In this document: in pieces, positions 1 to 64,000 of the stretch | Position numbering within the stretch: the first letter of the stretch is position 1 | How the letters are laid out: every line of letters starts with the position of its first letter | Source of the DNA: Octopus vulgaris | Taxonomy: Eukaryota | DNA length: 64,000 nt | Direction of reading: 5' to 3' | Assembly: GCA_951406725.2 (NCBI GenBank) | Contig: OX597819.1 | Coordinates: 84,134,001-84,198,000 of the forward strand | The notes under the pieces: model-generated | What the model was told of the DNA's origin: nothing | Database searches by the model: none | Seen by the model: the letters and a program-made list of their open reading frames with translations, nothing else | Program-made: the position numbers and the translations under genes

Positions 1-294
1 TAGTCAAACAAATCGACCCCAGTACTTATTTTTTTAAGCCTAGTACTTATTCTATCAGACTCTTTTGTTGAACTGTTAGGTTACAGGGATGTAAACATAC
101 CAACACTGGTTGTCAAGTGATGATGGCGGAGAACAAAGACACATATATGTAAATATATACATATATATATGACAGGATTTTTTCAGTTTCTGTCTACCAA
201 ATTCACTCATAAGGCTTTGGTCAATCGTACATTATAGTAGAAAACACTTTCCCAAGGTGCCACACTGTGGGACTGAACCTGGCACCATATGGTT
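1..294 (-). mobile_element. tRNA-derived CORE-like SINE copy (truncated by window edge; head partly missing)
   Basis: Reverse complement of the family seen at 357-739, 7881-8320 and 11221-11687; B-box GGTTCAGTCCC and GGCACCTTGGGAAAGTG segment. Confidence 0.85.
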
Positions 295-356
295 TGTTCT
301 TGCTTTTGTTTCCCATAAATCTGACCTCCTGTACCTTCTCATATACAACATATATA

Positions 357-739
357 GGTGCAGGCTTGGGCATGTGGTAAGAAGTTTGCTTTCCAACCAC
401 CTAGTTCCAGGTTCAGTCCCACTGTGTGGCACCTTGAGCAAGTGTCTTTTACTCTAGCTGCAGTTCAACCAAGGCCTTGGATATGGTAGCTGGACACTGA
501 AAGAAGCACATCATGTGTGTGTGTGAGTTTGTGTTTGCGCCCCCACCCCACAAAAAACTGTTTGGCAACTGGTGTTGGTGTGTTTACATCTCAGTAACTT
601 AGTGATTTGGCAAAAGAGACCAATAGAAGTACCAGGCTTAAAAAATAAGTACTGGGATTGATTCATTTGACAAAGATTTCAAGTCACTACTCTAGCATGG
701 CCACAGCCTAATGACTGAAACAAGTAAAAGATAAAAGAG
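357..739 (+). mobile_element. tRNA-derived CORE-like SINE, near full length
   Basis: A-box-like TGGGCATGTGGT, B-box GGTTCAGTCCC, CORE-like GGCACCTTGAGCAAGTGTC, internal (TG)n, tail TGACTGAAACAAGTAAAAGATAAAAG; multiple homologues in the window. Confidence 0.88.
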
Positions 740-830
740 GAACAAACATGCAAGATTCCCTTTTCCAATGAAGGTTACTGGAATGGAACAGATTGTTAAA
801 TACAGATTACAAAAATGTATTTTTTCCTAC

Positions 831-1044
831 CTGTATTACCCTTTATATGGTATAATTCTAGAGCAGATAGTGAAAAAGAGTACTCATTCTGTTTATAATT
901 ATGATTGCCATCAGAGAACCCAATAGATACTTCTGTATGTTCGAGTGTTTTTGTCCAGGATTGCATACCAGGGAGATAACTGAAGATGAAAAACGTCCTT
1001 TTTTCTGTTTGTGTAGGTACAAGGGCCATCTGGAAGGTAGCCAT
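831..1044 (-). CDS. Internal exon (214 nt), C-terminal part of NIDO domain: MATFQMALVPTQTEKRTFFIFSYLPGMQSW...IGFSDG...ELYHIKGNT(G)
   Basis: Acceptor TTTTCATTTCTCCAG, donor GTAGGA, phase 0 start and phase 1 end. The TFQ..L......F.IF.Y.....W, +GF..G and N.G motifs match NIDO. The gene continues past position 1. Confidence 0.9.
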
Positions 1045-1066
1045 CTGGAGAAATGAAAACAAAAGA

Positions 1067-1296
1067 TTAACTCTTTAGCATTTAGCTTTCTCTATCAAGT
1101 ATAATGCTCATTTATTCATATTGTTTTTTTATTAATCATACATTATCTCATAGCTTTGAGATCTCAACAATTTGATTGCTTGATTTTACAACAATGTTGT
1201 ATGGTAGGTGCAAAAAGCTGAACATGGCCAATTTGAATGCAGAACAGGTAGATTAATTGGGCTGGATATGGCTGGTTTTAAATGCTAAAGGGTCAA
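1067..1296. mobile_element. piggyBac-type MITE (TTAA-flanked, ~14-bp TIRs)
   Basis: The left end TTAACTCTTTAGCATTTA (1067-1084) is the inverted copy of TAAATGCTAAAGGGTCAA (1279-1296), with 2 mismatches. TTAA plus CCC-type termini is the piggyBac signature. Confidence 0.7.
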
Positions 1297-1541
1297 AGTA
1301 CTTAAGGATATGTTTTCTTTGATTTAATGTGATTAAACATACCATTAAATATAATCACTTCAAAAGTTATAATGAACTCAAATGAAACTATAAATTGTCT
1401 ATCTTAGTATAATGATCTTCCTTATAACCAACTGGAGGCTCTCTGTGGTTGCTTGATCTGCCAGAAATAGCAACCAAGTCTCTTTTGAAACAAACCTTAT
1501 TTTAAGAAAGGAAAGACAGATTGGATGATATCCAAGATATA

Positions 1542-2053
1542 CCATAAATCCTCGAGTATAATTCACATATTTTCCCCCAAATTTAAAGGTCTAAATCCCT
1601 AGTGCGTACTATATACGAGGTTAAAAATGAAAATTATTTTCTAAGCAATGTCCGAGTCTCTATTTGCTGTCCGGCAATGTTTATTCAGATGCATTTTGTG
1701 ATGTCAGGCACGAAAATAACTTAAGCTAAGCCTGAAAGCAATGAAGTCATAAAAGAATCATCCATAACATGCAGTAAGCAACATTTATTAAATGTTATTA
1801 CTGTTATTTCTTTATTTTCTACAAACAAAATGCACAAAAAAGCTACACGTTTGCATTATGTTATATATACAATAATAATAAAGGACGTTACCATTTACAT
1901 TTTTACAAACCAAGGACGTTATATAGACCTCCTTGACTTAAGTCAGAGAATTGGTGCATATCATACACAAGGTTTAGGTTTTTCAGAGGTACAGCCTCCT
2001 AAAATTTCGCTGCGTATTATACTCAAGAGCGGACTATACTCAAGGATTTATGG
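1542..2053. mobile_element. Non-autonomous Tc1/mariner-superfamily (Tc2/pogo-like) element with TA target duplication
   Basis: TA|CCATAAATCCTCGAGTATA ... TATACTCAAGGATTTATGG|TA (1 mismatch); repeated subterminal TGCGTA.TATAC..AAG motifs. Confidence 0.85.
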
Positions 2054-2235
2054 TACTAAGTTGGAATAAACGATCTGATGGTCATAGCTTAGAGAGATAT
2101 ATATTCTATCAGGAATGATCTCGGGCTAATGAGAAACAGCAGCAAAGTATAGTCAAGAAAACTAAATGCAGATGTATATTTAGTTGCTTGTAGCCACTGT
2201 TGATCCACTTCTGGGTATAAGCCCCAGCATGCCTT

Positions 2236-2485
2236 TATCTTTTATCTTTTACTTGTTTCAGCCAATGGACTGTGGCCATGCTGGGGCATCATTTTTATTT
2301 GAACGAATGGGGCATCATCTTTATTTGAACAAATTGACCCTAGTATTTATTTTGTTTAAAAGTCTGGAACTTATTCCATTGGTCTCATTTGATGAACTGC
2401 AAAGTTACAGGGATGTATTTAGACCAACACCAGTTGTCAAGTGGTGGTGGTGGTGGGGACAAACACAAAGATACAAAAACACACA
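2236..2485 (-). mobile_element. 3' half of the CORE-like SINE family
   Basis: TCTTTTATCTTTTACTTGTTTCAG...GTGGCCATGCTGG...ACACCAGTTGTCAAG matches the reverse complement of 540-739. Confidence 0.8.
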
Positions 2486-2630
2486 TATACACTGCATAGT
2501 CAAGTACATACATACATACATATAAAGATGTCAGGTAATACTGAATAAGTGCTATAGACAGACCATAGTTAAGTTCCAGATTCGGTAATATTGCGAATAA
2601 AGGGTTCAACATTGGTTTTATGTCAGCGTG

Positions 2631-2746
2631 TGTATATAAGAATTTTTTGCATAATAAGATAAAAATGCTCTAATAAAAATGCTCTAATAAAAATGCTCTA
2701 ACAGCCTTGGTTTTTTATCTTATTACGCAAAAAGTTCTTATATACA
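2631..2746. repeat. 35-bp inverted repeat enclosing a 14-bp tandem (TAATAAAAATGCTC)
   Basis: TGTATATAAGAATTTTTTGCATAATAAGATAAAAA (2631-2665) pairs with 2712-2746, with 2 mismatches. Confidence 0.9.
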
Positions 2747-2771
2747 TATATATACATATACATATATATAT

Positions 2772-2827
<56 letters not shown>

Positions 2828-2999
2828 ATGTATGTATATATATATGTATATGTATATGTGTATATATATATATATATATAACAATTAAGGATAACTTCTT
2901 AATAAGGAATCTTAACAAGAAATTATCAGGTAGATAGCGTGAAAAACCTCATAACAGAAAAATTTCGAAAATAATTCTTTCTTATTGAACATATTAATT

Positions 3000-3095
3000 T
3001 ATATATAGAGGGCATTATTACACATACATGCCACACGCTAAGAGGGACATTGATGTCCCTCTTAGCGTGTGGCATGTATGTGTAATAATGCCCTC

Positions 3096-3103
<8 letters not shown>
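3000..3103. repeat. Perfect palindrome, 51-bp arms, 2-nt spacer
   Basis: 3000-3050 is the exact reverse complement of 3053-3103. Confidence 0.97.
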
Positions 3104-3144
<41 letters not shown>

Positions 3145-3149
3145 TTGTA

Positions 3150-4410
3150 AATTAAGTTAGATAAGGCCAGTTTATGGGATTACTCTGGGTTTCACATCCC
3201 TAAAGCATTTAGCTTTATGGCATATCATCAGATCCCCAAACCTGTTGGCTTAAGGCTTCTCTAGCAAATGTCCTCTCTAGATTATGGAGGAAGAAAGGAC
3301 CTCACAACTCAATGTCAAAAATAGGGATTGTTTCTCTTTGGCTATTGATCGCCAGTGACCCTGTTATCCCATGGATTCCAAGAGACCAGCAGGAATTTCC
3401 TGAAATGCAAGCATGGTCCGAAGACCTCCATTCTGGAGTTAAGGATGTTCCCCCAGTTGAGTGAGTCCTTTAGAATCCTCACCTGTTCCGCTATGCATAG
3501 TTGACAGTGCTTAGTCTCGTTTATGTAGAGGTCTGGAGTTTCCATGATATTGTGTATGGAATCCTGTTGTCTTCCAGCTGCCATATATGGCTGGCTAATG
3601 ATGTAACATATCTTCTTTCCAGTATCCTGAAGGAATATCTGTGGTTGGAGAGGTGTTGTTTGAATGTGTTCCTGGAGCAGCCAATGTATCTTCATGGTTG
3701 GGTGTTGGCAATGCTGTATCTGTTGGTGTTGGAACTGCTGCTAACACTGTTGTTGGTACTGGCACTGTTGGTGCTGTCACTGATGGTGTTGGTAATGGTG
3801 GTGCTGTTGTTGTTGTTATGGTCATCATCATTGATAGAAGCACTGTTACTGCCGTTATAGATATCATTGGCAATGGCTCTGCTACTATTTCCATTAAGGA
3901 TACTGACAGTGTTGTCATTGTTGTTATTGTTGTTATTGCTAGCAATGGTGCTGCTGCTGGCTCTGTTCATGTCTCTGCTGCTGCTACTAATTGGAACTGT
4001 TGAGCCTTTTACTTTAGTAGCCATTGGGGAAGCTGTTGTTGTTGCTGCTGCCGTTAGGGATACTGCCATTGCTGTCATTGATGTTGTTATTGTTATCGTT
4101 GGTGATGTTGCTTCCAACGGTTCTGTTCATGTCTCTGCTACTGCTACTATTGATACTGTCATCCCTGCTACTGTAGTAGCCGTTAGGGAAGCTTCTGATG
4201 TTCCATATGCTACTAGGGTTGGCCAACACCTCAGATTCATAGACAACTCTTTTGGCTTCACAGTGGCCTCTCACTGGACATCTGTTGTGGTTCCTGTATG
4301 AGCATCCTGCCTCCGCTTGTGGTCTAGGGGTGCTAACTAGAATGCTCTTAATATTGGGGGTACTCAATAACTTAGAGTGTGCTTCTTATTCAGATTTATG
4401 CTTTACCAAA
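3150..4410 (-). mobile_element. Decayed Penelope-like element, 3' part: Cys-rich linker, GIY-YIG endonuclease and 3' UTR
   Basis: Successive motifs PNIKSIL, CSYRNHNRCPVRGHC..KRVVY, RYIGCSRNTFKQHLSNHRYSF...TSLASHIWQL...YTISWK and CQLCIAEQVRIL...LNSRMEVFGPCLH.RKFLL, broken by stops and frameshifts. Confidence 0.88.
3176..3236 (-). ncRNA. Type I hammerhead-ribozyme-like motif in the Penelope 3' region (degenerate)
   Basis: Minus strand GGGAU-CUGAUGA-[stem II with UAAAGC/GCUUUA]-GAAAC-CCAGA-GUA-AUCCC. Stem I GGGAU/AUCCC is perfect; the base of stem II is imperfect. Confidence 0.65.
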
Positions 4411-4411
4411 G

Positions 4412-4471
<60 letters not shown>

Positions 4472-5049
4472 TTCAAATTTAGAGAAAGCAAAAGACGAAG
4501 ACAGGTGAGAAAACAACAAACAGGTGTATTAGTTGAATGTTTGGGAAGAATGGAAAAGCCGTTGATGCTTTGAGCCAATGCTCTTTGACAGAAAGGGATG
4601 AAAGGGAAAAAATGGAGAGAAAAATGCATAGGGATTAATAGTTTAACATAATGAAAATCGTGTATATATATACTGAATACCCTTCAATATACTTGACTGT
4701 ATATATCTAATACAAACCTCTGATCTATCTTTTCTCTCACCAGAATGTATTATTTATTCCTCCTCTCAGTATTTACACAACTTTGTAACTGCTAACATTC
4801 ATTTTCCCTCAATATGCAGTACAGCAAAACCATTCTTTCCTTCCTCTCACTATGCTATGCTACCCAACCATGCTTTCTGATCATGGATTTACCTAAAGAA
4901 GACCCAATCTAACTGGATTTATGGAAAATGCAATTTTCTTGTATTCTAAAAAATACAATGGAACACTGGGATGGTATCTGCATGGTAAACAATAGTTAAG
5001 TTAGTGTGTATCTATGTAATGTAGTTTTTCCTGCCAAAGATTAAGACTC

Positions 5050-5560
5050 CTACTCCTTCAAAATAAGACCCTCACTTCTTCAAGATAACTGATGGATTTT
5101 CTGGTAGAGGCACCACAATTAACAGGGCGTATTAAGCTTCTCAGCTGCAGAAATTGCAGGATGCTTGCATGCTGACCAAGGGAGTCTGCCTCCTCCAAGA
5201 CAATGCCCAGTTCACAATGTGCATGTTGCCCAGATGAAAGCACACTCCTGCAGCTATGAAATCCTTCCTCATCCCCCTTACTCTCCCAACCTCATACTAT
5301 CTGACTTCTTAATCTTTCCAGCTATGAAGTGTTTTTTGAAGGGGAAGCACTTTTCAGATGATGATGAACTTACTTCTGAGGTAAAGTCTTGACTCCAAAC
5401 ACAACCTATTGACTTCTACAGATGAAGTCTCCACAGCTGCATAAAGTGATGGGAGAAGTGTGATACCATTGGTGGTTGCTATGTAGAGAAGGACTAATAA
5501 GTTTCGTTTATCTCAGTCCTTGGGAAGTGAGTCAAGGAGAATTTAATGAACACTCCTCAT
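5050..5560 (+). mobile_element. Mariner transposase remnant (C-terminal catalytic region plus 3' end)
   Basis: LLQDNA / PVH...EILPHPPYSPNLILSDFLIFPAMK..LKGKHF...WEKC...GGCYVEK matches the mariner HDNA, YSPDL and W.KC...G.Y.E motifs; contains stops and frameshifts. Confidence 0.9.
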
Positions 5561-5767
5561 ATTTATATTAATAATAGAAGGGAAGCTATCAAGATTCAAT
5601 GATACTGAACAACCAACTTCTAATGAATTCATAGTTAAGATGTTGAAATTTTTTTCTGTTCTACATTTGGCTGATTTTATCAGATTTTAGTAGCCCCTAT
5701 GGCATAAAGTATAGCAATATCACTGAACACATTGTTAGCCAATGAATCAAATAAGTTAAGACCTTAC

Positions 5768-6055
5768 TTCTGTGACGTTCTTCAATCTACTTGAAGGCTG
5801 GACATTCTCCCAGGTTATGATGAGTATCCACTTTTTAAATAAGCTCTTTTCATCATGAGATTTTACCAGTTTTGTTGCTGCATGGAAATTTTTGGTGCCT
5901 ATTTCAAAGAACTTATATGTTACTCGACCAGGTTCATCTACAACTAAATCACTCCAAAATGGGGCTATAATAGCTGCATTTGGTGGATCAGGAAACCTTT
6001 GAGGTGAAGGAAAATTCTGTTTCTTCCCAAATGTTATGTATCCATTGGTAGAAAT
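5768..6055 (-). CDS. Internal exon (288 nt), NIDO domain core: ISTNGYITFGKKQNFPSPQRFPDPPNAAIIAPFWSDLVVDEPGRVTYKFFEIGTKNFHAATKLVKSHDEKSLFKKWILIITWENVQPSSRLKNVTE
   Basis: Acceptor TTTTGTATATTATAG, donor GTAAGG, phase 0-0, 96 open codons. It contains the NIDO hallmarks ISTNG.I.F, IAPFW.D and W.LI.TW.NV. It is absent from the supplied ORF track. Confidence 0.93.
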
Positions 6056-6615
6056 CTATAATATACAAAAACAATGTATTTGTTATTCAGCTTTAACAGA
6101 TTATAAATAAAGACTTCTTTTGAAAACACAATATTTTTTATGTAAGATAAAGGTGTACAGTTGGTCTAAACTATACCAAAGTCATTTGGAGATATATTTT
6201 TATTAACTTCCATCAGAATAAAGGGTTAAAGTGAACTTCAATGAGATCTGAATACAGAAGTAATTTAAATACAACAACCATTCATGGTACTCTAAGATCT
6301 ATATCAATTATTTTTTAATCTCTTATATATTTTATGCCATCTAAAGTTTGAACAGTAAATTCATTTTGATATGATTTTAACTCAGGACCAGGAAAGCATT
6401 TCAGTTACTTTTATTTTCACATTTGATGTTCAAGCTTTGTGTTCACCTCTTATCCTAGCAATGCATCTCTTGTGGAAATATAAAACTAAATACATCTAAA
6501 CTAAATGCATCTATATTTCATTAGTTGGTCAGTATGTTCATTTACTGTTAAAATATCAGAGTGCTCATGTAAGATTCTAATTTTAATTTTTATATTCAAA
6601 TTAACAGAAATAAAA

Positions 6616-6735
6616 TCTTTTATCTTTTATTTATTCCAGTCATTAAACTGCAGTTATGCTGGGGCACCTTCAAGAAAGGTTTTAGTCAAATAAATTGACT
6701 CCAGTAATTATGTTTTCTTTAAAGTCTGGTACTTT
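6616..6735 (-). mobile_element. 3' tail fragment of the CORE-like SINE family
   Basis: TCTTTTATCTTTTATTTATTCCAGTCATT...ATGCTGGGGCACC...TAGTCAAATAAATTGACTCCAGTA matches the other copies. Confidence 0.7.
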
Positions 6736-6833
6736 TGTAAATAGCTGCCAATATGAATAACAATAAAGTCTGAGCAATTGAAGCAGTATCAGATTAAAAT
6801 AACCATCTATGTATCATACTTAATGTATCCCTT

Positions 6834-6883
<50 letters not shown>

Positions 6884-7534
6884 ATGTCTGTGTGTGTGTG
6901 TGTGTGTGATTGCTCCAATCTATACAACCCCAAGGAAAAACTAACCTAAGAGCACTAGATTCCTTGGAAGAATGCAGTGAATGTATACGAAAACAAGGAA
7001 AACATGTACTTGATGATGTACTGAATTGACCTCACTGAGGCAATGATGTCAACATTGCAGTGTCATTTGAATGCTCGTAAAAGAGTATCACTATAAGGTA
7101 CAACGCATTTGTTATTGTTTGTTTTTCCATTCTTATGAGATTCAACTCCTCCCATTGCAACTGATTTTCATCTCCGTTTTTCTGCCTCATGATTATGACA
7201 ATAAAGATTGATATTTCATTTTAAGTAAAATAGTAATTTTTCCCTTTAAGAAAAAGAAAAAAAATCAAGTACTCATGATTCAAAAAAATATCTCATAAAA
7301 ATATATGGAGAATTTCTTTCTTTCAGTCTACGAGACTCAACAGGTATATAAATGATTTAGGGGAGAAAAAGAAAGTAAGGAAAAAGGAATTACAGCAGTA
7401 GCTACCGATGACTCTTTGAAGTGTCGACGTTTTCAACTTCATTTTTTTTCTTAAAGTAGGAAAATGGTTCTTTTATTTGTAATCTTTATTATCTTAATCA
7501 AATGGTAGGAAAACTGACAAACTTTGAGTTTTAG

Positions 7535-7610
<76 letters not shown>

Positions 7611-7738
7611 AACTTACTTGGAAATGGATGCATAGCATTCAATCAGATAATGTATATATATATATGAGCTGCCACTATCTGGCGTATACAGGTGCTTACA
7701 CTTATCAAGTATTCCCTCTAAACTTACAGTATATATAT

Positions 7739-7777
<39 letters not shown>

Positions 7778-7804
7778 AACATACATACATATATACATAT
7801 ACAC

Positions 7805-7880
<76 letters not shown>

Positions 7881-7882
<2 letters not shown>

Positions 7883-8039
7883 TACAGCAGTGGCTGTGTG
7901 GTAAGTAGCTTGCTTACCAACCACATGGTTCCGGGTTTAATCCCACTGCATGGCACCTTGGGCAAGTGTCTTCTACTATAACCTCAGGCCGACCAAAGCC
8001 TTGTGAATGGATTTGATAGACGGAAATGGAAATCCTGTC

Positions 8040-8096
<57 letters not shown>

Positions 8097-8320
8097 CGTG
8101 TATATATGTTTGTGTGTCTGCGTTTGTCCCCCCAACATCGCTTGATAACCGATGCTGGTGTGTTTATGTCCCTCGTAACTTAGAGGTTCGGCAAAATAGA
8201 CCGATAGAATAAGTACTAGGCTTACAAAGAATAAGTCCTGGGGTCGATTTGCTAGACTAAAGGTGGTGCTCCAGCATGGCCACAGTCAGATGACTGAAAC
8301 AAATAAAAGAGTAAAAGAGA
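7881..8320 (+). mobile_element. tRNA-derived CORE-like SINE, full length, with internal (TA)n
   Basis: A-box TGGCTGTGTGGT, B-box-like GGGTTTAATCC, GGCACCTTGGGCAAGTGTC, tail TGACTGAAACAAATAAAAGAG. It retains CpGs, so it is likely the youngest copy here. Confidence 0.9.
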
Positions 8321-8344
8321 TATATATTTGAAGGATAAAAGCAT

Positions 8345-8572
8345 CTTCCCAAGTCATATAGACTCATAGGGCTAGTTTCCTGGACTCAGTGGCATATATA
8401 TTCACTACCACAGGATGGACAGCAGGGCTACTCATTTTTACCTGCTGAGTGGACTATAACAATGTGAAATGAAGTGTTTTGCTCAAAAACACAACATATC
8501 ACCTGGTCCAAGAATTGAAACCACAATCTTGTAATCATGAGTCCAACACCCTTATTGCTAAGCCAGCATCTC
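8345..8572 (-). mobile_element. Second tRNA-derived SINE family (Meta/V-like central domain), degenerate
   Basis: Minus strand TGGCTTAGCAAT...GGTTTCAATTC...TTGTGTTTTTGAGCAAAACACTTCATTTCACATTG...AGTCCACTCAGC. Confidence 0.6.
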
Positions 8573-8604
8573 CACTTGTGTGTGTGCGTGTGTGTGTTTA
8601 TATA

Positions 8605-8827
8605 CAGGGATGGCCAAAAGTCATCCAACAGTAAATCAGCATTTCATAAATACTTAATATTCATCTGGAAAAAATGGTGTTACTCAAGAAGGACTTCAGT
8701 TTGAACAATTTTCACGATGTTTCATATTTAGATGCTTTTATTTAATTCATTCAGTTGTTAAGCATAAATAAATCTCTTGGAATTAAGTGAGTTTGATTTA
8801 CTGTCAGGAGACTTTTGGCCAACCCTG
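8605..8827. mobile_element. Tc1/mariner-type MITE with TA target duplication
   Basis: TA|CAGGGATGGCCAAAAGTCATCCAACAGTAAATCA ... TGATTTACTGTCAGGAGACTTTTGGCCAACCCTG|TA, ~34-bp imperfect TIRs. Confidence 0.88.
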
Positions 8828-8834
8828 TACATGC

Positions 8835-8865
<31 letters not shown>

Positions 8866-8970
8866 CATACATACATACATGCATACATACATAGATACAC
8901 ACATAAATACATACGTGCATACACACGCATTCAATATGATCATAGATGGTTGATATAAATAGGTACTTAC

Positions 8971-9086
8971 ATATAAAATATCATAAGAATCAGTTCCAAA
9001 AGCAACTGTTGAAGGCAGGTGCAAAGGACGAGATATTTCATCATCTCCATTAAGGACATAGCCAACAAAGGATGAAAATGTTTTGT
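8971..9086 (-). CDS. Internal exon (116 nt), start of NIDO domain: (D)KTFSSFVGYVLNGDDEISRPLHLPSTVAFGTDSYDILY
   Basis: Acceptor TTTTGTTTGCAG and donor GTAAGT. It starts in phase 1 (G+AC = Asp with the giant exon) and ends in phase 0. The DD.S..+.LP....FG..Y..LY pattern is typical of the region opening NIDO domains. Confidence 0.9.
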
Positions 9087-9603
9087 CTGCAAACAAAATG
9101 TAGAATACATACATACATATATGTGTGCATATAGATAGATGTACAGATATATAGATATAGGTATTAATGGAAATGTTGTTTATAAATAAAAGGCAATGTG
9201 ACATGTATGATTAATATAATACTAAAAGATTAAAGACTTCAGAACTGTTATACTCATACTGTTATTAACATTGCTTTCAATAGAAGTTAATCCTCCTTAT
9301 TTATCAAACTATATTAGTTACTAATAAAAACATATTAATCTCCAATTATCTTAAACTTTAAAAGGAAGCTAAAAAGTTTCTTTACCTTATGGATTTTTAA
9401 ATATTATCTGAACCTAAAAAGATATATTCCTAGCTTAAATTAACATATGCACTTAAAACAACTTCAGATTAAAATACTGGTGTGTATAAGATTTACAATT
9501 TGTATACAAATGTGGAAAGGCACTAGTTGTGATATTTTGTCTCAAAGAATCCTCCCGAAGAGACTTATATGATAAAAACACAGGGCATCACTCAGAGAAC
9601 CAG

Positions 9604-9659
9604 TGGATTGCCAGACATGGTATTTCAACCTGATTTAGTCTCCTCAGTGATGACTATCC
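9604..9659 (-). ncRNA. Type I hammerhead-like motif, copy 1
   Basis: GGAUAGUCAUCA-CUGAGGA-GAC UAAAUCAG GUU-GAAA-UACCAU-GUC-UGGCAAUCC. The core and stem I are present; stem III is weakened. Confidence 0.6.
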
Positions 9660-9920
9660 TGACATCTTGAGCTAAACTGAAAAGTGTTTGTTCTCATATA
9701 AAAATCACTAAACAAAACATTTACTGATTAGTGTGAAGTTAAGCCAGGCTAGAATTAAATTACTATGTACACTTGAAACAGCCATAGGTTAAAATCCTGG
9801 CACATTTAGCATGTGTATACAGATGTGGAATGGCGGTACCAGTTGTAATATTTGGTTTCAGAGAAACTACACAAAGATACTTATGGTCTAAAAACACTGG
9901 GCTTTGCTCAGAATGCCAGT

Positions 9921-9978
9921 AGATTGCTAGACACATGGTGTTTCAACTTGATTTAGTCTCCTCAGTGATGAATAGCCT
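9921..9978 (-). ncRNA. Type I hammerhead-like motif, copy 2
   Basis: CAUCA-CUGAGGA-GACU AAAUCA AGUU-GAAACAC CAU GUGUC-UAGCAAUC. It has a canonical core, stem II, stem III ACAC/GUGU and a GUC cleavage triplet; proximal stem I has a mismatch. Confidence 0.72.
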
Positions 9979-10464
9979 GGATATTCTGAGTCAAGTTTGT
10001 TCCAAAATAGCAATTGGTAATCATACGGTTCTCTGGAACCAGACTTATTTGGTAAACCAGAATAGTAACTACTGCATAATATAATCACTGAATTCATTGG
10101 TTTTTAAAAAAATATTGGCATTTAATATTTAGTTTTGAATTAAATAGCTCAAACAAATACAAAAAAAAAAAAAATAATGATTATTTTTCAAACTGAGTAC
10201 TATAAGTCACTTATGATAATTTTACAGAGAAAAACAACTTCTTTGATGTTGGAAATATCTTCAAAATGATGTTCCATGAAAACTAGTCTTATAAGCTTCT
10301 TTAGGTTTTTGTTCTCTGGCTTTAATGAAATTCCACTTGCCATTAAACTACTTCCTTTTTTTTTATTGGATTAAAATTTTGACATAACTTACTTTCAGTA
10401 TATTCTGATATCTCAATAATTGGTACAAACATCTTTTATTACTTATATACCTCTGAAAGAACAA

Positions 10465-10920
10465 CCTGGCAGAATTGCTATCACACTGGACAAAATGCTA
10501 AATGCTCAGCAGCATTTCTCCTAACACATTATGTTCTAAGTTAAAATTCTGCTGAGGTCTTCTTTACCTTTCAACCTTTTTAGAGTTGATGAAATTAGTA
10601 CAAGTTAAGTATTGTGGTTGATGTAATTGTCTTGCCCCCTTCTCTCAAATTTACTGACCTTGTGCTAAAATTAAAAACGATTATTATGTACCTCTGCCAA
10701 TCCACCAACCTAGAGTAGAGCATCAGCAGAATCATTAAAGTAATGAACAAAATGCTTTCTGGCATTTCTTCTGTCTTTTTCCAACTTGAGTTCAAATACT
10801 ACTGAGATCATTTTTGTCTTTTATCCTTCCAAGGTCAATAAAATAAAATAGCTGTCATGAACTGAGACCGATGTCCTAAGCTAACCATTTCCCTCAAAAT
10901 TTCTTACCTCATGCTTGTAT
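10465..10920 (+). mobile_element. Two adjacent degenerate copies of a third SINE family (Nin/Deu-like domain)
   Basis: 10465-10690 and 10720-10920 share CAGAAT...ACAAAATGCT...GCATTTCT...AGTT.AAAT.CT.CTGAG.TC...TTT..CTTT.A.CCTT; the family assignment is from memory of the consensus. Confidence 0.6.
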
Positions 10921-11220
10921 TATGCACCTTGGTATCAGAATATCAGTTTATGTCTAATTGTGTAGATTATTAATGTAGCCAAATATGAAAGCATTTATTG
11001 AAAAAATGAAATAGAAGTTTTGGCAGATTTTTTCAAGATTGGATTGTAAACTAAACTCTCTCTCTCTCTCACACACACACACATGCACACAAGCACATGT
11101 GTGCACTCACACAGTACTTAGTGTTCTTGTGCATGGCCTTAAGAAATTTGAATACTTCTAAAATCTTAACAATATGGTGAAGGTGAATATACATATGATT
11201 GTGTCCCCCATAAATAATAT

Positions 11221-11462
11221 TCTATTCTTTTATTATTTTATTCATTTCAGTCATTTAACTGTGGCCTTGCTGCACCTCCTTAAAGGGTTGTAGTCAAAGA
11301 AATTGACCCCAGAACTTATTCTTTGCAAGCCTAGTACTTATTCTATCTGTCTCTTTTGCCAAACCACTAAGTTACAGGTCATAAACATACCAGTATTGGT
11401 TGTCATGTGATGGTGGGGGAACAAACACAGACACAAACATACATAATATATATATACACACA

Positions 11463-11540
<78 letters not shown>

Positions 11541-11687
11541 TACAGTGGGCGCCTTTCAGTTTCTGTCTACCAGATCCACTCACAAGACTTTGGTTGGCAT
11601 GAGGCTATAGTAGAAGACACTGGCCCAAGGTGCCAAGTAGTGGGACTGAACCCAGAAACATGTGGTTAGGAAGCAAGTTTCCTACCA
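11221..11687 (-). mobile_element. tRNA-derived CORE-like SINE, near full length
   Basis: Reverse complement of the 7881-8320 copy, including the B-box GGGTTCAGTCCC and the internal (TA)n/(TG)n tract. Confidence 0.88.
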
Positions 11688-11699
11688 TCTTATTGAACT

Positions 11700-12870
11700 T
11701 ATGCATGCAATTAGTAGGCAATAACTACTTTTAGCTAAGTTCTTAAAGTTAAATGAGAAGGGGCGTCCATCGCTTTTTTTAGAGTGTCTGGGAGTAGTGC
11801 TATCTATGTTTTTAGATAAAGGAGTGCTATCTATATTTTTGGAGAATGGAGGTGGGTGGCAAGGCCCGTTGCTGTTAGCTGTTTTAGTTGTGGGGTCTAG
11901 GTTGCCTAGGTGTAAGTTCTTCCAGGGTTCTATTGACGAGTGTGTGTGGTTGGTTGCGATTGTGATAGTTGGTGCATCTTTGAGATGTGATTTGAGATAT
12001 ATATTGTTTGAGCCTGGTGTTATGGATGTATTTTATTTGTTGGGAAAAGCCACTAGCAGAGAGTGCTTGATTGTAATATGGTGCGTGATTATTGAAAATT
12101 TCGTCAGTGGAAGAGAAGTCGGACATGTGGGTTGAGATGCCCTTGATTATGTTATCAAAAGTGGATTTGTGGTGATTGGAGTGGATGTTAAGGTATTTAA
12201 GATATTGGTTAGGTTTGTGGTAAGGGAAGTATTGGGAAGTTGATAAGTTTAGAGTTATGTCTAAAAAGTTAGCAGTTTTGTGAGTGTTCTCAAATGTGAT
12301 AGACAGATTTAGGTTAAAGAAGAATTTATGCAGATCTTTTCTAGTTCTTTCCAAGGAGGATTTATTTATGCTTTTGGTAACAAGCAAGGCATCGTCCCTA
12401 TATTAGGCCTCCCTTGATGTTAGGGAAATGCATATGGAGTTGGTGGAGTATATACAGTCCAACCAAGTCAGTGACCCGAGCTGAATCAGATGATCCCATG
12501 GTTATGTCAAATAGGTTGTTATGGTTATTGTTATGGTGATTGGCCCAGCACCAGAGTTTGTCTCCAAAAGGAATAAGGGTTTTGCAGGCATTAAGTATTA
12601 TATTAATTTCTAGCGGGGTTAGGCTAGTAAGGTTCTTAGCTAGAAGAAGACCTTGATTTAGAAGTTTAGGAGAAATAGAAGATTAGTAATTATTTATGTC
12701 GAATTGTAGGAAGGAATATGAGTATTTGATCGGTAGAAGATGGAACCATGTAATAACTTCACTAGTATGGGACCATAGGTTAACATTTAATTTGTCATTG
12801 ATGATTGGTTTTATTTTGTCTAAAATGTTTTTGCTTACCCTTCCTAGGTCGGATTTGGTGGGGCATATCT
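11700..12870 (-). mobile_element. Decayed Penelope-like element, reverse transcriptase region
   Basis: FLQFDINNY*SSIS (motif A), LFDITMGSSDSARVTDLVGLYIL (motif B), GL..YRDDAL (frameshifted catalytic motif), NFLDITLNL...PYHKPN...Y.N.HSNH and APYYNQAL..SGF. Confidence 0.92.
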
Positions 12871-13289
12871 TTCTGTCTCTCTCACCCTCACCTCTCCTTT
12901 CCTTCTATCAATTTATCCTGACTGACCACTAGCCAGTACACTCTCCCTGTCTTCATTTCTTTATTATCTCTCTCACCGCTTTTCTCTTTTCTCTGTTTTT
13001 TTTTCCTCTCTTCCTATTCTTGATTTGACCTTACAAACAGATTCCCAACTTTAAGTCACTTAAAAAAAACCCCTTGGTCCAATAAAACTGTGTACAAACT
13101 CTATACTTGGAATGACCAATTTTAAATACTACTAGAACTTACACACAAGGCACAGGAAACTTATATGTATACCATTCTGCTTAAATAATGGAACTGCAGA
13201 TACAGTATCCCTGCATATCTCACATCTGTTTTCATTCCTCCACTTCACTCTCTATTTCATATCTTCTCTAGAGTAACTATTGCTTAACC

Positions 13290-13340
13290 TTTTTCTCTGA
13301 TGAAGGGATATATAAAATATCCCAGAAATAGCTGTAAGGC
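13290..13340 (+). ncRNA. Minimal hammerhead-like motif in a probable inverted pLTR (12870-13530) upstream of the Penelope RT
   Basis: UCU-CUGAUGA-A-GGGAUAU AUAAA AUAUCCC-A-GAAA-UAGCU-GUA-AGG. Stem II is a perfect 7 bp and stem III is near-palindromic, as in PLE minimal hammerheads. Confidence 0.7.
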
Positions 13341-13538
13341 CTTCTCTTTATAAATGTTCTGAAATCTTTCATAGCCTTGGATTTTTATCTCATTCTGTTA
13401 ATTCGTTATATATATCCATGCTAATATATGACCTACATTGGACTCTTCATTCGCCTAATCACAGAACCTGGAGCTTAACTATAGTCTGTCCATACCTGAT
13501 ACCTTTGGGTCTTCTTGACACCATTACTTCTCATAACC

Positions 13539-13800
<262 letters not shown>

Positions 13801-14034
13801 CTTTGTATATATGGAAAGAAGAGGTGTATTCCCATACAAGAAAACATTTAGGAGAATTTGTTTTCAAACCCCAAAATAAATTCTCCTATATATATATATA
13901 CATACACACACACATATATAGATAGATAAATAGACTGATAGGTAGATAGATAGATCGATAGATAGAGCGATAGATAGATAGACAGATAGATAGATAAATA
14001 GATATGCATATACGTATATGTGGGTGCAAATGTG

Positions 14035-14254
14035 TTTGTGTTTATCCTTCTCTTAACATCATCTGATGGTTGCATAGTTGTAAATGAGCATTGACATCAA
14101 ATAAGTGAAATTGTTCATTTGCAGTCTTCCATGAAAAACGTGTTTGACAATGGAGAAATAGGTGAGGGTAGATGACAGGAAGGGCATCCAGCCATAGAAA
14201 AATCTGCCTCAACAAATTTCATCTGACCCACAGCATAGAAACATAGAAAAGTGA

Positions 14255-14288
<34 letters not shown>

Positions 14289-14312
14289 GGTGGTGGTGGT
14301 GGTGGTGGTGAT
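14035..14312 (+). mobile_element. 3' part of a SINE/LINE-tail-type repeat ending in (GAT)n(GGT)n
   Basis: GACAGGAAGGGCATCCAGCCATAGAAAA motif, typical of RTE-partner SINE tails, followed by a trinucleotide tail. Confidence 0.5.
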
Positions 14313-15040
14313 GTGTACTTAATATCTACAAAATGTATATTAGATATCTTTACAGACTTTAATTAATAAAAAAACATTTTTTCAAATTCATACTTTGAAG
14401 ATTTCTACCTACAGAAATTTAAATGTGTGTGTGCATACCTGTGTGTGCATATGTGCATGCATGCATGTGTGTGTGTGTGTGTCTGTGTGTGCATGTGTGT
14501 CTTTATGCATAGGTGTGTGTATGTGTGCACATATGTGTCTAATCATTCCTATTGTAAATGTGGTTAAAACTTAGCTGGAGGAGATCCCTATGAATTCTAT
14601 CGAACAACAGCTCACAATTAAATCTCACATATTAAGATATATCTGACATTGAAATGCTTTAATTTTAGGTTAAAACCCAGCTCTGCTGAAAGAATATGTC
14701 TAACAACTAGTCCTGTTGTCTCACATGAGTGACCCCTAGAAATCTTTTCTAGGTATATTACATGCTTAAGGAAAGCATGTAATAAGATTGTTACAAACAG
14801 CAACCTAAAATGTCATATATATTTAATATATATCACAGTATTAAATATATTTTTATACTTGTAATCATGGGGAAATTGAAATTATTCTTTATTTTACAAA
14901 TAGTTAATATTTTATCTGTATGAGAAAATAATTTTATAGAATTATCACATGAATTTACATACAATATTTAACTTTAATTTAGTTCCTGTTAAATTTGAAC
15001 ACTCTTCTTATAATACTCAAAATCACTAACTCATGCTTAC

Positions 15041-18000
15041 CTGTTTCTTTAACAAATGGAGTCGTGAGTTTTGGTGTATAACTACCACTTGTTGTCATAT
15101 TATAGTGTTTAGAAGTTGCTGAAACGATGGTGATATGTTGACTAACAGTAGGTGTCACTGCTGATTCCAAGCTAGTATCTATTGTAAAAGACACCGGTAT
15201 AACAGTTACATTTTTGTCAGTTGTTGATAACAAGTCAATAGTATTTGAATATAGGATATCAGCTGAGATGTGTTCTTGCTGCACTGAACTGTAACCTTTT
15301 GTAAATGAGGAAGTGTGATTTTCTGATACAGGGATTTCAAATTTTGTTTTGAATAAAAGTTTTACATCAAAAGATACGGTTTTCTCTGGCATTGACACTA
15401 AAGTTCTAGTCCTACTGGAACCTGAAGGAACAGGCCTTGCAGAAGAAAGCGCTGAAACATTCTCTGAATGCATTTTTGTTGATTTTTGGATTGACTCCAA
15501 TAATCTTGTGTCAGAACTTAATCGAGGTTGTAGAGATGTTTTGGCATATCTTGTTTTTGATAAAGTACTTGCTAACAAATGGCTAATAAAATGTGAACTT
15601 GATGCAGTAGTAGAATTTTCATCTCTTAAGCTATGTATTGTTTTTGAAGTAAAATGCTCGGTGGTATTATAACTACTATGAAATGATACAAGATAATCAA
15701 AGGTTTTAAGCCTTTGGGTTTGGCTTTGTGTATCATATCTCCTAACTTTCTGTCTAGAATGATCATACAATGGTGAAACTGTGGTTAAATATGCACTGGA
15801 TATTATTCTACTAGGCCTCTGAGTTGTTTTATTAAATTCTGACAAATAATCAGTTAATTTAATTGAAGAGAAAATTATCTTTGAAGTTGCCCTGGAGTAT
15901 TCTAAAATGCTACTTTTTGTAGAAGCTTCAGAAGTTACAGTGAGTATTTCTGTTACAGAAGCATCAGTAGATTTAATAGTCCCCTTTAATAAATCAATCA
16001 TATAAATATCATCTTTCAACTGATATGAATAGGTTGTTGTATCTATAACCCTAAATGTTTCATTAAGTCTAGAAGTTGTTTTATCTATTGTAGATATTGT
16101 ACTATCTAGAAAACTATGTGTTATATTATATTTGTAAATTCCATCTGTATGCCCATATGTCAATGTTCTATTATCTTTAAGTTCTGGAGTAAAAGTTTTA
16201 CTATCTCTAATTCTATACATATAAGTTATATTATCTCTTAGCCCATATGCAAAAGTTGTGCTATCTGTATAAGTAATATTAAATCTAGGAAATATACTTT
16301 CAGTTAGCTTAGATGAAGGTAAACGTTTGTCAATTAGATCCTTTGTTACTCTATCCCAGCTTTTACTTCTTATGAGCTTAGTATAATATATTGTTGTAGA
16401 ATATTTTAATATGAGTTGCTGTGAAGTTCTAATGTAACCTGATGTGACTGCAGTGACATCTGTTGTGGTCGAGATATTAGCTTGGTATAAAGTCATATTA
16501 AATGGTCGTAATGATGTCTTTAAGTCCATTTCTTCAACTGAACTTTTTCTTTCCTTGCTTGATATTTCTCCTGAATGCATTGCATCAGTTGATGTCAAAA
16601 TGCTATAAAAAATATCAGGTTTAACAGAAACATATGGTTTCACTTCTGACATTGTCTGCACCAAAAATTTTTGTGCCTGAGTAGAAATATGCAGATCAGA
16701 TATACTCTTAGTTTCATGGACAGAGGAAATATGATGTTCATACTTTTGCTGTTCTGTCATTAGAACAGTTTCTGTGGTTACTTCTGCTTCTGCAATAAAT
16801 TCATCTGTAATCCGTCTTGTTGAAAATACTTCAAAATCTTCAGAAGTTGTTAAGGTTTTGTCCTCACTGCTAATTAAATGTTTAGTTGACAAAATACTTG
16901 ATATTTCCTTTGAAAGAAATAAAGGTTGTGAAATATTTTTAAACCTTATTTTTACTTGAAGTATATGCTTTGTAGAAGGTTGTCTTGTTATTTTATAATA
17001 AGTAGTCACATCTGTAATCCAAACTGTTGGGGTACTGCCATTCAATGGTCTGAGTAAAACTGAGAATGCTTGTTGAATTACTGTTTCATTTTGAATTTTT
17101 GAAGTAGAGAGAGGTTTTGTTTTATTTACTTCTTGTTTCACTCCTTTCTCACTAACATAATCACTAGAAGTTGTCATTTTGTCAAATTTATCTGTCTTTT
17201 TAAACTTTCTGGTGAAATACTTGGAAAAAATAATAAGACCTGTTGAAATAGAAGTTTCATCTTTTAGATAATGTGTTTTTTCTAACAGTTTAGTGTCTGG
17301 ATGTCTTTTTGAAATTGTTGTATTCCTTTCTTCTACTCTGGAAATAGAAGAAGAAATGGGAAAGAACAAAAAGTCACTTGATATGTAATGGGTAGACATT
17401 GATAAAGATAGAGTTGGCTCAGATGTATTTAGCAAAAGTGCTTCTGCCTGTGAAAATGAGCTGGAAATTTTCTGAAGAGAAATGGAAGAAGACATATGCA
17501 GATATGTTATGTTTGTTTTTGATAATTGTATTGATAATTGCTGTGGAAATATGAATGAAGATGGAAAGAATGTGGAAATATGAAGAGAGGATTCAGATGT
17601 ACTTGGGAGAGATACTGATGCATTCAAGGGAAACTTGGAAAACATTGGAATTGGTAATGAGTATAATGTTGTGTGTGGAACTGATACTGGTATATCTACT
17701 GACGAAAGTGATGTATGTGGAAGAAATGTTAGTGTACGCAGTTGGAATGGTGAAATGCGTATAAAGGATACTGAGATATCCAGTGTGGACATTGTTGTGG
17801 ATTGAAGCAATATTGAATCATCCAGTAAAAACGTTGATGAATGTAGGAATGAGAATGATGCATTCAATGTTGATATTGATGTGTGTGGAAAATAAGTTGA
17901 TTTATCCTGTGGAGACACCGATGAGAGAGAAAAGTAAGCTGATTTATTATGTGGAGACATTGATGTGTGTGGAAAGTAAGTTGATTTATCCACTGGAGAC

Positions 18001-21000
18001 ATCGATGTGTGTGGAAAGGAAGTTGATTTATCCACTGGAGACATTGATGTGTGTGGAAAGGAAGTTGATTTATTATGTGAAAACATTGATGTGTGGGACA
18101 AGGAAGTTGATATATCATGTGGAAACATCCATGTATGTAGAAAATAAGTTGATTTATCCACTGGAGACACTGATGTGTGTGGAAAGGAAGTTGATTTATC
18201 ATATGGAGATATTGATGTGTGTGGAAAGGCAGTTGATTTATTATGTGAAAACTTTGATGTGTGGGACAAGGAAGTTGATATATCATGTGGAAACATCCAT
18301 GTATGTAGAAAATAAGTTGATTTATCCACTGGAGACATTGATGTGTGTGGAAAGTAAGTTAATATATCATGTGGAGATATTGATGTATGTGGAAAGTAAG
18401 TTGATTTATTAATTGGAGACATTGATGTGTATGGAAAGTAAGTTGGTTTGTCATGCGGAGACATCGATGTGTGTGGAAAGTAAGTTAATATATGATGTGG
18501 AGACATTGATGTGTGTGGAAAGGAAGTTGATTTATCCACTGGAGACACTGATGTGTGTGGAAAGTAAGTTGATTTATCCAATGGAGACATTGATGTGTGT
18601 GGAAAGTAAGTTGATATATGATGTGGAGACATCGATGTGTGTGGAAAGTAAGTTAACATATCGTGTGGAGACATTGATGTGTGTGGAAAGTAAGTCGATT
18701 TATTCACTGGAGACATCGATGTGTGTGGAAAATAAGTTAATATATCATATGGAGATATTGATGTATGTGGAAAGTAAGTTGATTTATTCATTGGAGACAT
18801 TGATGTGTATGGAAAGTAAGTTGGTTTGTCATGTGGAGACATCGATGTGTGTGGAAAGTAAGTTAATATATGATGTGGAGACATTGATGTGTGTGGAAAG
18901 TAAGTTGATTTATCCACTGGAGACATTGATGTATGTGGAAAGGAAGTTGATTTATCCGATGGAGATATTGATGTGTGTGAAAAGTAAGTTGATTTATCCA
19001 CTGGAGACATTGATGTGTGTGGAAAGTAAGTTGATATATCCATTGGAGACATCGATGTGTGTGGAAAGTAAGTTAACATATCGTGAGGAGACATTGATGT
19101 GTGTGGAAAGTAAGTCGATTTATCCACTGGAGACACTGATGTGTGTGGAAAGTAAGTTAATATATCATGTGGAGATATTGATGTATGTGGAAAGTAAGTT
19201 GATTTATCCACTAGAGACATTGATGTGCCTAGAAAGTAAGTTGGTTTGTCATGTGGAGATATTGATGTGTGTGGAAAATAAGTTGATATATGATGTGGAG
19301 ACATCGATGTGTGTGAAAAGTAAGTTGATTTATTCACTGGAGACATTGATGTATGTGGAAAGGAAGTTGATTTATCCAGTGGAGATATTGATGTGTGTGG
19401 AAAGTAAGTTGATATATGATGTGGAGACATTGTTCTGTGTGGAAAGTAAGTTGATTTATCCACTGGAGACATTGATGTGTGTGGAAAGTAAGTCGATTTA
19501 TCCACTAGAGACATTGATGTGTGTGGAAAGTAAGTTGATTTACCCACTGGAGACATTGAGGTCCATGGGAAGTAAGTTAATATATCATGTGGAGATATTG
19601 ATGTGTATGGAAAGTAAGTCGATTTATCCACTGGAGACATTGATGTGTATGGAAAGTAAGTTGATTTATCATGTGGAGATATTGATGTGTGTGGAAAGTA
19701 AGTTGATATATGATGTGGAGACATCGATGTGTGTGGAAAGTAAGTCGATTTATTCACTGGAGACATTGATGTGTGTGGAAAGTAAGTTGATCTATCCACT
19801 GGAGACATCGATGTGCGTGGAAAGTAAGTTGATTTATCATGTGGAGACATCGATGTATGTGGAATATAAGTTGATTTATCCAGTGGAATCATTGATGTGT
19901 GTGGAAATGAAGTTGATTTATTATACGAAAACATTGATGTGTGTGACAAGTAAGTTGATATATCATGTAAAAACATCGGTGTGTGTGGAAAGTAAGCTGA
20001 TTTATCATGTGGAGACATCGATGAGTGTGGAAAGCCAGTTGATTTATCCACTGCAAACATCGGTGCATGTGGAAAGTAAGTTGATATATCCATTGGAGAC
20101 ATTGATGTGTGTGGAAAGTAAGTTGATTTATCATGTGAAGGCATTGGTGCATGTTGAAAGTAAGTTGATATATCATATGGAGACATTGATGTATGTGGAA
20201 AGTAAGCTGATATATCATGTGGAGATACTGAGGGCTGCATTGTAACCAAAAGAGATTCTGATGTAAGTGGCAGAGATCCTAATACAGTTGTCGGATACAT
20301 TGATATATTTGTGTGTGATATTGATATATTCAATGGAATCACTGAAGTGCTTAGAAGAGATATCAGTATATTCACTGTAGATGTTGATGTATACTGATAT
20401 AGTGTTGGTTGATGAAATGGGAATACATATGTATGGGGCAAAGATACAGACGTATCCAATAGAGACATAAATGTTTGGTGAGAAGACATACCCAATGTCA
20501 GTGATAAATGAGAAAGTGTTAGGGGTACATGTTGTGTGGGTACAAAAATACCTAGTGGTGATACAGATTCTGACGTGCTTAATGCAAACATTGATGTGTA
20601 TGGGAAGGATGGAGATGTATCTATTGATACTACTGACATGTGTGAATGAGATTCTGATAAATACAGTTGAGATGAAGATGTATATAATTTGGACATATCT
20701 AAAGGGGATTCTGATGTATGTGAAAGCAACTTTGGAAACTTAATTGGGACCATTGATGTATATGAAAAGAATACTGATTCATCTGACAGGGACACTGTTA
20801 TTTCTGCAGGAGATACTGATATGTCCAATGGAGATGGTGATGTATACAAAAGTGATATAGATTTATCTACTAAAGGCAATAAATGTTGTGGCTTGGATAC
20901 CATATGTGGCTTGGGTATACTTAAGGGTAGTATTGTTATAACTGGATGAGATACTGATTTATCAAATGGAGGTCTTGATATTCTGGGATAAGATACTGCT

Positions 21001-24000
21001 ATCTGTAGTGAAGATATTGATGCATGTGGATGTGACATTGACATATACAATTTTGATATTGAACTGTATGGATGGGATACTAACATATCTATTTTAGATT
21101 TTGATGTTTGCAGATGGAATACCGATATACTCAATGGAAATGTTGATGTAGATGGGTGGAATACTGGTATCTTTAATGTAGATTTTGAGCTATATGAATG
21201 GGATGTCGACATGTCCACTGGAAATACAAAAATATGCAGAAAGGGGCTTAATGTATCCAAAGGAGACACAGTTGCTAGCAAATGGGTGGATACATACGAT
21301 GGAGACATAGTTGTCTGAAAGAGAGATGTCAAAGTGTATGAGTCTGTTGATATGTTCACTATGTACATAAATTTATGAGTGTATGGTGTTGATATATTCA
21401 GTAAATATACTGATATATGTATGTATGATGTTGACACATTATATGGGTGCATTGATGTAAATTTATCTAACCCTGATGCATTCCAAAGGTGCATTGATAT
21501 CAGTGTATCTGCTGATACATTCAATAGGTACAGTGGTATATCTGTAAATGATGTTGATACATAAAATAAATCCCTTGATGTATTTGTGCTTGATATTGTT
21601 ACACTCAATGGGTGCATTGAGGTTTGTTTCTCTGATAGTGACATACTTAATAGATACATTAAAGTATGTACATCTGGTATTGACATATTTGATATGTATA
21701 TTGTTATTTGTATGGCTGATGTTGACACATTTAATGGAAACATTGATGTTTGTATCTGTGATGTTGAGGTATTTATCAGATGTGTGGATTTATATGACTC
21801 TGAAAATGATATATTTGAAGGATATATTAATGTATGTATGTCTAATACTGATACATTTGATGGGTACATTGTTGTGTGTATCTCTAATGTTGACATGTCA
21901 GATGGGTACTTTGATGTATGTATGTCTGTGTGTGTTGTATTTGACAGGTACACTGATGTTAGTATGTCTGATGTTGATACATTTGATGGGTACATTGAGG
22001 TATATATGTCCAATGTTGACAAATTAGATGGGTACATTGAAATTTGTATGTCTGATGCTGATACAGTTGACTGGTATATTGATGGATGTATGCCTGATGT
22101 CGACAAATTAAATGGATGCACTGATGCATGTATGCCTGATGTGGACAAATTGGAAAGGTACATTGATGTATGCATGTATGATGTTGACAAATTGGATGGG
22201 TACATTGATATATGTATGCCTGATGTGGACAAATCGGAAGGGTACATTGATGTATGTATGTCTGATGTTGACAAATTGGATGGGTACATTGATGTATGTA
22301 TGTCTGATGTTGACAAATTGGATGGGTACATTGGTATATGTATGTCTGATGTGGACAAATTGGATGGGTACATTGATGTATGTATGTCTGATGTGGACAA
22401 ATTGGAAGGGTACATTGATGTATGTATGTCTGATGTTGACAAATTGGATGGGTATGTTGATGTATGTATGCCTGAAGCTGACAAATTAAATGGGTACATT
22501 GATGTATGTATGTCTGATGTTGACAAATTGGAAGGGTACATTGATGTATGTATGTCTGATGTTGACAAATTGGATGGGTACATTGAAGTATGTATGCCTG
22601 ATGTGGAGAAATTGGAAGGGTACGTAGATGTATGTATGTCTGATGTGGACAAATTGGAAGGGTACATTGATGTATGTATGGCTGATGTTGAGAAATTGGA
22701 TGGGTACATTGATATATGTATGCCTGAGGTGGACAAATTAAATGGATGCACTGATGTATGTATGTCTGATGTTGACAAATTGGATGGGTATGTTGATGTA
22801 TGTATGCCTGACGCTGACAAATTAGATGGGTACATTGATGTATGTATGTCTGATGTTGACAAATTGGATAGGTATGTTGATGTATCTATGCCTGATGTCG
22901 ACAACTTAAATGGATACATTGATGTATGTATGCCTGATGTGGACAAATTGGATGGGTACATTGATGTGTGTATGTCTGATGTGGACAAATTAAATGGATG
23001 CACTGATGTATGTATGTCTGATGTGGACAAATTGAAAGGGTACATTGATGTGTGTATGTCTGATGTTGACAAATTGGATAGGTATGTTGATGTATGTATG
23101 CCTGATGTCGACAACTTAAATGGATACATTGATGTATGTATGCCTGATGTGGACAAATTGGATGGGTACATTGATGTGTGTATGCCTGATGTCGACAAAT
23201 TAAATGGATGCATTGATGTATGTATGCCTGATGTGGACAAATTGGATGGGTACATTGATGTGTGTATGCCTGATGTTGACAAATTGGAAGGGTACATTGA
23301 TATGTATATGTCTGATGTTGACAAATTAGATGGGTACATTGATGTATGTATGTCTGATGTGGACAAATTAGAAGGGTACATTGATGTATGTATGTCTGAT
23401 GTTGACAAATTAGATGGGTATATTGATATATCTATGTCTGATGTTGACAAATTGGATGGGTACGTTGATGTATGTATGTCTGATGTTGACAAATGAGATG
23501 GGTACATAGATGTATGTAAGCCTGATGTGGACAAATTGGAAGGGTAGGTTGATGTATGTATATCTGACACTGACAAATTAAATGGATACATTGAAGTATG
23601 TATGTCTGATGTTGACAAATTGGAAGGGTACATTGATGTATGTATGCTTGATGTTGACAAATTAGATGGGGTCATTGATGTATGTATGTCTGATGCTGAT
23701 ACATTTGATGGGTACATTGATATGTATATGTCTGATGTTGACAAATTAGATGGGTACATTGACGTATGTATGTCTGATGTGGACAAATTAGAAGGGTACG
23801 TTGATGTATGTATGTCTGATGTTGACAAATTAGATGGGTATGATATATCTATGTCTGATGTTGACAAATTGGATGGGTACGTTGATGTATGTATGTCTGA
23901 TGTTGACAAATGAGATGGGTACATAGATGTATGTAAGCCTGATGTGGACAAATTGGAAGGGTAAGTTGATGTATGTATATCTGACACTGACAAATTAAAT

Positions 24001-27000
24001 GGATACATTGAAGTATGTATGTCTGATGTTGACAAATTGGAAGGGTACATTGATGTATGTATGCTTGATGCTGACAAATTAGATGGGGTCATTGATGTAT
24101 GTATGTCTGATGCTGATACATTTGATGGGTACATTGATATGTATATGTCTGATGTTGACAAATTAGATGGGTACATTGATGTATGTATGTCTGATGTGGA
24201 CAAATTAGAAGGGTACATTGATGTATGTATGTCTGATGTTGACAAATTAGATGGGTATATTGATATATCTATGTCTGATGTTGACAAATTGGATGGGTAC
24301 GTTGATGTATGTATGTCTGATGTTGACAAATGAGATGGGTACATAGATGTATGTAAGCCTGATGTGGACAAATTGGAAGGGTACATTGATGTATGTATGT
24401 CTGATGCTGACAAATTAGATGGGTACATTGATGTATGCATGTCTGATGTTGACAAATTAGATGGGTACGTTGATGTATGTATGTTTAATGTTGAGAAATT
24501 CGATGGGTACATAGATGTATGTATGCCTGATGTGGACAAATTTGAAGGGTACGTTGATGTATGTATGGCTGATGTTGACAAATTGGATGGGTACATTGAT
24601 GTATGTATATCTGACACTGACAAATTAAATGGATACATTGAAGTATGTATGTCTGATGTTGACAAATTGGAAGGGTACATTGATGTATATATGCTTGATG
24701 TTGACAAATTAGATGGGGTCATTGATGTATGTATGTCTGATGCTGATACATTTGATGGGTACATTGATATGTATATGTCTGATGTTGACAAATTAGATGG
24801 GTACATTGATGTATGTATGTCTGATGTGGACAAATTAGAAGGGTACATTGATGTATGTATGTCTGATGTTGACAAATTGGATGGGTACGTTGATGTATGT
24901 ATGTCTGATGTTGACAAATTGGATGGATACGTTGATGTATGTATGTCTGATGTTGACAAATGAGATGGGTACATAGATGCATGTATGGCTGATGTTGACA
25001 AATTGGAAGGGTGTGTTGATGTATGTATGCCTGACGCTGACAAATTAAATGGATACATTGATGTATGTATGTCTGATGTGGACAAATTGGATGGGTACGT
25101 AGATGTATGTATGTCTGATGTTGACAAATGAGATGGGTACATTGATGTATGTATGTCTGATGTTGAGAAATTAGATAGGTAAATTGATGTATGCATGCCT
25201 GATGTTGACAGATTGGATGGGTACATTGAGGTTTGTATTTCTGATGTGGACAAATTGGATGGGTACGTAGATGTATGTATGCCTGATGTTGACAAATTAG
25301 ATGGGGTCATTGATGTATGTATGTCTGATGCTGATACATTTGATGGGTACATTGATATGTATATGTCTGATGTTGACAAATTAGATGGGTACATTGACGT
25401 ATGTATGTCTGATGTGGACAAATTAGAAGGGTACGTTGATGTATGTATGTCTGATGTTGACAAATTAGATGGGTATATTGATATATCTATGTCTGATGTT
25501 GACAAATTGGATGGGTACGTTGATGTATGTATGTCTGATGTTGACAAATGAGATGGGTACATAGATGTATGTAAGCCTGATGTGGACAAATTGGAAGGGT
25601 AAGTTGATGTATGTATATCTGACACTGACAAATTAAATGGATACATTGAAGTATGTATGTCTGATGTTGACAAATTGGAAGGGTACATTGATGTATGTAT
25701 GCTTGATGCTGACAAATTAGATGGGGTCATTGATGTATGTATGTCTGATGCTGATACATTTGATGGGTACATTGATATGTATATGTCTGATGTTGACAAA
25801 TTAGATGGGTACATTGATGTATGTATGTCTGATGTGGACAAATTAGAAGGGTACATTGATGTATGTATGTCTGATGTTGACAAATTAGATGGGTATATTG
25901 ATATATCTATGTCTGATGTTGACAAATTGGATGGGTACGTTGATGTATGTATGTCTGATGTTGACAAATGAGATGGGTACATAGATGTATGTAAGCCTGA
26001 TGTGGACAAATTGGAAGGGTACATTGATGTATGTATGTCTGATGTTGACAAATTAGATGGGTACGTTGATGTATGTATGTTTAATGTTGAGAAATTCGAT
26101 GGGTACATAGATGTATGTATGCCTGATGTGGACAAATTTGAAGGGTACGTTGATGTATGTATGGCTGATGTTGACAAATTGGATGGGTACATTGATGTAT
26201 GTATATCTGACACTGACAAATTAAATGGATACATTGAAGTATGTATGTCTGATGTTGACAAATTGGAAGGGTACATTGATGTATGTATGCTTGATGTTGA
26301 CAAATTAGATGGGGTCATTGATGTATGTATGTCTGATGCTGATACATTTGATGGGTACATTGATATGTATATGTCTGATGTTGACAAATTAGATGGGTAC
26401 ATTGATGTATGTATGTCTGATGTGGACAAATTAGAAGGGTACATTGATGTATGTATGTCTGATGTTGACAAATTGGATGGGTACGTTGATGTATGTATGT
26501 CTGATGTTGACAAATTGGATGGATACGTTGATGTATGTATGTCTGATGTTGACAAATGAGATGGGTACATAGATGCATGTATGGCTGATGTTGACAAATT
26601 GGAAGGGTGTGTTGATGTATGTATGCCTGACGCTGACAAATTAAATGGATACATTGATGTATGTATGTCTGATGTGGACAAATTGGATGGGTATGTAGAT
26701 GTATGTATGTCTGATGTTGACAAATGAGATGGGTACATTGATGTATGTATGTCTGATGTTGAGAAATGAGATAGGTAAATTGATGTATGCATGCCTGATG
26801 TTGACAGATTGGATGGGTACATTGAGGTTTGTATTTCTGATGTGGACAAATTGGATGGGTACGTAGATGTATGTATGCCTGATGTTGACAAATTAAATGG
26901 GGTCATTGATGTATGTATGTCTGATGCTGATACATTTGATGGGTACATTGATATGTATATGTCTGATGTTGAAAAATTAGATGGGTACATTGATGTATGT

Positions 27001-30000
27001 ATGTCTGATGTGGACAAATTAAATGGGTATATTGATAAATATATGTCTGATGTTGACAAATTGGATGGGTACGTTGATGTATGTGTGTCTGATGTTGATA
27101 AATTGGATGGGTACGTTGATGTATGTATGTCTGATGTTGACAAATGAGATGGGTACATAGATGCATGTATGGCTGATGTTGACAAATTGGAAGGGTATGT
27201 TGATGTATGTATGCCTGACGCTGACAAATTAAATGGATACATTGATGTATGTATGTCTGATGTGGACAAATTGGATGGGTACATAGATGTATCTATGTCT
27301 GATGTTGACAAATGAGATGGGTACATTGATGTATGTATGTCTGATGTTGAGAAATTAGATGGGTAAATTGATGTATGCATGCCTGATGTTGACAGATTGG
27401 ATGGGTACATTGAGGTTTGTATTTCTGATGTTGACAAATTGGATGGGTATGTAGATGTATGTATGCCTGATGTTGACAAATTAGATGGGGGCATTGATGT
27501 ATGTATGTCTGATGCTGATACATTTGATGGGTACATTGCAATGTATATATCTGATGTTGAGAAATTAGATGGGTACATTGATGTATGTATGTCTGACGTT
27601 GGTACAGTTGATGGGTACAGAGATGTGTGTATGCCTAATGTTGATATATTTGATGTTGATATACTTGGCAGGTACATTGATGTATCTGTGGCTAATGTTG
27701 ACACATTCAAAGCATATATTGATGTATATATGCTTATCTTTGGCACACTTAAAGGGTATGATATATAAGTTGATGTATATGAAATTAGAAATGATATTAA
27801 CATTTGTGGAGTAGACTTTGGTCTATGTGTATATGTATCTGACATAGGTATTGTGGATACAGACGTTTGTAGAAAAGTTAATGATAAGTTCAGTGTTGAG
27901 AGATGTGTAGTTTCAATAGATGCTGTAGCATCCCATGGAGATATAGATGTATGTAGAATGGATAATGTGGCATTTAGTACAGATTTATTCATATGGATAT
28001 GTGATAATGAAGTTAATAATGGGAACATAGGCATTATTGCATAATATGTAAACCTTGTAGTGAATATTGTATGATCTGTCTTAACTAACGACGTATATAG
28101 ATGACTGAAATTTTTGGCAGTCTGTGTAATATATGCTATAGTCATATTTTTTTCTGATATTGCAGTTGTAATTTCCTTCTCTGTTCTTCTAAATTTATCT
28201 TGAAATAATTCTGATACTGTAGCGATTCTTGTTTCTGTGTAAGTAATAATGGATTTTGTTGTGCATATTTTATCTTCATCCTTTGAAATTGTAATTGCTA
28301 TATCTTTTGAGATATCAGCCATGTGATGTGATCTTGTGGCAATTTCAGACTGTACACTTGAAGATGACAGATTAAAATATAAAACTGTTCTAAAGTGAGA
28401 AGGTATTTTCTCAGTTAGAAGTAGATCATATTTAATATGGTCAGGTGACTTTATTTCTGATGTAAATATTATAGAATCATCTCTATGAATATCTTTTGAT
28501 GTCTGAAGGTTATATGGTTCAGAACTAGCTTTTTCTGATGCAGTATCATAATCATGCTTGTATTGATATGATTTGAGTGTTGAAGTTGTTGTATTTTCAA
28601 ACTGATAAGAGTCATACATATCTGTTTGATTAAATAATGTACATTTCATAATTGATGTAGTTTTTACAATAAATGGTGTAGAACTGATGTAAAACTTTTT
28701 TTTATATCCTGGGTATATCCTGCTTAAAGTCTTGAAGGAGGATAATTCCACAGAGTCTGTTGATAATGATGTTTCAGAAGTGAGTGAAGTATAAAAGTCA
28801 TAAGTTTTATAAAGTTTCAAGGTTGTTTTAAAAATTTCCGTTGTCACTGTTATAGAGGGAACAGTTGTCCTTCCAACAAGTACAACATGTGTACTTGTCA
28901 TTGCTCTTATGTAGCCTTTTGACATTTTGTCAGTTACGAAACCAAATAAAATAGAACTGTCATAGAACTTGCTTGAAGTTTCCAATATTGGACTGAAGTC
29001 TATTTTTGGCAGAGAGTGTGGCAATGTTACAGTTGCATATATTGGAGTAACTATTCTTTCCGGCTTTACAATCATAGGTGTTATAGATTGATACTGATAA
29101 CTGGTCAGTGACTGTGTAATTACACTAATTATAGCAGTAAATTTTTTTAAAAGTAGCATGGTTATTTCATCATCCTTTTGCTTGTATATGCCAACTGATG
29201 CTCTAACTTCTTGTGTGAAATTCTTATCAGGTTTGTAAATAAATGAAGTATTTACATATTCCTTAGGATGCATTATTGTTTCCCATTGAGTTGCCTGTAA
29301 CATTTCAGTAACAGACGAACTATCACCCAAATCTGAAATTCCAGTAAATGTTTTATGACTTTTGAAAGGGTATTTTTGAAGTTCCATATCTAAGAAGACT
29401 GTGGTTCTTTTGATTACCAAGTCAGAAATATCGCTCTGTCCCAACTGAAAAGTTGTTAGTAAAGGGAGAAACTTTTGCCAAGGTTTTGTACTACTTGACA
29501 CACTGTGAACATGTCTATCTTTTACACCTAATGTTGTATTTAATGTTAGTTTCTTGCTTTCTGTTTGTCTTTCCATGTCTATATCATAAATTTCTGGTTG
29601 AGTTGTTGAAATATTTTGTATAAATACACTGCTGTCAGATTTAATCTCAGGTAAAATAAAGGCTGTTGATTTTTCTATTATTACTGTTAGTAAGTAGCTT
29701 TTCCCACTCCTATCAATTAAAGAATCATCTGTCATCTTAATACTAATAATATTTTCAGTTGATATTTGATATGGTATATCTACTAGACTTACATGGAAAA
29801 TAGCAGTACTGGAAGCATGTTTGGGCAGAGTGTGATGTGAATAAGAAAAACTTGTCTCTTTTAAAGGTGCTTTAGCTGTAATTAAATGTGATATTGTTTT
29901 CTTAGTCTGCATAATTTGTTGAGAACTAATAAAGGCTAGCTTTGTTGGCATATGTAAAATTGTTTCGTCAACTGACCAATTGAAAGTTGTCTTATCTGCT

Positions 30001-33000
30001 TGCAGAATAATTTCTAAAGATGTGTTTAACACTGGACTATCTGTTGTAGTTAATATGCTATCGGTCACTGTTCCATTTAACAAGAGAAATGGTTTACCTT
30101 TTGATGTAGTTCTTGATAAAATAGCATGAATAAGAACATATGTTTGTTCTGTCGAGCCATCTTGATATGTCTCATGTGTTATGTTAAATAAGGTATGGAT
30201 TTTGGATATTTCATTTATCAGACTGGTAAATAATATCTGAGATGCTTGTGAGGAAATGCTTTGTGTAGATGGCTTCATCAATACTCTTTGGGTGTGTGTA
30301 TATAATGACTTGTCAGTTGATTTATCTATAAGTACAGTAGTGTCAATTAATTTGTCTTCAAATAAAGAAGTGTATGTAATTTTACTCAAAGCTGTTGTTA
30401 TTACTGAACTAAACTCAAACGAAGCCCTCAAATCTATTTCAAAGTCTTTTTTGTCTAAAGTATAATTATTTGGCCATTCTTTAGTAGGAGAAAAGAGAAA
30501 GGATATCTTTGATGTTGTTAGTTCTTTGATTTTTAAGTATTCTGTTGACATATCATATGTAGTTGTATTGCTTGAGTAAGATAAGTTGGGGAAGCTATAA
30601 CTAAACAATACCGCTGTTGATAAAACATGTGGAAATATTGTTGGTGGTTCAAATAAAATTGTATCATTTAATTCTGGAGCAAGAGGTGTTGTTTCGGAAC
30701 TGTCTATCATTGTGCCAGGAAGGAAAGGACTAATAGGAGTTACTTCACTGACTTTGTGTGTAAGGTAAGAACTAATACTAGTAGTTATTAATGGATAGTA
30801 TGTATATGCTATGTGAATGTAGTCTAATGATACATTTCTGGTTGTGTTTATACGGTACAGATAGGTAGTTGATTGTTTTGTAAGAATGATATCACTTAAT
30901 GTACTAACTTGAGAATAATTTGTTCCAATATAAGAGCTGTGATCTGCTGTAGACATAGCCAGTTCTGTATATTTAGAATAATTACTCAAGATATCATCAA
31001 AAAATGCTTCTGTTGTTGAGAAGTACTTGTGTGGAGAGTATTGATTTGTAACGTAATTTGTTATTTCTTTTGACATATTACTAATATGTGAATAGTTGAA
31101 TGTGGAATAGTCTGGGAATATGTGTAAATACATTCCACTAACTTGTGAACCATTCAGTGCGACATAAAATAACTGTGTTGAAGTTTCACTTACATATGAG
31201 TGCATTGTATATATATAGTCAGTTGCAATAGGTGTGGATGTATAAAAGTAATCTACTGTTGTATATAAAGGTATGTCTCTATGAGTCAAATAGCTTAATA
31301 TAATATAATTAAATGATTGATATGTAGTCATTGAATACTTTGTAGTGGTGAAATTATGTAGTATATATGTTATTAATATAGTATGGGGTGAAAGGTCTGT
31401 AATAATATTGGATGGTATTGTAGGAAATTTTGTATAGTTTGAAGAAGAATAACCTGAAGATAGGTTTGTTTTTGGTCTATGATAATGGAAGTAAGTTGTA
31501 GTAAGATAACTAGGAAATATAGTAGTTTTTCCAGTAGCTTGTAAATATTTTGTTGGAGAGTAATCAATGGATAGTGTTGTAACTATTTTAGTATGCCAGG
31601 AATCGCTTGTAGAATAATCAAGAAATTTTTTTATTAATCCACTATAATGAAAATAACTTTTGGTGAGATTATCAGGCAATATTCTGGCAGTCATTCCAGT
31701 ATAATATGAATAATCTGTGCTCTGATATTCCACAGATATCGCTGTTGTTATTTGATAAATATGTGAATACTTATCAACATAAGAAGACAGCATATTTGTT
31801 CGTTTATCATCTAGGAAAACATATTTAGCAACAGAAGGAGAATATGTTGTATAGTTAAAGCTTGGTAATAAGTCTTTGATTGTAGAAATGTCATCAGGAA
31901 ATATTGATTTTTGTTGGGAAATATAAAACTGGGAAATGTTTGCATGCAGCATGCTGACTGGGGAAGATAAATGGCTTGTATTACTTCTAAAGCTATGATG
32001 TAAGGACTCCAATGTATCATTAGATTGGAAAGTTGCAATAATTTGAAATAAAGTGCTACTAATAAAAGAATAGTTGCTAATTACATCAGATATTTCATGT
32101 ATTATTTTTACATGTTTATCAGTCATGAGAAGGTAATCTGATGATGTAGTTAGCATTTTATCACTGAAATGTGTATAATCTTTAGATGCATTACTGAAGA
32201 TAGTATCTTTTATAAAACTAGTAAAGGCTGGATATTGGGATGTCAATGCAGATGGATGTTTCATTTGTTTACTTGAGTATTCAGAATAGTTTGCTAAGGT
32301 GCTCTCAAGAGATGCGACTATTGTAACAGTACTAAAGTATGAAGTGTTTGTAGAGATATAGGCATAGTATATTTGTTTTGAAATGTTACTTTCCAGAGGG
32401 TATTTTGAAAATGGTAGAGTTGTAATATGTTGTAAATAGTCAGTAAGTTTTTCAGTTGTTAAATCTAAATAGCTTTTGAAAGTGTAGTAAAATATTATTC
32501 CTGTTGTTTTTTGCTTCATGTCTAGGTGTTTTGAAGATACATAATAAATTGTTTTCTTGGCTATTATTTCACTTATCTCACTTGTAGATATATAATGATC
32601 TCCAATGTCTGTGGTTGTGTCTCTATGGTGCAAAGGATCTGTTGATGCATCATAAAAATTTATTGAGATGTCACTTGTGGTCATTTTCTTATGATATGGA
32701 TATACTAATGTTTTAAAATAAAATGTTTCTGGCGTTACAATATGATATATAAATTTTGTATATGTAAAATATTGTATTTTTGTTGACATGTCACTAAGAT
32801 ATGAATCATTTATAGCCATATAACTGGGGGATATTACCAATTTTGTTTTGTTATAATATGAATAATTTGTCAGTGGGAAATGAGATACTGTTACTGATTC
32901 ATAATAGTATTTTGGTTGAATATGATAAATTATCTCAGTTGTGTTGATATCATCAATGTATTTTGGGGATATATAAGCATATATAATTGTTGTCAATTCT

Positions 33001-36000
33001 ATAATATATATATATTTTGTATCATATATTTTAGTTGTATCTTTTACAGTATATGTTTTACTTAAGTACAATAATTCTGTAGTTAGAAAATCTGTAGGGA
33101 GATAACTGGATGATATCTTTGCCATTACATCACTGGTATATGGATACAACATAGGTGTGAAATAGGATAAATATTTAGTATCATTATAATATAAATCCTT
33201 AGAAGCTAATTCTTGGGATGTTCCACCACTATAAAATGATGATATCTCCCATGTCATACTACTATGATATGAATCCTTAATTGGCATAGAGGTAGATAAT
33301 ATAAATGATGAATAGTATATAGTTTTAGTTTCATTTTGATATGAGTCGATTTTAGAGTATAATACATCTTTTGATCTGTCACTATAAAATGTGTCATTTG
33401 TAGGCCCAATAAAGTATAGATATGTTGTGGCTAAAGGATAAGAATATATCTCTCTGGTTGTAACAATAAGATCTGAAATATTTGCTTGTTGTGACACTAC
33501 ATCAGTGGTCCTTCTCTTCAGGTCAAAATATTTTGTCATTATTTTATCAGTTGAAATAGCTTCTAAACTGCTGGTATAAACATGTTGTTTTGTCATGTCA
33601 TGTTTAGGGCTCTTGGTATGTGAATACATCATAGGGAAGGAATCTGATGTTGTCTTCCTACTTATGTCCTCAAAATCAGAGTATCTAATAGATGATTGTT
33701 CAAGTGAGATGCTTGTTATGTAACTGTAAAGAAAAGATTTTGTAATGGAAAAATCTGATGATAACTCTTCTTTTGTATGTTTAAAATCCAAGTCCTTTAT
33801 AGTGGCATAATCACTTGGTATTTTGCTGGCTATATCACTAAAATATGAATAATTTATAGTTATATAATGTAGTATTTTCGAAATGTTATATTGCTTATGT
33901 ATATCTATAAGAGATGTATAGTTAATTAGTTGATCCATTGGAATACTGGTTATTGTTTTTGCTATAATTTTGGGTGATTTTTTGTCACTAATAAATGAAT
34001 ATTTTGTTGGCGTATAATCATATAATGATGTTGATGAGCTGGTCATATAAGGATATCTTGCAACGATGTAATCATGTGATATAATCATAGATGTGCCACT
34101 GAAATCAGGATATTTACTTGAAGTGTCATGAAATATTGCCACTGACTTTTCAATCAATGGATATACTGTTGATATTTGATAGAACAATATCTTTGTTCCA
34201 GTAGCACTGATTTTTGAGTATAAGGTTTCTGTAATCCTTTTTATATCTAAATATTTTGAACTGGTGTACATTAAACCTTCTGTTGTATATATAAAGACTG
34301 AAGATACTTCCGTTGTAATATCTATTATGTCTGAATATTTCTTATAGTCTGATGATATTTTTGTTGCCATTTCCTTCAGTTGTGGATATTTAGTAGTGTA
34401 ATAGAGAGATATGTCTCGTGTTTGATAGTGTGTTGCTGCATGCATAACACTTACATAGTCAGAGTCTGTTAATGTTGTCATATCTATTATATCCAGATAT
34501 TTTATACCTATATAATCATCTGATATCTCTGTTTTTATATGTTTCACAATAGAATGTATTGTACTATAATCTGGTGGTACAACAGATGTTATATCCTTTA
34601 TATCAGAATATATTTTGCTGATACCATAAAAGGATGTATCTGTTGTTATTGTGATGGTCATATATTTTAAAGTGTCATAATCAAGTGCTTGTAATATTAT
34701 ATCAGAAGATTTTATATAAGAATAATTTGTTGATATCTTTCTTGTATCTTTCACATCATGATAAATGGCACTAATGTCATCTGGTATGAGTTTTGATGAT
34801 GTCACATCTTTTATAGTTGAATATATTGATTTGATATCATCTGTTGATATTCTTGCTAATGTCTGTTTTATATCCACATATATTGTACTGATATTAAGAG
34901 ATAGTATTCTTGTTACATATTTTTCATCTGAATATATTGGGGTGGTAGAGTCTAATGACATTTCTAGTGTTGTAAAATGTCTCTCTGAATATCTTTTACT
35001 ACTGTGATCTGATATCTCTGATATTGTATCTGCCACATCATATTTCATACTGACATACTCTGATATTTTTATTGGTTCATCTGTTGCATATATATGCATT
35101 GAACTCATTGTGGTATCATCCAGTGGTATCATTGATATATTTTTCATATCAAAATATTTTGTATCAGTATCTTCAGATGTTATTTCTGTTGTGATATTTT
35201 TCATATCTGTATGTACTGAGTAGACATATTCCACTGTTATATTTGTGATATCTTTCCAATCAATATATATTGTACTTAAGTTGGTAAATAATGGCATTAT
35301 TGTTATATTTGTTGTGACTGATGATATATTCAAACTTGGATCAATTCTACTTATATATGTTGATGATGTCTCTTCTATTTCTAGATCTTTCATATCTGAA
35401 TATATGTTGTAATAATCTGTGATTATCTCTGTTTCTGTACTTTGTGGATCTGAATACTTTGTATCATTATCAATTGGTGATATAGTAAATGTAGAGTATT
35501 TCCCAGTCAAATATTTTATGGTAAAATAATCTGACAATGTGTCCATGCCAAAATGTTTCATATTTCCATATATTATATTTGTAGTTTTGGGTGGTTTTTC
35601 TCTTGTTGTGTATTTTCCATCTGTATCTTCTGTACTGATATAACTTGCTTGTATCTCTGATATTGTAATGTTTATATCTGGAAATATTGCACGGGTATGA
35701 TATGAGAAACTCTGCATATCTGGATAATGAGTAATGTTTTCCTCTGATATCTGTGCTGTGTCTATCATATCTAAGTATATTGTGCTAACAAAACCTGAGT
35801 AGATATGCCTTTGTGTACATTTTATGCCACGATATGTAATACTGATATAATATGGTGGCATCTGTGTTGTGTGTTTCCTTGTTAAATATTTTGTATGGAT
35901 ATCATCTCTAATTGTTTTCATCATGTCATCAATATATGAATCTTCTAAGCTAGTGTAACTGGTTGATACTGTTGTCAATTCATCACTTTGGTCTGTGTAT

Positions 36001-39000
36001 TCTTGTAGATAACTTATGGAAACCTTTGTATCTGTCTTATTAATCTGAACTTTATCCAATGTTATTTCTCTTGTCATATTGGCATATGAATATTTTATTA
36101 CTAGTGTACTGACATCCAATGTTTTTGTAGTTAGTACTTCAGTGTCTGGTATACTGATATCCAATGTCTCTGTAGTTTGTACTTCAGTGTCTGGTATACT
36201 GATATCTGGTATTTCTGTAGTTTGTACTTCAGTGTCTGGTATACTGACATCTGATGTTTTTGTAGTTAGTACTTCAGTGTCTGGTATACTGATATCCAAT
36301 GTCTCTGTAGTTTGTACTTTAGTGTCTGGCGTACTGATATCCAATGCCTCTGTAGTTAGTACTTTGGTGCTTGGCATACTGATATCCAATGCCTCTATAG
36401 TTAGTACTTCAGTGTCTGGCATACTAATATCTGGTATTTCTGTAGTTTGTACTTCAGTGTCTGGCATACTGATATCCAATGCCTCTGTAGTTAGTACTTT
36501 GGTGCTTGGCATACTGATATCCAATGCCTCTATAGTTAGTACTTCAGTGTCTGGCATACTAATATCTGGTGTTTCTGTAGTTTGTACTTCAGTGTCTGGC
36601 ATACTGATATCCAATGCCTCTGTAGTTAGTACTTTGGTGCTTGGCATACTGATATCCAATGCCTCTATAGTTAGTACTTCAGTGTCTGGCATACTAATAT
36701 CTTGTATTTCTGTAGTTTGTACTTCAGTGTCTGACATACTGATATCCAATGCCTCTGTAGTTAGTACTTTGGTGCTTGGCATACTGATATCCAATATACT
36801 TGGTGCTGTGACATATATGTAAAATGTGTCCATTATTTTTGTTGTAAAGAGTATAGATTTTATTCCACTAGTAAAATACCAGTCATAATCAGTTGATATT
36901 TGGATCTTTCTTTGAGGTTTGTAATCATAAGTAAAGCTGGAAGAAGTTATTAGAAGGCTGTCAATAAATGCATACATAGGTGTTGCATTATAAAATATAT
37001 ATCTGTCATCATCAGGCTGAAATGGTGTATGTGTAGTTATTTCAAAATGATGCAGATACATTATATAACTGACATAATCTGTTGATGCATCAACTGATGC
37101 ATTACTGGGATATAATGAGTCTAGTGAGACATTTTCTGAAGATACATCAGTCTTGATACTACTGAGTTGTAAATAGTCTGCACTAGTAGATTTACTTAGC
37201 ATCCAAGTCACATCATCACAACAATACAAAGATTTTGGAGTTGTTCTACTGTATGGCATCTTGGAAATCATTTGAAAAAGATGAGTATAGTTTGTTAAAA
37301 TATTTGTTAAAAGTACATCAATCATAGATGTATTCATGTATGGATATTTCTTTTTAATATAGTCAAAAATTTGATCTGATGTAATTAGCTGTTGAGAAAA
37401 ATTACTTAAGATATAATGAAGGGATAAGTTGAATTTAGATAAACTGACATCTGTAATATTAGCTGTTACATTGGAAAGGTATATATATTTAATTGTTGTG
37501 CTTGATTCAGAGGGGAAATGAGGAAGTGACAATATAGGATATGAATGATTTCTTGGTGTATCAATAAATGATGGTATGATTGATATTGGTTCATCAATAT
37601 ATGGATGGCTTGTTTGATAACTGGGATAAAGAATCAATAATATTCCTCGTGTAAGAGTGGAAAATACACCGATGAGATCTGTACTGATGTAGGAGTAATA
37701 TTCTGGATTCCATGTTGAAGACTCATATACAATATCTGTACTGATATGTGACTCATGTTCCACTTTGTCAAGAGAAAATATCTCACTTTTTATACTACTG
37801 TAATGTTCTGATTTCCTTGTAGAAATCTCTTCTTCAGTCTCTTCAGTACTAGCATGGGAATAGTTTTCAGGTTTGTATGAAGAATATTCTTCTATTAGAT
37901 CCATGCTGATATATGAATCATTTTCTTGCTTCTTGGTAGAAAATATGTCTCTCTCTGTAGTGATCATATGTGAAAAATGTTTAGGACTCATTGTAGAAAA
38001 TACAGCAATAATATCAGTTCTGGCATATGAATAATATTTTGATGATCCTGATATTAACTTCTCTATTAAATCACTACTGACATTCTCTGGCTTCTTTGTA
38101 ATAAACAAATCTCTCTCATCATGTACTATGTCCAGATCTGTTTCTAATCTGTCTATAAAAGTTCCTTCACTTTCTATAGTGGGACTGAAAGAATGAGTTA
38201 ATTCTCTGTACGTTGAAGTTGTATCAGTGACAACTGTTCTGACAACTGAATATTTTATTTGTCCTTTTGTTGAAAAGCCACCAATATCATATGTACTGAT
38301 ATGTGAAAATTTCTTTGGTTTCTCAGTTGAAAATTTTTCAATTTCTACAGTAACTACGTGTGAATATTCTGTAGAAAAGTTGTCTATCTTAAATAAATAA
38401 TCTTCTGTTTTTGCTGTTGAAATCACATCACTTTCTAAGATGGTAACATGTGAACGATTTGTTGGTTTTTGCGTAAGAAACACATCTGTATCATATGTAC
38501 TAACATATGAACCCACTTTTGATTTTTCCATAGTAAATATATCACTCTCTACTGAATCAGTTAGTGGATATTTTGCTTGCTTACCTGTAGTTAAAATATC
38601 AATTTTACCTGTACTGATATGGGAATAATCAACTGGTGTCTTAGTAGAAAATACATCACTGTCTTGAAAACTAATGTATGAATGACTTTCTGGTTTTACT
38701 CTGGAAGTGACAGTTCTTTCCAAAGTACAAATGTATGAAAAATTTGATTTTCTCTCTGTGGAGGATATATAAATAATCCTTGTGCTAACATAGGAATAAT
38801 TTCCTGGTTTTACTGGAAACATATCTTTTGCTTCAATAATATGAGAATAATTTTCTGGTCTCTGAGTTGAAATAATATCAATGATATCTGTAATAATATA
38901 GGAATAGTTGATTGACTTTGTTATAGAAATCTCATATACTCCATATGGACTAGAATGTGAATAATATTCTGGTTTTATTGTAGAAAATATTTCACTGCCT

Positions 39001-42000
39001 ACACTACTGATATGCAAATCTTTTTTCCATCCTGTAGTAAAAACACTGCTTTCTGTAGAACTGACAGGTGAATGCCTTTCTAATTCATCGTTAGTAAACA
39101 CTTGTATCACTGCAGCGCTACCATGTAAATCAAGCTTTAGTTTCTCTGTAGTATGTACATATGTCTCTACGGTACTGTTATCTGAACAGAGCTTTGATGT
39201 TTCTGTAGAAAACACTTCTCTCTCTACAGTACAAACATGTGAATAATTTGTAGGGTGCTCTACCAAGAACACATCGGTTTCTATGCTGCTGACAGAATAA
39301 TTATCTGGTTTCTTTGTTAATAGCACTTCTCTCTCAACAGAACTAATCTGTGAATAGTTTTCTGATGTTTCTGTGGAAATTATATCTTTCACACTCATGC
39401 TGATTTGAGGATGTTTGTCTAGTCTTTTCGTGACAAATTCAAATATACCATATGTGATGTGTGAATAACTTTCCAGTGGTCTCTTTGTGGAAAACCTTTC
39501 ACTCTCAACAGTACTAATAAGCAGATACCATTCTTGACTTCCTGTAGACATTGTAAATGTAGACATAGCTGTTTTGTCATGTGAATAACTTTCTGATCTC
39601 TCTATGGATACTAGTTCATGTTCTACTGTAATGACAACTGGTTTCCCTGTAGAGAGTGCTTTATCATGTTCTGAAACAATACCTGGTCTCTTGGTAGATG
39701 GTATTTCAATATATATTGTATAGAGATCTAGTCTCTCAGCTGATGGTACTTCACTAAATGCAGAATGGCTATGTGAATACATTTCTGCTATTACTGTACA
39801 TAATGTTTCACTATCTAGTGTATGGACTTGTGAATAGGATCCTGGTTTTTCTGTAGATAATACTTCACTATGTATGGCACTTACATGTGAGTATGTTTCA
39901 AATTTTTTTGAAGCTAGAATTACTTCATTGAATTCAGTCCTGACATGTGAATATGTTTTTGGTATCTCTGATATTACTTCAGTGTGTTCAGTACTGATAT
40001 CTTCCCTATCTAATGATAGCTCTTCAGTTTGTGTAGTACTGAGATCTGGTCTGTCTATAAATAGTATTTTGCTGTGTAGAGTACTTGCATCTGGACTCTC
40101 TGTAAATAGCATATCAGTGTGTACAGTACTGATGTCTGGTAGCTCTGTAGATAGCACATCAGTATGTATTGCACTGTCATCTCTTATCTCTGTAGCTAGT
40201 ACTTCAATATGTTCACTACTGATTTTTGAAATCTCTGTAGATATCACTTCAATGTATATAATATTGTCATCCATTCTCTCTGTAGATGGTACTTCACTGT
40301 GTGCAATACTAACATCTGGCTTCTCCGTAGAAAGTACATCACTGTGTAGAATTGCATCATCTAGTATCTCTGTAGATAATATTGCTGCACTCCCTCTAGA
40401 TTGAACACCACTATCTATAGTACTGACTGCTCGTTTGTCTGTAGATAATAATTTGCTATATTTAGTACTGAGATCTGGTAGCTCTGTAGAAAACACTTCA
40501 CTGTCTACAGCAATAACATCTGGTCTCTCTGTGGATAATTCTTTGGTTTGTATGGTACTGAAATCTGGTCTTTTTGTAGACAAAATTTCACTATATACAG
40601 TAGTTAGATATGGTTTCTCAGTAGATATCACTTCTGTGTATTCAGTACTGACATGTGGGGTCTCTGTGGAGAGTACTCCAATCTCTAGTGTACTACTGTC
40701 ATCTGCTCTCTTTGTATACAGTACTTCACTATGTATAATAATAAGATCTGGTTTCTTTGTAGATATTTGTTCAATACGCGAATAGGTTTCTGATGTCACT
40801 GTATACAAAAATTCACTGTGTGGTGTTATGGTATGTGAATGGGATTCTGATCTTTGTGCAGATAGTATTTCCCTATATACAGTACTAACATCTGGTGTTT
40901 CTATAGATTGAATTTCACTTCTTACAGTACTAACATCTGGTGTCTCTATAAATTGTACTGCACTATGTACAGTACTAACAATTGGTGTTACTGGAGACAT
41001 TACTTCACTGTGTTCAGTACTAATATCTGATGTCTCTATAAATTTTATTTTACTATGTACAGTACTAGCATCTGGTCTCTTTGTAGATATCACATCTGGT
41101 CCATCTATAGAATATACTTCACTATGTATAGTACTGATAGCTGGTCTCTCTGTAGACTGTGCTTCACTATGTATAGTACTGACATCAGGTTCCTCTATAG
41201 AAAGTACTTCACTATGTACAGTACAGGCATCTGGTCCATCTGTAGAATGTACTTCACTATGTGCAGTACTAATATCAGATCCCTCTGTAAACTGTACTTT
41301 ACTATGTATAGTGCTGGTGTCTGGTCCATCTGTAGAATGTACTTCACTATGTATAGTACTGGCATCTGGGTCATCTGTATAATGTAATTTACTATGTACA
41401 GTATTGACATCAGGTCCCTCTGTAGAATGTACTTCACTATGTATAGTACTGTCATCAGGTCCATCTGTAGAATGTACTTCTCTATGTACAGGACTGACAT
41501 CTGGTCCCTCTGTAGAATGTACTTCACTATGTATAGTACTGACATCTGGTCCCTCTGTAAACTGTACTTCACTATGTATAGTACTATCATCAGGTCCATC
41601 TGTAGAATGTAGTTCACTATGTATAGTACTGACATCAGGTCCCACTGTAGAATGTACTTCACTATGTACAGTACTGACATCTGGTCCCTCTGTAAACTGT
41701 ACTTCACTATGTATAGTACTGACATCTGGTCCATCTGTAGAATGTACTTCACTATGTATAGTACTGACATCTGTTCCCTCTGCAAACTGTACTTCACTAT
41801 GTATAGTACTATCATCAGATCCATCTGTAGAATGTACTTCTCTATGTACAGGACTGACATCTGGTCCCTCTGTAAACTGTACTTCACTATGTATAGTACT
41901 GACATCTGGTCCCTCTGTAAACTGTACTTCACTATGAATAGTACCATCATCAGGTCCATCAGTAGAATGTAGTTCACTATGTATAGTACTGATATCTGGT

Positions 42001-45000
42001 CCCTCTGTAAACTGTACTTCACTATGTATAGTACTGACATCTGGTCCATCTGTAGAATGTACTTCTCTATGTACAGGACTGACATCTGGTCCCTCTGTAA
42101 ACTGTACTTCACTATGTATAGTACTGACATCTGGTCCATCTGCAGAATGTACTTCACTATGTACAGTACTGACATCTGGTCCCTCTGTAAACTGTACTTC
42201 ACTATGTATAGTACTGGCATCTGGTCTATCTGTAGAATGTACATCACTATCTATAGTACTGACATCAGATCCCTCTGTATACTGTATTTCACCATGTACA
42301 GCACTAACATCAGGGCCCTCTGTAGAATGTACTTCACTATGTATAGTACTGACATCTGGCCCCTCTGTAAACTGTTCTTCCCTACGTATAGTACTGGCAT
42401 CTAGTCCATCTATATAATGTATTTCACTGTGTACAATACTGATATCTGGTCTCTTTGCAGGATGTATTTCACTATGTTTAGTACTGACATCAGGTTCCTC
42501 TGTAGACTGTATTTCACTATATTCAGTACTTACATCTGATCCTCCTGTAGACTGTATTTCACTATGTATAGTACTGACATCTGGTTTATTTGTAGATACT
42601 ACTTTACTATGTTCAGTACTGACATGTAGTACCTCTGTAGATAATACTTCAATATGTAGAGTATGGTCATCTGGTAATGTTGAAGATAGTATTTCACGAT
42701 GCACAACACTGAAATCTGGTCTTTCTGTAGATAGTATTTCACTATGTATAGTACTCACATATGGTTCATCTGTAAATAGTACTGTACTATGTACAGTAGT
42801 TAGATATTGTTTTTCTATAGATAACACTTCACTATGTACAATGCTGATATGTGGTTTCTCTGTTGATACTAGATCAGTGCATTCAGTACAGGGATCTCGT
42901 TTCCCTGTAGATAACACTTTACCATGTACAGTACTAATGCTTAGTATCTCTATAGACTGTACTTCACCATGCATAGTACTGGCATCTGGTGATTCTGTAG
43001 ATATGCCTGTAGATAACGCTTCACTGAATATAGGACTTACATCTGTCATATAAGATAGTACTTCACTCTGTGCTGTACTGATATCTACTCTGTCTGTAGT
43101 CAGTACTTTAGCATCTACTGTACTGATATGTGATATTTTTGTAGTTAGTATTTTAGTGTCTGGTGTACTGAAAGCTGGTCTCCCTGTAATTACAACTCCA
43201 GTATCTGTTGTGCTGACACCCAATCTCTCTGCAGTCAATATTTTAGCATCTGGTGTACTGAGATCCGATGTCTTTGTAGTTAGTGCTTTAGTGTCCAGTG
43301 TAGAGACATCAGATGTCTGTACAGTTAATATTTTAGTATCAGGTATACTAATATCTGATGCCTTTGTAATTATTACCTTAGTGTCAGATGTACTGATATC
43401 TGGTCTTCTTGTAGTTAGAACTTTAGTATCTGGCATACTGATATCTGGTAATTCTGTAGTTTGTACTTCAGTGTCTGGTGTACCGATATCAGGCCTTTTT
43501 GTAGTTAGTACTTCAGTATCTAGTGTACTGAGATCTAGTGTATTTGTAGTTAGTAGTTTAGTGTCTGTAGTAAGTACTTCTGTGTCTGGTATACTGATAT
43601 CTGATGTTTTCATAGTTAGTACTTTAATGTCTGCTGTTCTGATATCTGGTATTTCTGTAGTTTGTACTTCAGTATCTAGTGTACTGACATCCGATGTTTT
43701 TGTAGTTAGTACTTTAGTGCCTGGTGAACTGATATCCACTGTCTCTGTAGTTTGTAATTCAGTGTCTGGTGTACTGATATCCAATGCCTTTATAGTTAGC
43801 TCTTCAGTGTCTGGCATACTGATATCTGGTATTTCTGTAGTTTGTATTTCAGTGTCTGCCATGCTGATATCTGATGTTTCCATAGTTAGTACTTTAATGA
43901 CTGCTGTTCTGATATCTGGTATTTCTGTAGTTTGTACTTCAGTATCTAGTGTACTGACATCCGATGTTTTTGTAGTCAGTACTTTAGTATCTGGTATACT
44001 GATATCTAGTATTTCTGTAGTTTGTACTTCAGTGTCTGGCGTACTGATATCCAATGCCTTTGTAGTTAGTACTTCAGTGCTTGGCATACTGATATCCAAT
44101 GCCTTTATAGTTAGTACTTCAGTGTGTGGCATACTAATATCTGGTATTTCTGTAGTTTGTACTTCAGTACCTAGTGTACTGATATCCGATGTTTTTGTAG
44201 TTAATACTTTAGTGTCTGGTGAACTGATATCCAATATCTCTGTAGTTGGTACTTCAGTGTCTAGCATACTGATATCCAATACCTCTGTAGTTAGCACTTC
44301 AGTGTCTGGCATACTGATATCTAGTATTTCTGTAGTTTGTACTTCAATGTCTGGCATACTAATATCTGGTATTTCTGTAGTTTGGATTTCAGTGTCTGGT
44401 GTACAGATATCTGGTATTTCTGTAGTTTGTACTTCAGTGTCTGACATACTTATGTCCAATGCCTCTGTAGTTAGTATTTTAGTATCTGGTGTGCTGACAA
44501 CTGGCCTCTCTGTAGTTAGTCCTTCTGTATATTGTGTACTTTCATCTGATTTCCCTGTACTTAGTATTTTAGCGTCTGATGTACTGATATCTTGTCTCTC
44601 TGTAGTTAATACTTCAGTGTCTGCCATGCTAATATCTGATGTCTCAGTAGTTAGTACTTTAATGTCTACTGTTCTGATATCTAGTATTTCTGTAGTTTGT
44701 ACTTCAGTACCTAGTGTACTGACATCCGATGTTTTTGTAGTTAGTACTTTAGTGTCAGGTGAACTAATATCCAATATCTCTGTAGTTTGTACTTCAATGC
44801 CTGGTGTACTGATATCCAATGTCTCTGTAGTTGGTACTTCAGTGTCTGGCATACTGATATCCAATGCCTCTGTAGTTAGCACTTCAGTGCTTGGCATACT
44901 GATATCCAATGCCTCTATAGTTAGTACTTCAGTGTCTGGCATACTGATCTCTGGTATTTCTGTAGTTAGTACTTCAGTGTCTGGTATACTAATATCTGGT

Positions 45001-48000
45001 ATTTCTGTAGTTTGTACTTCAGTGTCTGGTGTACTGATGTTGAATGCCTCTGTAGTTAGTATTTTAGTGTCTGGTGTACTGACAATTGGCCTCTCTGTAG
45101 TTAGTCCTTCAGTATATTGTGTACTTTCATCTGATTTCACTGTACTTAGTATTTTAGTGTCTGATGTACTGATATCTTGTCTCTCTGTAGTTAGTACTTC
45201 AGTGTCTGCCATGCTAATATCTGATGTCTCCATAGTTAGTACTTTAATGTCTGCTGTTCTGATATCTGGTATTTCTGTAGTTTGTACTTCAGTATCTTGT
45301 GTACTGGCATCCGATGTTTTTGTAGCTAGTACTTTAGTATCAGGTGAACTGATATCCAATATCTCTGTAGTTTGTACTTCAATGTCTGGTGTACTGATAT
45401 CCAATGTCTCTGTAGTTGGTACTTCAGTGTCTGGCATACTGATATCCAATGCCTCTGTAGTTAGTACTTCAGTGTGTGGCATACTGATATATGGTATTTC
45501 TGTAGTTAGTACTTCAGTGTCTGGTATACTGAAATCTAGTATTTCTGTAGTTTGTACTTCAGTGTCTGGCGTACTGATATCCAATGCTTCTGTAGTTAGT
45601 ATTTCAGTGCTTGGCATACTGATATCCAATGCTTTTATAGTTAATACTTCAGTGTCTGGCATACTGATATCTGGTATTTCTGTAGTTTGTACTTCAGTAT
45701 CTAGTGTACTGATATCCGATGATCTTGTAGTTAGTACTTTAGTGTCTGGTGAACTGATATCCAATATCTCTGTAGTTTGAACTTCAGTGTTTAACATACT
45801 AATATCCAATGCCTCTGTAGTTAGTACTTCAGTGTCTGGCATACTGATATCTAGTATTTCTGTAGTTTGTACTTCAATGTCTGGCATACTAATATCTGAT
45901 ATTTCTGTAGTTTGTAATTTAGTATCTAGTGTACTGATATCTGAGGTTTTTGTAGTTTGCACTTTAGTGTCAGGTGAACTAATATCCAATATCTCTGTAG
46001 TTTGTACTTCAATGTCTGGTGTACTGATATCCAATGTCTCTGTAGTTGATACTTCAGTGTCTGGCATACTGATATCCAATGCTTCTGTAGTTAGTACTTC
46101 AGTGTGTGGCCTACTGACATCTGGTATTTCTGTAGTTAGTACTTCAGTGTCTGGAATACTGATATCTAGTATTTCTGTAGTTTGTACTTCAGTGTCTGGC
46201 GTACTGATATCCAATGCCTCTGTAGATAGTATTTCAATGCTTGGCGTACTGATATCCAATGCCTTTATAGTTAGTACTTCAGTGTCTGGCATACTGATAT
46301 CTGGTATTTCTGTAGTTTGTACTTCAGTATCTAGTGTACTGATATCCGATGTTTTTGTAGTTAGTACTTTAGTGTCAGGTGAACTGATATCCAATATCTC
46401 TGTAGTTTGAACTTCAGTGTCTAGCATACTGATATCTAGTATTTCTGTAGTTTGTACTTCAATGTCTGGCATACTAATATCTGGTATTTCTGTAGTTTGT
46501 ACTTCAGTATCTAGTGTACTGATATCCGATGATCTTGTAGTTAGTACTTTAGTGTCTGGTGAACTGATATCCAATATCTCTGTAGTTTGAACTTCAGTGT
46601 CTAACATACTAATATCCAATGCCTCTGTAGTTAGTACTTCAGTGTCTGGCATACTGATATCTAGTATTTCTGTAGTTTGTACTTCAATGCCTGGCATATT
46701 AATATCTGGTATTTCTGTAGTTTGTAATTTAGTATCTAGTGTACTGATATCTGAGGTTTTTGTAGTTTGCACTTTAGTATCAAGTGAACTAATATCCAAT
46801 ATCTCTGTAGTTTGTACTTCAATGTCTGGTGTACTGATATCCAATGTCTCTGTAGTTGGTACTTCAGTGTCTGGCATACTGATATCCAATGCTTCTGTAG
46901 TTAGTACTTCAGTGTGTGGCCTACTGACATCTGGTATTTCTGTAGTTAGTACTTCAGTGTCTGGAATACTGATATCTAGTATTTCTGTAGTTTGTACTTC
47001 AGTGTCTGGCGTACTGATATCCAATGCCTCTGTAGATAGTATTTCAATGCTTGGCATACTGATATCCAATGCCTTTATAGTTAGTACTTCAGTGTCTGGC
47101 ATACTGATATCTGGTATTTCTGTAGTTTGTACTTCAGTATCTAGTGTACTGATATCCGATGTTTTTGTAGTTAGTACTTTAGTGTCAGGTGAACTGATAT
47201 CCAATATCTCTGTAGTTTGAACTTCAGTGTCTAGCATACTGATATCTAGTATTTCTGTAGTTTGTACTTCAATGTCTGGCATACTAATATCTGGAATTTC
47301 TGTAGTTTGGACTTCAGTATCTAGAGTACTTATATCTGATGTTTTTGTAATTAGTACTTTAGTGTCTGGTGAACTGATATCCAATATCTCTGTAGTTTGT
47401 ACTTCAGTGTCTAGCATACTGATATCTGGTATTTCTGTAGTTTGTACTTCAATGTCTGGCATACTAATATCTGGTATTTCTGTAGTTTGTACTTCAGTGT
47501 CTAGCATACTGATGTCCAATGCCTCTGTAGTTAGTATTTTTGTATCTGGTGTACTGACAACTGACCTCTCTGTAGTTAGTCCTTCAGTATATTGAATACT
47601 TTCATCTGATTTCACTGTACTTAGTATTTTAGCATCTGATGTACTGATATGTTGTCTCTCTGTAGTTAGTACTTCAGTGTCTGCCATGCTGATATCTGAT
47701 GTCTCCATAGTTAGTACTTTAATGTCTGGTGTACTGACAACTGGTCTCTCTGTAGTTAGTACTTCAGTATCTTGTGTACTGATATCTGGTTTCTCTGTAA
47801 TTAATATTTTAGTGTCTGGTGTACTGGTACCTTGTCTCTCAATAGTTAGTACTTCAGTGTCTGATATAATAACATCTATTCTCTCAGTACTTAGTACTTT
47901 AATATCTGGTCTCTCTGTAGTTAGTACTTCAGTGTATGTTGTACTGAAATCTTGTCTTTCTGTAGTTAGTATTTTTGTGCCTGGTGTACTGATATCTGGT

Positions 48001-51000
48001 GTCTCTGTAGTTAGTATTTTTGTGCTTGGTGTACTGAGATGTGAAAATGTTTGTAGTGTCTCTGTTGTCAGTATTTCAATGTGTGCAGTACTATGATCTG
48101 ATCTCACTGTAGATAATATATCAATATGTACAGCACTGACGTCTTCTTCCACAGTGAAGGGTATTGTATTAAATATAGTACTGACATATGAATACATATT
48201 TGATATTTCTGTAGATAGTACATCACTGCTTGCAGTTGAGGCATCTAGTGCCACAGTAGACATCACTTCACAACATTTAGTACTAACATCTGTTTTCTCT
48301 GTTGATAGTACATCTGTACATATAGTGATCATGTATGGCTTCTCTGTAGATAATGGTCCGCTGTGTATAGAACTGATAAGTGAAAATATTTCGTACATAA
48401 CTGTAGTCAGTTCTCTACCATATATAATACTGACATTTGGATGCATTTTTGGTGTCATACTTGTTAATATTCCTCTGTATGTTGTTCTGATGTGTGAATA
48501 GTTTCCTGGTTTATCTTTAAACAGTACTCCAGTATGTAAAGAACTAATATATGACGGTCTCTCTGGTACCTTTGAAGATTGTATTTCTGTATGTGCAGTA
48601 ATGATATCTACACTACCTGTTGATAGCACTTCATTATATGATGTACTGACATGAGGATGTATTTTCGGTATCTCTATAGACATTATATCAGTGTGTAGAG
48701 TACTTTCATCTTGTCTATCTGTTGTGGAGACATCACTGTATACAAAACTAACATCTGATCTACCTACAGATAGAACTTCACTTTGTACAATACTAACATG
48801 TGAATATGTTTCTGGCATCTCTGTAGATTGTACCTCAACTAGTACAGTACTAACATCTGATTTCTTTTTAGATATTTCTTTACTATATATAGCACTGACC
48901 AGTGAATATATTTTTGGCATAATTGTTGATATAACTCCACTGTAAACAATACTGACATCTGGTTTCTCTGTGGATAGTACTTCAATTTCTAATGTAGCAA
49001 AAGCAGGTCTTTTTGTAGATAGTACATCACTGTGCACTTTTCTGATATCTATTTCATCTGTAGATAATACTTTACTATGCACAATACTGACATTTGGTCC
49101 TGGTCCCTTGGTAGTTGATACTACAGTATGTATACTACTGATATCAAGCTTCTCTGGTGATAGTATTTTACTATGTATAGCACTGACATCTACTTTCTCT
49201 GTAGATAATACTTCACCAAGTACAGTGCTAATATTTTGTGTCTCTGTAGATAATATTTCACTATCTACTGCTCTGACATCTGAAATGTCAAGATATAGTA
49301 CCTCACTGTATATAGTACTGACATCTGGTTTTACTGTATACAGTTCTTCCCTGCATATTGTACTGGTACCTAGTTTGTCTGTAATTAGTATTTCACTGTA
49401 TGAATAGGATTCCTTTCTTTCTGTAGAATATACTTCACTGACATATGAATATATCTCTGGTTTCTTTACATCCTGTTTTTCCTTCGCATCTAATCTTATG
49501 CCAGTAAAGAATGGTGCCTTTGTAGGTATATCACTAAAATATAAACTAGTAATGGTGTATAATTTTTGCCTAGTATGAAATTGATCTGTAGTATTTGTTA
49601 ATGCATAAACAAGTAATACTTCTGTATCAACATCATAGCTTGTTGTTATATGCTTTTCAGTATAGGAATAATATACATATGATTTTGTCATTTTATCATA
49701 ATATGAAATATCTGTGTCTGATATTACATCTTTTGTGCTATCAACAAAGTGTGATTTGCCAGCTGTTGTTGTTGGAGAATATTTCAAAGATTTTCCATCC
49801 ATAAAATCTGAAGGCTTTTTAGGAAAGTACCTCATAATTATTTCTTTAATCATACTGGTATGATCTGACTGATTTGGGGGAACATAGGTAGAAAATATAT
49901 CTGTTATTATAGTTGTAAGATATGTGCAGTTTATTGGAACATTTGTTGAAAATATCTCCTTCATTATGGTTGTAAAAATCAACATGCTTTCAGTAATGTT
50001 AACAACAGGTAAACTCATACTAGTTGATTCATTTATTGAAGCATAATGTGTTACTATTTCTGTTGTTATGTTAGAAGGATCTAGCAAAGTTTCTGTTGTT
50101 ATCATATCAATATGTGAATAGTTTTTAGCAATATAATCAAATGGTAGCTCTCTTGTTCCCCTGTTAAGTAAATCAGTTGTAGAATAATTAAAGTATGTAC
50201 TCATTTTAGTAACTGTATAGTATGAACCAGAAAATGTGTCTGTTGTTATTTTGCTACTATATAAAAAGTACTTCAGTTTGGAGAGTGGGTGTACACTCAT
50301 AGTTTTCTGAGTGATGTAAGAGTATTTCAGTGGAATGGCAGTGAGATTTTTTTGTATCATGGTAGTGAAATTTAAAGTTCCTGCTTCAATGCAACAAGGA
50401 TCTTTCCTTGATATTTTATCACACTGAATTCTTATGGTTTCATTATGTAATTCATCTTTCATTCTATCACAGAAATGGGAATGAAATTCTGTGGAACTGT
50501 CAAGATATATTTTTCTTGCTGTGCTTGTAACATGTGATAAAATATAACTAATATTTTTAAATGAATCCTTTGAATGTGAGACATAATCTGGTATAGATGT
50601 TATAGTTACTATATCTCTAGATATGGGTTGGTATGTTATAAATGTAACAGTTACAATGTCATCATATAAAACATAATCTGGTATAGATGCAACAATTACT
50701 GCATCTCCAGATATTGCATGGTCTGATGTAGTATTAGTTACTATATCTCTAGATATGCCATGATCAGGTATAGATATGACAGTCACTATGTCTCCAGATG
50801 TAACATAATCTGGTATAAATGTAATATGTACCGTTTTTCTGGATGCAACATGTTCTGGTTTAGATGTAACAGTTACTGTATCTCTAAATATCATATAGTC
50901 ATGTAATGAGGATGTAACACTCACTGAATCTGCAGGTGTGTGAAAATCTGGTACAGAAGTAACAGTGACTGTTATATCTAGTATAGATATAACAGTTATA

Positions 51001-54000
51001 GTATCAGCAAATTTGGCATGGTCTGGAATAGACTTCATAGTTAATGTATCTCCAGAGGAAACATGATCTGGTATAGTAGTAGTAGTTACTGTACCTCCAG
51101 ATGTGATATGGTCTAGTATAGAAGAAAGAGTTATTGACTCTCCAGATGTGACATGATCTGGTACAGACTTAACAGGTGAAATATCTTTAGATATGACATA
51201 GTCTGGTATAGAAGCAACACTTATTGTATCTCCAGATATGATGTGGTCTGTTATAGAAGTCATTACAACTGTATAACCAGATATGACATGATCTGGTATA
51301 GAAGTAACAGTTACAGTATCAGCAAATGTGACATGGTCTGGTATAAACTTAATAGTTAATCTACCTCCAGATATAATATGATCTGGTAGAGATGTAACAG
51401 CTAATATATCTCCAGATGTGATATGATCTAACATAGATGTAAGAATTATTATATCAGTAGACATTACATGGTCAGATATGGTAGTAACAGTTACTGTATC
51501 TTTTGACATGACAATTTTATGATCAGTATATTGTTCTTCTTTTGAAGATTTTATTGCTTTCAAAGATGAATAATCTGTAAGTATATACCCTGAAGTTAAT
51601 TTTGTTGTGCTTGAATCAACATGATCATAAGACAGACCAAATTGTCTCATTAGAGTATAGTCAGAAAACTTGATTGTTGGTGTGCTGCTAACATATGAAA
51701 AATTTGTACTTGGATATATAAATTGATCTCTCATTGAAGCAATATAATATACATGGAATATAGATGTGTAGTCATATGTTGAATATATACTTGTTGTTGT
51801 GGTGATATCAGTGAAATCTGAATATTCTGTTTGGAGATCACAGAAAATTTCTCCTGTGACATCTTTCTTAGGTTCATGGCAGAGTGAATAAGTTTGAGGA
51901 ATGCAATCAAATAATCCCTGTTTTCCAATACATTTAATATGTAGATAATGTGATGAGGTTGGTTTGCTAGAGAATTGCATCAGTGCAGTAAGATTAGGAT
52001 TAGTAATCAGAATATATGAAGATGTTTCTGTTAATAAACTGCTGTAATGATAATAATCTACAGATGTAGATAAATCAGTTGTGTGATTGGACCTTGTATA
52101 CAAATAATCTAATTCCAACTTTGACACTCCAGTCTGATTAAATGACATAGTTGATGACACATACACAGGAGAATATTCTATGGTATGATTAAAATAGGAA
52201 TAATCTGTTGTTACATAAATATCCAATCCACTTGAATCATTAAGAAGAGCAAAACTTGCATTTATGTGATAAGATATAATATAATCATCTGTTGTTGAAA
52301 TTAAGAAAGTTTCATTAACAACTGTTGAAATATTTCCAGTTGTTTTATTGAGACCTTCTCTAATATGTCCACTCTTGATATCAAAACCTGTTTGGGAAAG
52401 AAGTTTGGTTCTAGTTGGAATATCTGTAGTAGTAATAATATAAGGCACATATGATGTTTCCTGGTCATAAACAATTCCTGTTGAATTGCTTTTGAGAATT
52501 CTTTCATATTTATAGACACTAGCTAAAAGATATATTTTTGTGGATATAACTAAAGGCGAAGATCTATTTTCAAAAGAGAATTCTGACAGAGATCTGTTTA
52601 AAGAAATCCATTTTGACACACTCTCCATGGTGGTGATTTGTCCTTCATGAGTGCTAGTTGATAAATATGGAGTTTCCATAGAAATATTAGCTATGTCTTT
52701 ATGTTTCAAAGGTAAAAAAGTTGCTTCTTTTGTTATTACAATACTATGCCTAGATGTCATAGGATCTTGTAATGAAGTACCATTTGCTGTAGATTTGAAT
52801 GGTATAGAACTAAAACTGGCACTGTCTTCAGATGTCATGTTTTCTGGTACAGAAGTAATAGTTATGATTTCTCCAGATATTACACTTGAAGAATCTGTTG
52901 ATGTTTCAAGACCTGGTGTAACAATAACCGATGATGTGGTAAGGGATCTTATATGTTCTGGTATATGACTAACAACTATTTTATCTTCAGACGCTACATG
53001 ATCTGATTTAGGAAAAACAATTGTAATTCCAGATGTTACATTTTTTGCCATAGATGTAACATTCACTGTATCTACATATGCTGTATATCTTGGTATAGAA
53101 GTGATATTAACCATGTACTTAGTTTCTGTAACTGTCTCTTCAGATATTACATGTTCTGGTATAGAAGCAACTTCTGATTTTATGTGTTTTGATATATATG
53201 TAACATTTTCTTTATCTTCAAGTGATGTAAAAGTAAGAGTAAAATTAAGTTCTTTTGTAAGAGGGGATCTAATGCTAGTAATTATATTTTCTTGTACAGA
53301 AGTAACATTTATTAAATCTTCAGGTGTTGCATGCTCCTTCTGTGTTGAAATATCAGTTGTTGTTTGGGCAGACATTTCTTGTTCTTGCAAAGATGATGTA
53401 ACAACAAGTCTATCTTTAGTTGTTAGTTCATCCTGAACAGAAGTAACAATTTCTGTAATTTCAGGGGCCAGAATTGTTTGTATAGATGTTGTGATGATAA
53501 ACTTCTGAAATTTTACATATACTGTGTCAGTGCGGTCTAATGTTACTTCTATTTGTTTAATACTGCTTAAGTCATCAATGGAATGACTATCTTTTGCTAT
53601 TGTTGTAAATATATCCGTAAAGGAAGTTGAATATGTATAATCAGGGAATAATAATTTTGTACCTTTATCTGTTATATTATCACTCAGGATCGATGACATT
53701 GTCACTAAATTAACAGGTAGTGACAATGGTGGAGAGTCATCTGCAGATGATAATGTTTCTTTACTTACATGAAGTATACTTGTAGTGATCCCTAAAATAG
53801 ATGTTTCTAGCTTTTCTTTGTGTAATTTACTTAGAAAAACAGGGATAAGTGATTCCAGTGACTTTGTTGTGTTATCTATAACTCCTGGAATATATTTAAT
53901 ATATGTTAATAAATTTGTTGATGATAATTCCAGCATACTTTCACTTGTTAAAAGTGAAGCATATGTACTTGTTCTGTTAATTATTTGAGAACCAGTTATA

Positions 54001-57000
54001 GATGGTAAGTCATAAGTCAAAAGTTTGATTGTTACTGTATCTGAAGACACAGTCGAAATAATAAAGGAAGTAATGTTTAGAAACTTCCAGTATTCATCCT
54101 TCAATGAAATTAGAAAATCAGCTTCAGTTGTTATAGCCCTGAGCAGCACTAAAGGAGATATTTCTTTTGATATGTTACCATAGCTAAACTGTTCTAAGGA
54201 TTCAGGAATTGTCGAGGAAATAAAAGAGTCATCAATCTGAGAAGTTTTCTTTTTTAAATAACTAAATTGACTTTCTGGAGAGGACTTTTCAATGAACATT
54301 TTGTAAGGCATATATTTCATGATGCTGTCACCAGATGTGGCTAAATGAGAATATCCACTGAAAGTAGTAATATCTAGAGTAATTTCTGAATCTATGATTA
54401 CCACTGGAATACTATGAAAAGAAATAAAATCTGATATGCTTTTTGTTGTTGTAGTCTTTTTATAATGCGTGAAAAATAACAAGTATCTTGATATACTGTC
54501 ATGAGATATTTCTGACATACCATAATGAATGGTTGCATCAGTTACATTGCTGAAATCCATTATATATTCGTCATATATTGTTTGTTTTGTAACAGTACTC
54601 TCAGGTGATATCATCACACTGGTGTTTATAACTTGTTCAGTGAGTTCTGTTATAAATAACTTGGCAGTTGTAGAAAGTTTTTTATCAATGATAATAGTCA
54701 ACAGTTTTGAAATTGGATGACTGCTTGTCATTATTAATTTCTTATCAACTGAGATATATAATCTTTTTCTATGAGATGCTGTAAATTGTATGCTGTCACT
54801 AACTAATATATCAACAGAATAATCATGGCTTGTTGGGAAACTTGTTTTCTGATGCATATCTGAAAAAAATCTGTCGGATGCATCAACAGATTGATTTGAA
54901 ATTTCTCTATCAAATGCTGTGTAGTTACTTAATCCATAAATTCCTAAAGCTGTTGAATTCCAGGTACTAGTGGATAGATGTGTAGGTGTATAGACATTTG
55001 TAACTGTAAGGATATCACTTTCAGTTATGTAATTTGAAGTTTTATTCACAAACTTTTGAAAAATCTCTATATCACTTCTGTTGTATTTCAAAGAAGGTAA
55101 TATCATAGTATTTACACTGACAATATTATCGTCTCTAAAACTTTTCATCACATATACTTGTGTTGACAATGCACTGAGAAGAAGAGTTTCTGATGTCATA
55201 ACTTCGCTGATGTTAGATATCTTCTCTTTAGGTACCTGATCCTTTGTTATTTTATAAATTGAGAAATTTGTATATCCACTTTCAACTGATACATTTTGAT
55301 GTATAAAAAGATAGGTTATTTCAGTTATTGTAACTCCAGTTGCTACATCTGCCACAAAACTATCAGTTGTTTTAATATATTCACCACTAAATTTCACTTG
55401 ATCTATACTAGAAGTTCTCCAGGTATTTCCAAATGTTATAGGTTCTCCTAGAAAACTTTCTCTTATGCCAAGTATATCCTTGTCTGGTGTCATTTGAGCA
55501 AGTAAAGGCATCAAATTTACAAAGTATTGAGATGTTTTTTGGTCTGCCAATGATACAACAAATAATGTATCATTTGATATTATATATTCAAGTTTAGAAG
55601 GTGTAGTTGTTATGTCGGAATATTCAAATGTAATCTTTACTGGTATGATAGATGTATTTGCTTCTAAAGTTCCTCTTTCAGTTACAAGGATATTAAATAC
55701 ACTTGTTTCAGGAATAAAACCTTCTGATACAGCAGTTACAGCATCTTTAGATGCTTTTTGTTCTGGTGTAGTAGTCTTATGTGATATTGTTGAGTCTAGT
55801 TTGGAAACACCAATGACTAAATGATCATCTGTTACAAGATCTAATATAGACTTAATAGTCTCTGATACAAAAGTAAAAACCACTGCACCCTTAAGTGTGA
55901 CATATCCTGGACTATATATAATACTTACTGCATCTTTAGATGTCATATATTCTGGCATTGAGGTAACAGTTATTGTACGTTCATATGAGATATATGCTGA
56001 TACAGATTTATAAGTTGTATCTTCAGATATTAAATCTTCTAATATATAAGTGGAAGGTTTATCTTTCATTATTATATGTTCTAGTATAGAACTAAGAGTT
56101 ACCATATCTCCAGATACTACATATTCCAATGTAGGGATAGCAGTTTTTAGATCTTCAGATATTACATGATCAGATACAGAAATAACAGGTAAGGTATCAC
56201 TGGCTGTTATATGATATAGACTGAAAGTAACAGATATTGTCTCTAGAATAGAAGTAACAGGAATAGAAGTAACAGTTACTATATCTTCAGATGTGACATG
56301 ATCTTGTATAGGAGTAACAGTCACTGTATCTCTTGATGTGACCTGGTCTGATATAGACTTAACAATTATTGTATCTCCAGATATGATATGGGCTGGTACA
56401 GAAGTAGCAATTACTGTATCTCCAGATGTAACATGGTCTGGTATAGAAGTAACCATTACTGTATCTCCAGATTTAATATAGTCTAGTATAGAAGAAACAC
56501 TTATTGTATCTTCAGAAGTGACATGATCTGGTACAGAGATTACTGTTACTGTATCTCCAGATGTAACATAGTCTGGTATAAAAGAAACAGTTATTGTATC
56601 TTCAGATGTGACATAGTCTGGTATAGCAGTAACAGTTACAGTATCTCCAAATGTGATATGATCTGGTATAGAAGTAATAGCTACAGTATCTTTGGATATG
56701 ACATGATCTGATATCAATGTAACAGTTACAGTATCTCCTGAGATGATATGGTCTGATATAGAAGTAACAGTTTCTATATCTGCAAATATCACATGGTCTT
56801 GTATAGAAGTAACAGTCGCTGTAACACTAGATGTGATATGGTCTGGCATAGAAGTAACAGTTATTGTATCTCCATATATGATATGATCTGGTATAAATGT
56901 AACAGTTTCTGTATCTCCAGTTGTTATGTGAACTGGCACAGATGTAACAGTTACTGTATCTTCAGATGTGGTATGGTATGGTATAGATGTAAGAAGTACT

Positions 57001-60000
57001 CTATCTCCAGATGTGACAGTTAGTGTATCTTCAGATATGACTTGGTCTGGTGTAGATATAACAGTTATTGTACCTCCAGATGTCATTTGGTCTGATATAG
57101 AAGTAATAGTTATTATATCTCCAGACATTATATGGCTTGGCATATAAATAACAGTTACCATATCTTTAGATATCACATGGCCCACTGTAGAAATATCAGT
57201 TACTACATCTCCAGACATGTTACGTTCAATTGGCTGTACAGTAGTTTCTGCAACCCCAGACATTACATGATCAACAATGGAAATAATTGTTACTAATTCT
57301 TTAGATGTTACAGATGTCACATTTGTGTCCATTAATGTTTGCAATTTTTGTATTTCTTTTGATATATTCTTTAATGTTACCTGCTGTGATGTAGAACTAA
57401 TAACTGCTATATCAACAGACATTACATGTCCTGTTTGAGAAGGAACTCTCAATATGTCTCCATAAGTTAATCTTTTTAATGCAGTGGTAATGATTTTTGC
57501 ATCCCTTAATGTTACATGATCTTCCATGGAAATAATATCTACAGTGTCTTTATATATGTGTATTGATAGAGTAGTATTTAATAAACCTTCAGATATTGCA
57601 TATTCTGGCATAGAAGTAATCATTATGTCTTCTGATGTTATATTTTCTCCAATAGTTCTCAAGGTCTCTGGTTCAACAAGTTCTAATAGAGAGATAGCAG
57701 TTATGGTATCTCTTGATGTTACTACCTGTGTTATAAATGTAACATTTCTTCTGTCTTCAGCTCTTACATACCTCTCTACAGAAGTAACCATTTCTGTAGC
57801 ATTAGATGTTACAAGTTCCAGTATAGAAGTAGCTGTTGCTATATCAATATATACTATAGGTTTCACTGTTAATATAACATCCTCAGCTTTTATATATAAC
57901 TGAATAAAAATTTCAGTGGTTATATGTTCTGGCTCAGAAACAATAGCTAAAATTTTTTCTGATGCTTCTTTTGTAGTTTCTGTGAATGTTGTTTGTTCTG
58001 AGATAGTTGTTGTATCTCTGGATATTAGATATTCTCGCAATGAGCTAAACGAGACATCTCTGCATATCTGGTCTCGTATAGAGGTAATAGTCATCATCTC
58101 TACAGATGTTATAGGAGTTATGTAGTCTGGTGTAGACTCATTTGAGATATATTCATACTTAGAGCTAACAATTTTCATGTCTTTATATAATGTATGATCT
58201 GGTTTAACAGTGAAATTTGCTGTGTAATCAGATATTACATGTTTCAGTATAAAAGAAATTTTTACCATATGTCTTGATGTTAAATGCTTCAATGTTGAAG
58301 CAATAGTTGCTATATCTTCAGATGTGATATATTCTGGCTTCAGAGTAACATTTATGGCTCCTTTAGAAGTTACTTGCTTTGATATAAAAATGATAGTTGA
58401 TGCATCCTCAGATGTTATATTTTTCAATACAACAGAAACTTTCATGAACTCTTCAGTTGCAGAAGCAATAATAGCAACATCTTTATGTGTTACATGTTCT
58501 AGTATAAAATCAACAGTTATCACTTTATCAGATGTTATATTCATTGTATCTATAAACATAATATATTCAGGTTTAGAAGTAAAAGTCACTTTATCCCTAG
58601 TTGTTGCATATGCAGTTATACTTGTTCTCACTTCAGATGTTTCATCTTCTGGGTCGAAAGTAAAATTTACCGGAAGTTTTGATATAGAAGTAGCATTTAT
58701 GAAATATTGAAATGTTATATTTTCTGGGATAAGATGTATAGCTCTCATTTTTTGTGTAATTACATGTTTAGGTACAGATTTTAAAATGGTCATACCTCCA
58801 AATATTGTTTGATCTGATTTATCTGTAACTGTTGTATCTTCAGGTTTTACTTGTTTCTGTTTTACAGTATATCTTGCTACTTCATGTTTTAGCATAGAAG
58901 TGATAGTTGTCATATCTTCAATTAGAGTAGATTCTACTAATGAACTAATATGTATTATGCTTGTGTCTGTTACATGTTTTGTAGTTGTCATAGCAATTAT
59001 ATCTCCAGATAATATAAGTTCTTTAACAGAAGTAATAATTGCTGTATCTTCATATATTGTATATTTTTCAGGTATTACATATTCGGTTATAGATGTGACA
59101 GTTGTTGTATTCTTATATTTTATTTGATATGATAAAGAAGTAATAGTTATCCATTCACTAGCTGTTAACTTTACTGCATCTATAAATGTCATATTTTTCG
59201 GTATAGAGGTAAGAGTTAGCATATCTCTTGATGTATCATATTCTGTTATAAGAGTAACATATGTTTTGTCTCCAGATGTTTTATGTTCTGACAAAGAAGT
59301 GTATTTTATTGGATATTTAGATATTATAGGCTCTGCTGTGGCACTAATATTTATCAAATATTTAGATGTTACAAATCCCAGTATAAAAGTAACTTTTGCA
59401 GCATCTTCTGATGTAACAACTATGTATTCTGGTATAGAAGTGACTGTTACTATATCTCCTGCAGTTACATATTCAGTTGTCAAATCAATATGTTTAGATG
59501 TCACATGTTTTGTTACAAGTGTAACATTTAAGTCTCTATATGTCACATGATCATGTGTAGAAATAATTATTTCCATTTCTTTAGATGTTACATTTTCTGG
59601 TTTGAGAGTAAAACTTATTGAATATTCAGCTGTTACATGTTCAGGTATGAGAGTAATGATATGTGTATCACCAAATGTTTTAAGCCTTTGTTGAGAAGTG
59701 CCATTTTGTACAATTTTAAATTCTACAACTGTTAAATCTTTATATGTTGTGTATTCTAGTAGAAAAGTAATATTTTCTGTATCCTCAAATGTTATATATT
59801 TTGAATCAGAAGTAATAGTTTGTATGTATTTAGATGTTACATATTTCAGTCTAGAGTCAATTGTAGCTTTATCTTCAAACTGGGAACCTGAAAGATCTCC
59901 ATCTGTTTTTACCAATGTAATTGTTTTAAATATAGGACTAGTAAACATGCTGTCTTCAGATGATTTAACAGTTACATCTGTGGATGATATTTCCCCTGAT

Positions 60001-63000
60001 TCTAAAATACTTAAATCTGTTTCTGTGGATATTTTGTAAGTTGTTACAGCAGTGGCAAATATTCTTTTCCATTCAGGTATAATTAGTCTTGTATCTTTTG
60101 ATGCTTTATATTTCCATATAAAAGTAACATGAACTTTAGATGTTACAAGTTCTTCAACTACTGTTGGAGTAGCTTTTTCCATAACAGAACTAGTTGCTAC
60201 ACCTGTTATGATTTCTGGTACAATATATTGTAACTTATCTTCATATGGTTTTTGAATTTCAGCCTCCTGAGAGCTTACATGTGCTGTCATAGAAGTACCA
60301 GATACAGATTTTACTATCTGTTTAGATGTGATAGAAATACCTGATGCACGATCTTCAGATGTTAATTTCTTTTGTATTGAAGAGACAGTTATTGTATCTT
60401 TAGTTGTAATATATTCTGATATTAAAAGAACAGCTTCAGTAGGGTGGTATATTGTATATTTTTGTGTATAATTTTCAGGTTTTATTATAGACATTGTAAA
60501 TTCTCCATCTATAGATGATACTGCAGATTGTGGTAAATAAGTAACAGTTTCTGTATCACTAGACATTATATGCCTTGTTACAGAAACAGTAACAAATGCC
60601 TTATCCTCAGATGTTACATATTCAAGTATAGAAGAACCGGTCAGCTTTGACATTACATCATACAGAATAGAGCTAGCAGCTTCAACATATTCAAATGTTA
60701 CCTCTTCTGACACAACAGGTTGTTTAGATGTTAATACTTCTAATCTAGTGGTACCTAGTGCTCTATCAGCACGTGAAATAATAGTCATTATATCTGGAGA
60801 TTGGGTATATCCTGGAACAGCAACATTTGTTGTATTTTCAGATATTACAGGTTTTGTTTGAGAAGTCAAAGTTATTGCATATTCAGTTATTACAGCAGCT
60901 GATGTAGTATTAACAGTTATGACTTCAGATATAACACATTCTGGTACAGAAACAGTGATTACTACATACCCAGATGTTACATGGTCTGATATAGGACTAG
61001 TGGTGATTGCATACTCAGGTGTTGCATATATATGTCTTGATACTGAAATAACAGGTGCTGAATATTCTGACACAGAAATATTGGTTATCAAGTATCCAAA
61101 CGTTATTTGCTTTAATCTAGAGCTCACATTTGCCAATTTTTCAGATGCTATATGTTCTGATATAGAACTAACTATTGTTATATCTCTGGAAATTTCTTGT
61201 TCTGGTAAAGAAATAATAAATGATGTATCTCTAAATGTTGTCTGTTCTGTTGTAAAAATAATAGTTAATGTATCTGCAAGTGTTAAAAATTCTGATGTAT
61301 GTGTCACAGATACATTATCTCCAAATATTATATTATCTGATACCTTAGAAATAGTTATAACTTCCACAAACGTTCCATTATCTGTTACAGATTTTTGTGT
61401 AGAAATATCAGTTACTGTATCTCTAGGTGACATATGTTCTAGTATGTAAGTATCTGACATTGTTATATGATCTGATACTAATGTAACATATGTTATATCT
61501 TGAGATAATGCATATTCTGGAGTAAAAGTAGCATATGTTATATCTACTGATATATTTTCTGTTATTGATATAATAGTTAATGCATCTTTAAAAGTTACAT
61601 ATTCTTGTGTAAATATAACTGCTACAACATCTGTAGATGTTACATGTGGTCTAACTGGAATAGCCATGTCTTGAACTTTGGTTCTTAAATACTCTAAGAT
61701 GGGTGTAATAGTTCCTTTAATTATTTTTCTATCATATATTACATGTGTTGGTCTGAATATAAGGCTTTTTTCCTCTTCTGAGATTTCTTTCTCAGGTATG
61801 AATTCTTCAGTTACCATTGTTTCAATTCCATCATACAATATTGTTGTCTTTTGTATCAAACCAACTAATTGTTTTGGTATGCTATCAGATTGCAAAGAAA
61901 TTAGTTGTTCTTCTGTTGATGTAAAGATATATAGAAATGTAAGATCTTTGTGTTTTGTGTCAGTTCCTATTGTTGATTTGTATGCTTCCGTCCAGTGAAT
62001 TTCCGTCATATTATCAACTGTACTCACTGTTTCTTTACTAATCGCTGATCTTTCTCTTAAATAATCATATTTTATTTTTATCATCTCTGTGCTATCTTCA
62101 AATTTTGTTGCTGTAGTGATAGGTTTCACTGTCTTTGTTTGACTTAGTACTATGAGAGTTCCATTTGTGAAATAATAAAATAGTTTGTGAGATGAAACTG
62201 CATCTGTTGAAATAAAAGATTTTTGTGTGACTGTTAAAATGTCAGTTGCTGCTTCAATAATCACATCTATTGTCTTATTATCAATGGGTAAAATATCTGT
62301 ATGGAACTGAAACAATTTATAATCCATTGTCACAAATTGGTCTGTTAGTGACTGATGAGATAGTTCTTCCCCCAAAAATGAAGTCAAATTTTTAACTTCT
62401 AAAATCAATGTAGTTACATTCGTTTGGATGGTCGGTGGAATGCTGATTTCAATAAAAAGATCCTTTATAGTGCTAATATTTGTTATTTCTGAAGTTTGGG
62501 TTGTCATCTCAGTTGTGTGGAGTAAGTGAACAAGATATGGTGTGGAAGTTTTAGTTTTATAAGCTTTTACACATTCAGTTAAACTAATGTTGACTACTGT
62601 TACTTTACAATCAAATTGTGTTGTTATTGTAATAGAAGTTGGTTCTATCACTTTTATGCTGATTTCATATGCAGTAACATTCTTTACTTGTGGATATTTG
62701 ACAGTTTTACTAATTTTTGGTAATTTTGTATACGTTTCTGTTTCATTAGCTGTGATTTTCATTGCAGCTGCAGATGATATGGTTGGTAAACTACTAGACA
62801 TCCAGATTTCATAAAGTTTAGACTGTCTTGCTAGAAATGTTGGTATGATGAGGAATGACACTGTTACTGTCTGAGTATCAGATCTAGTCCTTGAAGAAGT
62901 TTCTCTACCGTATATCATGAATCCACCAGTGTCTGAAGCATAATGTTCATGCGATATATTTCTATAAATATTAGTTGACATTGCTATCATGTCTGTGACA

Positions 63001-64000
63001 ACATTTATGATATCACTTACAAGTAATAAATCTGTTATTTCCTTACTTTGTGATGGTGTTACTTTTGTTTGGTAACCTACAGATGTAATTTCTGTAATTT
63101 CAAATTCAGTTTTATTTATGAATGTTGGTTGTATTTTAGTGATATTACTTATATCCAATATATCTATCGATAAAGTATACCCCAATTCTTTTCTGATAGC
63201 CTTTTCACTAACTCTTTTGGAGAAAATATAATCAATAAATGGTATACTTGCACTGGAGTCAGTTAAGAGTTTTGTAATGTCAGTGACTGGAAGTGAGAAG
63301 CTTTGTTGGCTGCTATCAGTTGTAACAGTTACCATAATTTCAGTCATAACTAAATATTTTCCCATGACAGTAGCTTGGGAGAGGCTTTTAATATCAATAA
63401 AGTGCTTTGAGCTATCTGATACTAAAAGACTTGAATAAGTGGTTATTGATATTCCTTTATCTTGAATAACAGTTGTATTTATACCATCATCAGAAAAAAG
63501 TTTGAAATGGATGATTTGTGGTATTCTTTTCTGAATGTCAGTAACACCTGTTTTTGTAATTGTTTCAGTCATTTTATATAAAGCAGTTTCATCAGATTTA
63601 TATTCAATAGATTTCATTACAAGAATGGCTTTTTGTGATGTAGTGTACAAGCCATAATCAGCAATAATTAGTGCGCTCTTGATATAATCAGAAGCACCAA
63701 CTAGTGCAACTGTTGTATAATTGTCTTCATATGATTCAGTTAGTTGTTTTTCAGTTATCGTTGACCCAGATAACATTATACCAGAAGTATCTACTCGTAG
63801 AGATTTTACATCACAAGTAGCTTCAATGTGTCTTACATCATAACTAATGAGAGATTTTTGTGTTAAATCAATGATTGTAACTGATGTTGATATCAAATCA
63901 TATTTTGTTCTGTCAGAGACAATTGTTTTGGTTATTGTCTCATCTGTGACAACCATCCTCACTATAGTAGTTTGCCTGGCTACCTTTCCTTCAATAGTAA
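15041..64000 (-). CDS. Giant coding exon (>=48,960 nt, 5' end outside window) of a mucin-like, NIDO-domain (MUC4-type architecture) extracellular protein; S/T-rich repetitive stalk
   Basis: The ORF 14979..63962 has no stop for 16,327 codons, and the frame stays open to the window edge (TIEGKVARQTTIV upstream of the GTG). A strong donor AAAGAAACAG|GTAAGC lies at 15041/15040 (phase 1), matching the phase of the next exon. The exon has none of the SINEs or microsatellites that saturate the adjacent introns. Confidence 0.93.
17860..20230 (-). repeat. Coding minisatellite A: 42-bp/14-aa unit PHTSMSPVDKSTYF, roughly 55 copies
   Basis: The plus-strand unit GTGGAAAGTAAGTTGATTTATCCACTGGAGACATTGATGTGT repeats in tandem. 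Internal duplications at offsets 168 bp (18123/18291) and 378 bp (18443/18821) are multiples of 42. Confidence 0.95.
21840..27600 (-). repeat. Coding minisatellite B: 42-bp/14-aa unit IHTSMYPSNLSTSD, roughly 135 copies with higher-order repeats
   Basis: Plus-strand unit GATGTATGTATGTCTGATGTTGACAAATTGGATGGGTACATT. Shadow ORFs recur at offsets 417, 588, 1596 and 1638 bp. Confidence 0.96.
30780..36050 (-). repeat. Degenerate Tyr-rich 18/19-aa repeat zone (e.g. IKTEISDDYIGIKYLDIID / MTTLTDSDYVSVMHAATHY / MATKISSDYKKYSDIID)
   Basis: Recurring T.+S.DY...KY.D pattern with ~18-19 residue spacing in the translation; boundaries approximate. Confidence 0.6.
36100..36800 (-). repeat. Isolated island of the 45-bp/15-aa DISMPDTEVLTTEAL repeat (~15 units, 135-bp higher-order unit)
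   Basis: ACTTTGGTGCTTGGC recurs at 36361, 36496, 36631 and 36766 (spacing 135 = 3x45). The unit is the same as in the 43.1-48.0 kb array. Confidence 0.93.
37650..39900 (-). repeat. Degenerate 57-bp/19-aa repeat (SDVFSTKTPVDYSHISTGK-like)
   Basis: Consecutive 19-mers IYISSTERKSNFSYICTLE / RTVTSRVKPESHSYISFQD / SDVFSTKTPVDYSHISTGK / IDILTTGKQAKYPLTDSVE / SDIFTMEKSKVGSYVSTYD / TDVFLTQKPTNRSHVTILE. Confidence 0.75.
41050..42600 (-). repeat. Coding minisatellite C: 45-bp/15-aa His/acidic unit GPDVSTIHSEV(HSTD|QFTE), often alternating as a 90-bp dimer; degenerate flanks 39.9-41.0 and 42.6-43.1 kb
   Basis: Plus-strand unit ACTTCACTATGTATAGTACTGACATCTGGTCC(C/A)TCTGTA(G/A)A(A/C)TGT repeated in tandem. 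Confidence 0.95.
43130..48040 (-). repeat. Coding minisatellite D: 45-bp/15-aa acidic unit DISMPDTEV(L/Q)TTE(AL|IP|IL), roughly 105-110 copies, 810-bp higher-order repeat
   Basis: Tandem 45-bp unit. The near-identical shadow ORFs 45787..46410 and 46597..47220 are offset by 810 = 18x45. Confidence 0.96.
50570..51510 (-). repeat. Second block of the 45-bp/15-aa DTVTVTSIPDHVTSG repeat
   Basis: The translation shows ~20 units such as DTVTVTSIPDHVISG / DTISVASIPDYVISK. Confidence 0.88.
56050..57260 (-). repeat. Core block of the 45-bp/15-aa DTVTVTSIPDHVTSG repeat; degenerate lattice continues over ~55.6-61.6 kb
   Basis: GDTVTVTAIPDYVTS / EDTITVSFIPDYVTS / GDTVTVISVPDHVTS and similar. The decayed pattern E[HY][VI]T[SF].D... 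persists in both flanks. Confidence 0.9.

Follow-up and report, generated by a model that had tools for sequence, protein, structure and literature searches.

Giant open frame and the exons that follow it

The window analysed comprises 64,000 nt of Octopus vulgaris contig OX597819.1 (C6; positions 84,134,001 to 84,198,000), and coordinates below are contig positions minus 84,134,000, also where they lie outside it. One minus-strand frame runs from 63,998 to 14,982 without a stop (16,339 codons), with none in any 2-kb bin above 16,000; the other five frames hold 806–1,878 stops each. Exactly 16,319 codons separate 63,998 from a donor at 15,041 (ACAG|GTAAGC, phase 1), which matches the phase-1 acceptor at 9,086. 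Beyond the window the frame stays open up to 119,522 (34,847 stop-free codons, no N) and ends 49 nt past a strong acceptor at 119,473. The exon candidate thus delimited (minus strand, contig positions 84,253,473 to 84,149,041) measures 104,433 nt, with 34,810 full codons and phase 1-1. From base composition, treating codons as independent and ignoring repeats, the probability of such a stop-free run is ~10^-1156. The features of the locus, all on the minus strand, are:

119,474–119,513, minus, outside the window: acceptor by sequence consensus, with an in-frame ATG at 119,498
119,471–116,633, minus, outside the window: K/N-rich, Cys-bearing head of ~950 aa
116,632–72,400, minus, outside the window: nearly unique S/T-rich sequence, ~44 kb
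70,922–64,819, minus, outside the window: three degenerate arrays
15,041–64,000, minus: in-window 3' half of the exon candidate, a stop-free frame with boundaries assigned by sequence
56,246–57,125 and 50,580–51,501, minus: short degenerate 45-nt (15-aa) arrays
43,056–48,037, 40,866–42,840, 39,976–40,310 and 36,107–36,795, minus: acidic T/D/E-rich 45-nt (15-aa) arrays, mutually related
38,579–38,587, minus: internal 9-mer identical to the true donor, phase 1 (cut at 38,584), a possible alternative donor giving an exon of 80,889 nt
21,608–27,667, minus: 42-nt (14-aa) array, 125/127 Asn in N-glycosylation sequons
17,875–20,225, minus: His/Pro/Ser 42-nt (14-aa) array
15,035–15,043, minus: terminal donor CAG|GTAAGC, whose junction peptide recurs in O. 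bimaculoides and Argonauta models
8,971–9,086, minus: 116-nt exon, phase 1-0, linker into NIDO
5,768–6,055, minus: 288-nt exon, first part of NIDO
831–1,044, minus: 214-nt exon, second part of NIDO
C6 84,129,839 down to about 84,104,880, minus: thirteen further exons below the window start

A first-pass annotation had described a single exon of at least 49 kb, open at the window edge and closed by a phase-matched consensus donor. The open frame and its donor are real; the size is about twice that given, since the frame runs on past 64,000 to the acceptor and the in-frame ATG. Its claims that over half of the sequence is unique or diverged and that repeat expansion alone cannot account for the frame also hold: 70% of the exon (72.7 kb) is non-repetitive, 92% of its 31-mers are unique, repeated sequence makes up 30%, and tandem arrays make up 23% (37% of the in-window part). 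Repeat families connect blocks at 73 kb to 65 kb, 59 to 52 kb and 50 to 37 kb. The scarcity of microsatellites that it noted extends over the full length, with one dinucleotide tract (12 nt) in the 104-kb exon versus 24 in 13.6 kb of three downstream introns; homopolymers of at least nine are absent across the exon.

Sixteen small exons follow and can be joined in frame, all 16 introns of the model being GT-AG. At the level of sequence, the locus thus presents a stop-free stretch of 104,433 nt between consensus acceptor and donor, in frame with 16 intact exons. The full model (CDS ~107 kb) is 35,767 aa long and weighs 4.0 MDa before sugars, 97% of the chain coming from the giant exon. The thirteen lower exons encode a Cys-rich linker, a VWD domain with GDPH, EGF-like repeats, a transmembrane helix and a ~100-aa tail with its stop. 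NIDO is recognized in orthologues (PF06119, E 2.7e-26 and 1.7e-25), and the NIDO exon in the window also passes the cut-off; VWD exceeds it in orthologues (PF00094), GDPH lying at residue 353 of the C-terminal part here; and EGF-like repeats are matched on the Argonauta model P0005 (PF00008). The transmembrane candidate, a hydrophobic 19-mer (score 3.25), is placed at residue 35,647; a run of basic residues and the tail come after it. AMOP gave no Pfam match even at E 10; its position between NIDO and VWD is occupied by a Cys-rich stretch of ~135 aa, which may be AMOP-like.

Upstream of NIDO the 34,810 exon residues are S/T-rich (S+T 27.8%, P 4.5%). Classical PTS/VNTR mucin domains are set at S+T of at least 40% and P of at least 5%; in 100-aa windows just 7% of the exon reaches this, and 62% reaches a looser S+T of 25% and P of 5%. 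A hydrophobic stretch at exon residues 5–23 sits where a signal peptide would, the start being either the ATG at 119,498 (A at −3, G at +4) before it or one in an upstream exon. The 44 kb upstream contain 23 ATG-to-phase-1-donor candidates, none distinguishable, and Pfam searches of 113 of 235 upstream ORFs, picked by length and strand, returned transposon fragments and one weak DUF4833 match. An SPMAP1-like exon lies on the opposite strand at about 205,300.

Searches of the PDB matched Notch EGF repeats only, the ESM Atlas gave no usable match to the first 550 aa, and AlphaFold, given the first 900 aa as a single sequence, yielded a model with a pLDDT of 33. Matches of the repeat arrays to Extensin_1 (below cut-off) and Herpes_TK_C were taken as compositional. 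No long S/T-rich frame was found at five other NIDO loci (C23, C6:134.7 Mb, C17:51.7 Mb, C13 and C10; 30 kb each) or at a C4 locus (20 kb). The best explanation, and a likely one, is that the gene encodes a MUC4-like, type I membrane-tethered mucin of which the giant exon would supply the ectodomain. The first-pass annotation had left the gene unnamed; in a mucin of this kind one very large exon is normal.

Probable translation of the frame and selection on it

Across the whole exon, 721 of 978 Asn lie in N-glycosylation sequons versus ~26% expected. The enrichment recurs in 13 of 14 blocks (p from 9e-4 to 5e-49; the remaining block has 7 Asn) and is weak in the first 946 aa (15/74, p 0.06). 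Relative to base composition, Cys is depleted 12-fold (0.08x) and Thr stands at 1.9x. The contig of a relative (sequencing run X4, ~3% diverged, 2,977 nt compared) differs by eight indels, which account for all 93 gap letters; each is a multiple of 3 and none creates a stop. The indel-length comparison that the first-pass annotation had proposed therefore came out as frame-keeping in 8/8 cases, while the amino acids drift almost neutrally. A second X4 record, extending over 840 nt ahead of the exon as well, has 8 gap letters, their positions not displayed. The Argonauta orthologue is open across 619 aligned residues at 43% identity. Cross-species coverage amounts to ~5.5 kb at the 5' end of the exon and ~4 kb at its 3' end.

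Sequons, Cys depletion and in-frame indels together support a coding frame, as the first-pass annotation had held, and we strongly infer from these sequence signals that translation extends over nearly its full length and that the product enters the secretory pathway. The same signals strongly suggest selection on the frame, S/T content, N-glycan sites and absence of Cys, and not on exact residues.

Contigs of sequencing runs X2–X4 show depth in 30/30 bins of the exon's 5' stretch. For 84,001–94,000, 24 sequencing runs were listed, four of them containing the stretch and none of these listed as RNA. In run X5, guessed to be RNA, a 7,000-letter piece over the 5' end had depth in 2/30 bins, each of which fell on a common repeat that precedes the exon; neither result bears on expression. 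A joint from 4,072 to 6,023 (runs X2 and X3), with a 24-letter side and GA..TC ends, was taken as a repeat match.

Public models treat the two ends of the frame as separate proteins. At the 5' end lies P0006 (CAI9724496.1, an O. vulgaris 'Hypothetical predicted protein' of 7,276 aa), the sole phmmer match of the first 1,200 aa of the exon. It is 100% identical to five 5' blocks, starts at exon residue 948, ends at ~88,300 with a 14-aa tail in another frame, places five introns in the frame and lacks any connection to the mucin domains. The 3' part is covered by P0001 and P0003. Orthologues in O. bimaculoides (XP_014785347.1, XP_052824421.1) and Argonauta hians (GAB1598474.1, GAB1609470.1) share the junction and the C-terminus; their models are 1,586–1,739 aa long, with ~670–1,080 residues from the giant exon's 3' end. 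The junction peptide FVKET|DKTFSS is present in 4/4 long orthologue models, and the C-terminal 957 aa align over their full length with Argonauta P0005 at 82.6% identity. Residues 1–5,000 of the translation of 34,002–63,998 had no match among proteins of 30–5,498 aa, nor residues 5,000–9,999 of that of 15,042–45,038 among proteins of 5,499–17,499 aa.

Splicing of the frame and competing readings

The first-pass annotation had raised protection from premature polyadenylation. AATAAA is not avoided (91 occurrences versus 90 expected at synonymous sites), which rules out avoidance of this signal; the avoided motif is the donor word. On the sense strand of 76.6 kb of non-array coding sequence GTAAGT occurs 14 times versus 30.5 expected, ranking third of 2,192 hexamers for depletion, and 0 of 300 shuffles were as low. 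The antisense word ACTTAC (24 versus 24.9 expected) is not depleted, nor are GTGAG, GTATG and GTAGG in the exon. A donor matrix built from 12 of the gene's own donors scores the true donor at 11.3 and nine internal sites at 10 or above. Site 108,803 is a perfect CAG|GTAAGT in phase 0, and donor-like sites at 115,681, 74,956, 72,442, 68,278 and 38,584 are in phase.

These in-phase sites bear on the reading that the frame is all coding while exitrons, that is, alternatively retained in-frame introns, or alternative donors make the full 104-kb exon rare or never made. Such a reading is in keeping with the four internal introns of P0006, whose lengths between in-frame blocks (780, 885, 2,265 and 1,062 nt) are multiples of 3, and with O. 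bimaculoides P0003, which skips ~2.9 kb in frame around the 17.9–20.2 kb array; that skip may reflect splicing, a gap or a genuine deletion. Against it, the best donor word is depleted rather than kept, several of the splice sites implied by P0006, itself a hypothetical prediction, have weak context, and the five stretches that P0006 drops share the stop-free frame and the sequon signal (5/7, 10/11, 23/28, 12/17 and 12/18 Asn), so each must be translated often enough to be selected. We regard this reading as unlikely. It is improbable that the frame serves two transcription units, namely a 5' secreted protein that starts at ATG 119,498 and terminates through an out-of-frame donor or a poly(A) site inside the frame, and a shorter mucin from an internal promoter. 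The context of that ATG with its hydrophobic stretch, the 91 available AATAAA and the separate modelling of the two ends would suit such an arrangement; yet no stop intervenes across 104 kb, repeat families link the blocks noted above, and in the middle (88,300–64,000), for which no model was found, sequons take in 141 of the 178 Asn, so that the same chain must carry a signal peptide farther upstream.

With 30% of the exon repeated, its length might be artefactual, through expanded arrays or a misjoin in the assembly, or the frame might be a recently dead relic. This is very improbable: the non-repetitive 72.7 kb and the intact C-terminal exons speak against it, assembly errors disrupt frames and do not open them, a repeat-rich paralogue being in pieces in the same assembly, and the contigs of runs X2–X4 show depth in every bin of the 5' stretch.

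We therefore favor splicing of the 104,433-nt frame as one exon in mRNA, to which we assign a probability of about 0.7 on sequence grounds. A full-length mRNA (CDS ~107 kb) would keep the stretch whole. The flanking introns would be recognized across the intron, because pairing across a 104-kb exon is implausible, and loss of the best donor word would keep internal sites silent, probably together with RBMX-like repressor proteins. The AATAAA signals, not having been removed, must be ignored, perhaps owing to scarce U-rich downstream elements. By analogy with MUC4 biology, self-cleavage of the precursor at GDPH may yield a membrane subunit along with a huge, glycosylated one that would form, or be shed into, an epithelial mucus or glycocalyx barrier. 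Should a coding exon lie upstream, phase 1-1 would permit in-frame skipping of the giant exon, leaving a short form that resembles MUC4/Y.

Taken jointly, and with odds somewhat better than even, the stretch would be, at 104,433 nt as one unit, the longest coding exon yet described in any eukaryote. It would encode a titin-sized membrane mucin (~35,800 aa) whose mostly unique stalk evolves in a nearly neutral manner, the only constraints being an open frame, S/T richness, N-glycan sites and donor avoidance; at least one more octopus mucin would have an exon of ~85 kb, making giant exons a family trait missed by annotation. If kept as one exon, it would surpass the known coding-exon ceiling, set by the longest human MUC12 allele, by at least half, without VNTR, and place a secretory-pathway protein beside titin in size. 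It would offer a natural test of how the spliceosome passes dozens of donor-like sites, with 91 AATAAA ignored, over 104 kb of A-rich RNA. With near-neutral residues in a strict frame, it would be a clear-cut example of selection acting on length and glycan sites, not on sequence. The locus also shows that the largest animal genes can be overlooked or broken up by gene callers.

Comparison with known giant exons and mucins

According to the accessible parts of PMC10754145 and PMC13345508, human MUC4 likewise has one large S/T-rich exon, NIDO, VWD with GDPH, EGF repeats and a membrane anchor, and its MUC4/Y and MUC4/X forms lack the large exon. The octopus exon is 3.75 times the longest MUC4 VNTR allele (27,843 bp; PMC13345508, accessible part), which is built of repeats, whereas 70% of the octopus exon is non-repetitive. 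It also differs in being rich in N-glycan sites and hydrophobic residues, with AMOP not detected by Pfam.

The largest coding exon that we found in print, PKZILLA exon lengths not counted, is that of human MUC12, whose alleles encode up to 23,080 aa (PMC13345508, accessible part); its exon, a length-variable VNTR, is bounded by protein length at less than 69.3 kb. A stretch of 49 kb would thus probably be no record in itself. The first-pass claim of a place among the largest coding exons in animals stands for the candidate, although its benchmark was outdated by MUC12. At 104,433 nt the octopus exon is at least 1.5 times the MUC12 exon and mostly unique.

The coding sequence of titin is divided among several hundred exons. 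PKZILLA-1 has 45,212 aa, ~25% more than titin, from 17 exons (10.1101/2024.01.29.577497, accessible part). The octopus model (35,767 aa) falls into the size class of both; unlike titin and PKZILLA-1, which consist of folded domains spread over many exons, it would have 97% of its chain extracellular and from one exon. Among invertebrates, the spider glue protein AgSp1 has a highly repetitive coding sequence of 42,270 bp in two similar-sized exons (PMC6553539, accessible part), and it shares with the octopus exon a very long coding sequence for a secreted glycoprotein.

Extent of the open frame and of the gene

The minus-strand frame is free of stop codons from 63,998 to 14,982 in the window, and each of the other five frames carries 806–1,878 stops over the same stretch. 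As the first-pass annotation had described, it runs for 16,319 codons from the window edge to a phase-1 donor, CAG|GTAAGC, at 15,041 (minus strand). That annotation proposed a coding exon of at least 49 kb; the open frame held, and the size was under-called. With 100 kb added past the window edge (numbering continued), the stop-free frame reaches 119,522 (34,847 codons, no N). The window corresponds to G000:C6:84,134,001–84,198,000, and a coordinate above 64,000 equals the C6 position less 84,134,000. The search beyond 64,000 for an acceptor or start, which the annotation had also proposed, yielded a textbook acceptor at 119,473 (minus strand), 49 nt upstream of which the open frame stops, and an in-frame ATG at 119,498. 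The exon candidate spans 104,433 nt, with 34,810 full codons and phase 1 at both ends. Because the ATG lies immediately before the acceptor's pyrimidine tract, the stretch could be an internal exon (first exon unlocated) or itself the first coding exon; under either start, it measures no less than 104,433 nt provided that it is unspliced inside.

Upstream of the acceptor, an inverted duplication of ~1 kb was seen by eye around a (TA)n tract (neighbouring stretch L006:7,000–9,000; ~121,000–123,000). The first non-transposon gene recognised upstream is represented by a SPMAP1-like exon on the opposite strand (stretch L044:1,250–1,534, plus strand; ~205,300; PF15075, E 6e-21), which roughly limits the first-exon search to ~86 kb. 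The intron after the giant exon holds a decayed retroelement-like fragment (window 11,880–12,780, minus strand) with an open piece of 172 codons.

Among 26 candidate proteins (169–2,000 aa), the exon at 6,055–5,768 (minus strand) matched two, an Octopus bimaculoides mucin-4-like and an Argonauta hians mucin-like protein, and these two and their cluster members were used to place 16 downstream exons, with every intron GT-AG. The full model to the stop encodes 35,767 aa (4.0 MDa, CDS 107.3 kb), and its C-terminal 957 aa align over their full length with the Argonauta protein at 82.6% identity. NIDO, VWD and EGF domains were found on the orthologues, and this gene retains the GDPH motif, one transmembrane helix and a tail. 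We conclude that the open frame is real and larger than first annotated, and that the gene is a MUC4-like mucin. The 5' exon boundary, the continuity of the exon and the linkage of its 5' part to the NIDO exons are predicted from genomic sequence. The public O. vulgaris model (CAI9724496.1, 7,276 aa) matches five blocks of the exon's 5' part at 100% identity; it starts at exon residue 948, has in-frame stretches removed, ends in another frame and is separate from the mucin domains.

Translation, conservation and composition

N-x-S/T sequons hold 721 of the 978 Asn residues, where ~26% would be expected. Thirteen of the 14 blocks show a significant excess; the array blocks are non-independent owing to repeats, and the excess persists in the unique blocks alone; in non-array blocks it is limited to position +2. 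It is present in all five stretches dropped by the public model and in the middle part absent from models (141 of 178 Asn), and is weak at the head of the exon (15 of 74, p 0.06). Cys occurs at 0.08 of expectation. Nearly the whole frame is very probably translated, and the sequon excess and scarcity of Cys also point to a secreted product.

Four of 24 listed sequencing runs were compared over L006:1–7,000. In one (X4, contigs of a ~3% diverged relative), alignment record 17 contains eight indel events covering all 93 gap letters, with adjacent gaps (2+22 and 1+2) taken as single events. The indel-length check suggested by the first-pass annotation came out in its favour, as all eight keep the frame (chance (1/3)^8 = 1.5e-4) and create no stop; record 18 has 8 gap letters of unplaced position, and 17 indel and 254 substitution rows lie beyond those listed. 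Among the 30 listed exon substitutions, 21 change a residue, nine are silent and none is nonsense; with a neutral silent share of 0.286, residues in this small sample appear to drift under almost no constraint. The 3' end of the exon is 88–90% identical in O. bimaculoides (several domain exons, 95–100%), and the Argonauta sequence, 43% identical across 619 residues, keeps the frame open; the cross-species checks at the two ends together take in ~10 of 104 kb.

Of the exon, 23% lies in tandem arrays and 30% in self-similar sequence. Non-repetitive sequence amounts to 72.7 kb and includes nearly all of the first 45 kb. The protein contains 27.8% S+T, 4.5% P and 9.8% I. A strict PTS rule is satisfied by only 7% of the exon, and charge and hydropathy class 8 of 174 windows as disordered. 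The stretch therefore differs from the VNTR domain of a classical mucin, and glycans would have to keep it soluble. Short Cys islands interrupt the Cys-poor stalk (residues 22,514–22,544 and 23,001–23,027; window ~50,350–51,950, minus strand).

The first ~950 aa are set apart (K/N-rich, 15 Cys, a furin-like RIKR), and Pfam, phmmer and ESM Atlas returned no relatives of them, the public model aside. At residues 664–857 (L006:2,900–3,480, minus strand), Cys residues are regularly spaced, mostly every 19 residues, and strands are predicted at low confidence; this may be a small folded repeat or dimerisation region without known relative. RIKR|DIS (residue 502, L006) and KKR|DIS (~3,198, stretch L005), which share the DIS tripeptide, are possible convertase cleavage sites.

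Splicing and polyadenylation

Hexamer counts in the coding sequence outside the arrays (76.6 kb) were compared with shuffles keeping amino acids and junction bases. GTAAGT was observed 14 times versus 30.5 expected, and only two of the 2,192 hexamers were more depleted; the reverse complement showed no depletion (24 versus 24.9). Six-A runs were depleted (100 versus 174). Both depletions are consistent with selection that removes internal donors and runs prone to slippage. Donor words other than GTAAGT are undepleted, and nine strong internal donor-like sites persist. Two internal donors are:

Window 38,579–38,587 (site 38,584), minus strand: same as the true donor, in phase; would give an 80,889-nt exon
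108,798–108,806 (L005:4,798–4,806), minus strand: perfect CAG|GTAAGT, phase 0; joining it to the next exon's acceptor at 9,086 would cause a frameshift

Exitron-type splicing, in which such donors would be used within the open frame, is the main rival to a single exon, and we consider it unlikely. Split units fit the data poorly and are far less probable; an artefact is also a poor fit and the least probable. We favour a full-length mRNA that retains the whole stretch as a single exon, with a probability of about 70% judged from sequence.

AATAAA is unavoided over the whole exon (91 versus 90), at a density of 0.87 per kb versus 1.71 in introns; for T6 runs the densities are 0.34 and 2.09 per kb. 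Both ends of the single exon would be recognised from the intron side, and RNA-binding proteins may repress cryptic sites; RBMX does so in human ultra-long exons (PMC11446547). Poly(A) words would have weak downstream elements. By analogy with MUC4, the gene would encode a membrane mucin able to cleave itself at GDPH and to display, or release, a glycosylated chain of great length. This chain could extend to 8–9 micrometres at 0.25 nm per residue.

Related loci and known giant exons

A second octopus NIDO locus (G000:C17:51,382,400–51,468,000, plus strand) has ~85 kb of continuous T/P/E-rich, mostly tandem-repeat sequence upstream of NIDO exons at 51,471,442 and 51,473,632. Several frameshifts, either genuine or due to consensus errors, break it in this assembly into open pieces of 12,930, 3,812, 2,994, 2,697 and 2,149 codons. 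This locus suggests that giant mucin exons recur in octopus. A further NIDO locus (G000:C4:94,165,000–94,167,000, minus strand) lies inside an open frame of 742 codons, which points to a paralogue with few introns.

The gene and its orthologues fit the MUC4 domain layout as given in PMC10754145, except that AMOP was undetected by Pfam here. Among the literature matches listed, in which subscription journals are largely missing, no title concerned this gene or a 100-kb coding exon. The AgSp1 coding sequence is divided between two exons and totals 42,270 bp (PMC6553539), and PKZILLA-1 has 45,212 aa in 17 exons (10.1101/2024.01.29.577497), on whose exon lengths any all-eukaryote record claim also hangs. 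The size benchmark of the first-pass annotation was too low: PMC13345508 ranks the MUC12 exon first in size among human coding exons, with a protein of up to 23,080 aa, and reports 27,843 bp for the longest MUC4 allele. The full octopus exon is longer than both.
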